From the NCBI GenBank assembly GCA_046047375.1, contig JBJOIB010000268.1, positions 1-35,195 of the forward strand: a DNA stretch of 35,195 bases, read 5' to 3'. This document shows, piece by piece, positions 1 to 35,195 of the stretch. The stretch's first letter is position 1; each line of letters begins with the position of its first letter. The notes beneath the pieces were generated by a model that saw only the letters and a list, made by a program, of their open reading frames with translations, ran no database searches and had not been told where the DNA came from. The translations under genes were made by a program, and so were the position numbers. Source of the DNA: Bacteroidota bacterium (lineage in GTDB: Bacteria > Bacteroidota > Bacteroidia > Flavobacteriales_D > Sanyastnellaceae).

Positions 1-982
1 TCGTGATTTCTAGCACGCCTGCGCCGCAACAGTTATCAGTGGCATCAATTCCGAATCCGATGATATCTCCCGCATTGGCGAAAAACGAAACATGTCCGAA
101 CTGGTCATTTGCCTGATTTGGATTACCAAGCTCATCGAATTCTGTAACGAGATCGATACGTTCACCGTTGATATAGTAGGCTATATCGTATGTCCAATCT
201 TCATCAGAAGTGGAGTAATACCAATCAAACTCGAACGTTCCGCTATTATCGGCTTCAATGGTCACTTGGGTGAGCGGATTTACAGCTCCGCTATCATCAT
301 TTGAACTAGTAATTGTAAGTGATTGTTCCTGGAAGCTAATGTCGCCACCAGAATCCAATTGGAAGATCCAGTTCCATTGAGAATAATAATTCGTGAAATA
401 ATGACCAACGCCATTGCTATCAACCAGGTTATCGCATGGATCCCAGTACAAGCACGATCCATCATCGGTGGTAGCTGCGGGGTGGTAGTTGTAAGCATCG
501 TCATCTGTACAACCTGAAAAATCCTCAGGGAAGAGCATAGCACACAAGCCTGATTCTTCCGAATATTCAATCAGTCCGGTTTCAGGATTATACATACCCA
601 TTCCCCCGGCTTCATTGGCAGTGATGTAGAAAACATTTCCACATCCCTCGAAAGACATCACTTGTTCACCATTCAGGTAAATCCAGCCGTCTTCATTGAA
701 GGTGTAATATTCGCCATCTGTTCCATATATGTACGATGGATCAGAGCAATCTACTTCAACAAACATCCAGCTTGTATTGAGCAGGTCTTCAGCAAGACCG
801 TAGAGGCAAGAGCCATCATCGAGGATTGCCGTTTCATTGAAGTTACAGGCTTCGGGGTCAGTGCAACCCGGCAAAATATCGCCTTGATTTGATAGAATGG
901 GGTTAGTTACCCCTTGGGCTTGCAATACCGTTGTTGCCATAGCGGCACAGCATACAAGCAAGAATCGTAAATAGAACATCAT
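1..982 (-). CDS. Secreted cysteine-repeat protein; only the N-terminal ~327 codons are present because the C-terminus is cut by the window edge
   Basis: It is absent from the ORF track because it runs off the 5' edge. My hand translation of the minus strand from ATG 982-980 (MMFYLRFLLVCCAAMATTVLQAQG...) stays open down to base 2. The N-terminus is hydrophobic and signal-peptide-like. There are two GCTD..A.N.N...DDGSCLY modules, at 800-868 and 446-514. Confidence 0.75.
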   Translation of the reverse strand, partial: MMFYLRFLLVCCAAMATTVLQAQGVTNPILSNQGDILPGCTDPEACNFNETAILDDGSCLYGLAEDLLNTSWMFVEVDCSDPSYIYGTDGEYYTFNEDGWIYLNGEQVMSFEGCGNVFYITANEAGGMGMYNPETGLIEYSEESGLCAMLFPEDFSGCTDDDAYNYHPAATTDDGSCLYWDPCDNLVDSNGVGHYFTNYYSQWNWIFQLDSGGDISFQEQSLTITSSNDDSGAVNPLTQVTIEADNSGTFEFDWYYSTSDEDWTYDIAYYINGERIDLVTEFDELGNPNQANDQFGHVSFFANAGDIIGFGIDATDNCCGAGVLEIT

Positions 983-1116
983 AGAGTGAAAATTTATGAG
1001 CGCAACTTAGTACGCTCTAGGGTGTTAAAATGTAGGAACTACCCTTACGATGGTGTAGGGAGTTCGGAGGCGTTTACGGTGTGGGGTAAAAGAAGGTTTT
1101 AAAAACCGTTATTCTT

Positions 1117-1160
1117 TATACGCAAAATGACTATTTAGGCAAATAGTCATTTTGCGTATA
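1117..1160. repeat. Perfect 20-bp inverted repeat with a 4-nt spacer (TATACGCAAAATGACTATTT-aggc-AAATAGTCATTTTGCGTATA)
   Basis: Read directly: arm 1117-1136 is the exact reverse complement of arm 1141-1160. It sits between the tRNA-Arg terminator and the start of the 1-982 CDS. Function is unknown. Confidence 0.9.
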
Positions 1161-1206
1161 GCATTCAATTATTTGATTATCAATCTCATAAGAAATTTTT
1201 TAGCCT

Positions 1207-1235
1207 ATAAAAAAAGGCGGACACACATCCGCCTT
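1207..1235 (-). terminator. Rho-independent terminator downstream of tRNA-Arg
   Basis: The minus-strand sequence reads AAGGCGGA-tgtgtg-TCCGCCTT followed by TTTTTTTAT. That is an 8-bp GC-rich stem with a 6-nt loop and a T-run, 26 nt past the tRNA 3' end. Confidence 0.7.
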
Positions 1236-1260
1236 CCGAAGCCTCAACTTCTTCACCTTG

Positions 1261-1332
1261 TAGCCCCGCCAGGGATCGAACCTGGATTTTAGGTACCGGA
1301 AACCTACGCACTATCCATTGTACTACGGAGCC
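1261..1332 (-). tRNA. tRNA-Arg (anticodon CCG)
   Basis: Hand-folded 72-nt cloverleaf. Acceptor GGCTCCG/CGGGGCT (two G-U pairs), D stem GTAC/GTGC, anticodon stem TAGGT/ACCTA with loop TT-CCG-GT, and T arm CCAGG-TTCGATC-CCTGG. CCA is not encoded. Confidence 0.9.
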
Positions 1333-1510
1333 GCGGCAAATATACTAACATTGAACAATCTCAACTACCCTCTCACCATTCCATGCCCAAAAAAAATCAC
1401 CCAAACAAGGTATTGACTGAATATCAAGCTTCAATGACCTTTGTAACATGGAAAATACACCCGCTTCCTTCTGCATTCTCCTCGAATTAGCCCAAACCAG
1501 CGCTAAATTC

Positions 1511-1532
1511 AAAAAGAAGTGCTGCAAAGCAC
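1511..1532 (-). terminator. Weak candidate terminator after the M1 peptidase gene
   Basis: The minus strand reads GTGCT-ttgc-AGCAC followed by TTCTTTTT. The stem is only 5 bp. Confidence 0.3.
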
Positions 1533-1576
1533 ACAAAAAAGGAAACCGATGCAAAAAATGCCCGGGAAAGAAGTAA

Positions 1577-4500
1577 TCAATTCAGTTGACTACGCACCAA
1601 TCTGAATGGATTCATAGCGTCCAAATTCAACAAGAATGTGATGTTCTGTGCAATGTTGAAGTCATTCTTATCCAACATCTCCTCGCTCACCAACGGCATG
1701 TAAAGCTCCATCATTCCTTCCCAAAGGGTGAATTTAAGTCCCGCCGCATATGTGAAATCTTCTTTTAAAACTGCAATTGTACCAACACTGCCATCTTCGT
1801 ACACAAAGCCAGAATTCGAGATTCGTATAAACTGCGAATCAGACAACATCACGCCTCCGTAAACTGAACATATGGGCACCTTTGGAATGTCTGCCTCAAC
1901 CGAGAACACACCCATGTAACTGTAAACCGACTTCATCAAATGCAAGCCCCCCATCGATGTGTAAACTTGCCTGTTGAAGAAATCCGAACTTTCGAACCCG
2001 CGAGACAAATATGTGTAATCCGCACTAGCATCATTCGTACCTCCCCAACCTGCTCCATTCAGAGTAAAAAACGAATCTGAATATCCCGCATGGAGCCGCC
2101 ATGTTATGTTCTTGTTCTTCATGTAAGGAACTATGCCAGTGTACTGAAACTGATACGTCTCAATTCCATTGTACCGAATATCAAAATCAAACCGATGAGA
2201 TACCACACCATCACGTGAAGCACTGTACCTGAGCCAAATTAGATCTCTGTTACTCGATACTCTATTGGTCCCACTTTCTCTAGACCGCGTCAATTTGTAT
2301 TCCGTCTCCGTATAAAACCAAACATACTCTGCTGACAAAGTAGACTGCCAAGGTAAATCCGGACGACGATTGAAGCGGTGCTCAAAGCCGAATGAAGTTC
2401 GCACATAATCAACATTATTCGTAGAATAAATGGCATTGCTATCACCCTTGTAGTATCTAAAAGTCTTGGACTTCAGATGAAAAGATGTTGCCCCAGCAAA
2501 GTAGGAAACTCTACCGAAACCGGTCAAAGTATTGCTTTCAAAGGCAAACATCGGAGTAAGTGAAAACTCAAACTTACGCATCGGCAAGGTGGCATTGTGC
2601 AAATTCAATCCAACCATTGCACCATTCTGCATATTCCAACCTATCACGGGTGTCCAAAATAACTGGGTCGAATTCGGATCTTCCACGCCTGTTAAAAAGC
2701 GCAAACGAAAAGGCTCCACCGTTCCTAATATCTCCTGGGTTCGAACGGTATTGTTGTGCCTGTTAACATCCAACATCTGCTCGTTGCCATCCAATCGCAC
2801 CACATCTGTAGCATGCGGAATTTCAATCACACGGCGCTCACCGGGAGCCATTACAGGATAAAACTGATTGAATACTTCTTTTCCTTCACTATAACCACTG
2901 AGCTGAAAAGGCCCGCTAACGTCTCCTTTATTTTTAACCCTCACTCGGGTGATGCTTCCCGCTGAGTTGCCTGACCGGAGCGCGAAGTCCACATCACCTG
3001 TGGTTTTTACCAAATCGTCAAAAAACCATCCTAACGATTCGCCTGTGCTTGCCTCCAATGAAGCTCTTAAATCTTCCGGTGAAGGATGCTTGAATTTCCA
3101 AGCTTCAAAGTAAGCCTGCATCGCCGCATCAAATCGGGCATCACCTAAATAACCTCGGAGATAGTCAAAGGCAACAGCTGTTTTCTTGTAAACCACTGTT
3201 CCGTAATTCATGCCCGTAAACTCATTGGAATGACACTGCATCGGTTGGTTGGTTGCGCCACGCGCTGTGAGCAAGTACGCATACTCATCGGTTGTGCGGT
3301 AAGAAAACTTGTTCAAACCTAATTTTTCGCTGGCTTTCTCCGGCATCATTCCTTCCATCAAATACAATGTATCCTGATGCTTGGTGCGCATGTACCTCGT
3401 TTCATTGAACGAGTTTATCCCTTCGTCCATCCACGCATTATCTCGTTCATTCGAACCGAGTATCCCATAAAACCAATTATGGCCTACTTCATGCACAATT
3501 ACGAGTTCCAGTCCAATTGCTGTTCCCGTGCTCCCAATCACCGTTACATTCGGATACTCCATGCCTCCACCCGCAGATATGGTTCCATCAACTGCTGTAA
3601 CTTGATTGTAAGGGTAATCCCCATTCCACAAGGAGTAATAGTATGTACCATCGTGTAAGTACTCAGGTGCCTTCTCCCATAAATCCGCACTCTCAGGTGT
3701 AAACATAGACCAAGTCGTAACGGTTCTGCCCGAATTCGGCAAAACCACCTCCCCTTTCAAAACGTGCCAACGCTTATCAGCGAACCAAGCGAAATCATGC
3801 ACATTGTCTTGGGTATACCGAATAGTCTTTTGCTGTGTAGAGCTAGGTGGAAAAGCATTGTCTTTAGCCAATTCCCCAGCACGGGTAGCCTGATCTCGAC
3901 GATTTAAAAATTCAACCTCTGAAGGTGTTTGCAAATCCCCTGTAGCCCCTACCACGTAGTTGTCAGGTAAAGTGATCGTCACATCAAATGAGCCATACTC
4001 GGAGTAAAACTCCCCCTGATTCAAATAGGGCATCGGATGCCATCCATCCCGATCATAAACAGCTGGCTTGGGATACCACTGCGTAATCTGATACGATTCT
4101 CCTATATGCCCCAAGCGCGAAATCCTGCCACTCGGCAGCTTCACCTTAAAGGGCGTCGCTAATGTTAACGTTGCTCCCGGCGCAAGTGGCTGTCGTAACA
4201 TCACTTTCGCAATGTCTATATGCTCTTCGTCATAACTCCATTCCACTTCCTGTCCATTCACTGTGAACGCCAACCCATCAATGTATCCAAGCTCCTTCTC
4301 CATCGCATAGAACATGAACCGATCACCATCTCTTAATTTCTGCTTTGCCAATGCGGTTCGCGCATTCTTGTATGCGTTTGGCCACAAATGGATATAGAGA
4401 AATGTCAGTGCATCGGGGGAATTGTTGGTGTACTCCATGGAGATAGCTCCCGTCAAGGAATGTTCAACATCGTTCAACGACACCTCAATAGTATAATTGA

Positions 4501-4588
4501 CTTCTTGTTGGAAATAGGCTGTTGATTGAGCGTTCACCACAGAACACACAGCAAAGAGACACAGAAAAATGACCGAAAGCGTTTTCAT
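1577..4588 (-). CDS. M1-family (gluzincin) metallopeptidase with signal peptide and a ~380-aa beta-rich C-terminal extension
   Basis: 1003-aa ORF. The N-terminus MKTLSVIFLCLFAVCSVVNAQ is signal-like. HEVGH lies at residues 366-370 (DNA 3473-3493), followed 18 residues later by the E in WMDEG, which is the HEXXH-X18-E signature of family M1. Confidence 0.9.
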   Translation of the reverse strand: MKTLSVIFLCLFAVCSVVNAQSTAYFQQEVNYTIEVSLNDVEHSLTGAISMEYTNNSPDALTFLYIHLWPNAYKNARTALAKQKLRDGDRFMFYAMEKELGYIDGLAFTVNGQEVEWSYDEEHIDIAKVMLRQPLAPGATLTLATPFKVKLPSGRISRLGHIGESYQITQWYPKPAVYDRDGWHPMPYLNQGEFYSEYGSFDVTITLPDNYVVGATGDLQTPSEVEFLNRRDQATRAGELAKDNAFPPSSTQQKTIRYTQDNVHDFAWFADKRWHVLKGEVVLPNSGRTVTTWSMFTPESADLWEKAPEYLHDGTYYYSLWNGDYPYNQVTAVDGTISAGGGMEYPNVTVIGSTGTAIGLELVIVHEVGHNWFYGILGSNERDNAWMDEGINSFNETRYMRTKHQDTLYLMEGMMPEKASEKLGLNKFSYRTTDEYAYLLTARGATNQPMQCHSNEFTGMNYGTVVYKKTAVAFDYLRGYLGDARFDAAMQAYFEAWKFKHPSPEDLRASLEASTGESLGWFFDDLVKTTGDVDFALRSGNSAGSITRVRVKNKGDVSGPFQLSGYSEGKEVFNQFYPVMAPGERRVIEIPHATDVVRLDGNEQMLDVNRHNNTVRTQEILGTVEPFRLRFLTGVEDPNSTQLFWTPVIGWNMQNGAMVGLNLHNATLPMRKFEFSLTPMFAFESNTLTGFGRVSYFAGATSFHLKSKTFRYYKGDSNAIYSTNNVDYVRTSFGFEHRFNRRPDLPWQSTLSAEYVWFYTETEYKLTRSRESGTNRVSSNRDLIWLRYSASRDGVVSHRFDFDIRYNGIETYQFQYTGIVPYMKNKNITWRLHAGYSDSFFTLNGAGWGGTNDASADYTYLSRGFESSDFFNRQVYTSMGGLHLMKSVYSYMGVFSVEADIPKVPICSVYGGVMLSDSQFIRISNSGFVYEDGSVGTIAVLKEDFTYAAGLKFTLWEGMMELYMPLVSEEMLDKNDFNIAQNITFLLNLDAMNPFRLVRSQLN

Positions 4589-4749
4589 TGGCAGTGGAAA
4601 TATGTTAGTTCTAATAGCAACTCAAATTACTATAAAAAACAAAAGCCAGAAAAAATAGAACAAGATATTATTCGATCTAAGGTTGGTCAACTCTTCTCCG
4701 TCACTCAAAAAAGGGGTAAAACACCTAATTGAGAACACCTGGTTATTAG

Positions 4750-4782
4750 AAATGAAAAGGGCCATCTTGAACAGACAGCCCT
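4750..4782 (-). terminator. Candidate rho-independent terminator after the 2026-aa gene
   Basis: The minus strand reads AGGGCTGTC-tgttcaa-GATGGCCCT, a 9-bp stem with two G-U pairs, followed by TTTTCATTTCT. It lies about 20 nt past the stop codon. Confidence 0.4.
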
Positions 4783-4803
4783 CCTCTAAATCATTCAGAA
4801 ATT

Positions 4804-7800
4804 TTAGCCGCAGGCCTGACCCAACATGCTCAACAGAATAAGCAGGTCTGCTGTATTCACAGCCCCATCGTTGTTCATATCAGCAGCGCCGCAGTTGCTC
4901 GTACATCCCATGTTGGAAAGTAAAATCAACAAATCGGCAGTGTTAACTAACCCATCGTTGTTGAGGTCAGCAAAACAAGCAACTTCTCCCGGACCTATTG
5001 TTCCGTCGCAGTTGTTATCTACCCCATCAGCTGTTGGTGGTGCTCCAGGGTACACCAGTGGATTGGAATCATCACAATCTGAAGAATCCAACACATATCC
5101 TGACTGCACCTGGCACAACTGAACCGGCTCATTCACATCTCCAAACCCATCGCCATCACTATCCAGATAGAAGGTGAATAGCTCTTGTGTAGGATTGAAT
5201 ACATCCGGACAATTGTCTATGTCATCAGGCACGCCATCACCATCCGTATCCAAACCGATGCATTCGAACTGAATGATCAACGGCGACGACTGGTCTGATC
5301 CACAGATGTTTGAAACCACCACGAAAATCTCCCCTGTTTCCAGAGTCACGTTATTGAAGTCCAACCCGATGTTATTCGAATTGTTTCCACTTACAATGGT
5401 GGTACCCGCAGGCAATGTCCATGTGTAATTGGTCGCATTATCAACCGGTTCGAGGTAATAAGCGGCGTCATCCGTGAGCGGACAGATGGTTGTTGCGCCT
5501 GAAATGAGTGAGGTAATCACCGGCGTTTCAAGTACATCTACCATAAATTCAGTTGGCACACTGTAGCAACATGCTTCACTCTCTTGAACGCACAAATACG
5601 TGCCCTCGATAGCTTCAGAAACGTTCGTACGCGTCCATGTAAGCCCACTGAACGATTGTCCGTCAGGTCCGTACCATGTCACAGGGTAGCCCTGATCCAC
5701 AGCGGTCAAAACAAGATTATCGCCACCGCACAAGTCGATTGAAAGATCAACCACTTGCGGAGCTGCAGGCGGGTTGCACATGTTGAATGACGAAGTTCGT
5801 GTGATGCCCCAACGTCCGTCCGCATTTTTAACACGAACAGAAATGAGGTGCTCTCCCGGACTCAATCCTGCGATATCGATATCGTAAGAGGCCGTCACAA
5901 CAGGTGCACTTGGATCAACGATCAATTGTAACGCGTTGCCCGGACCCGGATCAGCGCTGTCGAAGAAGTATTCTCCAACAACGATGTCGGCCGCCGGTTC
6001 TTGCGGAAGCACATCTTCCTCGCTGAGGTACACTCCAAGGAAGGTAGCCATACCCCATTCACCTTGCGCATCTCGCATTCGAACTCCCAGCACGTGATAA
6101 CCTTCTGTGAGTCCAACGGTTGGGATATCAGCAATCGATCCTACCACGTTACCTTGAGTTACCGGAATCGCAATACCATTGCCAACTCCCGGATCGCCGT
6201 TCCAGAAATACTCTCCTGCAAAAACGCCATCGGAAACAATCACATTCGCTACCGAAGCAACTGCAGTGCTTGTACAGGTTCCATCGCTCACCGTAACTTC
6301 ATAGCTACCGGAGCTCAGTGAAGTGATTCCTGCCGTTGTAGCACCTGTACTCCAATCATACGAGTAAACATAGGCGCTTCCACCAGAGGCAATCACAATA
6401 GCGCTACCGTTACCTAAGTTGTTGGTTTCAGCGTTGACAATTATTTCTGCCTGAACGGCAGGATACACAACAACATCAACCGATTCAGACACATACGTAT
6501 TACCGAAAGCATCTTCAAATGAGCAGAAATAGGTGCCCGATGTTTGAACCGAGATTGAATTCGACTGTACTCCGTTATTCCAAATAACATTGGATCCAAC
6601 CGGTGCGGTCAAAATAACCTCACCGCCCTCACAAAAAGTTGTTAAGCCATTTACGTCCAATGCAGTACTTACAGGCTCGCCAATGGTGATTGTAACAACT
6701 TCTATATCGTTGCAATCTCCTCCGTTAGAAACCATCAAGGCTACTTGATACTCTCCCGGTTGAGGGAAGGTGTGAGTAGTTGTGGCTCCAGAAGCGTCAG
6801 CATTGCCGTCACCATCAAAATCCCACCCGAAGGTTGCTTCAGGCAATAAGTTCGATGAAGTACTCACAAAATCCACTACGGTTCCTCCTGCGATGTTCTG
6901 CTGAGCATCGAAAGAAGCTACAGGAACCGCACAAGGCACCTGCTGTACCGTAAAGTATGACGTCCGGGTAACCGACCATTTGTCGTTCAAGTCTTTGGTT
7001 CGCACGTTCAGCCTGTGAACCCCTGGTAACAAGCCTGCTACTTCAATAGCAGCTACTTGTTGCAAATTCACCCCCGGTTGTACAGGAATATCGATTGCCA
7101 TTCCAACACCTGGATCTTGCGCATCGAAGAAATACTCGGCGGCAACAATCGGGAAGGTAGCATCCGGCAAGTTCGACGGAATCGTGATTTCGATAACGAA
7201 GAACGTTGAACGCACAAACCCCCAATGCCCGTTATCATCTTTCATCCGCACATTAATTTTGTGCATGCCAGGTTCTAACCCTGCAGCATCAACAGAGGCC
7301 GTGAAATCGATGTTTGTATCTGGCACTGGCAACTCAAAGCCAAAGCCATTTCCAATCCCTGGATCCTGGTCATCGAAAAAGTACTCCCCGCGTAAGATAT
7401 CCACCGCAGGTGTAGTAACGACTTCTGGATTCTCATCGTCCAAGTAAACAGAAAACGTGCGGGTAATTCCCCAACGTCCGTTCACTTCCTTGGCGCGCAA
7501 TGATAACTGATGATAACCAGCCGTCAGGCCGATGGTCTCAATATTCAAATACGTGTCAATTTCGATGTTCTCAGGAATCAACAGAGGCGTTCCGTTTCCA
7601 ACCCCGGGATCTTCTCCGAAGAAATACTCGGCTTCGACTAACCCAACTATTGGTTCAACGGTTTCGTTAGCAATCACCACAGCTATTGTTTGCGAACAAG
7701 TGCCGTCCGAAATCACAGCTGTGTAATTTCCTGCGGCCACTCCTGCAATAATCGCTGTTTGCTCACCTGAAGACCACTGGATGTCGTAACTGAAGGAGTT

Positions 7801-10800
7801 GCCTCCTGATACGAACAAGGCAGCACTGCCATTCATCAAACCATTCGTTGAAGCTACCACATCGGTTTCAATAGTCATGGCAGGATAAGCCTCCACTTCT
7901 ACTGTTTCAGACACCCATCCAAAGCCATTCGCATCCACAAAATAGCATTGGTAGAATCCAGATTCCGACACTTCAATGGACTGTGTTTGCTCCAGGGTGT
8001 TCCAAACATATCCTGACCCAGCTGGGGCAGTCAATACAACAGAACCCGGAGAACAAAAGGCAAGCGCTCCACTGGCTACAATACTCAGATCGGTGAGCGG
8101 AAGAACATCCACCCATTGCACAATTGAAGTCGTACACGTAATTCCGTTTCCAGCAGTTAACGTTACAGGGTATGTTCCCGGACCGCTAAACGAAGCCGTA
8201 ATTGTAGCCCCTGTTCCATCAACAACGCCATCTCCATCCACATCCCACGTGATTACCCCTCCTGATTCTAAACCTGTGGTTGTAGAAGAAAGGAGAAGTT
8301 GATTTGGACCGATGGTACTCACCGTAAATGATGGCTCTGGAACCGTGCAAGCGGGCTCAACCACATTAAACACATGTGTTCGAGTGATCGACCATTGACC
8401 CCACACATCCAACACACGAATGCTGATGCGGTGCGAGCCGACGCTTAATCCGGTAACATCACATTCGGCAGGGAATTGAACATCCGTGCCTGCCGCTAGC
8501 TGCAATGGAGTAGCATTACCCGGCCCCGGATCATTGTTATCGAAGAAGTATTCAGCTTCTACAATAGGCAAGTGAAAGTCCGGGAGAAGTGGAGGAAGAA
8601 TGTAATCAACCGCAAAAATGGTTGATGCCGTTATACCCCAAGCTCCATCTGCATCCCTAAATCGGAATGAAATGCGGTGCTGTCCGCCAGACAAACCTGT
8701 TGTTGGCACGGGCTCCAGCAATGACAGTGATTCTCCGGCAACAAGCGCAGTAATTGGAATTCCATTACCTGCACCCGGATCGGTTTCATCGAAGAAATAC
8801 TCACCCGCAACAATCTGCAACGCCTGGTAATCAATCACCTCAGCATCAGGATCGTTCACGAAAACATTGTGGGTGCGGGTCATCCCCCATTCGCCCTCTG
8901 CATCCTGAAGACGCACTGAAATGGAGTGAAAACCAGCACTGAATCCCGCTAGGTCTACGTTTATCGGTGCGTTGATTTCTTGTCCCGAAGCCAAGGTAAA
9001 GGCTGTTCCGCTTCCTACGCCTGGATCTGTATCGACGAAATACTCCCCGCGCACTACCCCTTGGAGTGGCGCCACAAGCTCGTTTGCAATAACAAATGGA
9101 ATGTCAACACTACAAATGCCATTGGTCACTTCCACTGAATAGCTTCCAGGCGTAAGCCCCGAAATTCCCGGTGTTGTTTCGCCCGTACTCCAGCTAAAAC
9201 TGTAGCTCGGAAATTCGAACTCATTCCAAACCGGAATCACATTTCCATTTTCGCCATTCACGGCATCTGTGATCGAAAGTGAAACCACTGGCAAAGGGTT
9301 TACTACAATCTCAACAGATGAAGAAATGTAGTCGAAGCCTCCGGAAGTGAGCACACACGAATAAAGACCTGCTTCATTCACTTGAATCGACTGAGTGGTC
9401 TCACCATTGCTCCAAGCATAAGCATCGCTCACCGGGGCAGTTAAGGTGACAAACTCATCTGCACAAATCACAGTTTCACCAGTTACCACCAGCTCAGCAG
9501 GCAAATCGCCCACTTGCACGAGGTCAATGTATGTTGAAAATGCTATGTTCTCTTCATACAAGTCAACAACCTCAGTTACAGATAACTCAGTGTCGAAAAT
9601 GCGCACTTTATCCATCGAGCCTTCTGCCAACGACGCATAGTTAAGCAAGAGTTCATCGGCGAAGATACCCGAGTAAGAAAAAGTTGCGCTGCTGGTTTGA
9701 ACGCCATTCAAATAAGCTTTCGTTTCTCCGGTTGTCCCATTTACGGTGAGTGCAAAGTGTGCCCACGCATTTCCGTTGTACAAGTTAGAGTTACCGGCGT
9801 AAATGCTGTTACCTCCAATTTGGTGGTATCCAGAAACGACACCGCGATAGCCGTTAGCTGGATTAGAACCCAATGACAGCAATGCATACGCATAAGCACC
9901 TTTAAACCAGTAAGATATGGTAAAATCACCTAGCGTTACAGGAGTTGCCGATGCTTCATACATGCCACCATCAAGATCCAAAGCGCCTAGAATATCACCT
10001 TCTTTCCCTGGAGTGAACATTACACCATTCGATCCTGAAAGCGGCGAAAACAAGCCTTGTTCATCTTGTGCAGATGCCTCAAAGAATTCATAATTCACAA
10101 GAGCGTTATCCACCAATGGTGTTTCATCATCCACTACAGTGAGTTTCACCTCATAAATACCCGGCCCTGGAAAGGTGTAGTTGAACGATGATCCGTTGCT
10201 CTCAACAGTTCCATCAGCGAACACATCCCAGCTGTATATAGCGTTTCCAGATGCATTTTGTGAATCACTTGTGAAATTCACTGCAACACCCGGCATTGGG
10301 TTATTTGGTGAGTAGGTAAAGTGTGCAATCAACGGAGACGGATCTTCGTTGCCGTATTGCACTTCCCTCCATTCGGCTAAAGACCATTTCCCGTCTTGCG
10401 ATAAAACACGCATTCCGAGTAAATGGGTTCCTTCAGTCGAAGGGGGTGGTATAGACATTTGTACATCGTTTCCATTCGCTGGGAAATACATCGGAATACC
10501 ATTGCCCGCGCCGGGGTCAGTATCCCAAAAGTATTCTCCTCCTACCAGCGTTAGCACCTGAGGTAACTCAGGAAATGCATACGCGGTAACGTTTACGAAA
10601 AACGATGTCGTCGAGGTCATTCCATAAACGCCAAACTGATCTTTGAATCGAACCGAGAAGGTATGAAATCCCGCTTCGAGTCCTAAGGTTGGACCGTTAA
10701 TGGTAATGTCCACTTGCGAATCAGGCAGTATGGCTATTGGCACTCCTAATCCGGGACCCGGATCATCATCGAAGAAATACTCTCCTTCAATGAGGTTTTG

Positions 10801-10884
10801 TGCCAGTGAGGATATGCTAAGAAGCAGCCCCAATGCAAGCCACAGTGCCCGTCCGAACAGACGATCTGTGAGCTGTTGTTTCAC
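4804..10884 (-). CDS. Giant secreted multi-repeat surface protein (adhesin-like), 2026 aa
   Basis: Signal-like N-terminus (ALWLALGLLLSISSLAQ). Ten ~65-aa (G/A)EYF(F/W)D-x-DPG-x-GNG ... GxWG(I/M)TRT repeats. Three PKD-like domains (e.g. YSWDVFADGT...YEVKLTVVDD). One LamG_3-like domain (FTISYWFKG...KVRIFDTELSVTEVVDLY). Ig-like modules and three SprB-type repeats (e.g. YSYDWSTGATTAGITSLSSGSYEVTVSDGTC). TSP3-like DTDGDGVPDDIDNCPD, a MopE-like CDDSNPLVYPGAPPTADGVDNNCDG motif, and two C-terminal dockerin-like loops. Confidence 0.92.
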   Translation of the reverse strand: MKQQLTDRLFGRALWLALGLLLSISSLAQNLIEGEYFFDDDPGPGLGVPIAILPDSQVDITINGPTLGLEAGFHTFSVRFKDQFGVYGMTSTTSFFVNVTAYAFPELPQVLTLVGGEYFWDTDPGAGNGIPMYFPANGNDVQMSIPPPSTEGTHLLGMRVLSQDGKWSLAEWREVQYGNEDPSPLIAHFTYSPNNPMPGVAVNFTSDSQNASGNAIYSWDVFADGTVESNGSSFNYTFPGPGIYEVKLTVVDDETPLVDNALVNYEFFEASAQDEQGLFSPLSGSNGVMFTPGKEGDILGALDLDGGMYEASATPVTLGDFTISYWFKGAYAYALLSLGSNPANGYRGVVSGYHQIGGNSIYAGNSNLYNGNAWAHFALTVNGTTGETKAYLNGVQTSSATFSYSGIFADELLLNYASLAEGSMDKVRIFDTELSVTEVVDLYEENIAFSTYIDLVQVGDLPAELVVTGETVICADEFVTLTAPVSDAYAWSNGETTQSIQVNEAGLYSCVLTSGGFDYISSSVEIVVNPLPVVSLSITDAVNGENGNVIPVWNEFEFPSYSFSWSTGETTPGISGLTPGSYSVEVTNGICSVDIPFVIANELVAPLQGVVRGEYFVDTDPGVGSGTAFTLASGQEINAPINVDLAGFSAGFHSISVRLQDAEGEWGMTRTHNVFVNDPDAEVIDYQALQIVAGEYFFDETDPGAGNGIPITALVAGESLSLLEPVPTTGLSGGQHRISFRFRDADGAWGITASTIFAVDYILPPLLPDFHLPIVEAEYFFDNNDPGPGNATPLQLAAGTDVQFPAECDVTGLSVGSHRISIRVLDVWGQWSITRTHVFNVVEPACTVPEPSFTVSTIGPNQLLLSSTTTGLESGGVITWDVDGDGVVDGTGATITASFSGPGTYPVTLTAGNGITCTTSIVQWVDVLPLTDLSIVASGALAFCSPGSVVLTAPAGSGYVWNTLEQTQSIEVSESGFYQCYFVDANGFGWVSETVEVEAYPAMTIETDVVASTNGLMNGSAALFVSGGNSFSYDIQWSSGEQTAIIAGVAAGNYTAVISDGTCSQTIAVVIANETVEPIVGLVEAEYFFGEDPGVGNGTPLLIPENIEIDTYLNIETIGLTAGYHQLSLRAKEVNGRWGITRTFSVYLDDENPEVVTTPAVDILRGEYFFDDQDPGIGNGFGFELPVPDTNIDFTASVDAAGLEPGMHKINVRMKDDNGHWGFVRSTFFVIEITIPSNLPDATFPIVAAEYFFDAQDPGVGMAIDIPVQPGVNLQQVAAIEVAGLLPGVHRLNVRTKDLNDKWSVTRTSYFTVQQVPCAVPVASFDAQQNIAGGTVVDFVSTSSNLLPEATFGWDFDGDGNADASGATTTHTFPQPGEYQVALMVSNGGDCNDIEVVTITIGEPVSTALDVNGLTTFCEGGEVILTAPVGSNVIWNNGVQSNSISVQTSGTYFCSFEDAFGNTYVSESVDVVVYPAVQAEIIVNAETNNLGNGSAIVIASGGSAYVYSYDWSTGATTAGITSLSSGSYEVTVSDGTCTSTAVASVANVIVSDGVFAGEYFWNGDPGVGNGIAIPVTQGNVVGSIADIPTVGLTEGYHVLGVRMRDAQGEWGMATFLGVYLSEEDVLPQEPAADIVVGEYFFDSADPGPGNALQLIVDPSAPVVTASYDIDIAGLSPGEHLISVRVKNADGRWGITRTSSFNMCNPPAAPQVVDLSIDLCGGDNLVLTAVDQGYPVTWYGPDGQSFSGLTWTRTNVSEAIEGTYLCVQESEACCYSVPTEFMVDVLETPVITSLISGATTICPLTDDAAYYLEPVDNATNYTWTLPAGTTIVSGNNSNNIGLDFNNVTLETGEIFVVVSNICGSDQSSPLIIQFECIGLDTDGDGVPDDIDNCPDVFNPTQELFTFYLDSDGDGFGDVNEPVQLCQVQSGYVLDSSDCDDSNPLVYPGAPPTADGVDNNCDGTIGPGEVACFADLNNDGLVNTADLLILLSNMGCTSNCGAADMNNDGAVNTADLLILLSMLGQACG
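6247..9051 (-). repeat. Two tandem ~460-aa super-modules inside the giant gene, each [3 x EYFFD repeat]-PKD-Ig-SprB
   Basis: Residues 612-1072 (DNA 7669-9051) and 1084-1546 (DNA 6247-7635) have the same domain order. They are roughly one-third identical at protein level by eye, so this is a diverged coding duplication, not a DNA-level repeat. Confidence 0.8.
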
Positions 10885-10905
10885 AACTAACGTGTTTTGA
10901 GACGA

Positions 10906-11988
10906 TTAGTCGCGGCTAACAGCCTGGATATTGATTTGCAATGTTCCTCCAACCGGAACTGAAGATACCGGAATATCGAGGGAAGTTACTGCAGGAATTT
11001 TTGCGTATTTGTATAGGTTAGCCACAGGTGAGTTGCCACTGTTGATACCAATATCACTTCCGTTTGTACCAGTGCCAATAGCAGGAGAACCAGCCTGTAG
11101 GCTGTAGTCATATCCCCAAGAATGAGCAACACCACCCAATGCAGGATAGTTCACCAACTCTGGATCTACGTTTACCAAGTTACCACTACCAACGTTTGTT
11201 CCGTATGGCAAATCGTTGGCGTTGCACAAATAAGAAAGGTTGTTGTTGAACGTGCTGTTCACCAAACCAGTCGGTTCACAACGATAGAAAATGTTGTTTT
11301 CTAACACGATTTCCTGCATGTCTCCTGAAAACGCACCTGAAGTGCGGTTGATAAACAAGTTGTTGCGGAATACCACGTTCCCGTTGTAATCCATGTTATT
11401 TGTGTAAGCTGAAGTGAAGTAGAAGTTGTCTACAACATTATTTGTGAAGATTAGGTTCGAAATCAACACCGGCTGTGGATAGCCAAAGCTCAACCCCCCA
11501 TTCTGGAACAGGCAATTTCTGAAGGTAACATTCGACAAGCCATCGTAGCTGTACAGTCCACCCCCGTTTAGGCGACAACGCTCAATGATAATGTCGTTTA
11601 ACGTGCGCTGACCTGTGCTCGCTCCGCTGAAGTTACTGTCAAAATATACCTGACCAACATGAACACCATAAATTCGGCTTCCGCTAGAGCTCAACGAAGA
11701 ATTCAATCGATAAAAGTAAATTTGACTGATATATGTTTTCGGAAAATCCACCCCGTCAATTGACTCACCGTAAATCACCAACGGCTTCACCATAGTAACA
11801 CCGGCATAGTTTGTAGTGCTTCCAGTTACAAGCAATGTATCTCCAGGCGAAGCGGCGTCATGCGCATCTTGCACGGTTGTAAATTGAGCCGGACGGTTTG
11901 CGTCGTTCGAAACGGTCCATACAGTAGCAGAAGCAATAGCAGGAGCAAAACCAGCTAAGGCTAACAAAAGAGTTTTAAAGTTATTCAT
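10906..11988 (-). CDS. Secreted right-handed parallel beta-helix repeat protein
   Basis: The ORF track gives 10906-12015. I prefer the ATG at 11988 (MNNFKTLLLALAGFAPAIASA signal peptide) because a -7 promoter box overlaps codon 1 of the longer ORF. Repetitive N-rich rungs (FRNCLFQNGG, FTNNVVDNFYF, FRNNLFINRT, LENNIFYRCE) are typical of the pectin-lyase fold. The stop lies 22 nt upstream of the giant gene start. Confidence 0.8.
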   Translation of the reverse strand: MNNFKTLLLALAGFAPAIASATVWTVSNDANRPAQFTTVQDAHDAASPGDTLLVTGSTTNYAGVTMVKPLVIYGESIDGVDFPKTYISQIYFYRLNSSLSSSGSRIYGVHVGQVYFDSNFSGASTGQRTLNDIIIERCRLNGGGLYSYDGLSNVTFRNCLFQNGGLSFGYPQPVLISNLIFTNNVVDNFYFTSAYTNNMDYNGNVVFRNNLFINRTSGAFSGDMQEIVLENNIFYRCEPTGLVNSTFNNNLSYLCNANDLPYGTNVGSGNLVNVDPELVNYPALGGVAHSWGYDYSLQAGSPAIGTGTNGSDIGINSGNSPVANLYKYAKIPAVTSLDIPVSSVPVGGTLQINIQAVSRD

Positions 11989-12012
11989 CACGTGTTTTGT
12001 TAAATTAGTCTT

Positions 12013-12020
12013 CAAAAGTA
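12013..12020 (-). promoter_or_regulatory. Bacteroidota-type -7 promoter box (TACTTTTG = TAnnTTTG)
   Basis: This is an exact match to the TAnnTTTG consensus on the minus strand, 25 nt upstream of the ATG at 11988. Confidence 0.4.
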
Positions 12021-12311
12021 CATTTTTGATCGCTTAATAAGGTGTTTTTTTCGACAAACAACACACCCTACCCCATTTAAAGCAAGATAAAACCCTAGCC
12101 GAATTCCATTCGTAGACATTTTAATACCGATCATCGAAAGACGAAGTGCAATGTTGACCAAAGTGTTGGTTTATGCCACGAATGACAGTAAATTGGCTTC
12201 ACCTTACGACGCGGAAACGAATTATACGAATTGATGGACAGGCAGATGTACCAACAAGAAATAGGTACACTGATGTCGATGTTACATCTATTCAAAACGA
12301 ATTGAACAGGT

Positions 12312-14519
12312 TTGACAATGTGGGTAAGAAATACCGAACTCCTCAATTGTGTGGTAACGATATTCAACCAAAACACTGATACTTTTTGGTGGTGTGGATA
12401 TGTCATGTTTCTACTTGTGCTCATATTGGCATTACTAGTCTTCTCTATGAAAGCGCGAGACACAAGTTTGCTAGGCAAGCTAAAGCGATACATAGACCCC
12501 TACAAAAATCGCATCGAACAACTGAATGCGGAAATTCAGGATCTCAAGTCCAAAAACAATCAGCTTTCATCAAAGCTTGGTGAATTGTCATCTGCATCCT
12601 TGCAAAAAACAGAAGAAATCGAAGGACAATTCTACCAAACCATGATGCAAAACGTTATTGATACAGCCTTAGACGCTGTCATCATTACGAGCGGAACGTC
12701 TATTGTTATTGAGTGGAATAGACAAGCAGAGGTGATTTTTGGTTACACACGAGAAGAGGCACTAGGCAAAAATCTGGCTGAGCTAATCATCCCCGAAATG
12801 CATCAATCAGCTCATGAAGCAGGTGTGAATCGCTACCATGAAACCAAAAGAGGACCGGTTCTGAATAAACAAATTGAAGTTCCGGCAAAATGCAAGGATG
12901 GAAGTGAAATCCTTATATCCTTGTTTATTACACCCGTTGAAATGAAAGGTGAGATCATCTTTTCCTCTTTCATTCGAAACATCACCCACCAAAAATTCTT
13001 GCAGAAAGAAGTAGAGAAGCAGCAAGAAATCAACTCATCCATCCTGAATGCACTCCCCATTGTTATTTCCCTGAAAAACAGTGAACACAAGTACATTTTC
13101 TCCAACCGCTTTATGCTGGAGCAGATGGGACTTCAACAGGAAGATCTTCTCGGAAAAACAGATTTTGATTTGTATCCCAAAGAACATGCAGATCATACGC
13201 ATCAACAAGACATTGAAATATGGAGCAGTGGACAAACATTGCTCGAAGAGCAACGCATTGAACGAAACGGAAGAACGCAACATTTGCTAAGTGGAAAGTA
13301 CCTCGTAAAACCGTTCGAGGATGATCGTACTAGTCAGTTTCTACTTTCGTTTTGTTTCGACATTACTGAGCAAAAAAGAGCTCAGGAGCAGCTAATAAAA
13401 GCGCTAAAGACGAAAGACGAGTTTCTTTCAACCATGAGCCATGAAATACGTACGCCTTTGCACAGTATTGTGGCTATCAGCGAACTATTGCAAAAGAAGC
13501 AATTCAACGCAGAAGAAGAAGAGCTTGTGAACACTCTCTTTTTCTCATCCAATCACTTACTCGGTCTAATCAATGATATCCTCGATTTCGCGCGGATAAA
13601 CTCGGGGAAGCTTGCCCTTGAAAAACGCCCATTCGATCTGTCTGAACTTTTACAAAAAATCAGTCGCCAATCGGAGATATTGAACAAGCGAAATGTCAAC
13701 TTCACCTTCGAGGGGGTTAACTTACCGGCGGTTCGTGTTCTGGGCGACTCCTTGAGACTCAATCAAGTTTTGAGCAACCTCCTCTCCAATGCCTTCAAGT
13801 TTACGCATCAAGGATTTGTAAAATTGAAAGTTGTAACCACTCCTATAAGCAATCACCGTGTTCGCATAGATTTTTATGTTATTGACTCCGGAATTGGCAT
13901 CAAAGCGAGCAACCTGGAGTTGATCAACGAGGCATTCACGCAAGAAAATAGTTCAATATCGCGCAAGTATGGAGGAACTGGACTCGGTTTGAGCATCGTG
14001 AACAGCCTCTTGAAAATGTGTGGTAGTCAACTCCACATTCAAAGCGAATTTGGCGCCGGTTCAACCTTCAGCTTCACATACGAATTCGAACTGGAGGTTA
14101 AACAAAATGAGCTAAACATCGAAGAAAAAGAACACTCACCAACTGCGGCCATCAAGGTGAAAAGGATTCTTTACGTTGAGGATATGCTCCCTAACCAAAT
14201 GGTAATGGCTGCCATCGTGAAACAACTAGGAATAGATATTTCAATGGCCAACTCTGCAATGGAAGCCCTCGAATTGTGTGCTTCAAATGCGTATGACCTC
14301 ATCCTTATGGACATCCAAATGCCAGAAATTGACGGAACGCAGGCATTGAAAATGCTACATGAAAAATACCCAGAAATAAGACAAATTCCGGCGATTGCTT
14401 TCACCGCCAATGCATCGAAAGAAGAAATAGATTTTTACCTCGGCAACGGTTTTGTGCATGTGCTCACCAAACCCATCACTCCATCAAAATTTACACAATT
14501 CTTAAGTGAAATAAAATGA
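12312..14519 (+). CDS. Hybrid sensor histidine kinase (TM, coiled coil, 2 x PAS, HisKA, HATPase_c, receiver)
   Basis: H-box LSTMSHEIRTPLHS and G-box KYGGTGLGLSIV. The C-terminal receiver has ILYVEDMLPNQ...LILMDIQMPEIDG...LTKP. The true start may be ATG 12405 (MFLLVLILALLVFSM, a TM segment). Confidence 0.9.
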   Translation: MTMWVRNTELLNCVVTIFNQNTDTFWWCGYVMFLLVLILALLVFSMKARDTSLLGKLKRYIDPYKNRIEQLNAEIQDLKSKNNQLSSKLGELSSASLQKTEEIEGQFYQTMMQNVIDTALDAVIITSGTSIVIEWNRQAEVIFGYTREEALGKNLAELIIPEMHQSAHEAGVNRYHETKRGPVLNKQIEVPAKCKDGSEILISLFITPVEMKGEIIFSSFIRNITHQKFLQKEVEKQQEINSSILNALPIVISLKNSEHKYIFSNRFMLEQMGLQQEDLLGKTDFDLYPKEHADHTHQQDIEIWSSGQTLLEEQRIERNGRTQHLLSGKYLVKPFEDDRTSQFLLSFCFDITEQKRAQEQLIKALKTKDEFLSTMSHEIRTPLHSIVAISELLQKKQFNAEEEELVNTLFFSSNHLLGLINDILDFARINSGKLALEKRPFDLSELLQKISRQSEILNKRNVNFTFEGVNLPAVRVLGDSLRLNQVLSNLLSNAFKFTHQGFVKLKVVTTPISNHRVRIDFYVIDSGIGIKASNLELINEAFTQENSSISRKYGGTGLGLSIVNSLLKMCGSQLHIQSEFGAGSTFSFTYEFELEVKQNELNIEEKEHSPTAAIKVKRILYVEDMLPNQMVMAAIVKQLGIDISMANSAMEALELCASNAYDLILMDIQMPEIDGTQALKMLHEKYPEIRQIPAIAFTANASKEEIDFYLGNGFVHVLTKPITPSKFTQFLSEIK

Positions 14520-14860
14520 GCCCATTCAACCTTTCCGAAGAATTAACCATGGACCATTTGGCACGGATTTTTGAAAACCGTACCTCCTTAAAGCAATACC
14601 TCGAAACGTGCAGGTCAGAGTTTGTTAAATGTTTTAAGAAAATAGACTCGTCCATCAACGAAGTCGATTTAAAGTCCTTGGCAGAAAGCAGGCATCGCCT
14701 TTACCCTACCTTGGATTTACTGGGGGTACGGACCCTTTCTCAGGCTTATAAATCGTTCGATACACTGTCTGACGAAAGGCGATCAGCCTTCATTCATGAA
14801 GTAAAAAAAGCACATCAAATCATCATCGATTTCATTGACGACGAGCTTGATCGATTATAG
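14516..14860 (+). CDS. Small Hpt-like (histidine phosphotransfer) protein
   Basis: 114 aa. Its ATG overlaps the kinase stop (ATGA). The sequence is predicted to be all-helical and contains SRHRLYPTLDLLGV, resembling the H-x-L-K-G-x5-LG phosphotransfer motif. Confidence 0.55.
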   Translation: MSPFNLSEELTMDHLARIFENRTSLKQYLETCRSEFVKCFKKIDSSINEVDLKSLAESRHRLYPTLDLLGVRTLSQAYKSFDTLSDERRSAFIHEVKKAHQIIIDFIDDELDRL

Positions 14861-14918
14861 CCGAATTTTGATCGCTACACTTAAATTCGAAATAATTCAT
14901 TAAATTTGCACCCACTTT

Positions 14919-15850
<932 letters not shown>

Positions 15851-15896
15851 ACCCTGTAGCGTGTTTGCACCGAACACACTTAAAAGCGTTAATGCT

Positions 15897-16045
15897 AAAG
15901 GCAGGCCTTCTGACTTGTTCCGTTTCTGCGCCTTCCCGACCAAATGTCAGTGGCTAAGATTGCAGAAACACAAAAGGAACTTACAGCTGCGGGCACAGTT
16001 CCGGACTTATACCGGATTCCCTATTAAACTCTTGCGAGAGCCAAA
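15897..16045 (-). promoter_or_regulatory. Cobalamin (B12) riboswitch
   Basis: The minus-strand RNA reads TTAATAGGGAATCCGGTATAAGTCCGGAACTGTGCCCGCAGCTGTAAG ... GCCACTGACATTTGGTCGGGAAGGCG ... AAGTCAGAAGGCCTGCC. This matches the conserved core and the B12 box (DNA 15900-15915) of the cobalamin riboswitch as seen in the E. coli btuB leader. It lies directly upstream of a TonB-dependent receptor ORF. Confidence 0.85.
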
Positions 16046-16263
16046 AGCAAGGCAAAAGCACACAAAAAAGTAACGGTTGTGCATTGTTTATTCCCAACTA
16101 TACGAAGCCCAAACATTAAACAGTTTGACACCGGATACATGATTCTTAAAGTCAAAACAATACAAGAATCTGTGTTAAGGAATTTGTTCATTCGAATGCA
16201 ACAGAAGGATGCTTGAACCTCCTCAATAAATTGCCTCGAACTACAAGCAATTGTAAAAAAGAA

Positions 16264-19200
16264 TTATTGACAAGTTGTGCCGAAAGCGGAAAGGAAGGAT
16301 AGCAAGTCACCTGAATTTACAACGCCATCGCCGTTTATGTCGCCTTCACAAGAACTCCCTGAATCAAACAAGCAACTTCCATCATCCGAGGTTGCTAAGG
16401 GCGTGTAATTGAGGGCCAACGGATTCATACATCCAGCAAATAGGCAAGATCCATCATCTACAGCTGCATTCCCATTGTAATTTAAAGCCAACGGATAGGT
16501 ACATCCCTCAGAAGGCTGCACACAAGATGAACATGCACCCCAACATACTAGGTCGAGAATAATGTAAGTATCAATGACTTCAACAACACGATTCGTGAAA
16601 GTACCGGTAGATAAGGTGCAGGTATCACCAGGCGTCAGCTCCTCTTGAATGTTCCATGCGTCAGCGGCATATTTGAACTCATAGAAGCCAGGTGCCAGAG
16701 AAATGGTTGCTTCCCACAAGTCACCGCCAACATTGGTCATAGGAGAACATCCTCCACACCAGCCGTTAAAGGTACCGTTTACCTCTGGTGTGGTGAACGA
16801 ATCGCTCACTTGTGACATATCTACGCGAAATACCACATCGTAAAACACTGCTTGGGAATCACATACAGAACAGCTAGCCCAACAAACAGTTCCTAGATCA
16901 AGACTTTGATCTACCACTTGAATCGTGCGATTCGTAAACACGTCAGTAGTAAGGGTGCAGAAATCACCAGGCGTAAGTTCTTCTTGAATGTTCCATGCGT
17001 CCGCAGCATATTTGAACTCATAGTTGCCTGGGGCTAGAGGTATGATCAGTTCCCAAACAGAGCCTCCAATGTTTGTCATCGGCTGACAGCCCCCGCACCA
17101 GCCATTGAAAGTACCATTCACTTCGGGCGTAATAAACGGATCAGTCACCTCTGACATGTCAACTCGGAACACTACATTGAAATAGCAGCTCCCATCGTCA
17201 ATATTGGCTAATGCATTGTAATTGGCTGCGCCGATATTTGTGCATCCATAGGTCGGGCAGTCAGACGTGTTACCAATAAAAAGCCCTACAGGACCGTTTT
17301 GAGCACTTGCAATCAAAGCCAAACCATCTGTGTTACCTATCATGACAACTGGAATGGTAATCAACTCCGCGTATTGCCCTGCTCCCATTTCAAAGGTATC
17401 ATTTCCAATTACGTTGTTCACAACGATGACTGCAACAGCGCCCGCTTGCTGAGCATTGTAGACCTTTTGAGAAAAAGCACAACTACCTCGCTGTATTAAA
17501 GCTACTTTGCCTGTGAGGTCGTTCGAAGGTGAATTGCACCCGAGCGCGGAGCCATCAAAACTATCAACATATACCACTGCTTGAGCCTCTATGTTGTCGT
17601 GATATCCAACAGGCACGGACCACCCCACAGCATTACTATAAGCATAGGTTATGCTCTCAGGCGATTGCATTGCGACTGTCGGTGTCCAACAAGAGGCATC
17701 GCAAGCCTCTAATCCTGTTGTGCCCCCAACGCAAGTGCCACAGCCATCAATGAAAGCATTACCTCCTTCAAGGCCCTGACAGTCGCAATCGAGGTAATCA
17801 ACTACAACTGAATTACTCGTTGCACAAGTTGAACCTGCAATGTCATTCGGGTCACTGTATACCACTCCGGTGATTGTCCACGGACCAGACAACGGAGGAT
17901 AGCCGCTACCTGAAAACAAACCATTCAAATCGCCATTAAAACTCAATGAAAGAGGTACATCAGTGATGTAGGAGGCCTCCCCAAAGCCACCCGACGCTCC
18001 GACGCCAGGTTGAAACAACAAGCCATACAAGTAACCTTCTGGGATATCAGACCCAACTACATCAAATGTGAAATATGCAGAAGCGCAAAGCGAAGTCGTA
18101 CCAGTAGGAATTGACCCTGCGTTGCAAACGACTGGAGGGTTTCCTGCAGTATTGTTCAAGCGACCAATATAATTTCGATTGACAAGGTCAATGAATTGAA
18201 ATTGACCACCTATCACAAGTTTACCGTCTGACTGAATCGAAATAGAATAAACATTGCCTCCTACATTCGACTGAAAGGATGTATCATAACTTCCATCAGA
18301 ATTGAGGCGCAAAATATAGCCAGAAAATGAGCCCGAGAAAAGCACTTGTCCGTCTGCCTGCTGGAGTATATCTGTTACGTTTGTAATTTGAGTAGAGGTA
18401 GCTGGAAGGGCGAAGCCTGTATCCACAACTCCATTCGCCTCCAAACGAGCAATGCGGGTTCTTGGCTCGTTATTTACAGAAGTAAACGAACCAGCTATTA
18501 AGATTTTCGCATCTGACTGAACATCGATTGCCCGCACAAAACTATTGGGACCGCTACCAATATTGAACGTAACATCAAGAAGACCGTTTGAATTTAAGCG
18601 AATTAATCGTGGTACAGAAGTACCGTTATAAGAGGTAAAATTCCCGCCAATGAGCACTTTACCATCGTCTAACAACTTGGCAGCAAAAACCACGTTATTT
18701 GTGCCTGTCCCTACTGCGAAACTCCAGTCTTTCAAGCCAGACTCGGATAGTTTTACCAAGTTCGCACCTCCGTCTCCGTTGTAAGAGCTGAATATTCCGC
18801 CAACAAATAATGAACCGTCTGGAGCAAGTTCAAGAGTCCAAACCTCACCGGTAAATCCTGTTCCTATGGAAAAGGATGTATCTAGAGAACCGTCGGCATT
18901 GAGCTGAGCTATTCTATTCACAGCAACTCCGTTGTACTCAGTAAAATTACCACCGATGATAATTTTGCCATTCGGTCTGACAGCTATTGCACGTACTCTT
19001 TCGTTTGCACCGGTTCCAGTTTGAAAACTATTATCTACAGAACCGTCGGAATTGAGGCGAATGATACCACCGACCGCAGAACCGTTAAATGCAGAGAAAA
19101 TCCCACCGACAAGTATTTTACCGTCAGGTTGAATCTTGGTCGTCTCTACGGTTGAATTGGCCCCAGCACCTGGATCAAACGATGCATCCAAACTGCCATC

Positions 19201-19287
19201 TTGAGCCAATAGTGCTAATGATGAAAATATAAAAGCAAAAACAAACACCTGCGGACGCAGCATTCTTCGAGAATAAAACTTAATCAT
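16264..19287 (-). CDS. Secreted protein: delta-60/DUF5122-type beta-propeller repeats, PA domain, two CBM-like modules, Cys modules and a dockerin-like tail
   Basis: The ORF track gives 16264-19314. The likelier start is ATG 19287 (MIKFYSRRMLRPQVFVFAFIFSSLALLAQ) or 19263. About seven repeats of DGSLD-SF..G.GAN..V..I...DGKILVGG.F..YNG. PA-like TGKVALIQRGSCAFSQKVYNAQQAGAVAVIVVNN. Duplicated FRVDMS...VNGTFNGWCGGC...YEFKYAADAWNIQEEL modules. C-terminal CEGDINGDGVVNSGDLLSFLSAFGTTCQ. Confidence 0.9.
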   Translation of the reverse strand: MIKFYSRRMLRPQVFVFAFIFSSLALLAQDGSLDASFDPGAGANSTVETTKIQPDGKILVGGIFSAFNGSAVGGIIRLNSDGSVDNSFQTGTGANERVRAIAVRPNGKIIIGGNFTEYNGVAVNRIAQLNADGSLDTSFSIGTGFTGEVWTLELAPDGSLFVGGIFSSYNGDGGANLVKLSESGLKDWSFAVGTGTNNVVFAAKLLDDGKVLIGGNFTSYNGTSVPRLIRLNSNGLLDVTFNIGSGPNSFVRAIDVQSDAKILIAGSFTSVNNEPRTRIARLEANGVVDTGFALPATSTQITNVTDILQQADGQVLFSGSFSGYILRLNSDGSYDTSFQSNVGGNVYSISIQSDGKLVIGGQFQFIDLVNRNYIGRLNNTAGNPPVVCNAGSIPTGTTSLCASAYFTFDVVGSDIPEGYLYGLLFQPGVGASGGFGEASYITDVPLSLSFNGDLNGLFSGSGYPPLSGPWTITGVVYSDPNDIAGSTCATSNSVVVDYLDCDCQGLEGGNAFIDGCGTCVGGTTGLEACDASCWTPTVAMQSPESITYAYSNAVGWSVPVGYHDNIEAQAVVYVDSFDGSALGCNSPSNDLTGKVALIQRGSCAFSQKVYNAQQAGAVAVIVVNNVIGNDTFEMGAGQYAELITIPVVMIGNTDGLALIASAQNGPVGLFIGNTSDCPTYGCTNIGAANYNALANIDDGSCYFNVVFRVDMSEVTDPFITPEVNGTFNGWCGGCQPMTNIGGSVWELIIPLAPGNYEFKYAADAWNIQEELTPGDFCTLTTDVFTNRTIQVVDQSLDLGTVCWASCSVCDSQAVFYDVVFRVDMSQVSDSFTTPEVNGTFNGWCGGCSPMTNVGGDLWEATISLAPGFYEFKYAADAWNIQEELTPGDTCTLSTGTFTNRVVEVIDTYIILDLVCWGACSSCVQPSEGCTYPLALNYNGNAAVDDGSCLFAGCMNPLALNYTPLATSDDGSCLFDSGSSCEGDINGDGVVNSGDLLSFLSAFGTTCQ
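16522..17181 (-). repeat. Tandem duplication of a ~108-aa CBM20/48-like beta-sandwich module
   Basis: Residues 712-818 and 824-931 are roughly 70-75% identical by eye. The DNA shows long identical runs, e.g. the segment encoding YEFKYAADAWNIQEELTPGD. Confidence 0.85.
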
Positions 19288-20109
19288 AACATCAATTCTT
19301 AAACACAAATCCACAATCTTGATTTAAAAGAGATCATTCATCAAAAAAAACGTTCAATGAAGCCACCTTAAAACTAAACAAAACCCCGTTTAATCATCAT
19401 TTAATTTAGACGAAACGACATAAAACGTAGATTAAAACAAATACAGCTAACTTCTGATGTATCAAAAAGAGTTTAATCGAACGCTACCTCAGCAAATGTC
19501 AAACAACATTATACATCATCAATAGTGTTAGCCAGCTAAAAAAGTTTCGATTCTCAGTGCGTGCTGAAAAATACAAACCTGTTATTTCTGTCCAACTTTA
19601 AGACACTCAATAAAAATCTTAGATAGAGAAGATCGATTTTATTCCAATGTTTCGAAACGAATGACCGTAAAAAAGTAAAGGTCTCCGCTCGTTTGCAGTG
19701 ACCTTACTCGGGATCGTAATGATAATGATAATCATTCGGAAAGACTGTGCCTATTCCCTTACTGAGAACCTCCAGACTGAGAAAATTGAATTATTCCTTA
19801 ATCTGCTGCATGGTCAGTCTATTTGTGTTTGGTGCTGTTACGGCTATGTTTTCTTGAGTTTAATTTTATGTCTCTTCTTGGCAATCGAATCAGGCTTCTT
19901 CTTCCGCATTGCTGAGGACACAGACCTATTGGGTTTGCCGCTATTAGCTGTTATTTGTAACTTCGTTTTAGTTTACATCACCGAAGTCCGAATCAACGAA
20001 TTAGGTACCCCCAATTAAGATCGGTGAAAGCACTTCCGTTTTTGTTGAGTGCTCTCACGTGGTGGCACAAAACCAATTCAATCCCCTTGGCACTACAGAA
20101 TAACTTTCT

Positions 20110-20484
20110 CTATGAATCCAAAGATTCAAAAAAGTCAAAAGGAAGTGGTTTTTCAACAAAGCGTTTTACGCATAAACTTTCAGCAGCACGCTGTTTATCG
20201 TTAACATCGATGGATGAAGAGCAAACGTACAATTGCGAATTTCCATTTTCGCAGCGCAAGCGTTCAAACTCCTCCAAGAACAGCCACCCGCCACCCACTG
20301 GAATGTTGATATCCAGAAGAATTGCATCGGGAACTTCGTTGGTTTCTTGCAGGGCTTGGTTGGCCTCCTGCACGGTTGGCAACTCTCGAACCTCCCATTT
20401 AGTGCTAGATGCTTGCGCTATGGTACGCACAATCATTCTGAAGATCGCATCGTCGTCGATGACCCAAAGTTGCTTACTGCTCAT
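20110..20484 (-). CDS. Stand-alone CheY-like response regulator (receiver only)
   Basis: 124 aa with LWVIDDDAIFRMI...AILLDINIPVGGGW...VCSSS...VEKPL. There is no output domain. It overlaps the upstream kinase gene by 11 nt. Confidence 0.9.
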   Translation of the reverse strand: MSSKQLWVIDDDAIFRMIVRTIAQASSTKWEVRELPTVQEANQALQETNEVPDAILLDINIPVGGGWLFLEEFERLRCENGNSQLYVCSSSIDVNDKQRAAESLCVKRFVEKPLPFDFFESLDS

Positions 20485-22435
20485 TACCCGGTAAATATAC
20501 GGTGAAAGTCGTACCTACATCAGGTGTACTTTCAACAGTCACTGTCCCCCCCATCATCTCCGCTTGATTGCGGGTCAGGTATAAACCTATTCCCTGTCCT
20601 TTCCCTTCTGAATTAAAGGTTTTAAACATCCCAAAGATATCAGACCCGTGTCGCTCCAAATCAATCCCTCTTCCATTATCCTTAACCTTCAGTTCGAAAC
20701 CATTACCCATCTTGAATGTCGAAACGTGAATATGTGGTTCACGGTCTGCACTTCGGTACTTGATAGCATTTGTTATGAGGTTCATAACAATACTTTCAAG
20801 CAATGCCTTGTCTGACCAAATCAAAGGAGCACTTTCGCAATCACATTCAAACGTGGCTTGTGTCTCTTGAATATCAAACGCAAGTGAATCTATGATCTTT
20901 CTTATCAAGCGATTGATGTCCACAGCTTCTTTATCGACCTTTGGATCAACACCCATCGAGATGGTGCTGTTCAAACTGCGTATTGTTTCATCGAGGTTGT
21001 GAACAGAGCGGTCAAGGACTTCAAAAAACTTGATAGCTCCATCAGGAATCGGATGCATTTGGATAAGCTTAACCAAAGCCATAATGTTGCTGGTATGCGA
21101 CCGGATGTTGTGAGACAGTACATTCGAGAAATTGTGTAAACGATCATTCCGTGACTTTACGTCGGCGAGAGCCTTTTCAAGCTCTTTCATTCGCACATCG
21201 CGATCAGCTTCCAATTCTTTCCGCTTCGTAATGTCGCGAATCAATAATACGCCTTGTACTTCGTCAATTGGACTTAGTCGGGTCTCGAAAAAACAATGGG
21301 TATCCGGACATTGCATAATCATTTCGAGGTTCTCATCGCCCTTCTCTTTGTCACGCCCACTCAACTGCTCACCCAATTTTGAGGCCATTCCACTATCATT
21401 AATGAACTGGATCATTTGCTGGCGAACTGGAGTCAACGGTTGGAGTTCGAACTTTTGAGTATCGGCTGAGTGCCGAATAAGTATGAGTTCATCAGGGAGA
21501 GCATTGATAACAGCACTCAGCTGGTTTCGACTAGCTTCAATTTCCTCTTTCGCCTTAACCGCCTCAGTGATATCGCGCTGTATCGAAATGAAATTCGCAA
21601 TTTTACCCTCATCGTTCTTTATGGGGTAGATTTGAATTTCAACGTGATAAGGAACCCCATCTTTTCGATAGTTGACCACCCGCTCCATACAAGGCTCGCC
21701 TTTGCGTATGGCCTCCTCCATGCGGCGCTTCGATTCCTCGTCCTTGTATGATCGCCGAAGAACTTCATCAGGAAATCTTCCTATCACTTCGCTTAGATGG
21801 TAACCACTTACTCGCTCAAACGCTGCATTTACCCATTCAATGCGCTGATCGGCATCTTTCAGAACGACCATGTTGTCGGTGTGGGTGGCAATAAAGCTCA
21901 AGCGGTCCTTTACGCGGTTCAATTCACTATTGGCCTCTTCGGTCTTGATCCTTAGGTAAATGGTTGCAGACAAGTGGATGAGGAACCTGAATGATTCTCG
22001 CTCCATCGGACTAAACGCGTCGACTCTACTGCTAACGGCACCAAAAACTCCTACAACTTTCCCTTCTACCCGTATTGGATGATACAACCGAGAACGAACT
22101 TGGAATGATCGGTCGCTGTCTGTTGTTGTATAAGTGGGATCATTTAAAACATCCGGAATATACCACCCTTCACCCGATTGAAAAACCTTTCCCGGATGCC
22201 GCTCCATCGCCGTGCTTTCTGCCGCGAGACGTTCATCTTCTGTGAAGCCTTTGGCCACTAGCAATTCTAGCCGTTCGGTGTCTTGGTTGTAAAGATACAG
22301 ACCCGAATATTCCATGACCATCAACTCGTCAAGCGTCTTCTCTACCTCTGAAATCCATTCGGGAATTGTACGCAGGGTATTGAAGCGCTCCAGGTAGTCA
22401 GTACAGCGAATAAGTTCCTCGTGGGCAGTGGCCAT
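20474..22435 (-). CDS. Soluble GAF-PAS-PAS sensor histidine kinase
   Basis: 653 aa with no evident TM segment. N-terminal GAF-like region (LYLYNQDTERLELLVAKGF...VVGVFGAVS). PAS regions, H-box FSNVLSHNIRSHTSNI, and an ATP-binding region GQGIGLYLTRNQAEMMGGTVTVES. Confidence 0.9.
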   Translation of the reverse strand: MATAHEELIRCTDYLERFNTLRTIPEWISEVEKTLDELMVMEYSGLYLYNQDTERLELLVAKGFTEDERLAAESTAMERHPGKVFQSGEGWYIPDVLNDPTYTTTDSDRSFQVRSRLYHPIRVEGKVVGVFGAVSSRVDAFSPMERESFRFLIHLSATIYLRIKTEEANSELNRVKDRLSFIATHTDNMVVLKDADQRIEWVNAAFERVSGYHLSEVIGRFPDEVLRRSYKDEESKRRMEEAIRKGEPCMERVVNYRKDGVPYHVEIQIYPIKNDEGKIANFISIQRDITEAVKAKEEIEASRNQLSAVINALPDELILIRHSADTQKFELQPLTPVRQQMIQFINDSGMASKLGEQLSGRDKEKGDENLEMIMQCPDTHCFFETRLSPIDEVQGVLLIRDITKRKELEADRDVRMKELEKALADVKSRNDRLHNFSNVLSHNIRSHTSNIMALVKLIQMHPIPDGAIKFFEVLDRSVHNLDETIRSLNSTISMGVDPKVDKEAVDINRLIRKIIDSLAFDIQETQATFECDCESAPLIWSDKALLESIVMNLITNAIKYRSADREPHIHVSTFKMGNGFELKVKDNGRGIDLERHGSDIFGMFKTFNSEGKGQGIGLYLTRNQAEMMGGTVTVESTPDVGTTFTVYLPGNEQ

Positions 22436-22447
22436 GAATGATCCGAA

Positions 22448-22861
22448 TTAAGCTTTCAATGCCGCTTCCACAATGGCTTCGTCTTGCTTGTAATGCCCTC
22501 CACTTACACCGATCGCACCACAGATTTGACCCTCGTGCATGATCGGACTTCCACCGCCAAGCAAGATGAAGTCTGGTAATTGCTGGGCGCCGTGCAAAAG
22601 AATCGGATCGTCTTTGATGAAATTGTACCAAGCATCTCCCGTTGGAAAGCCAAAACCTGCGGCCAAACGGGCTTTCTTAATAGCAGTTTCAACCGAGATT
22701 AAAGGCGCACCGTCCATGCGATGAAAGGCCTTCATGATTCCGCTCTCATCAACGATAGCAATGACATAGGCTCCCTGCATACGTTTCGCTTCGGCAACTG
22801 CGCGATTTATCATTTCCAGCGCTGTCTCAGCCGAAATAGAAAACTTTGTAACAACACTCAT
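22448..22861 (-). CDS. GlcG/HbpS-family (DUF336) putative haem-binding protein, cytoplasmic
   Basis: 137 aa. Family-typical AYVIAIVDESG...FHRMDGAPLISVETAIKKARLAA and GGGSPIMHEGQICGAIGVSGG. There is no signal peptide. The stop lies 12 nt upstream of the kinase start. Confidence 0.85.
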   Translation of the reverse strand: MSVVTKFSISAETALEMINRAVAEAKRMQGAYVIAIVDESGIMKAFHRMDGAPLISVETAIKKARLAAGFGFPTGDAWYNFIKDDPILLHGAQQLPDFILLGGGSPIMHEGQICGAIGVSGGHYKQDEAIVEAALKA

Positions 22862-23369
22862 AGTTTATTAGTCTATTCTCTAATATACAAATCAAACTCT
22901 TAGCAGTTCAATGTAAAAAATATAGAATAACACCCATTCGACAGAATGACAAATAAAGACGACGAAATGCATAGATATTCAAATCCGCTAGAATTAAATT
23001 GGCCTCATATGGATCATAAGAGCCACGTAAAACAAAAAAGACCATGCGCGGCTAGCAACCAATAATCCAACCCAAAGGCCCAAAACGGAACTATATTGTG
23101 ATGACAAGCGAGATCGTCTTTCACAATGAACGAGGCGCCGTCAGGCCCAATCTGTGGCTGCTTCTTACGCTTACCCCCGACTTCAAAGGTGTAGGTGCAG
23201 GCGGTGAAATCGGCGGGTTCTAATTTTTACAAAAGCAAATTTTCCAGACAGATAAAATTAGAATCCATTATCTGTTCGCAGAGATAAGTTATCTGCACTA
23301 AACTTTTTATCGTTTTAATTCCAAAGTCAGTCTATGCGTGAACTCGAACACATTTAATCCGTTTTGACA

Positions 23370-25478
23370 TTAAAAATAACGTATTGCCCTCACACGTCCA
23401 GAAACAAAGCTCTTAGCGAAGTCAATACCTTGTCCGTTTTGAAAATTAATTAGATTGGCACTGTATGCGTTTAATTCGGTAGAAGTCCAGTAATAGTTGG
23501 CTTGAAAGCCTCCCAATCCTTGGGAATGAAGGTTCTGGTACATCTTGACTAAGTCCCAGTATGTTGGCAAGTACCAATCTGAGAATCCTCCAGAAGAATA
23601 ATTCTCACAAAGCCAAGCAGCGATGTTACTTTCGGAACATCCTGCCGTGATTAGAGTTGTATTATTCGCAGCCTGCCCCAAAGTCATGCTTGTAGCGCCT
23701 ATCAGCGTGTTTACACAACCCCAAGTGGCAATTCCAAGATCAGTATTAGAGACTATAATTCCATGCGGCACTGCAGGATCATATCCAGGGTCACCGGGTT
23801 GGAAAAGATATCCCAAAATCCCCCCTCCCAATGGGCTACCGATCGAAATACATGAAACATAATCACACGACTCATTATCATCGGTGGCAGCTGGATTGAA
23901 ATTGCAAGCATTCGAATCGGTACACCCTGCCACTTCCAGCTCATCCGGAACGCCATCACCATCGGCATCGTTTACAGGAGTACCATCGCAATTGAAGTAA
24001 TCTTGTTGGTATTGGCATGAACCATTGTCTTCTGTAGCTTCTTCGCTATAGTTACAAGCTGCAGTATCTGTGCACCCGAGGAATTCAAGCTCATCACAAA
24101 CACCATCTCCATCGGCATCGTTCAAACATGCGCCATTGCAATCCAGAAATTCAGCTGGATAAGCACAATAGCCCAAATCAAAAGTTGCGTTTGGATTGTA
24201 ATTGCAGCCAGCAGGATCCATGCAACCAGCGCCACTGCAATATGATCCGTAAGAAGATAAAAAGCTCAACAAGTCAGCCGAGGTTATTTGTCCATCGTTG
24301 TTCACGTCTCCTTTGCACGTAACAAAACACGACCCATCATCCAAGGTTGCTCCAGGTGTGTAGTTAGCAGCTTCCGTAAAGGTGCAACCAGACACCTCTT
24401 CAAGGTCGCACAAACCGTTGTTATTGAGATCGAGCAGGCAGTTGCCTGCGCAATCGTAGTTGGGTTCGGGGAAGGTACATGAACCGTCGCCCACATTGGC
24501 TTCAGGGTTGTAGTTGCAGGCCGTTGGGTATTCACACCCGTACACTTCCACCTCATCGCACACACCATTGTTGTTGCAGTCATTGAGACAGTTGCCAGCG
24601 CAATCGAGGTTGGGTTCAGCGAACACACACTCACCCCCTTGCCCAAAGTTGCAGGCGGCAGGGTCGGCGCAAGGGGCTACATAGGGTACACCGGTGTAGA
24701 GGGCTGTGATTTCTTCAGGGGTAAGAGCGCGGTTGTAGATGGCGATGTCGTCGATTGCTCCATTGAATGGATCAATCAAATTATTCTGATAATAGCGGGC
24801 TCCAATAGTTGTGTGGTCAAAAACATTACCAATTTGTTGAGGAATATTGTTTGAACAAAACTGGCAGTTGTAATTATTGCTCTGTAAAATAGAATTTAAG
24901 TAAACCTTTTGTCGATTTTCCGAAATACCTTGACTCCCGTCAAAAACAATAACTATGTGATTGAAATCTTGAAAATTCAACTGAGAACTAGAACCTACTG
25001 ATAACCCACCGAGGTAGGCCGTGAAAATATTCCACCCCGAATTATTCCCATAAAAGCCAGTGTAAAAACTTACTGGCGTTCCATATTGAACAGGATTTGA
25101 TTTCCAATTTGCAAAGACTGTTTGGGGAGTTAATTGACCTTGATTAGGAACAAGCCAATACTGAATTGAAAAACTTGTGGAATTTGCTATTTGTCCTGAA
25201 TTAAGTGGTAAATCAATGACGTCATCCACCCCATCAAAACTATATGCCGCATTGGGATTACCATCGCGGTCGTCAGACAACGTCGCCCCATTCACAACCC
25301 CATCATTCCCGTTCCCACTTTCATCATTGGCGTTGCCATTGAACGGCCACCAGCCGACGAGCCCTTCGGTGGGCAGGTAATCGGGCAGTTGGGCCTGGGT
25401 GGTGAGGGGGTTGGCTGCCCATGCGAGCAAAGTAAATACTGCTGCCACGAGCGCGTGTGAAGTTGTTGTTGGCTTCAT
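23370..25478 (-). CDS. Secreted LamG_3 / Cys-module stalk / DUF1566 (Lcl C-terminal-like) protein
   Basis: 702 aa with a signal peptide (AVFTLLAWAANPLTTQAQ). LamG_3 hallmarks (WWPFNGNANDESGNGNDG...IDDIAIYNRALTPEEITALY). Six GC..ACNYN...DDGSC modules, one internal dockerin-like loop, and C-terminal DUF1566-like SDWYLPTYWDLVKMY...YYWTSTE. Confidence 0.9.
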   Translation of the reverse strand: MKPTTTSHALVAAVFTLLAWAANPLTTQAQLPDYLPTEGLVGWWPFNGNANDESGNGNDGVVNGATLSDDRDGNPNAAYSFDGVDDVIDLPLNSGQIANSTSFSIQYWLVPNQGQLTPQTVFANWKSNPVQYGTPVSFYTGFYGNNSGWNIFTAYLGGLSVGSSSQLNFQDFNHIVIVFDGSQGISENRQKVYLNSILQSNNYNCQFCSNNIPQQIGNVFDHTTIGARYYQNNLIDPFNGAIDDIAIYNRALTPEEITALYTGVPYVAPCADPAACNFGQGGECVFAEPNLDCAGNCLNDCNNNGVCDEVEVYGCEYPTACNYNPEANVGDGSCTFPEPNYDCAGNCLLDLNNNGLCDLEEVSGCTFTEAANYTPGATLDDGSCFVTCKGDVNNDGQITSADLLSFLSSYGSYCSGAGCMDPAGCNYNPNATFDLGYCAYPAEFLDCNGACLNDADGDGVCDELEFLGCTDTAACNYSEEATEDNGSCQYQQDYFNCDGTPVNDADGDGVPDELEVAGCTDSNACNFNPAATDDNESCDYVSCISIGSPLGGGILGYLFQPGDPGYDPAVPHGIIVSNTDLGIATWGCVNTLIGATSMTLGQAANNTTLITAGCSESNIAAWLCENYSSGGFSDWYLPTYWDLVKMYQNLHSQGLGGFQANYYWTSTELNAYSANLINFQNGQGIDFAKSFVSGRVRAIRYF

Positions 25479-25706
25479 GTGTTGAATTAGTTAAAGCGGC
25501 TTAAATTTAAAGCATTATATGACACAACACGTGAAATCATCGACGAAAGCGATAAAAAGAACGACGTATAACACCACAAACATCTATCAAACGGTATTTA
25601 GCCAAGGAAACTAGGCTTTGCGCTCTTTGTAGTTTGGGTGCGTAGGTGGGTTTAACGACTATCCGGCTGGAGGCCGAGAAATAAGCAATAAACTGGCCTT
25701 GGCGAT

Positions 25707-26957
25707 TTACGCACCCAGCTTAAGAAGCCATTGCCAAACAGGTAGCATCTGAATAACACCTTCTTCAACGGTAAAGCTGTCGGCTTCGTCGTACGATAAA
25801 ATCAGTCCGGTTTGAACGTTTAGCGCACGCATTGCGGCTCTCAAACTGCGCAACTCGCGCGTGGCTGTTTCGGGGTCGCGAAGGGAATACGAAACCTGAA
25901 TCAACTGCTTCTTATCCGGAAGAAAAAAATCAACCTCGTGGTTCTTCTTCACAAAGAAGGGGCGCTCACCTCGTCGGCGCAATTCGATGTAAACCAAATT
26001 TTCAAGCAACTTGGTGGGTTGATCCATCAAAAACAGCCCTAAAATGCCCGTGTCCAGAAAGTAGTATTTCTTGGTTGACTCACGTTCGGCAAACTTGCTG
26101 TAATGGTTGGGAATGGATGCAATCAGGAAGGAGGATTCAAGGTATTCGAGGTAATCGAAAATCGTCGAATTGCCTATACTTACGCCGGTTGAGGCAATTA
26201 GATTCTTAATGCGGTTGACCGATGTTTCGTTGTTCACACTTTCGGCAAGTTTCTTTACCAAAAGCTTCAAGGCATTTGCATTTGAAACCTTATAGCGTGC
26301 AATCAAATCGCCGTAGAACAACTTTTGGTACACACTCGACAAATACTCGCGCTTGTTCTCGATGCGCAACAACTCGGGAAAACCACCAAAAAAGAGGTAC
26401 TCATGGAATGCCCGGAGCACCTCAAAGCGTTGCTTGGAATGTACGGTCAACGCCGATGTTTGTATCCCCTTAAAAACAAGGTACTCATCAAAGCCAAGGG
26501 GTAAAACCTCTTGATTGATGAACCTACCGCCCAATGTGGAGGCGATTTCGGCGCTAAGCATTTCGGCGTTGCTACCCGTGAGGTAGATGCGATGACCATC
26601 ATCGGCAAGGCGGCGGACGAACTTCTGCCAGTGCGGTACGTTTTGGATTTCATCGAAAAAAACGATGGGCTCGTGTTCGAACAACTCAGCATAGGCCTCC
26701 ATGATCAGGTGAAGGTCTGTGTGTGAAACCTCCAATAGCCGTTCGTCTTCGAAGTTGACCATCAAGATGCGTTCAACACTTGTGTGAACGATGATTTCTT
26801 GGATGATTTGATAGAGCATGTATGACTTTCCGGCGCGACGGAGACCGGTGAACACGTAATTCGCATTGGGCTCAATGGGTATGCTGCGCTTTACGGGATG
26901 AACAGTGCTCAACCATTCTTGCCGTTCGATGATGATGCGCTTGAAGATGTTTTTCAT
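25707..26957 (-). CDS. AAA+ ATPase of the AAA_14/DUF4143 (COG1373-like) type
   Basis: Walker A in VFTGLRRAGKSYML and Walker B-like IVFFDEIQ. The C-terminal region is typical of DUF4143 proteins. The preferred start is ATG 26957 (MKNIFKRIIIERQEW); the ORF track starts at 26987. Confidence 0.85.
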   Translation of the reverse strand: MKNIFKRIIIERQEWLSTVHPVKRSIPIEPNANYVFTGLRRAGKSYMLYQIIQEIIVHTSVERILMVNFEDERLLEVSHTDLHLIMEAYAELFEHEPIVFFDEIQNVPHWQKFVRRLADDGHRIYLTGSNAEMLSAEIASTLGGRFINQEVLPLGFDEYLVFKGIQTSALTVHSKQRFEVLRAFHEYLFFGGFPELLRIENKREYLSSVYQKLFYGDLIARYKVSNANALKLLVKKLAESVNNETSVNRIKNLIASTGVSIGNSTIFDYLEYLESSFLIASIPNHYSKFAERESTKKYYFLDTGILGLFLMDQPTKLLENLVYIELRRRGERPFFVKKNHEVDFFLPDKKQLIQVSYSLRDPETATRELRSLRAAMRALNVQTGLILSYDEADSFTVEEGVIQMLPVWQWLLKLGA

Positions 26958-26960
26958 TTT

Positions 26961-27010
26961 TATCCCGTTAACAGGATAAATATACATCTTTTTATATTAT
27001 GAACAGGATA
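26961..27010. promoter_or_regulatory. Candidate operator: an 18-bp near-palindrome TATCCCGTT|AACAGGATA plus a third AACAGGATA half-site 32 bp away
   Basis: Read directly. The palindrome at 26961-26978 has one mismatch and lies 4 nt upstream of ATG 26957. The extra half-site is at 27002-27010. Confidence 0.35.
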
Positions 27011-27183
27011 TTTACAGAGCCATTCTTCCAGTAAGAAGGAAATTCAACGTCCGCTTTCAATGGCCTCACCCCAAACCCCAACGGCCGGCTTAGTGTGTTA
27101 CAGTCGTTGTAGAAGGGACTTTCTCCTCTTATAACTTGCGACTAAATCTCTCCAAAAAGCTTGACAATTATCTGAGAGCATGC

Positions 27184-28269
27184 TTACCGGGCATTCCCCA
27201 AACGCACATAACCGTATTTGAGCATGAGGGTTATGGCAGCACCGTCAGGTTTACCAATGGTTCCCGTATACCCCAGTTGTTTGTCTACGCCGCGTTCGGC
27301 TGTTACCTTATAATTGGCAACTTCTACCGTGAAATTCTTGATCAACTCAAAATCGAAATCGAAGCTACCGTTGTACGTTGGTGAGAAGTTTAAAATAACA
27401 TCTGTACCTGTACCATTTATAGCCAATTTCTTACAGGTCTTAGCCACATTATCCACCCTAATTTCTCCAAATTTCGCAATGATATCGAGACTAGCTTGCA
27501 ATTGATCAATATCGAAATTCGACATCGATGTTGTTCCTGAAATGCTCGCCACACGGTCGATTCTGAAATCATCGTTTTTAGAATCCATCCGAACAACTTC
27601 CACGTTTTCCAATTCAATTTCACTATTTGAAGACTGGATGAATAATTCTCCTCCATTCCTTATATCCACCAGCTCCATAAATTGCAGTTCTAACAAGCGC
27701 GCTTTTCGAATGCTGTTGATCTTCAATTTACCGTATTTCGCGTTGATTCTGCGCACGTAAGCTAAGTCATTCGCGCGAAAATCGCCGTGGGCTAGTTCCA
27801 GTTCAAACTCCCCTTTTAGGTTATCCATGGTTACATCACCAAATCGGTTCACAATAAACAAGTCGCACTGAATAGGCATATAAATTACCACGTCTACAGA
27901 CAAGCGCTGACTGCTTCCCATAGACCGTTTGATATCGTACATACCTTTACGAATGAAGTTCACCCCCTCTCTCCATCGAACTTCAGCGTCCACAACATTG
28001 CCGTTTTTCGCAATAAAGACCGTCACATCGTTGAGCATGGAATTAACCATCGTTATATCTGTAGCGGTAGCACTCACAACAATGCTCACTGCTATTGAAT
28101 CTTTTTCCCAAGGTTCAATGCGAACATTCCCGTACATATTCACCACATCCACACGGGTGTCAGGGTTTGCGCCAAACGTTTTTTCAAACGTCCTGGAGTG
28201 CTCCATGAACTCAGCCAAAATGCTAAAAGGGAGCAGGAGAAATGCTAATACCAGGTAGTTATGCTTCAT
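27184..28269 (-). CDS. Secreted DUF4097-like beta-strand-repeat protein (putative adhesin/GIN-type fold)
   Basis: 361 aa with signal peptide MKHNYLVLAFLLLPFSILA. Repetitive short beta-rungs (VDVVNMYGNVRIEPWEKDSIAV, GDVTMDNLKGEFELELAHGDFRA). It is the last gene of the ECF sigma operon and overlaps the upstream gene by 11 nt. Confidence 0.65.
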   Translation of the reverse strand: MKHNYLVLAFLLLPFSILAEFMEHSRTFEKTFGANPDTRVDVVNMYGNVRIEPWEKDSIAVSIVVSATATDITMVNSMLNDVTVFIAKNGNVVDAEVRWREGVNFIRKGMYDIKRSMGSSQRLSVDVVIYMPIQCDLFIVNRFGDVTMDNLKGEFELELAHGDFRANDLAYVRRINAKYGKLKINSIRKARLLELQFMELVDIRNGGELFIQSSNSEIELENVEVVRMDSKNDDFRIDRVASISGTTSMSNFDIDQLQASLDIIAKFGEIRVDNVAKTCKKLAINGTGTDVILNFSPTYNGSFDFDFELIKNFTVEVANYKVTAERGVDKQLGYTGTIGKPDGAAITLMLKYGYVRLGNAR

Positions 28270-28810
28270 GGCTTTCGTTTATTGATTGTTGCCATTGGCG
28301 CAATTCCTCCAACATTTCTTCGAGAATTTCAAGACGCAATCGGTAGTTCTGAATCATGGCTTCCACCACTTTTTCCCTGTCAGCACCTCGTCCCATCTCC
28401 AGACACAGTTGTTCATATTCCTCTCGCAACTCATCCACGGCAGCGAGGTACTCCTCCCCTTCTGGAAATTTCTTTACCTCTTCAATCCGCAAATTCACCT
28501 CTGCGAGGTAATACGTTTCCACTTCGGCCATCTCCTCACTTACATTTGCCAACCGAAAGTTGGGGTTGGATTGTTCTGCCATCTGAGGTTCATCCCGATC
28601 AAGCAAAAAGATGTAGCTCCCCAAAAGCAATATAACCATGGCGGCAACAGCGCCGAGGGTCCACAGCCAACGCACGTTCACGAACCTGCCGCGATCTTCG
28701 GGCAAGCGCGCTTCAATGCCGCTCCAGACGTCGCGCGAGGGACGTTCATCATCAAAATCAGCGCGATGCTGATCGATAAACGACTTTAACTTATCCTTTT
28801 CCATTTGCAT
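28259..28810 (-). CDS. Putative single-pass anti-sigma factor
   Basis: 183 aa. A short charged N-terminus, one TM segment (WLWTLGAVAAMVILLLGSYIFLL) and a helical, acidic periplasmic domain. The start overlaps the sigma-factor stop by 14-20 nt, consistent with translational coupling. There is no HxxxCxxC zinc motif. Confidence 0.6.
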   Translation of the reverse strand: MQMEKDKLKSFIDQHRADFDDERPSRDVWSGIEARLPEDRGRFVNVRWLWTLGAVAAMVILLLGSYIFLLDRDEPQMAEQSNPNFRLANVSEEMAEVETYYLAEVNLRIEEVKKFPEGEEYLAAVDELREEYEQLCLEMGRGADREKVVEAMIQNYRLRLEILEEMLEELRQWQQSINESHEA

Positions 28811-29345
28811 TCGAAATTAACCATTCTGCAACACGCTTCTTTGCGCGGTTGAGCTGCGATTTTGAGGTTGATTCATTGATCCCTAACATTTCACCAATGT
28901 CTTTATGGGAATAGTCTTCGAACATATAAAGAGTGAACACTGCGCGATATCCGTCTGACAATTCACTGACCGCTTGCTTAACGTCTTCAATGGAATAATG
29001 AGCCGGTTCTTCATACGGTTCATCTTCTTCTTCTGTCCTACGGTCCTCGATTAACTCATCGATCAAAATGCGTTGTTTTTTCAAGGAATTCAGCGCAGTG
29101 TTCACAACAATTCGTTTTAGCCAACTGCCAAAGGTAGCATCTCCACGAAACTGATCCAGTTTATTGAAGGCTGATACAAAGGCATCTTGCAACACATCTT
29201 CTGCATCTTCTCTGCTGCGCAAGATGCGAAGGGCTGTGGCAAACATGGCCTGACAATATTTATCATACAGGGCACGCTGAGCTGTTCGGTCACCTAACCG
29301 ACAGCGCTCAACGAGTTCATCTTGAATGATCTGCCCTGTTTGCAC
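28791..29345 (-). CDS. ECF-type RNA polymerase sigma-70 factor
   Basis: 184 aa. Region 2 (EDAEDVLQDAFVSAFNKLDQFRGDATFGSWLKRIVVNTALN) and region 4 HTH (YSHKDIGEMLGINESTSKSQLNRAKKRV). Confidence 0.9.
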   Translation of the reverse strand: MQTGQIIQDELVERCRLGDRTAQRALYDKYCQAMFATALRILRSREDAEDVLQDAFVSAFNKLDQFRGDATFGSWLKRIVVNTALNSLKKQRILIDELIEDRRTEEEDEPYEEPAHYSIEDVKQAVSELSDGYRAVFTLYMFEDYSHKDIGEMLGINESTSKSQLNRAKKRVAEWLISNANGKG

Positions 29346-29354
29346 TCCGCAAAG

Positions 29355-29996
29355 TTAAAATACTCCTACACGTAAACCGAGGTTAACGCCTAGGCTCGAC
29401 ATGTTCGCATCTGATGTTTGTGGTAAATCGATATCGTAAGCCAATCGGTAGCTCACCCCAGCGTACAAGCGAACGAATTTCATCAAATTCACTTCGGCAT
29501 TGACCCCTGGTTCTACGTAAAAGAAGAAATCTGTCCGATAGAACCCATCAAATCCATCCAATTCCTGATCTATGTAATCCGGATCCATCAGCGGGTACCT
29601 GCTTTCGCCAACTCCACCCGCACCTATCAACACCGGTACTGAAAAATGCACTGCACGCTTGCTGAAAAACACCGGCTCCAAGGTTAAACCTCCATAGCCT
29701 ATGGTGTAGTACAAGTCATTACCGAACTCATCGGTATTTACTGACCTGGCTTCATTGACCAATCCATAGCCGTGCACACCGATGTTGAAGCTATGTCCGA
29801 ACGTCATCGCTAATTCGCCACCCAACATCATTCCGGCTTCTTTGTTAAAGCTCGACATTTTCGAGCCAAAGCCGAGGAACACACCTATTGACGGGTCGTT
29901 TCCGAACAGCGTCTGCATATCGTCGTTGCTGTTCATTTGGGCCATCACAGGCACCATCCCTGCCGTGAGCAGGATCATCATTGCTAACTTTTTCAT
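29355..29996 (-). CDS. Putative small outer-membrane beta-barrel protein
   Basis: 213 aa with signal peptide MKKLAMMILLTAGMVPVMAQ. Gly/aromatic-rich alternating strands and a C-terminal ...LGVNLGLRVGVF ending in Phe. Confidence 0.65.
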   Translation of the reverse strand: MKKLAMMILLTAGMVPVMAQMNSNDDMQTLFGNDPSIGVFLGFGSKMSSFNKEAGMMLGGELAMTFGHSFNIGVHGYGLVNEARSVNTDEFGNDLYYTIGYGGLTLEPVFFSKRAVHFSVPVLIGAGGVGESRYPLMDPDYIDQELDGFDGFYRTDFFFYVEPGVNAEVNLMKFVRLYAGVSYRLAYDIDLPQTSDANMSSLGVNLGLRVGVF

Positions 29997-29997
29997 A

Positions 29998-30702
29998 TTA
30001 CTCCATGTCTATTACTTGTCCACTGCCTGAAATATCAATATCCACATCGGCTGGATTTCCCCAATAGAAGACTTCTCCACTGCCGTCTATGTGGATATTC
30101 AAATACTGAGACGCATTCACCCGTGCGGTTCCACTTCCGTTGATGTTCACCGAAGCGTTGTTCACAGGGAGGTAACGAGCGTCCAAATTACCACTGCCGT
30201 TGATGGTGCCATTGAAAGCATTCGCTTCTCCTGAAAAACGCGCATTTCCAGATCCATCAAGTGTGAAATCCAAACCTACAAGAGAATCGTATTGCAGGTC
30301 GATGTCTCCCGAACCATTGAGCAAGATATCAGCATTGCCTGCTACCAAATGCGCTCCGTCTATGCTTCCACTTCCATCCAACGTCATATCATTGAGGTAG
30401 GATTTTGAAATGTACACACGCACCGTTGCGTTGTTCCGAATGGGGTTGCGCTCCTCTTTGATCTCCAAAAAATCATTGAAAACACGTGTCGTGATGTAGG
30501 GCAAATGATTCTCGCCCGCCTCGATCTTAAGGGTGTAAGTAGGATCTTGGGTGATGATCAATTGAATATCGCCATCAACTGAAAGTGAAGAATACGAGGT
30601 GTCGATGTCGCGAAACTCAGTCATTTGAGCCCCCGGATCTTCGCGAAAAACCGAACACGAAGTCATCAGTGGGATGCCAAGAATCAAAAGTGCATATTTC
30701 AT
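29998..30702 (-). CDS. Lipoprotein with DUF2807 (GIN-domain, putative adhesin head) repeats
   Basis: Lipobox LMTSC. Eight (D/N/S)GSG rungs (LDGSGSIDG, LNGSGDIDL, LDGSGNARF, INGSGNLDA, INGSGTARV, IDGSGEVFY, ISGSGQVI). Confidence 0.8.
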   Translation of the reverse strand: MKYALLILGIPLMTSCSVFREDPGAQMTEFRDIDTSYSSLSVDGDIQLIITQDPTYTLKIEAGENHLPYITTRVFNDFLEIKEERNPIRNNATVRVYISKSYLNDMTLDGSGSIDGAHLVAGNADILLNGSGDIDLQYDSLVGLDFTLDGSGNARFSGEANAFNGTINGSGNLDARYLPVNNASVNINGSGTARVNASQYLNIHIDGSGEVFYWGNPADVDIDISGSGQVIDME

Positions 30703-30800
30703 GGTTGCATGTATTAAAATTCAAGTCAATGACATGCAGGAATCAAAAGGTTGCACGTTTCGGTTCAAAAAAAACACTCAAACTTTACATAAAATTTACA

Positions 30801-30808
30801 TAAATTTG
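30801..30808 (+). promoter_or_regulatory. -7 promoter box TAAATTTG (TAnnTTTG) with no ORF behind it
   Basis: This is an exact consensus match. The identical octamer recurs at 30972-30979, immediately before the dapF start. Confidence 0.4.
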
Positions 30809-30878
30809 ACTCGTCGGTTATCCGACAGCTAGTAGTTAGTTATATCGTAGTTATTATTACGGATAATTTGGTTAGATA

Positions 30879-30908
30879 GGGCAGTCATTAGGCTGCCTTT
30901 TCTTTTTT
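30879..30908 (+). terminator. Rho-independent terminator in the dapF upstream region
   Basis: GGCAGTC-atta-GGCTGCC forms a 7-bp stem (one G-U pair, tetraloop) followed by TTTTCTTTTTT on the plus strand. Confidence 0.65.
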
Positions 30909-30983
30909 CACCTTGACAGGAGATTGTGAATGAATTCATTGCACTTTCATTTGCCGCTCGCTCAGGAGTTATAAATTTGCGCT

Positions 30984-31757
30984 GTGAAACTGGACTTTGA
31001 AAAATACCACGGCACAGGCAATGATTTCATCCTCGCCGACAATCGCACCTTGAACTGGGTGCCTACCGTTGATCAAATCAAGCAGCTCTGTGATCGCCAT
31101 TTCGGCATCGGTGCTGATGGAGTCATCCTCATTGAAAAAAGCGATGAGGCTCAGTTTTATGTCAACTATTTTAATTCCGACGGCAGTAAGTCCTTTTGCG
31201 GCAACGGAAGTCGCTGCGCGGTTCAGTTCGCAGCCTCTTTAGGCATAGCCTCAGAACATGTATTGTTCGACGCTATTGATGGACTTCACCACGCGCGCAT
31301 GGAAGACAATCTGATCGCCATCAAGATGCGCGACACAGCTAAAATCGAACACCAGCGCCCCCATCATTTCGCTCACACAGGCTCACCACACATCGTGAAA
31401 TATGTTGAAGACGTAAACGACGTTGAAGTCGTACATGAAGGTCGACTCATCCGCTTCAGCGAAAAATGGAAAAAAGAAGGTACAAATGTCAACTTCGTGG
31501 AAAAAGACGAAGACCGTTTGATGGTGCGCACCTACGAACGAGGAGTGGAAGATGAAACCCTCTCTTGTGGAACGGGCGTTACAGCCGTTGCTTTGACCGA
31601 TTTCGACATCTACGGAGGTGCACTGGAGCGCACCATAGACACCCCGGGAGGCACACTGCGGGTTACCTTTGAAAAAAACGAGGGCGGGTTCACCAACATC
31701 TGGCTAATAGGTCCGGCTCAGCGCGTTTTTTCAGGACAAATCAACCTGGAAGGATGA
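30984..31757 (+). CDS. dapF: Diaminopimelate epimerase
   Basis: GTG start. The N-terminal KYHGTGNDFIL and the first catalytic Cys motif YFNSDGSKSFCGNGSRC are present, as is the second catalytic Cys in LSCGTGV. At 257 aa the length fits the family. Confidence 0.93.
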   Translation: MKLDFEKYHGTGNDFILADNRTLNWVPTVDQIKQLCDRHFGIGADGVILIEKSDEAQFYVNYFNSDGSKSFCGNGSRCAVQFAASLGIASEHVLFDAIDGLHHARMEDNLIAIKMRDTAKIEHQRPHHFAHTGSPHIVKYVEDVNDVEVVHEGRLIRFSEKWKKEGTNVNFVEKDEDRLMVRTYERGVEDETLSCGTGVTAVALTDFDIYGGALERTIDTPGGTLRVTFEKNEGGFTNIWLIGPAQRVFSGQINLEG

Positions 31758-32578
31758 AGCTAGTTGCCGATAGCGGATCCACCAAAACGGCCTGGCGACT
31801 CATTCACACGGACGGACGAATTGAACAGGCCGCCAGCATCGGATTGAACCCCTTTCATCTGGCAGACGAAATGATTACCGCCACGTTGGAATCCATCTTT
31901 CCTGCGTGGCATGAGCACATAAGCGAACTGTTCTTTTACGGTGCCGGCGTGGGTAGTACCATTCAACACGATCGCCTTGAACGTCTACTTGCCTCTTCTT
32001 TTCCAAATGCTTCCGTTGAAGTGAATCATGATTTGCTCGGCGCTGCAAGGGCTGCCTGTGGCCGTGAAGCAGGATTTGCTGTGATTCTTGGAACAGGCAC
32101 CAATAGTTGCTTTTTCGACGGACAAACCATCACCGAACACATTCCTTCGGTTGGCTATATACTCGGAGATTATGGAAGTGGTGCTGACCTCGGAAAACGC
32201 TGGGCGGAGGCTTGTTTAACCCACGCAGCTGAACCAGATTTGATCAAGCTCTTTTACGAGCAATACAATCTCAACGCAGATCGGTTGTTGGATCAAGTGT
32301 ACACGGGAACACGCGTCCAAACCTTCCTTGCTTCTTTTGCACCATTTCTGGCCGAACAAAAAAGCCATCCATTCATTGCTGCCCTCATCAGCAGTGCATT
32401 TGATGATTTTTTCACCCGCACCTTGAAACGTTATTCCAGTAAAGGTACCGTGCACGTGTGCGGCAGCATTGGTGAAATTTTCAGACCTTTTCTTGAAAAC
32501 GTGGCTGCCAACCATGGCTTTACCCTCGGACGAACCGTTCCTCATCCCATAGCAGCCTTAACACTGTACCACACATGA
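31754..32578 (+). CDS. BadF/BadG/BcrA/BcrD-type ATPase (N-acetylglucosamine kinase-like)
   Basis: N-terminal LVADSGSTKTAW phosphate-1 motif and ILGTGTNS. The start overlaps the dapF stop (ATGA). Confidence 0.8.
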   Translation: MKLVADSGSTKTAWRLIHTDGRIEQAASIGLNPFHLADEMITATLESIFPAWHEHISELFFYGAGVGSTIQHDRLERLLASSFPNASVEVNHDLLGAARAACGREAGFAVILGTGTNSCFFDGQTITEHIPSVGYILGDYGSGADLGKRWAEACLTHAAEPDLIKLFYEQYNLNADRLLDQVYTGTRVQTFLASFAPFLAEQKSHPFIAALISSAFDDFFTRTLKRYSSKGTVHVCGSIGEIFRPFLENVAANHGFTLGRTVPHPIAALTLYHT

Positions 32579-33729
32579 ACCGCATAGCACTTCTACTCAT
32601 ACTTCTCTTTCCTGTTTCCACCTTTGCCGCGCAACTGAGTCAGGATGCAACCATATCTGTACTCACCTGTGAACCGGGCGATGAACTGTATAGCGTTTTC
32701 GGCCACAGCGCCATCCGGGTTTACGAACCAGGGGTATTCGATGTCGTTTACAATTACGGTACGTTCGAATTCTCCGATGATTTCTACCTGAAATTTGCAC
32801 AGGGAAAACTGAACTACAAGTTATCGAAATCAGGCTTCCCAGACTTCAACTACGAGTACCTGATGACCAACAGGGCGGTGACAGAGCAAGTTCTCAACCT
32901 CAACCTCGAGGAAAAACAAAAAGTGGTTGACCTGCTCGAAGAAAATTACCTGCCTGAAAACCGCTATTATCTCTACGATTTTTTCTTCGACAATTGCGCC
33001 ACGCGGATTCGCGACATCCTTCAAAAAGCCCTTGGAGATCGCATGCAGTTTCATTCCTCCTTTCCTGCTGACAGCATTTCATTCAGACAAATGATTCAAC
33101 GCTACCTCGGGAACATGCACTGGGGCGATTTTGGCATCGATATGGCGCTGGGTATGCCGTGTGATGCAAAGATGAAAGTAGGCGAAAACATGTTTTTGCC
33201 AGATGGAATTTTTGAAGAATTTGCCACCGCTACGCTGGATGGAAAACCCCTTGTGGAACAAACCAACGAGCTCTTGCTTTCACAAGAAGACCTAAAGATG
33301 AAGCCCGGCATGAACCAGCCGCTTCTACTAGCTATTGCTCTCGCGCTGATCGCAATGCTCGATGCATTGTTCCACTTCACCAAGCGCACCCAAATGGTCT
33401 TCATACCGCGCATCATATTCCTTCTTTTTGGAATCATTGGCATCCTCGTATTGCTGCTTTGGGTGGCTACCGACCACACAACGACTGCAAACAATCTCAA
33501 TCTCATCTGGGCCTCACCACTCTACTTGTACTTCATGGTAGGCTTGAGGAAAGTGCAAAAAGAAACGGGAACCTTTAAAAAGCAAGCCATTCGGATCTAC
33601 GCGGTGGTCTTAGCCATTCTCCTACTAACCGGATCATTTTGGCCGCAAGAGTTTCACCCAACCTTCTACTGGTTGATGCTAGCCCCACTGTTCAGTCTGT
33701 TTCGGATCGGTTGGGCGCGTATGAAGTAA
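32575..33729 (+). CDS. DUF4105-domain membrane protein
   Basis: Signal peptide, then ISVLTCEPGDELYSVFGHSAIRV...YNYGTFEF, typical of DUF4105. Several C-terminal TM segments follow. The start overlaps the preceding stop (ATGA). Confidence 0.8.
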   Translation: MNRIALLLILLFPVSTFAAQLSQDATISVLTCEPGDELYSVFGHSAIRVYEPGVFDVVYNYGTFEFSDDFYLKFAQGKLNYKLSKSGFPDFNYEYLMTNRAVTEQVLNLNLEEKQKVVDLLEENYLPENRYYLYDFFFDNCATRIRDILQKALGDRMQFHSSFPADSISFRQMIQRYLGNMHWGDFGIDMALGMPCDAKMKVGENMFLPDGIFEEFATATLDGKPLVEQTNELLLSQEDLKMKPGMNQPLLLAIALALIAMLDALFHFTKRTQMVFIPRIIFLLFGIIGILVLLLWVATDHTTTANNLNLIWASPLYLYFMVGLRKVQKETGTFKKQAIRIYAVVLAILLLTGSFWPQEFHPTFYWLMLAPLFSLFRIGWARMK

Positions 33730-33760
33730 GGGAAAATCGATGTATAATTGTATCAGTGTC

Positions 33761-35195
33761 ATGAAGACTTTTTTCATTCTAACAGCGATTTTCTTTGCGA
33801 TCGTGTTCTCCTCCTGCAAAAGAGAAGAGGCCACGCGCTGGGACATTGATGTGAGTGCGCCCCTCGTTGTTGGTTCCCTTGGTTGGAGCGACTTGGTGGC
33901 AGATTCTCTCCTGACGTCGGATGAGTTCGGAATTTTGCACATTCACTACGAAAAATCCCTGATCGAAATCGGGCAAGATTCGATTGTGGCTTTATCAGAT
34001 ACAGTCATTAAAAATGGCTTTGTATCACCCTTTCCAGGCACCATTCCGATTCCGGCCGGTCAGACCGTCTTCAACCAAAGTCAAAACATGACCATGGGCA
34101 TTCCACAGGCTCAAATTCGCGAAATAGAACTCGCCGGCGGAACCCTTTCTTACACCATTCGCAGCGAAGTCAATGGCCCTATGGATTTGGTTTACACCAT
34201 GCCTGGAGCAACATTGAACGGTCAGCCCTTTTCCATTGAGACCACCACTTCTGCAGGTACCAATGCAAATCCATACACCGAAACAGGAGTTATTGATCTC
34301 GCAGGCTACCATTTCAACCTCACCGGAACGACAGGCGGATTATACAATCGCCTGGCCTACAATATGATAGCAGCCATTTCACCCAGTGCAGGGGGAAGCA
34401 TCAATGTGTCTTCGCAAGACAGTTTGATCATTGAATTGCGCTTCGACAACATAGACATTCACTACGCCCGAGGCTACTTCGGAAACCAAGTCATTGACCT
34501 CAACCAGACCATAGACATCGATGCGCTCAATAGCATAGCAGCAGGAAATCTCAGCTTCGACGGAGGGCTATCAATGAACCTCGACGTAGAAAACTTCGTG
34601 GGTGCCGATGTACAACTCGTCATTCAACAAATAACCGCCCGAAGAAACACCGTGTACGACCATTTGGATCACGCTATCATCAACAGTGCGGTGAATATCA
34701 CACGTGCCATCGACAACGGCGGCATCATCGCATCGAATGCGTACAATTACTCCATCAACGAATCCAATTCGAACATCACCACCTTGTTCGGACTTTTGCC
34801 TTCTGAGCTCTCGATTATCGGACATGCCCAAATCAATCCACTGGGTGATGTTTCCGGCGGAAATGATTTTATCTATCCCGATTACCCTATTCGCGCTTTA
34901 CTCACCGTAGACGCTCCGTTGTGCATGGGCGCCAATGGCATTTTGTTCCGCGACACACTGGCGCTGAACAGCTTCAATTTGGATCCGTCGTCGGGCATCC
35001 TCACCCTCAACGTTGAAAACAGATTTCCGATAGAAGTGGTGGCCGGCATTAAGTTCCTGGAAAATGAAACCGTTACGACCATCGCAGAGAATATTCAGCT
35101 ATCGGCAGGGCAAATAGACAGTTTTGGGTTCACTGTAGCCGCTCAATCTTCCACGCAAGCGATTGCCATTCCTGAAAGCACCACACAATTGCTTT
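33761..35195 (+). CDS. Lipoprotein of unknown function; 478 codons present, C-terminus cut by the window edge
   Basis: It is absent from the ORF track because it runs off the 3' edge. My hand translation from ATG 33761 (MKTFFILTAIFFAIVFSSCKREE, with a lipobox) has no stop through 35195. Confidence 0.75.
   Translation, partial: MKTFFILTAIFFAIVFSSCKREEATRWDIDVSAPLVVGSLGWSDLVADSLLTSDEFGILHIHYEKSLIEIGQDSIVALSDTVIKNGFVSPFPGTIPIPAGQTVFNQSQNMTMGIPQAQIREIELAGGTLSYTIRSEVNGPMDLVYTMPGATLNGQPFSIETTTSAGTNANPYTETGVIDLAGYHFNLTGTTGGLYNRLAYNMIAAISPSAGGSINVSSQDSLIIELRFDNIDIHYARGYFGNQVIDLNQTIDIDALNSIAAGNLSFDGGLSMNLDVENFVGADVQLVIQQITARRNTVYDHLDHAIINSAVNITRAIDNGGIIASNAYNYSINESNSNITTLFGLLPSELSIIGHAQINPLGDVSGGNDFIYPDYPIRALLTVDAPLCMGANGILFRDTLALNSFNLDPSSGILTLNVENRFPIEVVAGIKFLENETVTTIAENIQLSAGQIDSFGFTVAAQSSTQAIAIPESTTQLL

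What the first reader, a model, noticed from the sequence alone, without database searches (positions are those of the whole stretch)
446..25478. Eleven copies of an unassigned cysteine-bracketed ~22-aa module (GC-x4-AxNYN-x2-A-x2-DDGSC) spread over four secreted proteins
The copies are seen directly in the translations:
- Partial CDS 1-982: GCTDPEACNFNETAILDDGSCLY (800-868) and GCTDDDAYNYHPAATTDDGSCLY (446-514).
- 1016-aa protein: GCTNIGAANYNALANIDDGSCYF (~17182-17247), plus GCTYPLALNYNGNAAVDDGSCLF and GCMNPLALNYTPLATSDDGSCLF (~16366-16503).
- 702-aa protein: six copies between ~23856 and 24674, e.g. GCEYPTACNYNPEANVGDGSCTF, GCTDTAACNYSEEATEDNGSCQY and GCTDSNACNFNPAATDDNESCDY. One copy is degenerate.

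In the 702-aa protein the module alternates with a second Cys/Asp-rich unit (DCAGNCLNDCNNNGVCDEVE, DCAGNCLLDLNNNGLCDLEE, DCNGACLNDADGDGVCDELE, NCDGTPVNDADGDGVPDELE). That second unit resembles a thrombospondin-type-3-like Ca-binding loop.

The module sits between unrelated globular domains (LamG, DUF1566, PA, CBM-like). That placement fits a disulfide-stabilised spacer or a recognition tag. I cannot assign it to a named family from memory. Four carriers within 25 kb point to a locally expanded surface-protein family.
Basis: seen in the sequence. Interest (0 to 1): 0.7.

Follow-up and report, generated by a model that had tools for sequence, protein, structure and literature searches.

The report
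Unannotated disulfide mini-domain linking surface-protein domains
A 23-residue cysteine-closed module repeated in three secreted proteins of this window is a real, very widespread but unnamed building block of marine Bacteroidota surface proteins, and its only match among solved structures is the small "EGF-like" hinge of the animal pore-forming protein perforin-2; it most likely acts as a compact connector between domains.

Summary
The motif is real. An HMM of the copies finds 10 full copies and one shortened copy at the stated coordinates, all on the minus strand. They lie in three secreted proteins, not four. Pfam-A and NCBIfam have no family for it.

It is not a local expansion. A profile of the module hits 35,101 representative protein clusters, with up to 119 copies per protein. 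Named carriers are almost all uncultured marine Flavobacteriales/Bacteroidota, and 238 stretches lie on predicted viral contigs.

A profile built only from bacterial copies hits one thing in the whole PDB: residues 332-353 of perforin-2/MPEG1 (E=1.1e-4). Structural papers call this segment a truncated EGF-like hinge between the MACPF and P2/MABP domains. An AlphaFold2 model (pLDDT 95.6) retrieves only MPEG-1 with Foldseek (0.6 Å over 24 columns).

A third cysteine at module position 8 occurs only when a cysteine-bearing element follows (parity rule 303/307 and 61/65). In p702 the module alternates with EF-hand/TSP3-like Ca loops, giving units of about 50 residues.

Best reading: a one-disulfide connector or stalk bead. 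This is inferred, not shown. It is a new sequence family of a known kind; interest is moderate.

The parts
800..868 (-). Module copy 1 of the partial protein (CDS 1-982, residues G39-Y61), GCTDPEACNFNETAILDDGSCLY. Three-Cys form, directly after the signal peptide.
   Evidence: HMM hit E=3.2e-14; translation.
446..514 (-). Module copy 2 of the partial protein (G157-Y179), GCTDDDAYNYHPAATTDDGSCLY. Two-Cys form, between two regions with no Pfam match.
   Evidence: HMM hit E=8.2e-13. Pfam and NCBIfam give no family for this protein.
17179..17247 (-). Module copy 1 of the 1016-aa protein, GCTNIGAANYNALANIDDGSCYF. Two-Cys form, between the PA domain and the first CBM48-like domain.
   Evidence: HMM hit E=5.7e-11. 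PA at residues 580-667 and AMPK1_CBM at 732-778.
16366..16506 (-). Tandem module copies 2 and 3 of the 1016-aa protein (16438-16506 and 16366-16434). Two-Cys forms, between the second CBM-like domain and the C-terminal half-dockerin.
   Evidence: HMM hits E=9.5e-13 and 9.7e-14.
16270..16350 (-). C-terminal cysteine-bracketed half-dockerin / EF-hand loop of the 1016-aa protein, CEGDINGDGVVNSGDLLSFLSAFGTTC.
   Evidence: Weak Dockerin_1 (E=0.057) and NF041540 dockerin_GC (E=0.012) hits, both below cut-off; sequence.
24621..24674 (-). Shortened, degenerate module in the 702-aa protein (P269-F286), PCADPAACNFGQGGECVF, directly after the LamG domain.
   Evidence: Partial HMM hit E=0.28 covering CADPAACNFGQ; sequence.
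24546..24605 (-). Ca-loop unit 1 of p702 (D292-E311), DCAGNCLNDCNNNGVCDEVE. It keeps the EF-hand ligand pattern D/N at positions 1, 3, 5, 9 and E at 12.
   Evidence: Sequence. The same unit in homologues matches TSP3_bac and Binary_toxB.
24471..24539 (-). p702 module G314-F336, GCEYPTACNYNPEANVGDGSCTF (three-Cys form).
   Evidence: HMM hit E=1.6e-12.
24396..24455 (-). Ca-loop unit 2 of p702 (D342-E361), DCAGNCLLDLNNNGLCDLEE.
   Evidence: Sequence; conserved in orthologues (consensus).
24321..24389 (-). p702 module G364-V386, GCTFTEAANYTPGATLDDGSCFV. Two-Cys form, followed by the half-dockerin rather than a Ca unit.
   Evidence: HMM hit E=1.1e-12.
24237..24317 (-). Internal cysteine-bracketed half-dockerin / EF-hand of p702 (C388-C414), CKGDVNNDGQITSADLLSFLSSYGSYC.
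   Evidence: PDB dockerin 2y3n_B E=8e-4. EF-hand_1 and Dockerin_1 hits are weak. Predicted helices at model residues 123-126 and 136-146.
24159..24227 (-). p702 module G418-Y440, GCMDPAGCNYNPNATFDLGYCAY (three-Cys form, divergent DDGS).
   Evidence: HMM hit E=9.2e-12. First module of the AlphaFold2 model.
24084..24143 (-). Ca-loop unit 3 of p702 (D446-E465), DCNGACLNDADGDGVCDELE, the canonical DxDxDGxxDxxE.
   Evidence: Modelled at pLDDT above 90; sequence.
24009..24077 (-). p702 module G468-Y490, GCTDTAACNYSEEATEDNGSCQY (three-Cys form).
   Evidence: HMM hit E=2e-12. By my residue count it is the module that fits the 42% identity reported for the Foldseek match to MPEG-1.
23934..23993 (-). 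Ca-loop unit 4 of p702 (N496-E515), NCDGTPVNDADGDGVPDELE. The two loop-closing Cys are both replaced; the first Cys is kept.
   Evidence: Pfam Binary_toxB Ca-binding domain at residues 504-524, E=2.4e-4, below cut-off.
23859..23927 (-). p702 module G518-Y540, GCTDSNACNFNPAATDDNESCDY, directly before the Lcl_C (DUF1566) domain.
   Evidence: HMM hit E=8.3e-11. Lcl_C at 619-699 and NCBIfam adhesin_Lcl at 630-702.

Best explanation
The module is an independently folding mini-domain of about 23 residues. One disulfide (Cys2-Cys21) closes it, and a conserved set of small and polar residues (T3, D4, A7, N9, Y/F10, A14, D17, D18, G19, S20, aromatic 23) probably holds it together.

Its likely job is structural. 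It is a compact, oxidation-stabilised connector placed at boundaries between extracellular domains of secreted and cell-surface proteins.

It comes in two forms:
- **Free-standing two-Cys form.** This is the form in the 1016-aa protein, in copy 2 of the partial protein, and in perforin-2.
- **Three-Cys form (ACNY).** The extra Cys8 is predicted to bond to the first Cys of whatever follows. What follows is usually an EF-hand/TSP3-type Ca loop that is itself closed by a disulfide. The result is a unit of about 50 residues with three disulfides and one Ca site, which can be strung into long stalks of up to 119 modules.

The stalk would hold the functional heads (LamG, PA, CBM48-like, Lcl_C, beta-propeller) away from the cell.

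Shown here: the module's reality, its spread, the absence of a library family, the Cys co-variation, and the sequence and predicted-fold match to the perforin-2 hinge. Inferred: the disulfide map, Ca binding, and the spacer function.
For: - **Position.** Every copy in the window lies at a domain boundary: after the signal peptide, PA|CBM, CBM|half-dockerin, LamG|repeats, repeats|Lcl_C.
- **Fold.** AlphaFold2 on 70 composite repeats gives pLDDT 95.6 with almost no regular secondary structure, as expected for a disulfide-held mini-domain.
- **Cysteine logic.**
  - The downstream Ca unit follows 250 of 414 Cys8 modules and 0 of 109 modules without Cys8 (Fisher p=4e-37).
  - With Cys8, the spacer to the next module has an odd number of Cys in 303 of 307 cases. 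Without Cys8 the number is even in 61 of 65 cases.
  - In p702 unit 4 the two loop Cys are lost together while the first is kept.
- **Solved counterpart.**
  - A profile of 75 bacterial copies hits only MPEG1/perforin-2 in 177,635 PDB sequences: human E=1.1e-4, mouse 7e-3 to 2e-2, and nothing else up to E=10.
  - Foldseek with the model returns only MPEG-1 chains, rmsd 0.6-0.7 Å over 24 columns at 42% identity.
  - The longer model again ranks MPEG-1 first.
- **Role of the counterpart.** The perforin-2 segment is described as a "truncated EGF-like domain" linking MACPF and P2 at the hinge point (PMC6989145). A review calls it "a small folded linker region" (PMC7593815).
- **Copy number and partners.** The profile hits 35,101 representative clusters, with up to 119 copies per protein. 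Partner domains are very varied: Por_Secre_tail, CHU_C, Fib_succ_major, Lcl_C, LamG, LTD, SprB. That pattern fits a generic structural module.
Against: - There is no experimental evidence for the bacterial module. The disulfide map is inferred from co-variation only, because model coordinates could not be inspected.
- The 279-residue model of the p702 repeat region has pTM 0.29 at pLDDT 77. A defined rigid rod is therefore not supported; only well-folded beads are.
- Several conserved residues (N9, Y/F10, D17, D18) could equally form a ligand or metal site.
- The perforin-2 match is short. The Foldseek E-values are 2-6 and the profile E-value is 1e-4, so convergence is not excluded.
- No T9SS sorting domain or other recognised anchor was detected in p702 or p1016. 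The C-terminus of the partial protein is off the window. Surface display of these particular proteins is therefore assumed.
Confidence: 0.6

Rival explanations
1. The module is a miniature ligand-binding unit, a lectin-like or hevein-like carbohydrate binder. Repeats would add avidity for algal or particle polysaccharides to the LamG, CBM and PA heads.
For: - An aromatic residue (Y/F10), N9 and several acidic residues are conserved.
- The module co-occurs with carbohydrate-related domains: AMPK1_CBM/CBM48-like, LamG, Fib_succ_major.
- Named carriers are mostly uncultured marine Flavobacteriales, a group known as polysaccharide degraders (general knowledge).
Against: - The same residues are conserved in perforin-2, where the papers read here describe the segment only as an inter-domain linker or hinge.
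- The module sits strictly at domain boundaries and pairs with any kind of domain.
- No CBM family or lectin family was hit at E up to 1.
Confidence: 0.15
2. The module is itself a Ca2+ or other metal-binding bead. The ligands would be the TD...N...DDGS acidic and amide residues. Stalk stiffness would then be set by seawater Ca2+ through both the module and the EF-hand loops.
For: - The conserved acidic residues D4, D17, D18, together with N9 and S20, are reminiscent of Ca sites.
- The module always travels with Ca-binding elements: TSP3_bac, Binary_toxB, EF-hand, dockerin.
Against: - No Ca-binding family matches the module part itself. Where the matched residues were printed (p702 504-524 and 391-409; query 121-154), the hits lie in the DxDxDG unit or the dockerin-like segment.
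- The passages on this segment that I read in the perforin-2 papers describe only a linker or hinge. I searched those papers for terms such as EGF, disulfide and linker, not for calcium or metal.
Confidence: 0.12
3. The resemblance to perforin-2 is convergent. The bacterial module is an unrelated short Cys loop, and nothing can be carried over from MPEG1.
For: - The match covers only 22 residues. The profile E-value is 1.1e-4 and the Foldseek E-values are 2-6.
- No MACPF signature was found in the 304 proteins and 160 loci fetched.
- A search with the MPEG1 segment in the metagenome protein collection returned no candidates.
Against: - MPEG1 is the only PDB hit up to E=10 in both the sequence-profile and the structure search.
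- Thirteen of the 21 residues from G1 to C21 of the human MPEG1 segment (chain 332-353) match the bacterial consensus, by my count from the alignment. These include every conserved position except A7.
- In both settings the segment links two domains.
Confidence: 0.3
4. The module is a recognition tag, read by a secretion, sorting or modification system, rather than a structural element.
For: - All carriers have signal peptides.
- Many homologues are T9SS cargo carrying Por_Secre_tail.
Against: - Copy number ranges from 1 to 119 and positions are internal and variable, unlike a sorting signal.
- The module occurs with and without T9SS domains.
- It also occurs in an animal protein.
Confidence: 0.05

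Closest known systems
The "truncated EGF-like" linker/hinge of perforin-2 (MPEG1). It spans residues 332-353 of PDB chains 6U23/6U2J and is at the N-terminus of the 6SB1 crystal construct.
   Same: - Same length and Cys bracket.
- Same conserved positions: GCT[DN]xxxxN[FY]NxxA[NT]xDD[GD]SC.
- It is the only PDB hit of the bacterial profile (E=1.1e-4).
- It is the only Foldseek hit of the predicted structure (0.6 Å over 24 columns).
- In both settings the segment connects two globular domains.
   Different: - It is a single copy in an animal MACPF pore-former, flanked by MACPF and P2/MABP domains. No MACPF domain is present in the window or in the fetched relatives.
- Positions 7-8 are SP instead of A-C or A-x, and no Ca loop follows.
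- Its proposed role as the pivot of a 180° domain rotation is specific to perforin-2.
EGF-like domains (Pfam EGF clan)
   Same: Both are small, disulfide-stabilised extracellular modules used in tandem as spacers, sometimes alternating with Ca-binding sites. The perforin-2 literature labels the counterpart "EGF-like".
   Different: - EGF has six Cys forming three disulfides and a two-stranded sheet. This module has two Cys, or three with one bonding outside the module.
- No EGF-family model matched p702 or p1016 at E up to 1.
- Only 2 of 70 composite repeats gave an EGF-type hit, both at E above 0.1.
Thrombospondin type 3 / bacterial TSP3 repeats (PF02412, PF18884) and the anthrax-PA/binary-toxin Ca-binding motif (PF03495)
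   Same: - The unit alternating with the module carries the DxDxDGxxDxxE loop.
- TSP3_bac matches 27 of 70 composite repeats and Binary_toxB 22 of 70.
- As in thrombospondin, the Ca loops are interleaved with disulfides.
   Different: - These families describe the partner unit, not the module.
- In p702 itself the hit is below Pfam's cut-off (21.7 against 25 bits).
- The loop is closed by its own Cys pair and stapled to the preceding module, an arrangement those models do not describe.
Dockerin type I / GC-type dockerin (PF00404, NF041540)
   Same: Cysteine-bracketed single EF-hand-plus-helix segments occur next to the modules, in p702 (internal) and p1016 (C-terminal). A full double dockerin ends the 2026-aa neighbour: Dockerin_1 29.7 bits, above cut-off.
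   Different: These are separate elements, not the module. The half-dockerins score below cut-off, and no cohesin partner was sought.

Membership tests
Perforin-2/MPEG1 "EGF-like" hinge segment | Sequence pattern of the Cys-bracketed segment of about 22 residues ([21 protein letters not shown] in human). | tested here: met
   A profile of 75 bacterial copies hits human MPEG1 residues 332-353 at E=1.1e-4 (25.3 bits) and mouse at 7e-3 to 2e-2. There are no other PDB hits up to E=10. The location in the human chain was checked.
Perforin-2/MPEG1 "EGF-like" hinge segment | Same three-dimensional fold. | tested here: inconclusive
   Foldseek with the AlphaFold2 model (pLDDT 95.6) returns only MPEG-1 chains, rmsd 0.6-0.7 Å over 24 columns. 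The E-values are 2-6 because the match is so short. Coordinates could not be inspected.
Perforin-2/MPEG1 "EGF-like" hinge segment | Position as a short folded connector between two globular domains. | tested here: met
   All window copies lie at domain boundaries. The MPEG1 segment lies between MACPF and P2/MABP.
Perforin-2/MPEG1 "EGF-like" hinge segment | Context: preceded by a MACPF domain and followed by a P2/MABP domain. | tested here: not met
   Pfam finds no MACPF domain in any window protein scanned. No MACPF signature occurs in the 304 fetched proteins or 160 loci.
EGF-like domain | Six conserved Cys forming three intradomain disulfides. | tested here: not met
   The module has two invariant Cys. 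A third is optional, and its presence depends on a downstream partner.
EGF-like domain | Match to EGF-family profile HMMs. | tested here: not met
   No EGF-family hit on the carriers at E up to 1. Only 2 of 70 composite repeats hit an EGF-type model, at E=0.11 and 0.15.
TSP type 3 / bacterial TSP3 Ca-binding repeat (for the alternating unit) | DxDxDGxxDxxE Ca-binding loop and a match to PF18884 or PF03495. | tested here: met
   The loop pattern is present in all four p702 units. TSP3_bac matches 27 of 70 composites (best 8e-6) and Binary_toxB 22 of 70. In p702 itself the score is 21.7 bits, below the 25-bit cut-off.
TSP type 3 / bacterial TSP3 Ca-binding repeat (for the alternating unit) | Actual Ca2+ binding. 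| not testable with these tools
   Needs ITC, DSF or crystallography.
T9SS cargo protein | C-terminal sorting domain (PF18962 Por_Secre_tail or PF13585 CHU_C). | tested here: not met
   Neither p702 nor p1016 has one. The C-terminus of the partial protein is off the window. Many homologues do have one.
Dockerin type I (for the neighbouring EF-hand segments) | Duplicated Ca-binding loop plus helix of about 22 residues, matching PF00404 above cut-off. | tested here: inconclusive
   The 2026-aa neighbour meets it (29.7 bits against 22.9). p702 and p1016 carry single half-sites below cut-off (E=0.044 and 0.057). PDB dockerin 2y3n_B matches p702 at E=8e-4.

The most novel reading that the evidence does not exclude
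The bacterial module and the perforin-2 hinge are truly homologous. On this reading, the connector joining the pore-forming MACPF domain of an ancient animal immune effector to its membrane-binding domain belongs to a very large module family. That family hits 35,101 representative clusters. Its named carriers are mostly Bacteroidota, and some copies lie on predicted viral contigs.

This would imply one of two histories: part of the MPEG1 architecture was acquired from bacteria, or both inherited a very old extracellular connector. A weaker, recurring similarity of the module-plus-linker to the Cys motif of photosystem I subunit PsaN could extend the family further.
Probability: 0.3. Interest if true: 0.65.

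Novelty: new member of a known kind. Interest (0 to 1): 0.45.

Why it matters
A profile of the module hits 35,101 representative protein clusters and up to 119 copies in one protein. The members whose names I looked up are all called "hypothetical protein", and no Pfam or NCBIfam model covers it. Naming it would do three things.
- It would improve domain parsing of very many marine Bacteroidota surface and T9SS-cargo proteins, and of phage-encoded ones. Heads and stalks could be separated automatically.
- The Cys8 rule gives a testable disulfide map for a stalk unit of about 50 residues with three disulfides and one Ca site.
- The match to the perforin-2 hinge gives an experimental structure (6SB1, 2.05 Å) for the fold. 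It also raises a testable question about where that piece of an animal immune protein came from.

Tried and rejected
**Library and literature searches that found nothing**
- Pfam-A and NCBIfam scans of the carriers at E up to 1 gave no family over the module.
- phmmer of the p702 repeat region against PDB sequences hit only dockerins, for the internal EF-hand segment.
- Full-text searches found nothing relevant. I tried motif strings (ACNYD, ACNYN, DDGSC, GCTDP), Flavobacteria/TSP3/cysteine-rich/T9SS, and MPEG1/MACPF/Bacteroidetes/HGT.

**Searches that failed for technical reasons**
I used a consensus sequence instead.
- A 41-residue MPEG1 segment then found no candidate sharing three 5-residue words in the metagenome protein collection. 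The reciprocal test therefore could not be done there.

**Negative or uninformative results**
- A regex for the MACPF signature found nothing in the 304 fetched proteins and 160 loci.
- The long AlphaFold2 model (279 residues) gave pTM 0.29, so I dropped the claim of a rigid rod.

**Readings rejected**
- Chance or compositional artefact: HMM E-values of 1e-11 to 3e-14, conservation in orthologues, and near-saturated third-codon-position (largely synonymous) differences between copies.
- Recent local duplication: 57% nucleotide identity between copies.
- EGF membership: Cys count and profile tests both fail.

Full report

The six-frame regex and the translations show the motif at the stated coordinates. 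An HMM built from ten copies and run against all stop-to-stop pieces of the window recovers the following.

| Protein | Full copies (minus strand) |
|---|---|
| Partial CDS 1-982 | 800-868, 446-514 |
| 1016-aa protein (p1016) | 17179-17247, 16438-16506, 16366-16434 |
| 702-aa protein (p702) | 24471-24539, 24321-24389, 24159-24227, 24009-24077, 23859-23927 |

- The ten full copies have individual E-values of 1e-11 to 3e-14.
- One shortened copy, CADPAACNFGQGGEC, lies at 24621-24674 in p702 (partial hit, E=0.28).
- All other six-frame hits have E>2.
- The copies lie in three proteins, not four. The 2026-aa neighbour (4804-10884) has none.
- G1, C2, N9, A14 and C21 are invariant in the ten copies. 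A7, D17, G19 and S20 are present in nine.
- The copies share 54% amino-acid identity but only 57% nucleotide identity. Third-base identity at conserved residues is 40%. The copies are therefore old and maintained at the protein level.
- All three carriers begin with signal-peptide-like N-termini. This is read from the sequence, not from a predictor.

**2. Context inside the carriers**

Pfam and NCBIfam give these architectures.

- **p1016:** seven DUF5122/delta-60 propeller repeats, then a PA domain (580-667), a module, two CBM48-like domains (AMPK1_CBM, X25-like), two modules, and a C-terminal Cys-bracketed half-dockerin.
- **p702:** NCBIfam adhesin_Lcl also matches, at E=1.9e-7.
- **Partial protein:** no family at all.

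Every module lies at a boundary between domains.

In p702 the module alternates four times with DCxGxCxxDxDxDGxCDxxE. This unit keeps the EF-hand ligand pattern at positions 1, 3, 5, 9 and 12. A Cys-bracketed dockerin-like EF-hand interrupts the series once; PDB dockerin 2y3n_B matches it at E=8e-4.

**3. No library family, but a very large distribution**

*Libraries.* Neither Pfam-A (2025 copy) nor NCBIfam release 20 covers the module at E up to 1. A scan of 70 composite repeats hits only families that match the Ca unit, plus PsaN. The counts are TSP3_bac 27 of 70, Binary_toxB 22 of 70, EF-hand_1 7 of 70 and PsaN 18 of 70.

*Homologues of the p702 repeat region.* The search found 2,329 proteins at E≤1e-3. 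All 120 listed carry the module: 628 copies in total, median 5 per protein. Proteins that match this region at 60-74% identity keep the same order of elements.

*Whole-library count.* A 31-column module profile against 1.84 billion representative proteins gives:

| E-value threshold | Representative proteins |
|---|---|
| ≤1e-3 | 35,101 |
| ≤1e-10 | 14,909 |
| ≤1e-30 | 4,628 |

The top hit is a 6,618-aa Flavobacteriales MAG protein with 119 matched stretches. All named members I looked up are "hypothetical protein".

The best 80 are almost all uncultured marine Flavobacteriales, Crocinitomicaceae, Cryomorphaceae or Bacteroidota MAGs. A few outliers may be mis-binned: a Marinimicrobia single-cell genome, a Woesearchaeota MAG and a Comamonadaceae MAG.

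*Viral contigs.* IMG/VR contigs hold 238 confirmed stretches.

*Partner domains.* These are varied: Por_Secre_tail, CHU_C, Fib_succ_major, Lcl_C, LamG, LTD, SprB.

*Source of the window.* The exact look-up found p702 on only one other contig, from JGI metagenome 3300044681.

The "locally expanded family" reading is therefore not supported. This is a widely shuffled module.

**4. Cysteine logic**

Position 8 is Cys in about four-fifths of the copies in relatives (414 of 523) and in 5 of the 10 window copies.

- Among the 120 relatives, the Ca unit follows 250 of 414 Cys8 modules and 0 of 109 modules without Cys8 (Fisher p=4e-37).
- Counting all Cys between one module and the next gives a parity rule. 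With Cys8 the count is odd in 303 of 307 cases. Without Cys8 it is even in 61 of 65.
- In p702 unit 4 (NCDGTPVNDADGDGVPDELE) both loop Cys are replaced together while the first Cys is kept.

The simplest map is C2-C21 within the module, C8 to the first downstream Cys, and a pair closing the Ca loop. This is an inference. I could not inspect model coordinates.

**5. Structure and the solved counterpart**

*Composite model.* AlphaFold2 on an alignment of 70 composite repeats (module, Ca unit, module; first row p702 residues 418-490) gives mean pLDDT 95.6 and pTM 0.65, with almost no regular secondary structure.

*Sequence match to the PDB.* A profile of 75 bacterial module copies was searched against all 177,635 distinct PDB sequences. 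It hits only macrophage-expressed gene 1 / perforin-2, and nothing else up to E=10.

| Species | PDB chains | Segment | E-value |
|---|---|---|---|
| Human | 6U23, 6U2J (residues 332-353) | [22 protein letters not shown] | 1.1e-4 |
| Mouse | 6SB1, 6SB3, 8A1D | [22 protein letters not shown] | 7e-3 to 2e-2 |

*Fold match to the PDB.* Foldseek with the model also returns only MPEG-1 chains: 24 columns, rmsd 0.6-0.7 Å, 42% identity, E=2-6 because the match is short. From general knowledge, the AlphaFold2 weights used predate the 2019 release of these entries, so the agreement should be independent.

*What the literature says about the segment.*
- Ni et al. [quoted passage not shown] Their MACPF-EGF region is residues 31-371 (PMC6989145).
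- Bayly-Jones et al. [quoted passage not shown]
- I confirmed its place in the human chain.

*EGF membership fails.* The module has two Cys rather than six, and there are no EGF-profile hits.

*Longer model.* A 279-residue model of the p702 repeat region has pLDDT 77 but pTM 0.29. The beads are well defined, but their mutual arrangement is not. Foldseek again ranks MPEG-1 first, then dockerins, all non-significant.

**6. Most likely mechanism**

The module is a one-disulfide mini-domain used as a compact connector between extracellular domains.

- In the three-Cys form it is stapled to the next element. Usually that element is a disulfide-closed EF-hand/TSP3-type Ca loop.
- The result is a stalk unit of about 50 residues that can be repeated many times.
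- The stalk would hold binding or enzymatic heads away from the cell, or from a phage-encoded T9SS cargo.

Steps shown: existence, conservation, distribution, boundary position, Cys co-variation, and the sequence and predicted-fold match to the perforin-2 linker. Steps inferred: the disulfide map, Ca binding, and the spacer role. Confidence is about 0.6.

Rival readings:
- a mini-lectin (0.15);
- a metal-binding bead (0.12);
- a sorting or modification tag (0.05).

Separately, the perforin-2 resemblance could be convergent (0.3). That would leave the spacer reading without its only experimental anchor.

**7. Novelty and score**

As a sequence family the module is unannotated in the libraries available here, and it is absent from the literature I could search. 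As a kind of thing it is familiar: a small disulfide-held extracellular repeat, alternating with Ca loops. I rate it a new member of a known kind, with interest 0.45.

The most novel reading not excluded is true homology with the perforin-2 hinge. That would imply shared ancestry or transfer between this mainly Bacteroidota module family and an animal immune effector (probability about 0.3).

**8. What did not work**

See "tried and rejected". In short:
- the reciprocal search from MPEG1 could not be run in the metagenome protein collection;
- no MACPF-module fusion was found in the limited set fetched;
- the rigid-rod idea lost support from the long model.

Noticed in passing
window 24237-24317 (-), 16270-16350 (-), 4807-4980 (-): There is a third kind of Cys-bracketed Ca module: single dockerin/EF-hand halves of the form C.GD.N.DG..N..DLL.FL..[FY]G..C. 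One is internal in p702, one is the very C-terminus of p1016, and two in tandem end the 2026-aa protein (Dockerin_1 29.7 bits). All give weak hits to NF041540 "GC-type dockerin". None of these three proteins has a T9SS sorting domain, so a dockerin-type anchor may replace it. No cohesin partner was sought.
   Followed up: partly
P0188 residues 710-735 (best stretch); alignment A1 composites; PDB PsaN chains 2wsc_N, 2o01_N, 7yca_N: The second half of the module plus the linker to the next Cys (A.N[FY]..A.T...G[ST]C.[FY]PE.[FY]..C) recurrently resembles photosystem I subunit PsaN (GANFARAYTVEFGSCKFPENFTGC). Pfam PsaN hits 18 of 70 composites (best 8e-4) and one multi-copy protein at a summed E=2.6e-11. 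PDB PsaN chains score E=0.26-0.9. PsaN appears to lack the first bracket Cys (from the Arabidopsis sequence as I recall it; not checked here). This could be a distant relation or chance.
   Followed up: partly
L101:1633-3837 (+), IMG/VR contig IMGVR_UViG_3300030433_000900; also L102-L120, L123 and L130: A group of predicted viral contigs (8-69 kb) match the same part of the composite (residues 1-66) at 65-70% identity. In L101 the match lies in a 734-aa protein with a signal peptide, seven or more copies of the module, one Ca unit and a T9SS sorting domain (Por_Secre_tail, E=7.6e-11). A neighbouring ORF matches phrog_1084. This looks like a phage-borne T9SS cargo protein. In all, 238 viral stretches carry the composite.
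   Followed up: partly
window 4804-10884 (-): The 2026-aa protein contains ten copies of a GEYF[FW]DxDPGxGNG motif, spaced 80-83 residues apart within clusters. The clusters are interleaved with PKD domains and a LamG domain. No Pfam family passes its cut-off over these units; there are only weak Y_Y_Y, Ig_J and Lmo2445-like hits.
   Followed up: no
P0121 (NCBI MEZ7839320.1, MAG Flavobacteriales): This is a partial protein of 6,618 residues with 119 matched stretches of the module. Cluster members reach 7,469 residues. It is annotated only as a hypothetical protein.
   Followed up: no
L064, L066, L068; P0271/P0272: Module-bearing ORFs occur on contigs labelled Marinimicrobia (single-cell genome AAA003-L08), Woesearchaeota MAG, Comamonadaceae MAG and Methylophagaceae MAG. 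These are either real spread beyond Bacteroidota or mis-binning. Copy numbers are 2, 2 and 12 in L064, L066 and L068.
   Followed up: partly
window 12312-14519 (+) and 20474-22435 (-): Two PAS-domain histidine kinases lie between the genes for the secreted proteins. One is a hybrid kinase with a receiver domain and the other carries a GAF domain. A possible regulatory link was not examined.
   Followed up: no

Follow-up and report, generated by a model that had tools for sequence, protein, structure and literature searches.

Three secreted proteins encoded in the window, by which we mean the whole 35,195-nt stretch of Bacteroidota DNA analysed here, carry Cys-flanked dockerin repeats. Two repeats in tandem close the 2026-aa protein, a single one ends the 1016-aa protein and another lies inside the 702-aa protein. 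Judging by the relatives, the host is an uncultured aquatic bacterium that resembles members of Flavobacteriales. We consider it somewhat more likely than not that these are Cys-stapled ('GC-type') Ca-binding dockerin modules, serving as a docking handle after export. As far as can be judged from the sequences, Ca-dependent and disulfide-stabilised docking is the likeliest role. The idea of a Ca-dependent anchoring or assembly tag had been raised in the initial annotation of this DNA; we also found it the most plausible reading, and the NCBI name 'GC-type dockerin domain-anchored protein' agrees with it.

Two dockerin repeats at the end of the 2026-aa protein

All four Cys-flanked D-x-N-x-DG...DLL units described in the initial annotation were found on the minus strand, in the ORFs and at the positions given there (Table 1). 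A regular expression of the unit gave no match when the window DNA was shuffled 300 times, and 0.003 matches per trial when the residues of the three proteins were shuffled. These shuffles, together with the significant HMM and PDB matches, rule out a chance or low-complexity origin. The Ca-ligand positions 1, 3, 5 and 12 (D, N/D, D, D), Gly 6 and the hydrophobic residue at position 8 are present in four of four units. The Ca loop and helix of the type I dockerin/EF-hand pattern had been recognised by eye, and the profile, PDB-sequence and model-structure matches agree on it.

Table 1. Dockerin repeats and surrounding features in the window
Feature	Position	Strand	Remarks
2026-aa ORF	4804..10884	-	secreted, multidomain; two-repeat dockerin forms the C-terminal end
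End of 2026-aa protein after C4	4807-4809; 4804-4806	-	one Gly; TAA
Dockerin repeat 2, 2026-aa protein	4810..4893	-	C3 at -4, C4 at +23: CGAADMNNDGAVNTADLLILLSMLGQAC
Dockerin repeat 1, 2026-aa protein	4903..4977	-	C1 at -3 of the loop, C2 at +21: CFADLNNDGLVNTADLLILLSNMGC
MopE-like Cys/Asp metal-binding motif	4996..5079	-	abuts the dockerin on its upstream side; PF11617, 40.4 bits (cut-off 27)
1016-aa ORF	16264..19314	-	secreted; single-unit tail
Single unit, 1016-aa protein	16270..16350	-	CEGDINGDGVVNSGDLLSFLSAFGTTC; Cys at -3 and +23; followed by Q and TAA
702-aa ORF	23370..25478	-	secreted; internal single unit
Single unit, 702-aa protein	24237..24317	-	CKGDVNNDGQITSADLLSFLSSYGSYC; Cys at -3 and +23; 288 residues downstream

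The N-terminus of the 2026-aa protein reads directly as a Sec signal peptide without a lipobox Cys, and Pfam assigns to the protein PKD, LamG-like, SprB-like, TSP3-like and MopE-like modules and the terminal dockerin. On the doublet, Dockerin_1 (PF00404) scored 29.7 bits with the whole protein (residues 1973-2019) and 32.6 bits with the tail (profile positions 3-54 of 57), thus passing the gathering cut-off of 22.9. The two units are spaced 28 residues apart and form the tandem of two repeats expected by PF00404. The best solved relative by sequence was 2y3n_B (E=2.8e-8), with CelS and others next. A single-sequence AF2 model of the doublet reached a pLDDT of 33.

The doublet has two repeats of ~22 residues, as have type I dockerins (PF00404; e.g. 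Pseudobacteroides cellulosolvens Cel48 2Y3N_B, C. thermocellum CelS and Xyn10B). In both, a 12-residue EF-hand-like Ca loop (D1, N3, D5, D12) is followed by a helix, and the window tails and the type I dockerins are alike in their C-terminal place on secreted multidomain proteins and in the small residues at loop positions 10/11. Unlike the type I dockerin, however, the doublet has four conserved Cys (at -3, +21, -3/-4 and +23), and a very short CxxxC linker stands where the type I dockerin has its helix 2. The setting also differs, as the host proteins are not cellulases, the lineage is one of aerobic aquatic Bacteroidota and no cohesin was seen.

The Cys residues had at first been taken to set the doublet apart from the Cys-free canonical dockerins. 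This was not borne out, as the doublet passed Dockerin_1 and also aligned with NF041540, which is a curated family of Cys-containing C-terminal dockerins. The alignment spans C1 to C4 and the whole of the model (positions 1-67 of 67), and lies at the very end of the protein, one residue before the stop codon. Because the doublet aligns with this curated family end to end, Cys-flanked dockerins must be regarded as already catalogued. Its score of 22.7 bits with the tail (17.7 with the whole protein) is below the curated cut-off of 29, whereas close relatives, Flavobacteriales 4-Cys tails included, pass: P0153 (34.2; 4-Cys, Flavobacteriales), P0145 (43.1) and P0179 (39.6). A 61%-identical ortholog of the 2026-aa protein (P0226) keeps the 4-Cys C-terminal dockerin and scores 26.1 bits, also below the cut-off. 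The 'NCDG...C + dockerin' layout recurs in the relatives P0222, P0247 and P0270. A literature search for 'GC-type dockerin' or NF041540 returned no paper describing the family. By its sequence, the 2026-aa tail is an ordinary two-repeat dockerin of the already curated Cys-containing kind.

Cysteine registers and the single-repeat units

The presence patterns of C1-C4 among doublet relatives were compared in two data sets. We observed the patterns 1111, 1001 and 0110 in 62, 46 and 13 cases in one set and in 26, 20 and 8 in the other. Pattern 1100 never occurred in either set, and 0011 was called three times in total, each call being mis-grouped or of a different Cys scheme. C1 and C4, like C2 and C3, therefore appear or vanish together across relatives, and the outer Cys co-occur without C2 and C3, so that C1 would pair with C4. 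The doublet would accordingly be stapled twice, C1 to C4 on the outside and C2 to C3 on the inside. A separate Cys clamp on each unit of the doublet, as originally proposed, is at odds with these patterns, and one disulfide per repeat was rejected as the likeliest pairing. Selenocysteine was also considered in place of the last Cys, following weak matches to an 'Omp28-related selenoprotein' model and the presence of selD/selU beside tagged genes in locus L001. It was discarded, as tails without the last Cys mostly end in TAA and a terminator-like hairpin.

The two other proteins are mosaics as well. The 1016-aa protein consists of a delta-60 repeat beta-propeller, a PA domain, two CBM-like modules, two CNYN-type repeats and the single-unit tail, and the 702-aa protein of LamG-like, CNYN-type and TSP3-like Cys repeats, the internal single unit and an Lcl_C/DUF1566-like C-terminal domain. 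No second unit was found within 60 residues of either copy. The single units scored 18.6 (1016-aa) and 18.8 bits (702-aa) with Dockerin_1, over positions 1-16 only; the Dockerin_1 search, which had been suggested as a check on these C-termini, thus places the doublet above and the single units below the cut-off of 22.9. NF041540 gave with the single units either no match or a half-model match, that of the 1016-aa unit (19.4 bits, model positions 30-67 only), which is below the cut-off of 29.

Several comparisons nevertheless speak for the single units. An alignment of 39 single-unit tails shows no variation at D1, at D12 or at either Cys, and an AF2 model built on it reached a pLDDT of 87, with a helix at residues 47-55. 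The best Foldseek matches of this model in the PDB were dockerin repeats (rmsd 0.3-1.6 Å over 20-23 columns; E>1, the match being short). A single-unit profile matched both repeats of 2y3n_B, each separately. The amphipathic helix DLLxFLxxFG is conserved among the units, and so are small residues at loop positions 10 and 11; in canonical dockerins, the small residues at these positions and the helix recognise cohesin. The single units are real despite failing the Dockerin_1 and NF041540 cut-offs. As part of the explanation that we favour, the 1016-aa tail is probably a single-repeat dockerin derivative and the 702-aa copy the same unit used as an internal module. The single-repeat form has no counterpart among the solved dockerins.

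Related tails are widespread. An exhaustive profile search for the family collected 13,787 representative proteins at E<=1e-3. We counted more than 100 distinct copies of the single unit, mostly from uncultured Flavobacteriales, with ~50 single-unit tails in metagenomic proteins and 55 single-unit ORFs in genome loci, mainly of Flavobacteriales. Phycisphaerales genomes have a 2-Cys version of the tail, and some relatives are built almost wholly of such units. A 'choice-of-anchor Q' domain directly precedes such a tail in P0153 and P0275, and a reprolysin bears the tail in locus L001. In 99 of 114 single units, no more than four residues separate the last Cys from the end of the protein. The 702-aa copy is the only internal, truly single bracketed unit in all ORFs of the 83 sequences examined. 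The description of the unit as an extreme C-terminal tag therefore holds for the 2026-aa and 1016-aa proteins but not as a strict rule, given the internal 702-aa copy and the dockerin arrays on proteins with a T9SS CTD.

The registers of the Cys residues also bear on how a single unit may be closed. The Cys at -3 is present in 110/114 units and that at +23 in 104/114; the unit thus keeps exactly C1 and C4, and would therefore be either self-closed or paired with a second unit. In the latter case, the single units would be half-dockerins, two of which, borne by one kind of protein or by two, pair in trans into an antiparallel, dockerin-like two-helix module, where two intermolecular CN-CC' disulfides would give covalent dimers or networks. 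We regard this as unlikely, though it is the alternative that survives best. It would fit the probable pairing of the outer Cys of doublets with each other, which co-occur without C2/C3, and for the use of the -3 and +23 registers by single units rather than the +21 of C2. Dockerin structures (1OHZ and 1DAQ, for example) place the C1 position beside the end of the helix of the other repeat rather than that of its own. The conserved hydrophobic helix face LLxFLxxF requires a packing surface, and several single-unit genes are commonly present in one locus (two in the window, four each in loci L043 and L072). On the other hand, AF2 predicts the monomeric loop-helix with confidence, the intramolecular closure of a 27-residue loop is geometrically possible, and the helix sequences of single units within one locus differ from each other. 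A more elaborate and still less likely version assumes a self-complementing half-dockerin, in which two antiparallel tails hold two Ca2+ and two disulfides, each from Cys(-3) of one tail to Cys(+23) of the other, lock them together. No cohesin would then be needed for uncultured aquatic Flavobacteriales to link large surface proteins covalently, either with one another or with poly-dockerin proteins that are anchored by T9SS. If this is true, proteins that have no T9SS signal might reach the surface riding on such partners.

Relation to T9SS and the search for a partner

A hidden T9SS CTD was ruled out for all three proteins by NCBIfam, Pfam and a home-made HMM, in line with the initial annotation, where none had been recognised. 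No T9SS CTD was matched in their C-termini at E<=10, neither type A (TIGR04183/PF18962) nor type B (TIGR04131/PF13585), although in the type B searches the speed filters of HMMER may hide very weak matches. The home-made CTD HMM, run with --max on the three proteins, found no CTD and gave merely weak internal matches in the 2026-aa protein. The CTD HMMs did detect CTDs in neighbouring genes of the related loci.

On large proteins secreted by Bacteroidota, the unit tail is found at the very C-terminus, just where the type A and B CTDs are found, and the two tails alternate within the delta-60 repeat protein family. To this family belong the Bacteroidota homologs of the 1016-aa protein, many of which end in PF18962 instead. 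The folds are unrelated, the CTD being a beta-sandwich of 70-100 aa and the unit tail a loop-helix of 27-57 aa. In related genomes, T9SS type A CTD genes adjoin dockerin-tagged genes; arrays of GC-type (NF041540) dockerins occur on proteins with a T9SS CTD, three proteins (P0130, P0147 and P0155) have dockerins of this kind together with such a CTD, and in one protein from Bacteroidota a T9SS CTD is joined by cohesins and a dockerin. As T9SS-tailed genes adjoin tagged genes and some proteins have both, the tag is an alternative tail and not a replacement of T9SS. The proposal that the unit stands in place of a T9SS sorting domain is thus correct for these three proteins but not for the organism, since both kinds of tail coexist in related genomes.

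It is also conceivable that the tail is itself a sorting signal, used instead of the T9SS CTD in a novel pathway of export across, or attachment to, the outer membrane, whose dedicated machinery would recognise and possibly cleave it. The strict C-terminal place (0-4 residues past the last Cys in most single units) would fit this, as would the 1016-aa protein ending in the unit where its homologs mostly end in PF18962, the 'choice-of-anchor Q' domain ahead of the tail in two relatives, and the finding that no ORF in the loci examined had both a C-terminal bracketed unit and a T9SS CTD. However, the module is homologous to binding modules and to no known sorting domain. Cellulosomal dockerins are likewise typically C-terminal, yet they are not sorting signals. 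The three proteins with both dockerins and a T9SS CTD and the internal 702-aa copy also speak against a sorting signal, and no conserved machinery candidate adjoins the tagged genes, TonB-dependent receptors aside. We therefore hold a sorting function to be improbable.

A cohesin-like partner was looked for in the window and beyond. None was found in the eleven complete and two partial end ORFs of the window that were scanned, besides which it encodes two histidine kinases, a sigma factor, DapF and small ORFs; none had been noted in the initial annotation either. None was found by jackhmmer in 82 related loci (~1.2 Mb), where the queries were only the two cohesins of P0107. When the gene neighbourhoods were searched for enriched partners or processing enzymes, only TonB-dependent receptors and syntenic housekeeping genes emerged.

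Docking handle or structural module

According to the docking explanation, the proteins would be exported by Sec, after which the module would fold around Ca2+ and disulfides would lock the fold. In the doublet, C1-C4 would join the two ends of the module and C2-C3 would shut the inter-repeat linker. The module itself would not be a secretion signal but a protein-protein docking handle, by which large proteins resembling adhesins or enzymes are kept in an assembly at the cell surface, and its partner would be a cohesin-like or other protein encoded elsewhere. Docking is preferred over secretion because T9SS-CTD genes adjoin tagged genes, dockerin arrays occur on T9SS-CTD proteins and one protein unites cohesins, dockerin and T9SS CTD, and also because a cohesin-dockerin assembly has been proposed in Phycisphaerae for reprolysin-type peptidases, and a reprolysin bears the present tail in locus L001. 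That proposal, the 'Planctosome' of freshwater Phycisphaerae, is a non-cellulosomal assembly (Andrei et al. 2019, PMC6461901). It resembles the present case in having dockerins on non-cellulolytic proteins of aquatic bacteria, reprolysin-type peptidases included. The Planctosome (PMC6461901) is itself a hypothesis and differs in that cohesin-bearing adaptor and anchor proteins were identified there, whereas none were found here, and in that single-repeat units are not involved. The dockerins of Clostridium perfringens glycoside hydrolases (2JNK/2OZN) also assemble non-cellulolytic secreted proteins, with a weak sequence match (E=0.008); unlike the window tails, the pair is Gram-positive, has no Cys and has a known cohesin partner.

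Against docking stands the lack of a cohesin in the scanned ORFs of the window and in the related loci, and against the GC-type identity the scores of the doublet and single units below the NF041540 cut-off and of the single units below that of Dockerin_1. The passage of the outer membrane is also left unexplained for a Sec-exported non-lipoprotein without a T9SS CTD. The 702-aa copy, internal amid other Ca-binding Cys repeats, would fit a purely structural module. That the units are merely Ca2+-dependent stabilisers without a partner, one more Cys-bracketed mini-module of mosaic extracellular proteins, is nevertheless quite unlikely: it would suit this position between CNYN-type and TSP3-like Cys/Asp repeats, the proteins made almost entirely of such units, the absence of cohesins from the ORFs and loci scanned, and the precedent of the TSP3 repeats of bacterial OmpA, said to bind Ca in a disulfide-dependent manner (Dai et al. 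2017, as cited in a preprint), but it leaves aside the strong extreme-C-terminal bias, the conserved amphipathic helix and small residues at loop positions 10 and 11, and the retention of the tail between 61%-identical orthologs.

The docking explanation raises the alternatives that these genomes encode an unrecognised cohesin-like receptor or that dockerin halves pair mutually. Protein engineering might also find practical use for a tag of 27 residues that is Ca-dependent, locked by disulfides and able to dock or dimerise. In seawater and lakes, uncultured Flavobacteriales play a major part in degrading organic matter, both algal and particulate. To our knowledge, the surface retention of their large adhesins and enzymes is understood almost exclusively for proteins with a T9SS tail. 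The Cys-stapled dockerin and its single-repeat derivative, the latter being missed by the current Pfam and NCBIfam cut-offs, would be a second widespread tail at the C-terminus and would mark a further group of secreted or surface proteins in these bacteria.

Dockerin-type units of the window

The window is a complete contig of 35,195 nt (G+C 45.6%), and all the genes relevant to the units lie on its minus strand. A scan of its six-frame translation for the motif D-x-N-x-DG-x-[VI]-x3-DLL-x2-L gave exactly four matches, all flanked by cysteines. No match was seen in 300 shuffles of the window DNA, and only 0.003 matches per trial were obtained upon shuffling the residues of the three proteins. 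As the scan finds four units and the shuffles almost none, the initial annotation had described and placed the units correctly. The placement at the extreme C-terminus holds for the 2026-aa and 1016-aa proteins; the 702-aa copy, as also noted initially, is internal, and no other internal bracketed unit among all sequences examined was truly single.

Dockerin-type units and GC[TM]xPxAxN[YF]xxxAxxDDGSC repeats in the window
Protein or ORF	Feature	Position	Followed by
2026-aa ORF, 4804-10884 (-)	unit CFADLNNDGLVNTADLLILLSNMGC	4903-4977	second unit
2026-aa ORF, 4804-10884 (-)	unit CGAADMNNDGAVNTADLLILLSMLGQAC	4810-4893	Gly, TAA
1016-aa ORF, 16264-19314 (-)	unit CEGDINGDGVVNSGDLLSFLSAFGTTC	16270-16350	Gln, TAA
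702-aa ORF, 23370-25478 (-)	unit CKGDVNNDGQITSADLLSFLSSYGSYC	24237-24317	288 more residues
1016-aa protein	repeats	16351-16506	
702-aa protein	repeats	24015-24224 and elsewhere in 23370-25478	
partial ORF	repeats	1-1006 (-)	

The two-unit tail (doublet) of the 2026-aa protein exceeded the Pfam Dockerin_1 cut-off of 22.9 bits both within the whole protein (29.7) and as the tail alone (32.6), aligning to profile positions 3-54 of 57, in agreement with the dockerin-type identity proposed for it. It also matched solved dockerins by sequence, namely 2y3n_B (E=2.8e-8), CelS (1daq/2mte; E about 1e-5), 1ohz_B and others. On the NCBIfam model NF041540, 'GC-type dockerin domain-anchored protein', the doublet covered 67/67 positions and scored 22.7 bits, under the cut-off of 29. 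At E<=1e-3, an exhaustive profile search yielded 13,787 representative proteins. The relatives among them that exceeded the NF041540 cut-off included P0153 (34.2 bits), whose 4-Cys tail comes from a Flavobacteriales MAG, and P0145 (43.1 bits). A full-length ortholog of the 2026-aa protein (P0226; 61% identity over 1917 residues), which belongs to a cluster labelled 'PKD domain-containing protein [Flavobacteriales bacterium]', terminates in the same 4-Cys dockerin. Because Dockerin_1 was passed, NF041540 aligned end to end and relatives pass the latter, the doublet is, as judged from sequence, a divergent member or sibling of a family of C-terminal dockerins with cysteines for which a curated model exists.

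Single-unit tails

The single units ('half-dockerins') remained below the Dockerin_1 cut-off at 18.6 and 18.8 bits, aligning to profile positions 1-16 only; on NF041540 a single unit scored 19.4 bits over half of the model, also under the cut-off. Despite these sub-threshold scores, they are a real and recurrent architecture. When the 90 C-terminal residues of the 1016-aa protein were used as a query, 101 metagenomic proteins were returned, about 50 of which end in at least one GC[TM]xPxAxNYxxxAxxDDGSC repeat, then one bracketed unit and then 0-3 residues. In 39 aligned single-unit tails (42-60% identity to that of the window), both bracket cysteines and the loop residues D1 and D12 are invariant.

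We also searched species-representative genomes for C[PE]xDINGDG and confirmed 286 matches. The 80 top-ranking loci among these belong mainly to uncultured Flavobacteriales, including Crocinitomicaceae and Cryomorpha, and also include Phycisphaerales, Isosphaeraceae and Planctomycetaceae; 55 of their ORFs end in a single bracketed unit and 60 in multi-unit modules, and several loci each encode 3-5 proteins ending in such units (tagged proteins). Among 114 distinct single units, the N-side cysteine is at -3 relative to the Ca loop in 110, the C-side cysteine is at +23 in 104, and at most four residues lie beyond the last cysteine in 99. A conserved subfamily departs from the invariant Cys pair: minus-strand ORFs of six loci (L006, L008, L010, L011, L012 and L014) end in '...CPDFNGDGQVQAQDLLDFLLAWGTTY', with the N-side cysteine kept and the C-side cysteine absent. 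The final Tyr is followed by TAA in five and by TGA in L006, and a terminator-like hairpin lies 3' of all six.

AF2 modeled the single-unit tail from the 39-sequence alignment with a mean pLDDT of 87.4 and a helix over SGDLLSFLS. The top Foldseek matches of this model in the PDB were dockerin repeats (rmsd 0.3-1.6 A over 20-23 columns), which are not significant because the aligned stretch is so short. The single-unit profile matched both repeats of 2y3n_B as well as EF-hand 4 of calmodulin.

The tandem repeat of about 24-30 residues found upstream of single-unit tails (see table) is itself Cys-bracketed, has no Pfam or NCBIfam match and is frequent in Flavobacteriales metagenomic proteins; its AF2 model (pLDDT about 90) has short beta bridges. 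In the 702-aa protein, residues about 290-540 contain Cys-containing TSP3-like Ca-binding repeats (e.g. 'NDADGDGVCDELEFLGC') alternating with CNYN-type repeats, and the C-terminus resembles the Lcl_C/DUF1566 adhesin domain, not reaching its cut-off (26.2 against 34.9 bits). In L001 (4790-10453), a giant CNYN-repeat gene with a single-unit end is broken up into three ORFs that overlap or adjoin one another, which points to frameshifts or assembly errors inside the repeats. Flavobacteriales-type tagged genes were also seen in bins labelled as unrelated taxa, L004 and L042 (Comamonadaceae), L017 (Methanobacteriota) and L078 (Nitrosopumilus), and these contigs are probably mis-binned.

Cysteine pairing

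We recorded which of the four doublet cysteines, C1 to C4 in order, are present in two-repeat modules of the top 150 representatives and of the independent genome loci. All four were present in 62 and 26 modules, respectively, the outer pair alone (1001) in 46 and 20, the inner pair alone (0110) in 13 and 8, and none in 32 from the representatives. Both cysteines of one repeat alone were never genuinely seen in either set: 1100 was absent from both, and 0011 was represented by one mis-grouped representative and by two loci with a different Cys scheme or not real. These co-occurrences are what C1-C4 plus C2-C3 pairing predicts, and we therefore predict these disulfides for the doublet. This scheme fits the dockerin fold (e.g. 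1OHZ, 1DAQ), whose helices 1 and 3 run antiparallel and so bring the beginning of repeat 1 next to where repeat 2 ends. The earlier suggestion that each copy is clamped by its own cysteine pair is correct in that all four units are Cys-flanked, but given these patterns it is not the best reading for the doublet.

In 68 4-Cys modules, C1 is at -3 (66/68), C2 at +21 (44/68), C3 at -3 or -4 (68/68) and C4 at +23 (51/68), and the window units conform to these registers. The predominant registers of the 114 single units thus match C1 and C4 rather than C2. Five ORFs of L021 (Bacterium HR15) carry two-repeat C-terminal dockerins with another scheme, in which repeat 1 has a cysteine at loop position 7 ('DVNGDGC') and the terminus reads 'GxGC'.

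Relation to T9SS and the proposed docking role

By direct reading, the N-termini of the three proteins look like Sec signal peptides without a lipobox cysteine. Neither a type A nor a type B T9SS C-terminal sorting domain (CTD) was detectable in them, in agreement with the initial annotation. The 1016-aa protein, a delta-60 repeat protein, has its homologs in Bacteroidota, and many of them terminate in PF18962; within this family the dockerin-like tail occupies the place where a T9SS CTD often stands. Thus, the tail is 'in place of' a sorting domain at the level of the protein family, but both tails coexist in genomes. On L001, an 853-kb scaffold bearing proteorhodopsin, a reprolysin with a terminal 4-Cys doublet, a giant repeat protein with a terminal single unit and a gene with a TIGR04183 CTD (26.8 bits; cut-off 23) are clustered. 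A home-made CTD HMM found 33 CTD-bearing ORFs across 16 tag-bearing loci, none of which combined a CTD with a C-terminal bracketed unit.

Three small secreted proteins (P0130, P0147 and P0155) are made up of GC-type dockerins in tandem and a type A CTD after them; P0130 and P0147 exceed the cut-offs of both models. P0107 carries a T9SS CTD together with two cohesins and a dockerin. Some proteins thus display the module by way of T9SS, whereas elsewhere it ends CTD-less proteins, and these two arrangements are more in keeping with a role in docking than with one in secretion. The dockerin-array proteins could be docking sites for tagged proteins. Another small secreted protein, in L080 (9494-10087), is nearly all tandem GC-type dockerins.

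Dockerin-repeat homology, complete Ca-ligand sets, a conserved amphipathic helix, the Cys registers and C-terminal placement are established, as is the presence of tagged genes and T9SS in the same genomes. We propose that after Sec export the module would take up Ca2+ and become oxidised; in the doublet, C1-C4 would join the ends and C2-C3 would close the short CxxxC linker, and the module would then dock its host protein to a cell-surface partner. Given its C1/C4 registers and the exposed hydrophobic face of its helix, the single unit may either close on itself or pair antiparallel with another unit, in which case two intermolecular disulfides would lock the pair. The scanned window ORFs yielded no cohesin, as noted initially, and neither did a weak search of the related loci.

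In the Flavobacteriales loci checked (L006, 3517-7239, and orthologs), the gene directly downstream of the tagged one encodes a TonB-dependent receptor. Members of this receptor family are encoded in 16 loci overall, two of them from Phycisphaeraceae (about 27-31% identity), and a 325-aa ORF of the window (14966-15943), weakly similar to the receptor plug domain, may be a receptor fragment. In L001 (14046-16169), selU-like (Rhodanese + AAA_SelU) and selD-like (AIRS) genes adjoin tagged genes, and dockerin tails weakly match the C-terminal end of 'Omp28-related selenoprotein', an NCBIfam model; selenocysteine, considered for these reasons, left no sign in the tails.

Dockerin-tagged reprolysin-type peptidases on a non-cellulosomal cohesin scaffold have been proposed as a 'planctosome' in Phycisphaerae (PMC6461901).

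The dockerin-type identity of the units is solid. The doublet is a slightly sub-threshold addition to the Pfam dockerin and NCBIfam GC-type dockerin families, both already known. We found no description in the literature of a single-repeat tail with cysteines at -3 and +23. This tail, which both Dockerin_1 and NF041540 miss at their cut-offs, is widespread at protein C-termini in uncultured aquatic Flavobacteriales.
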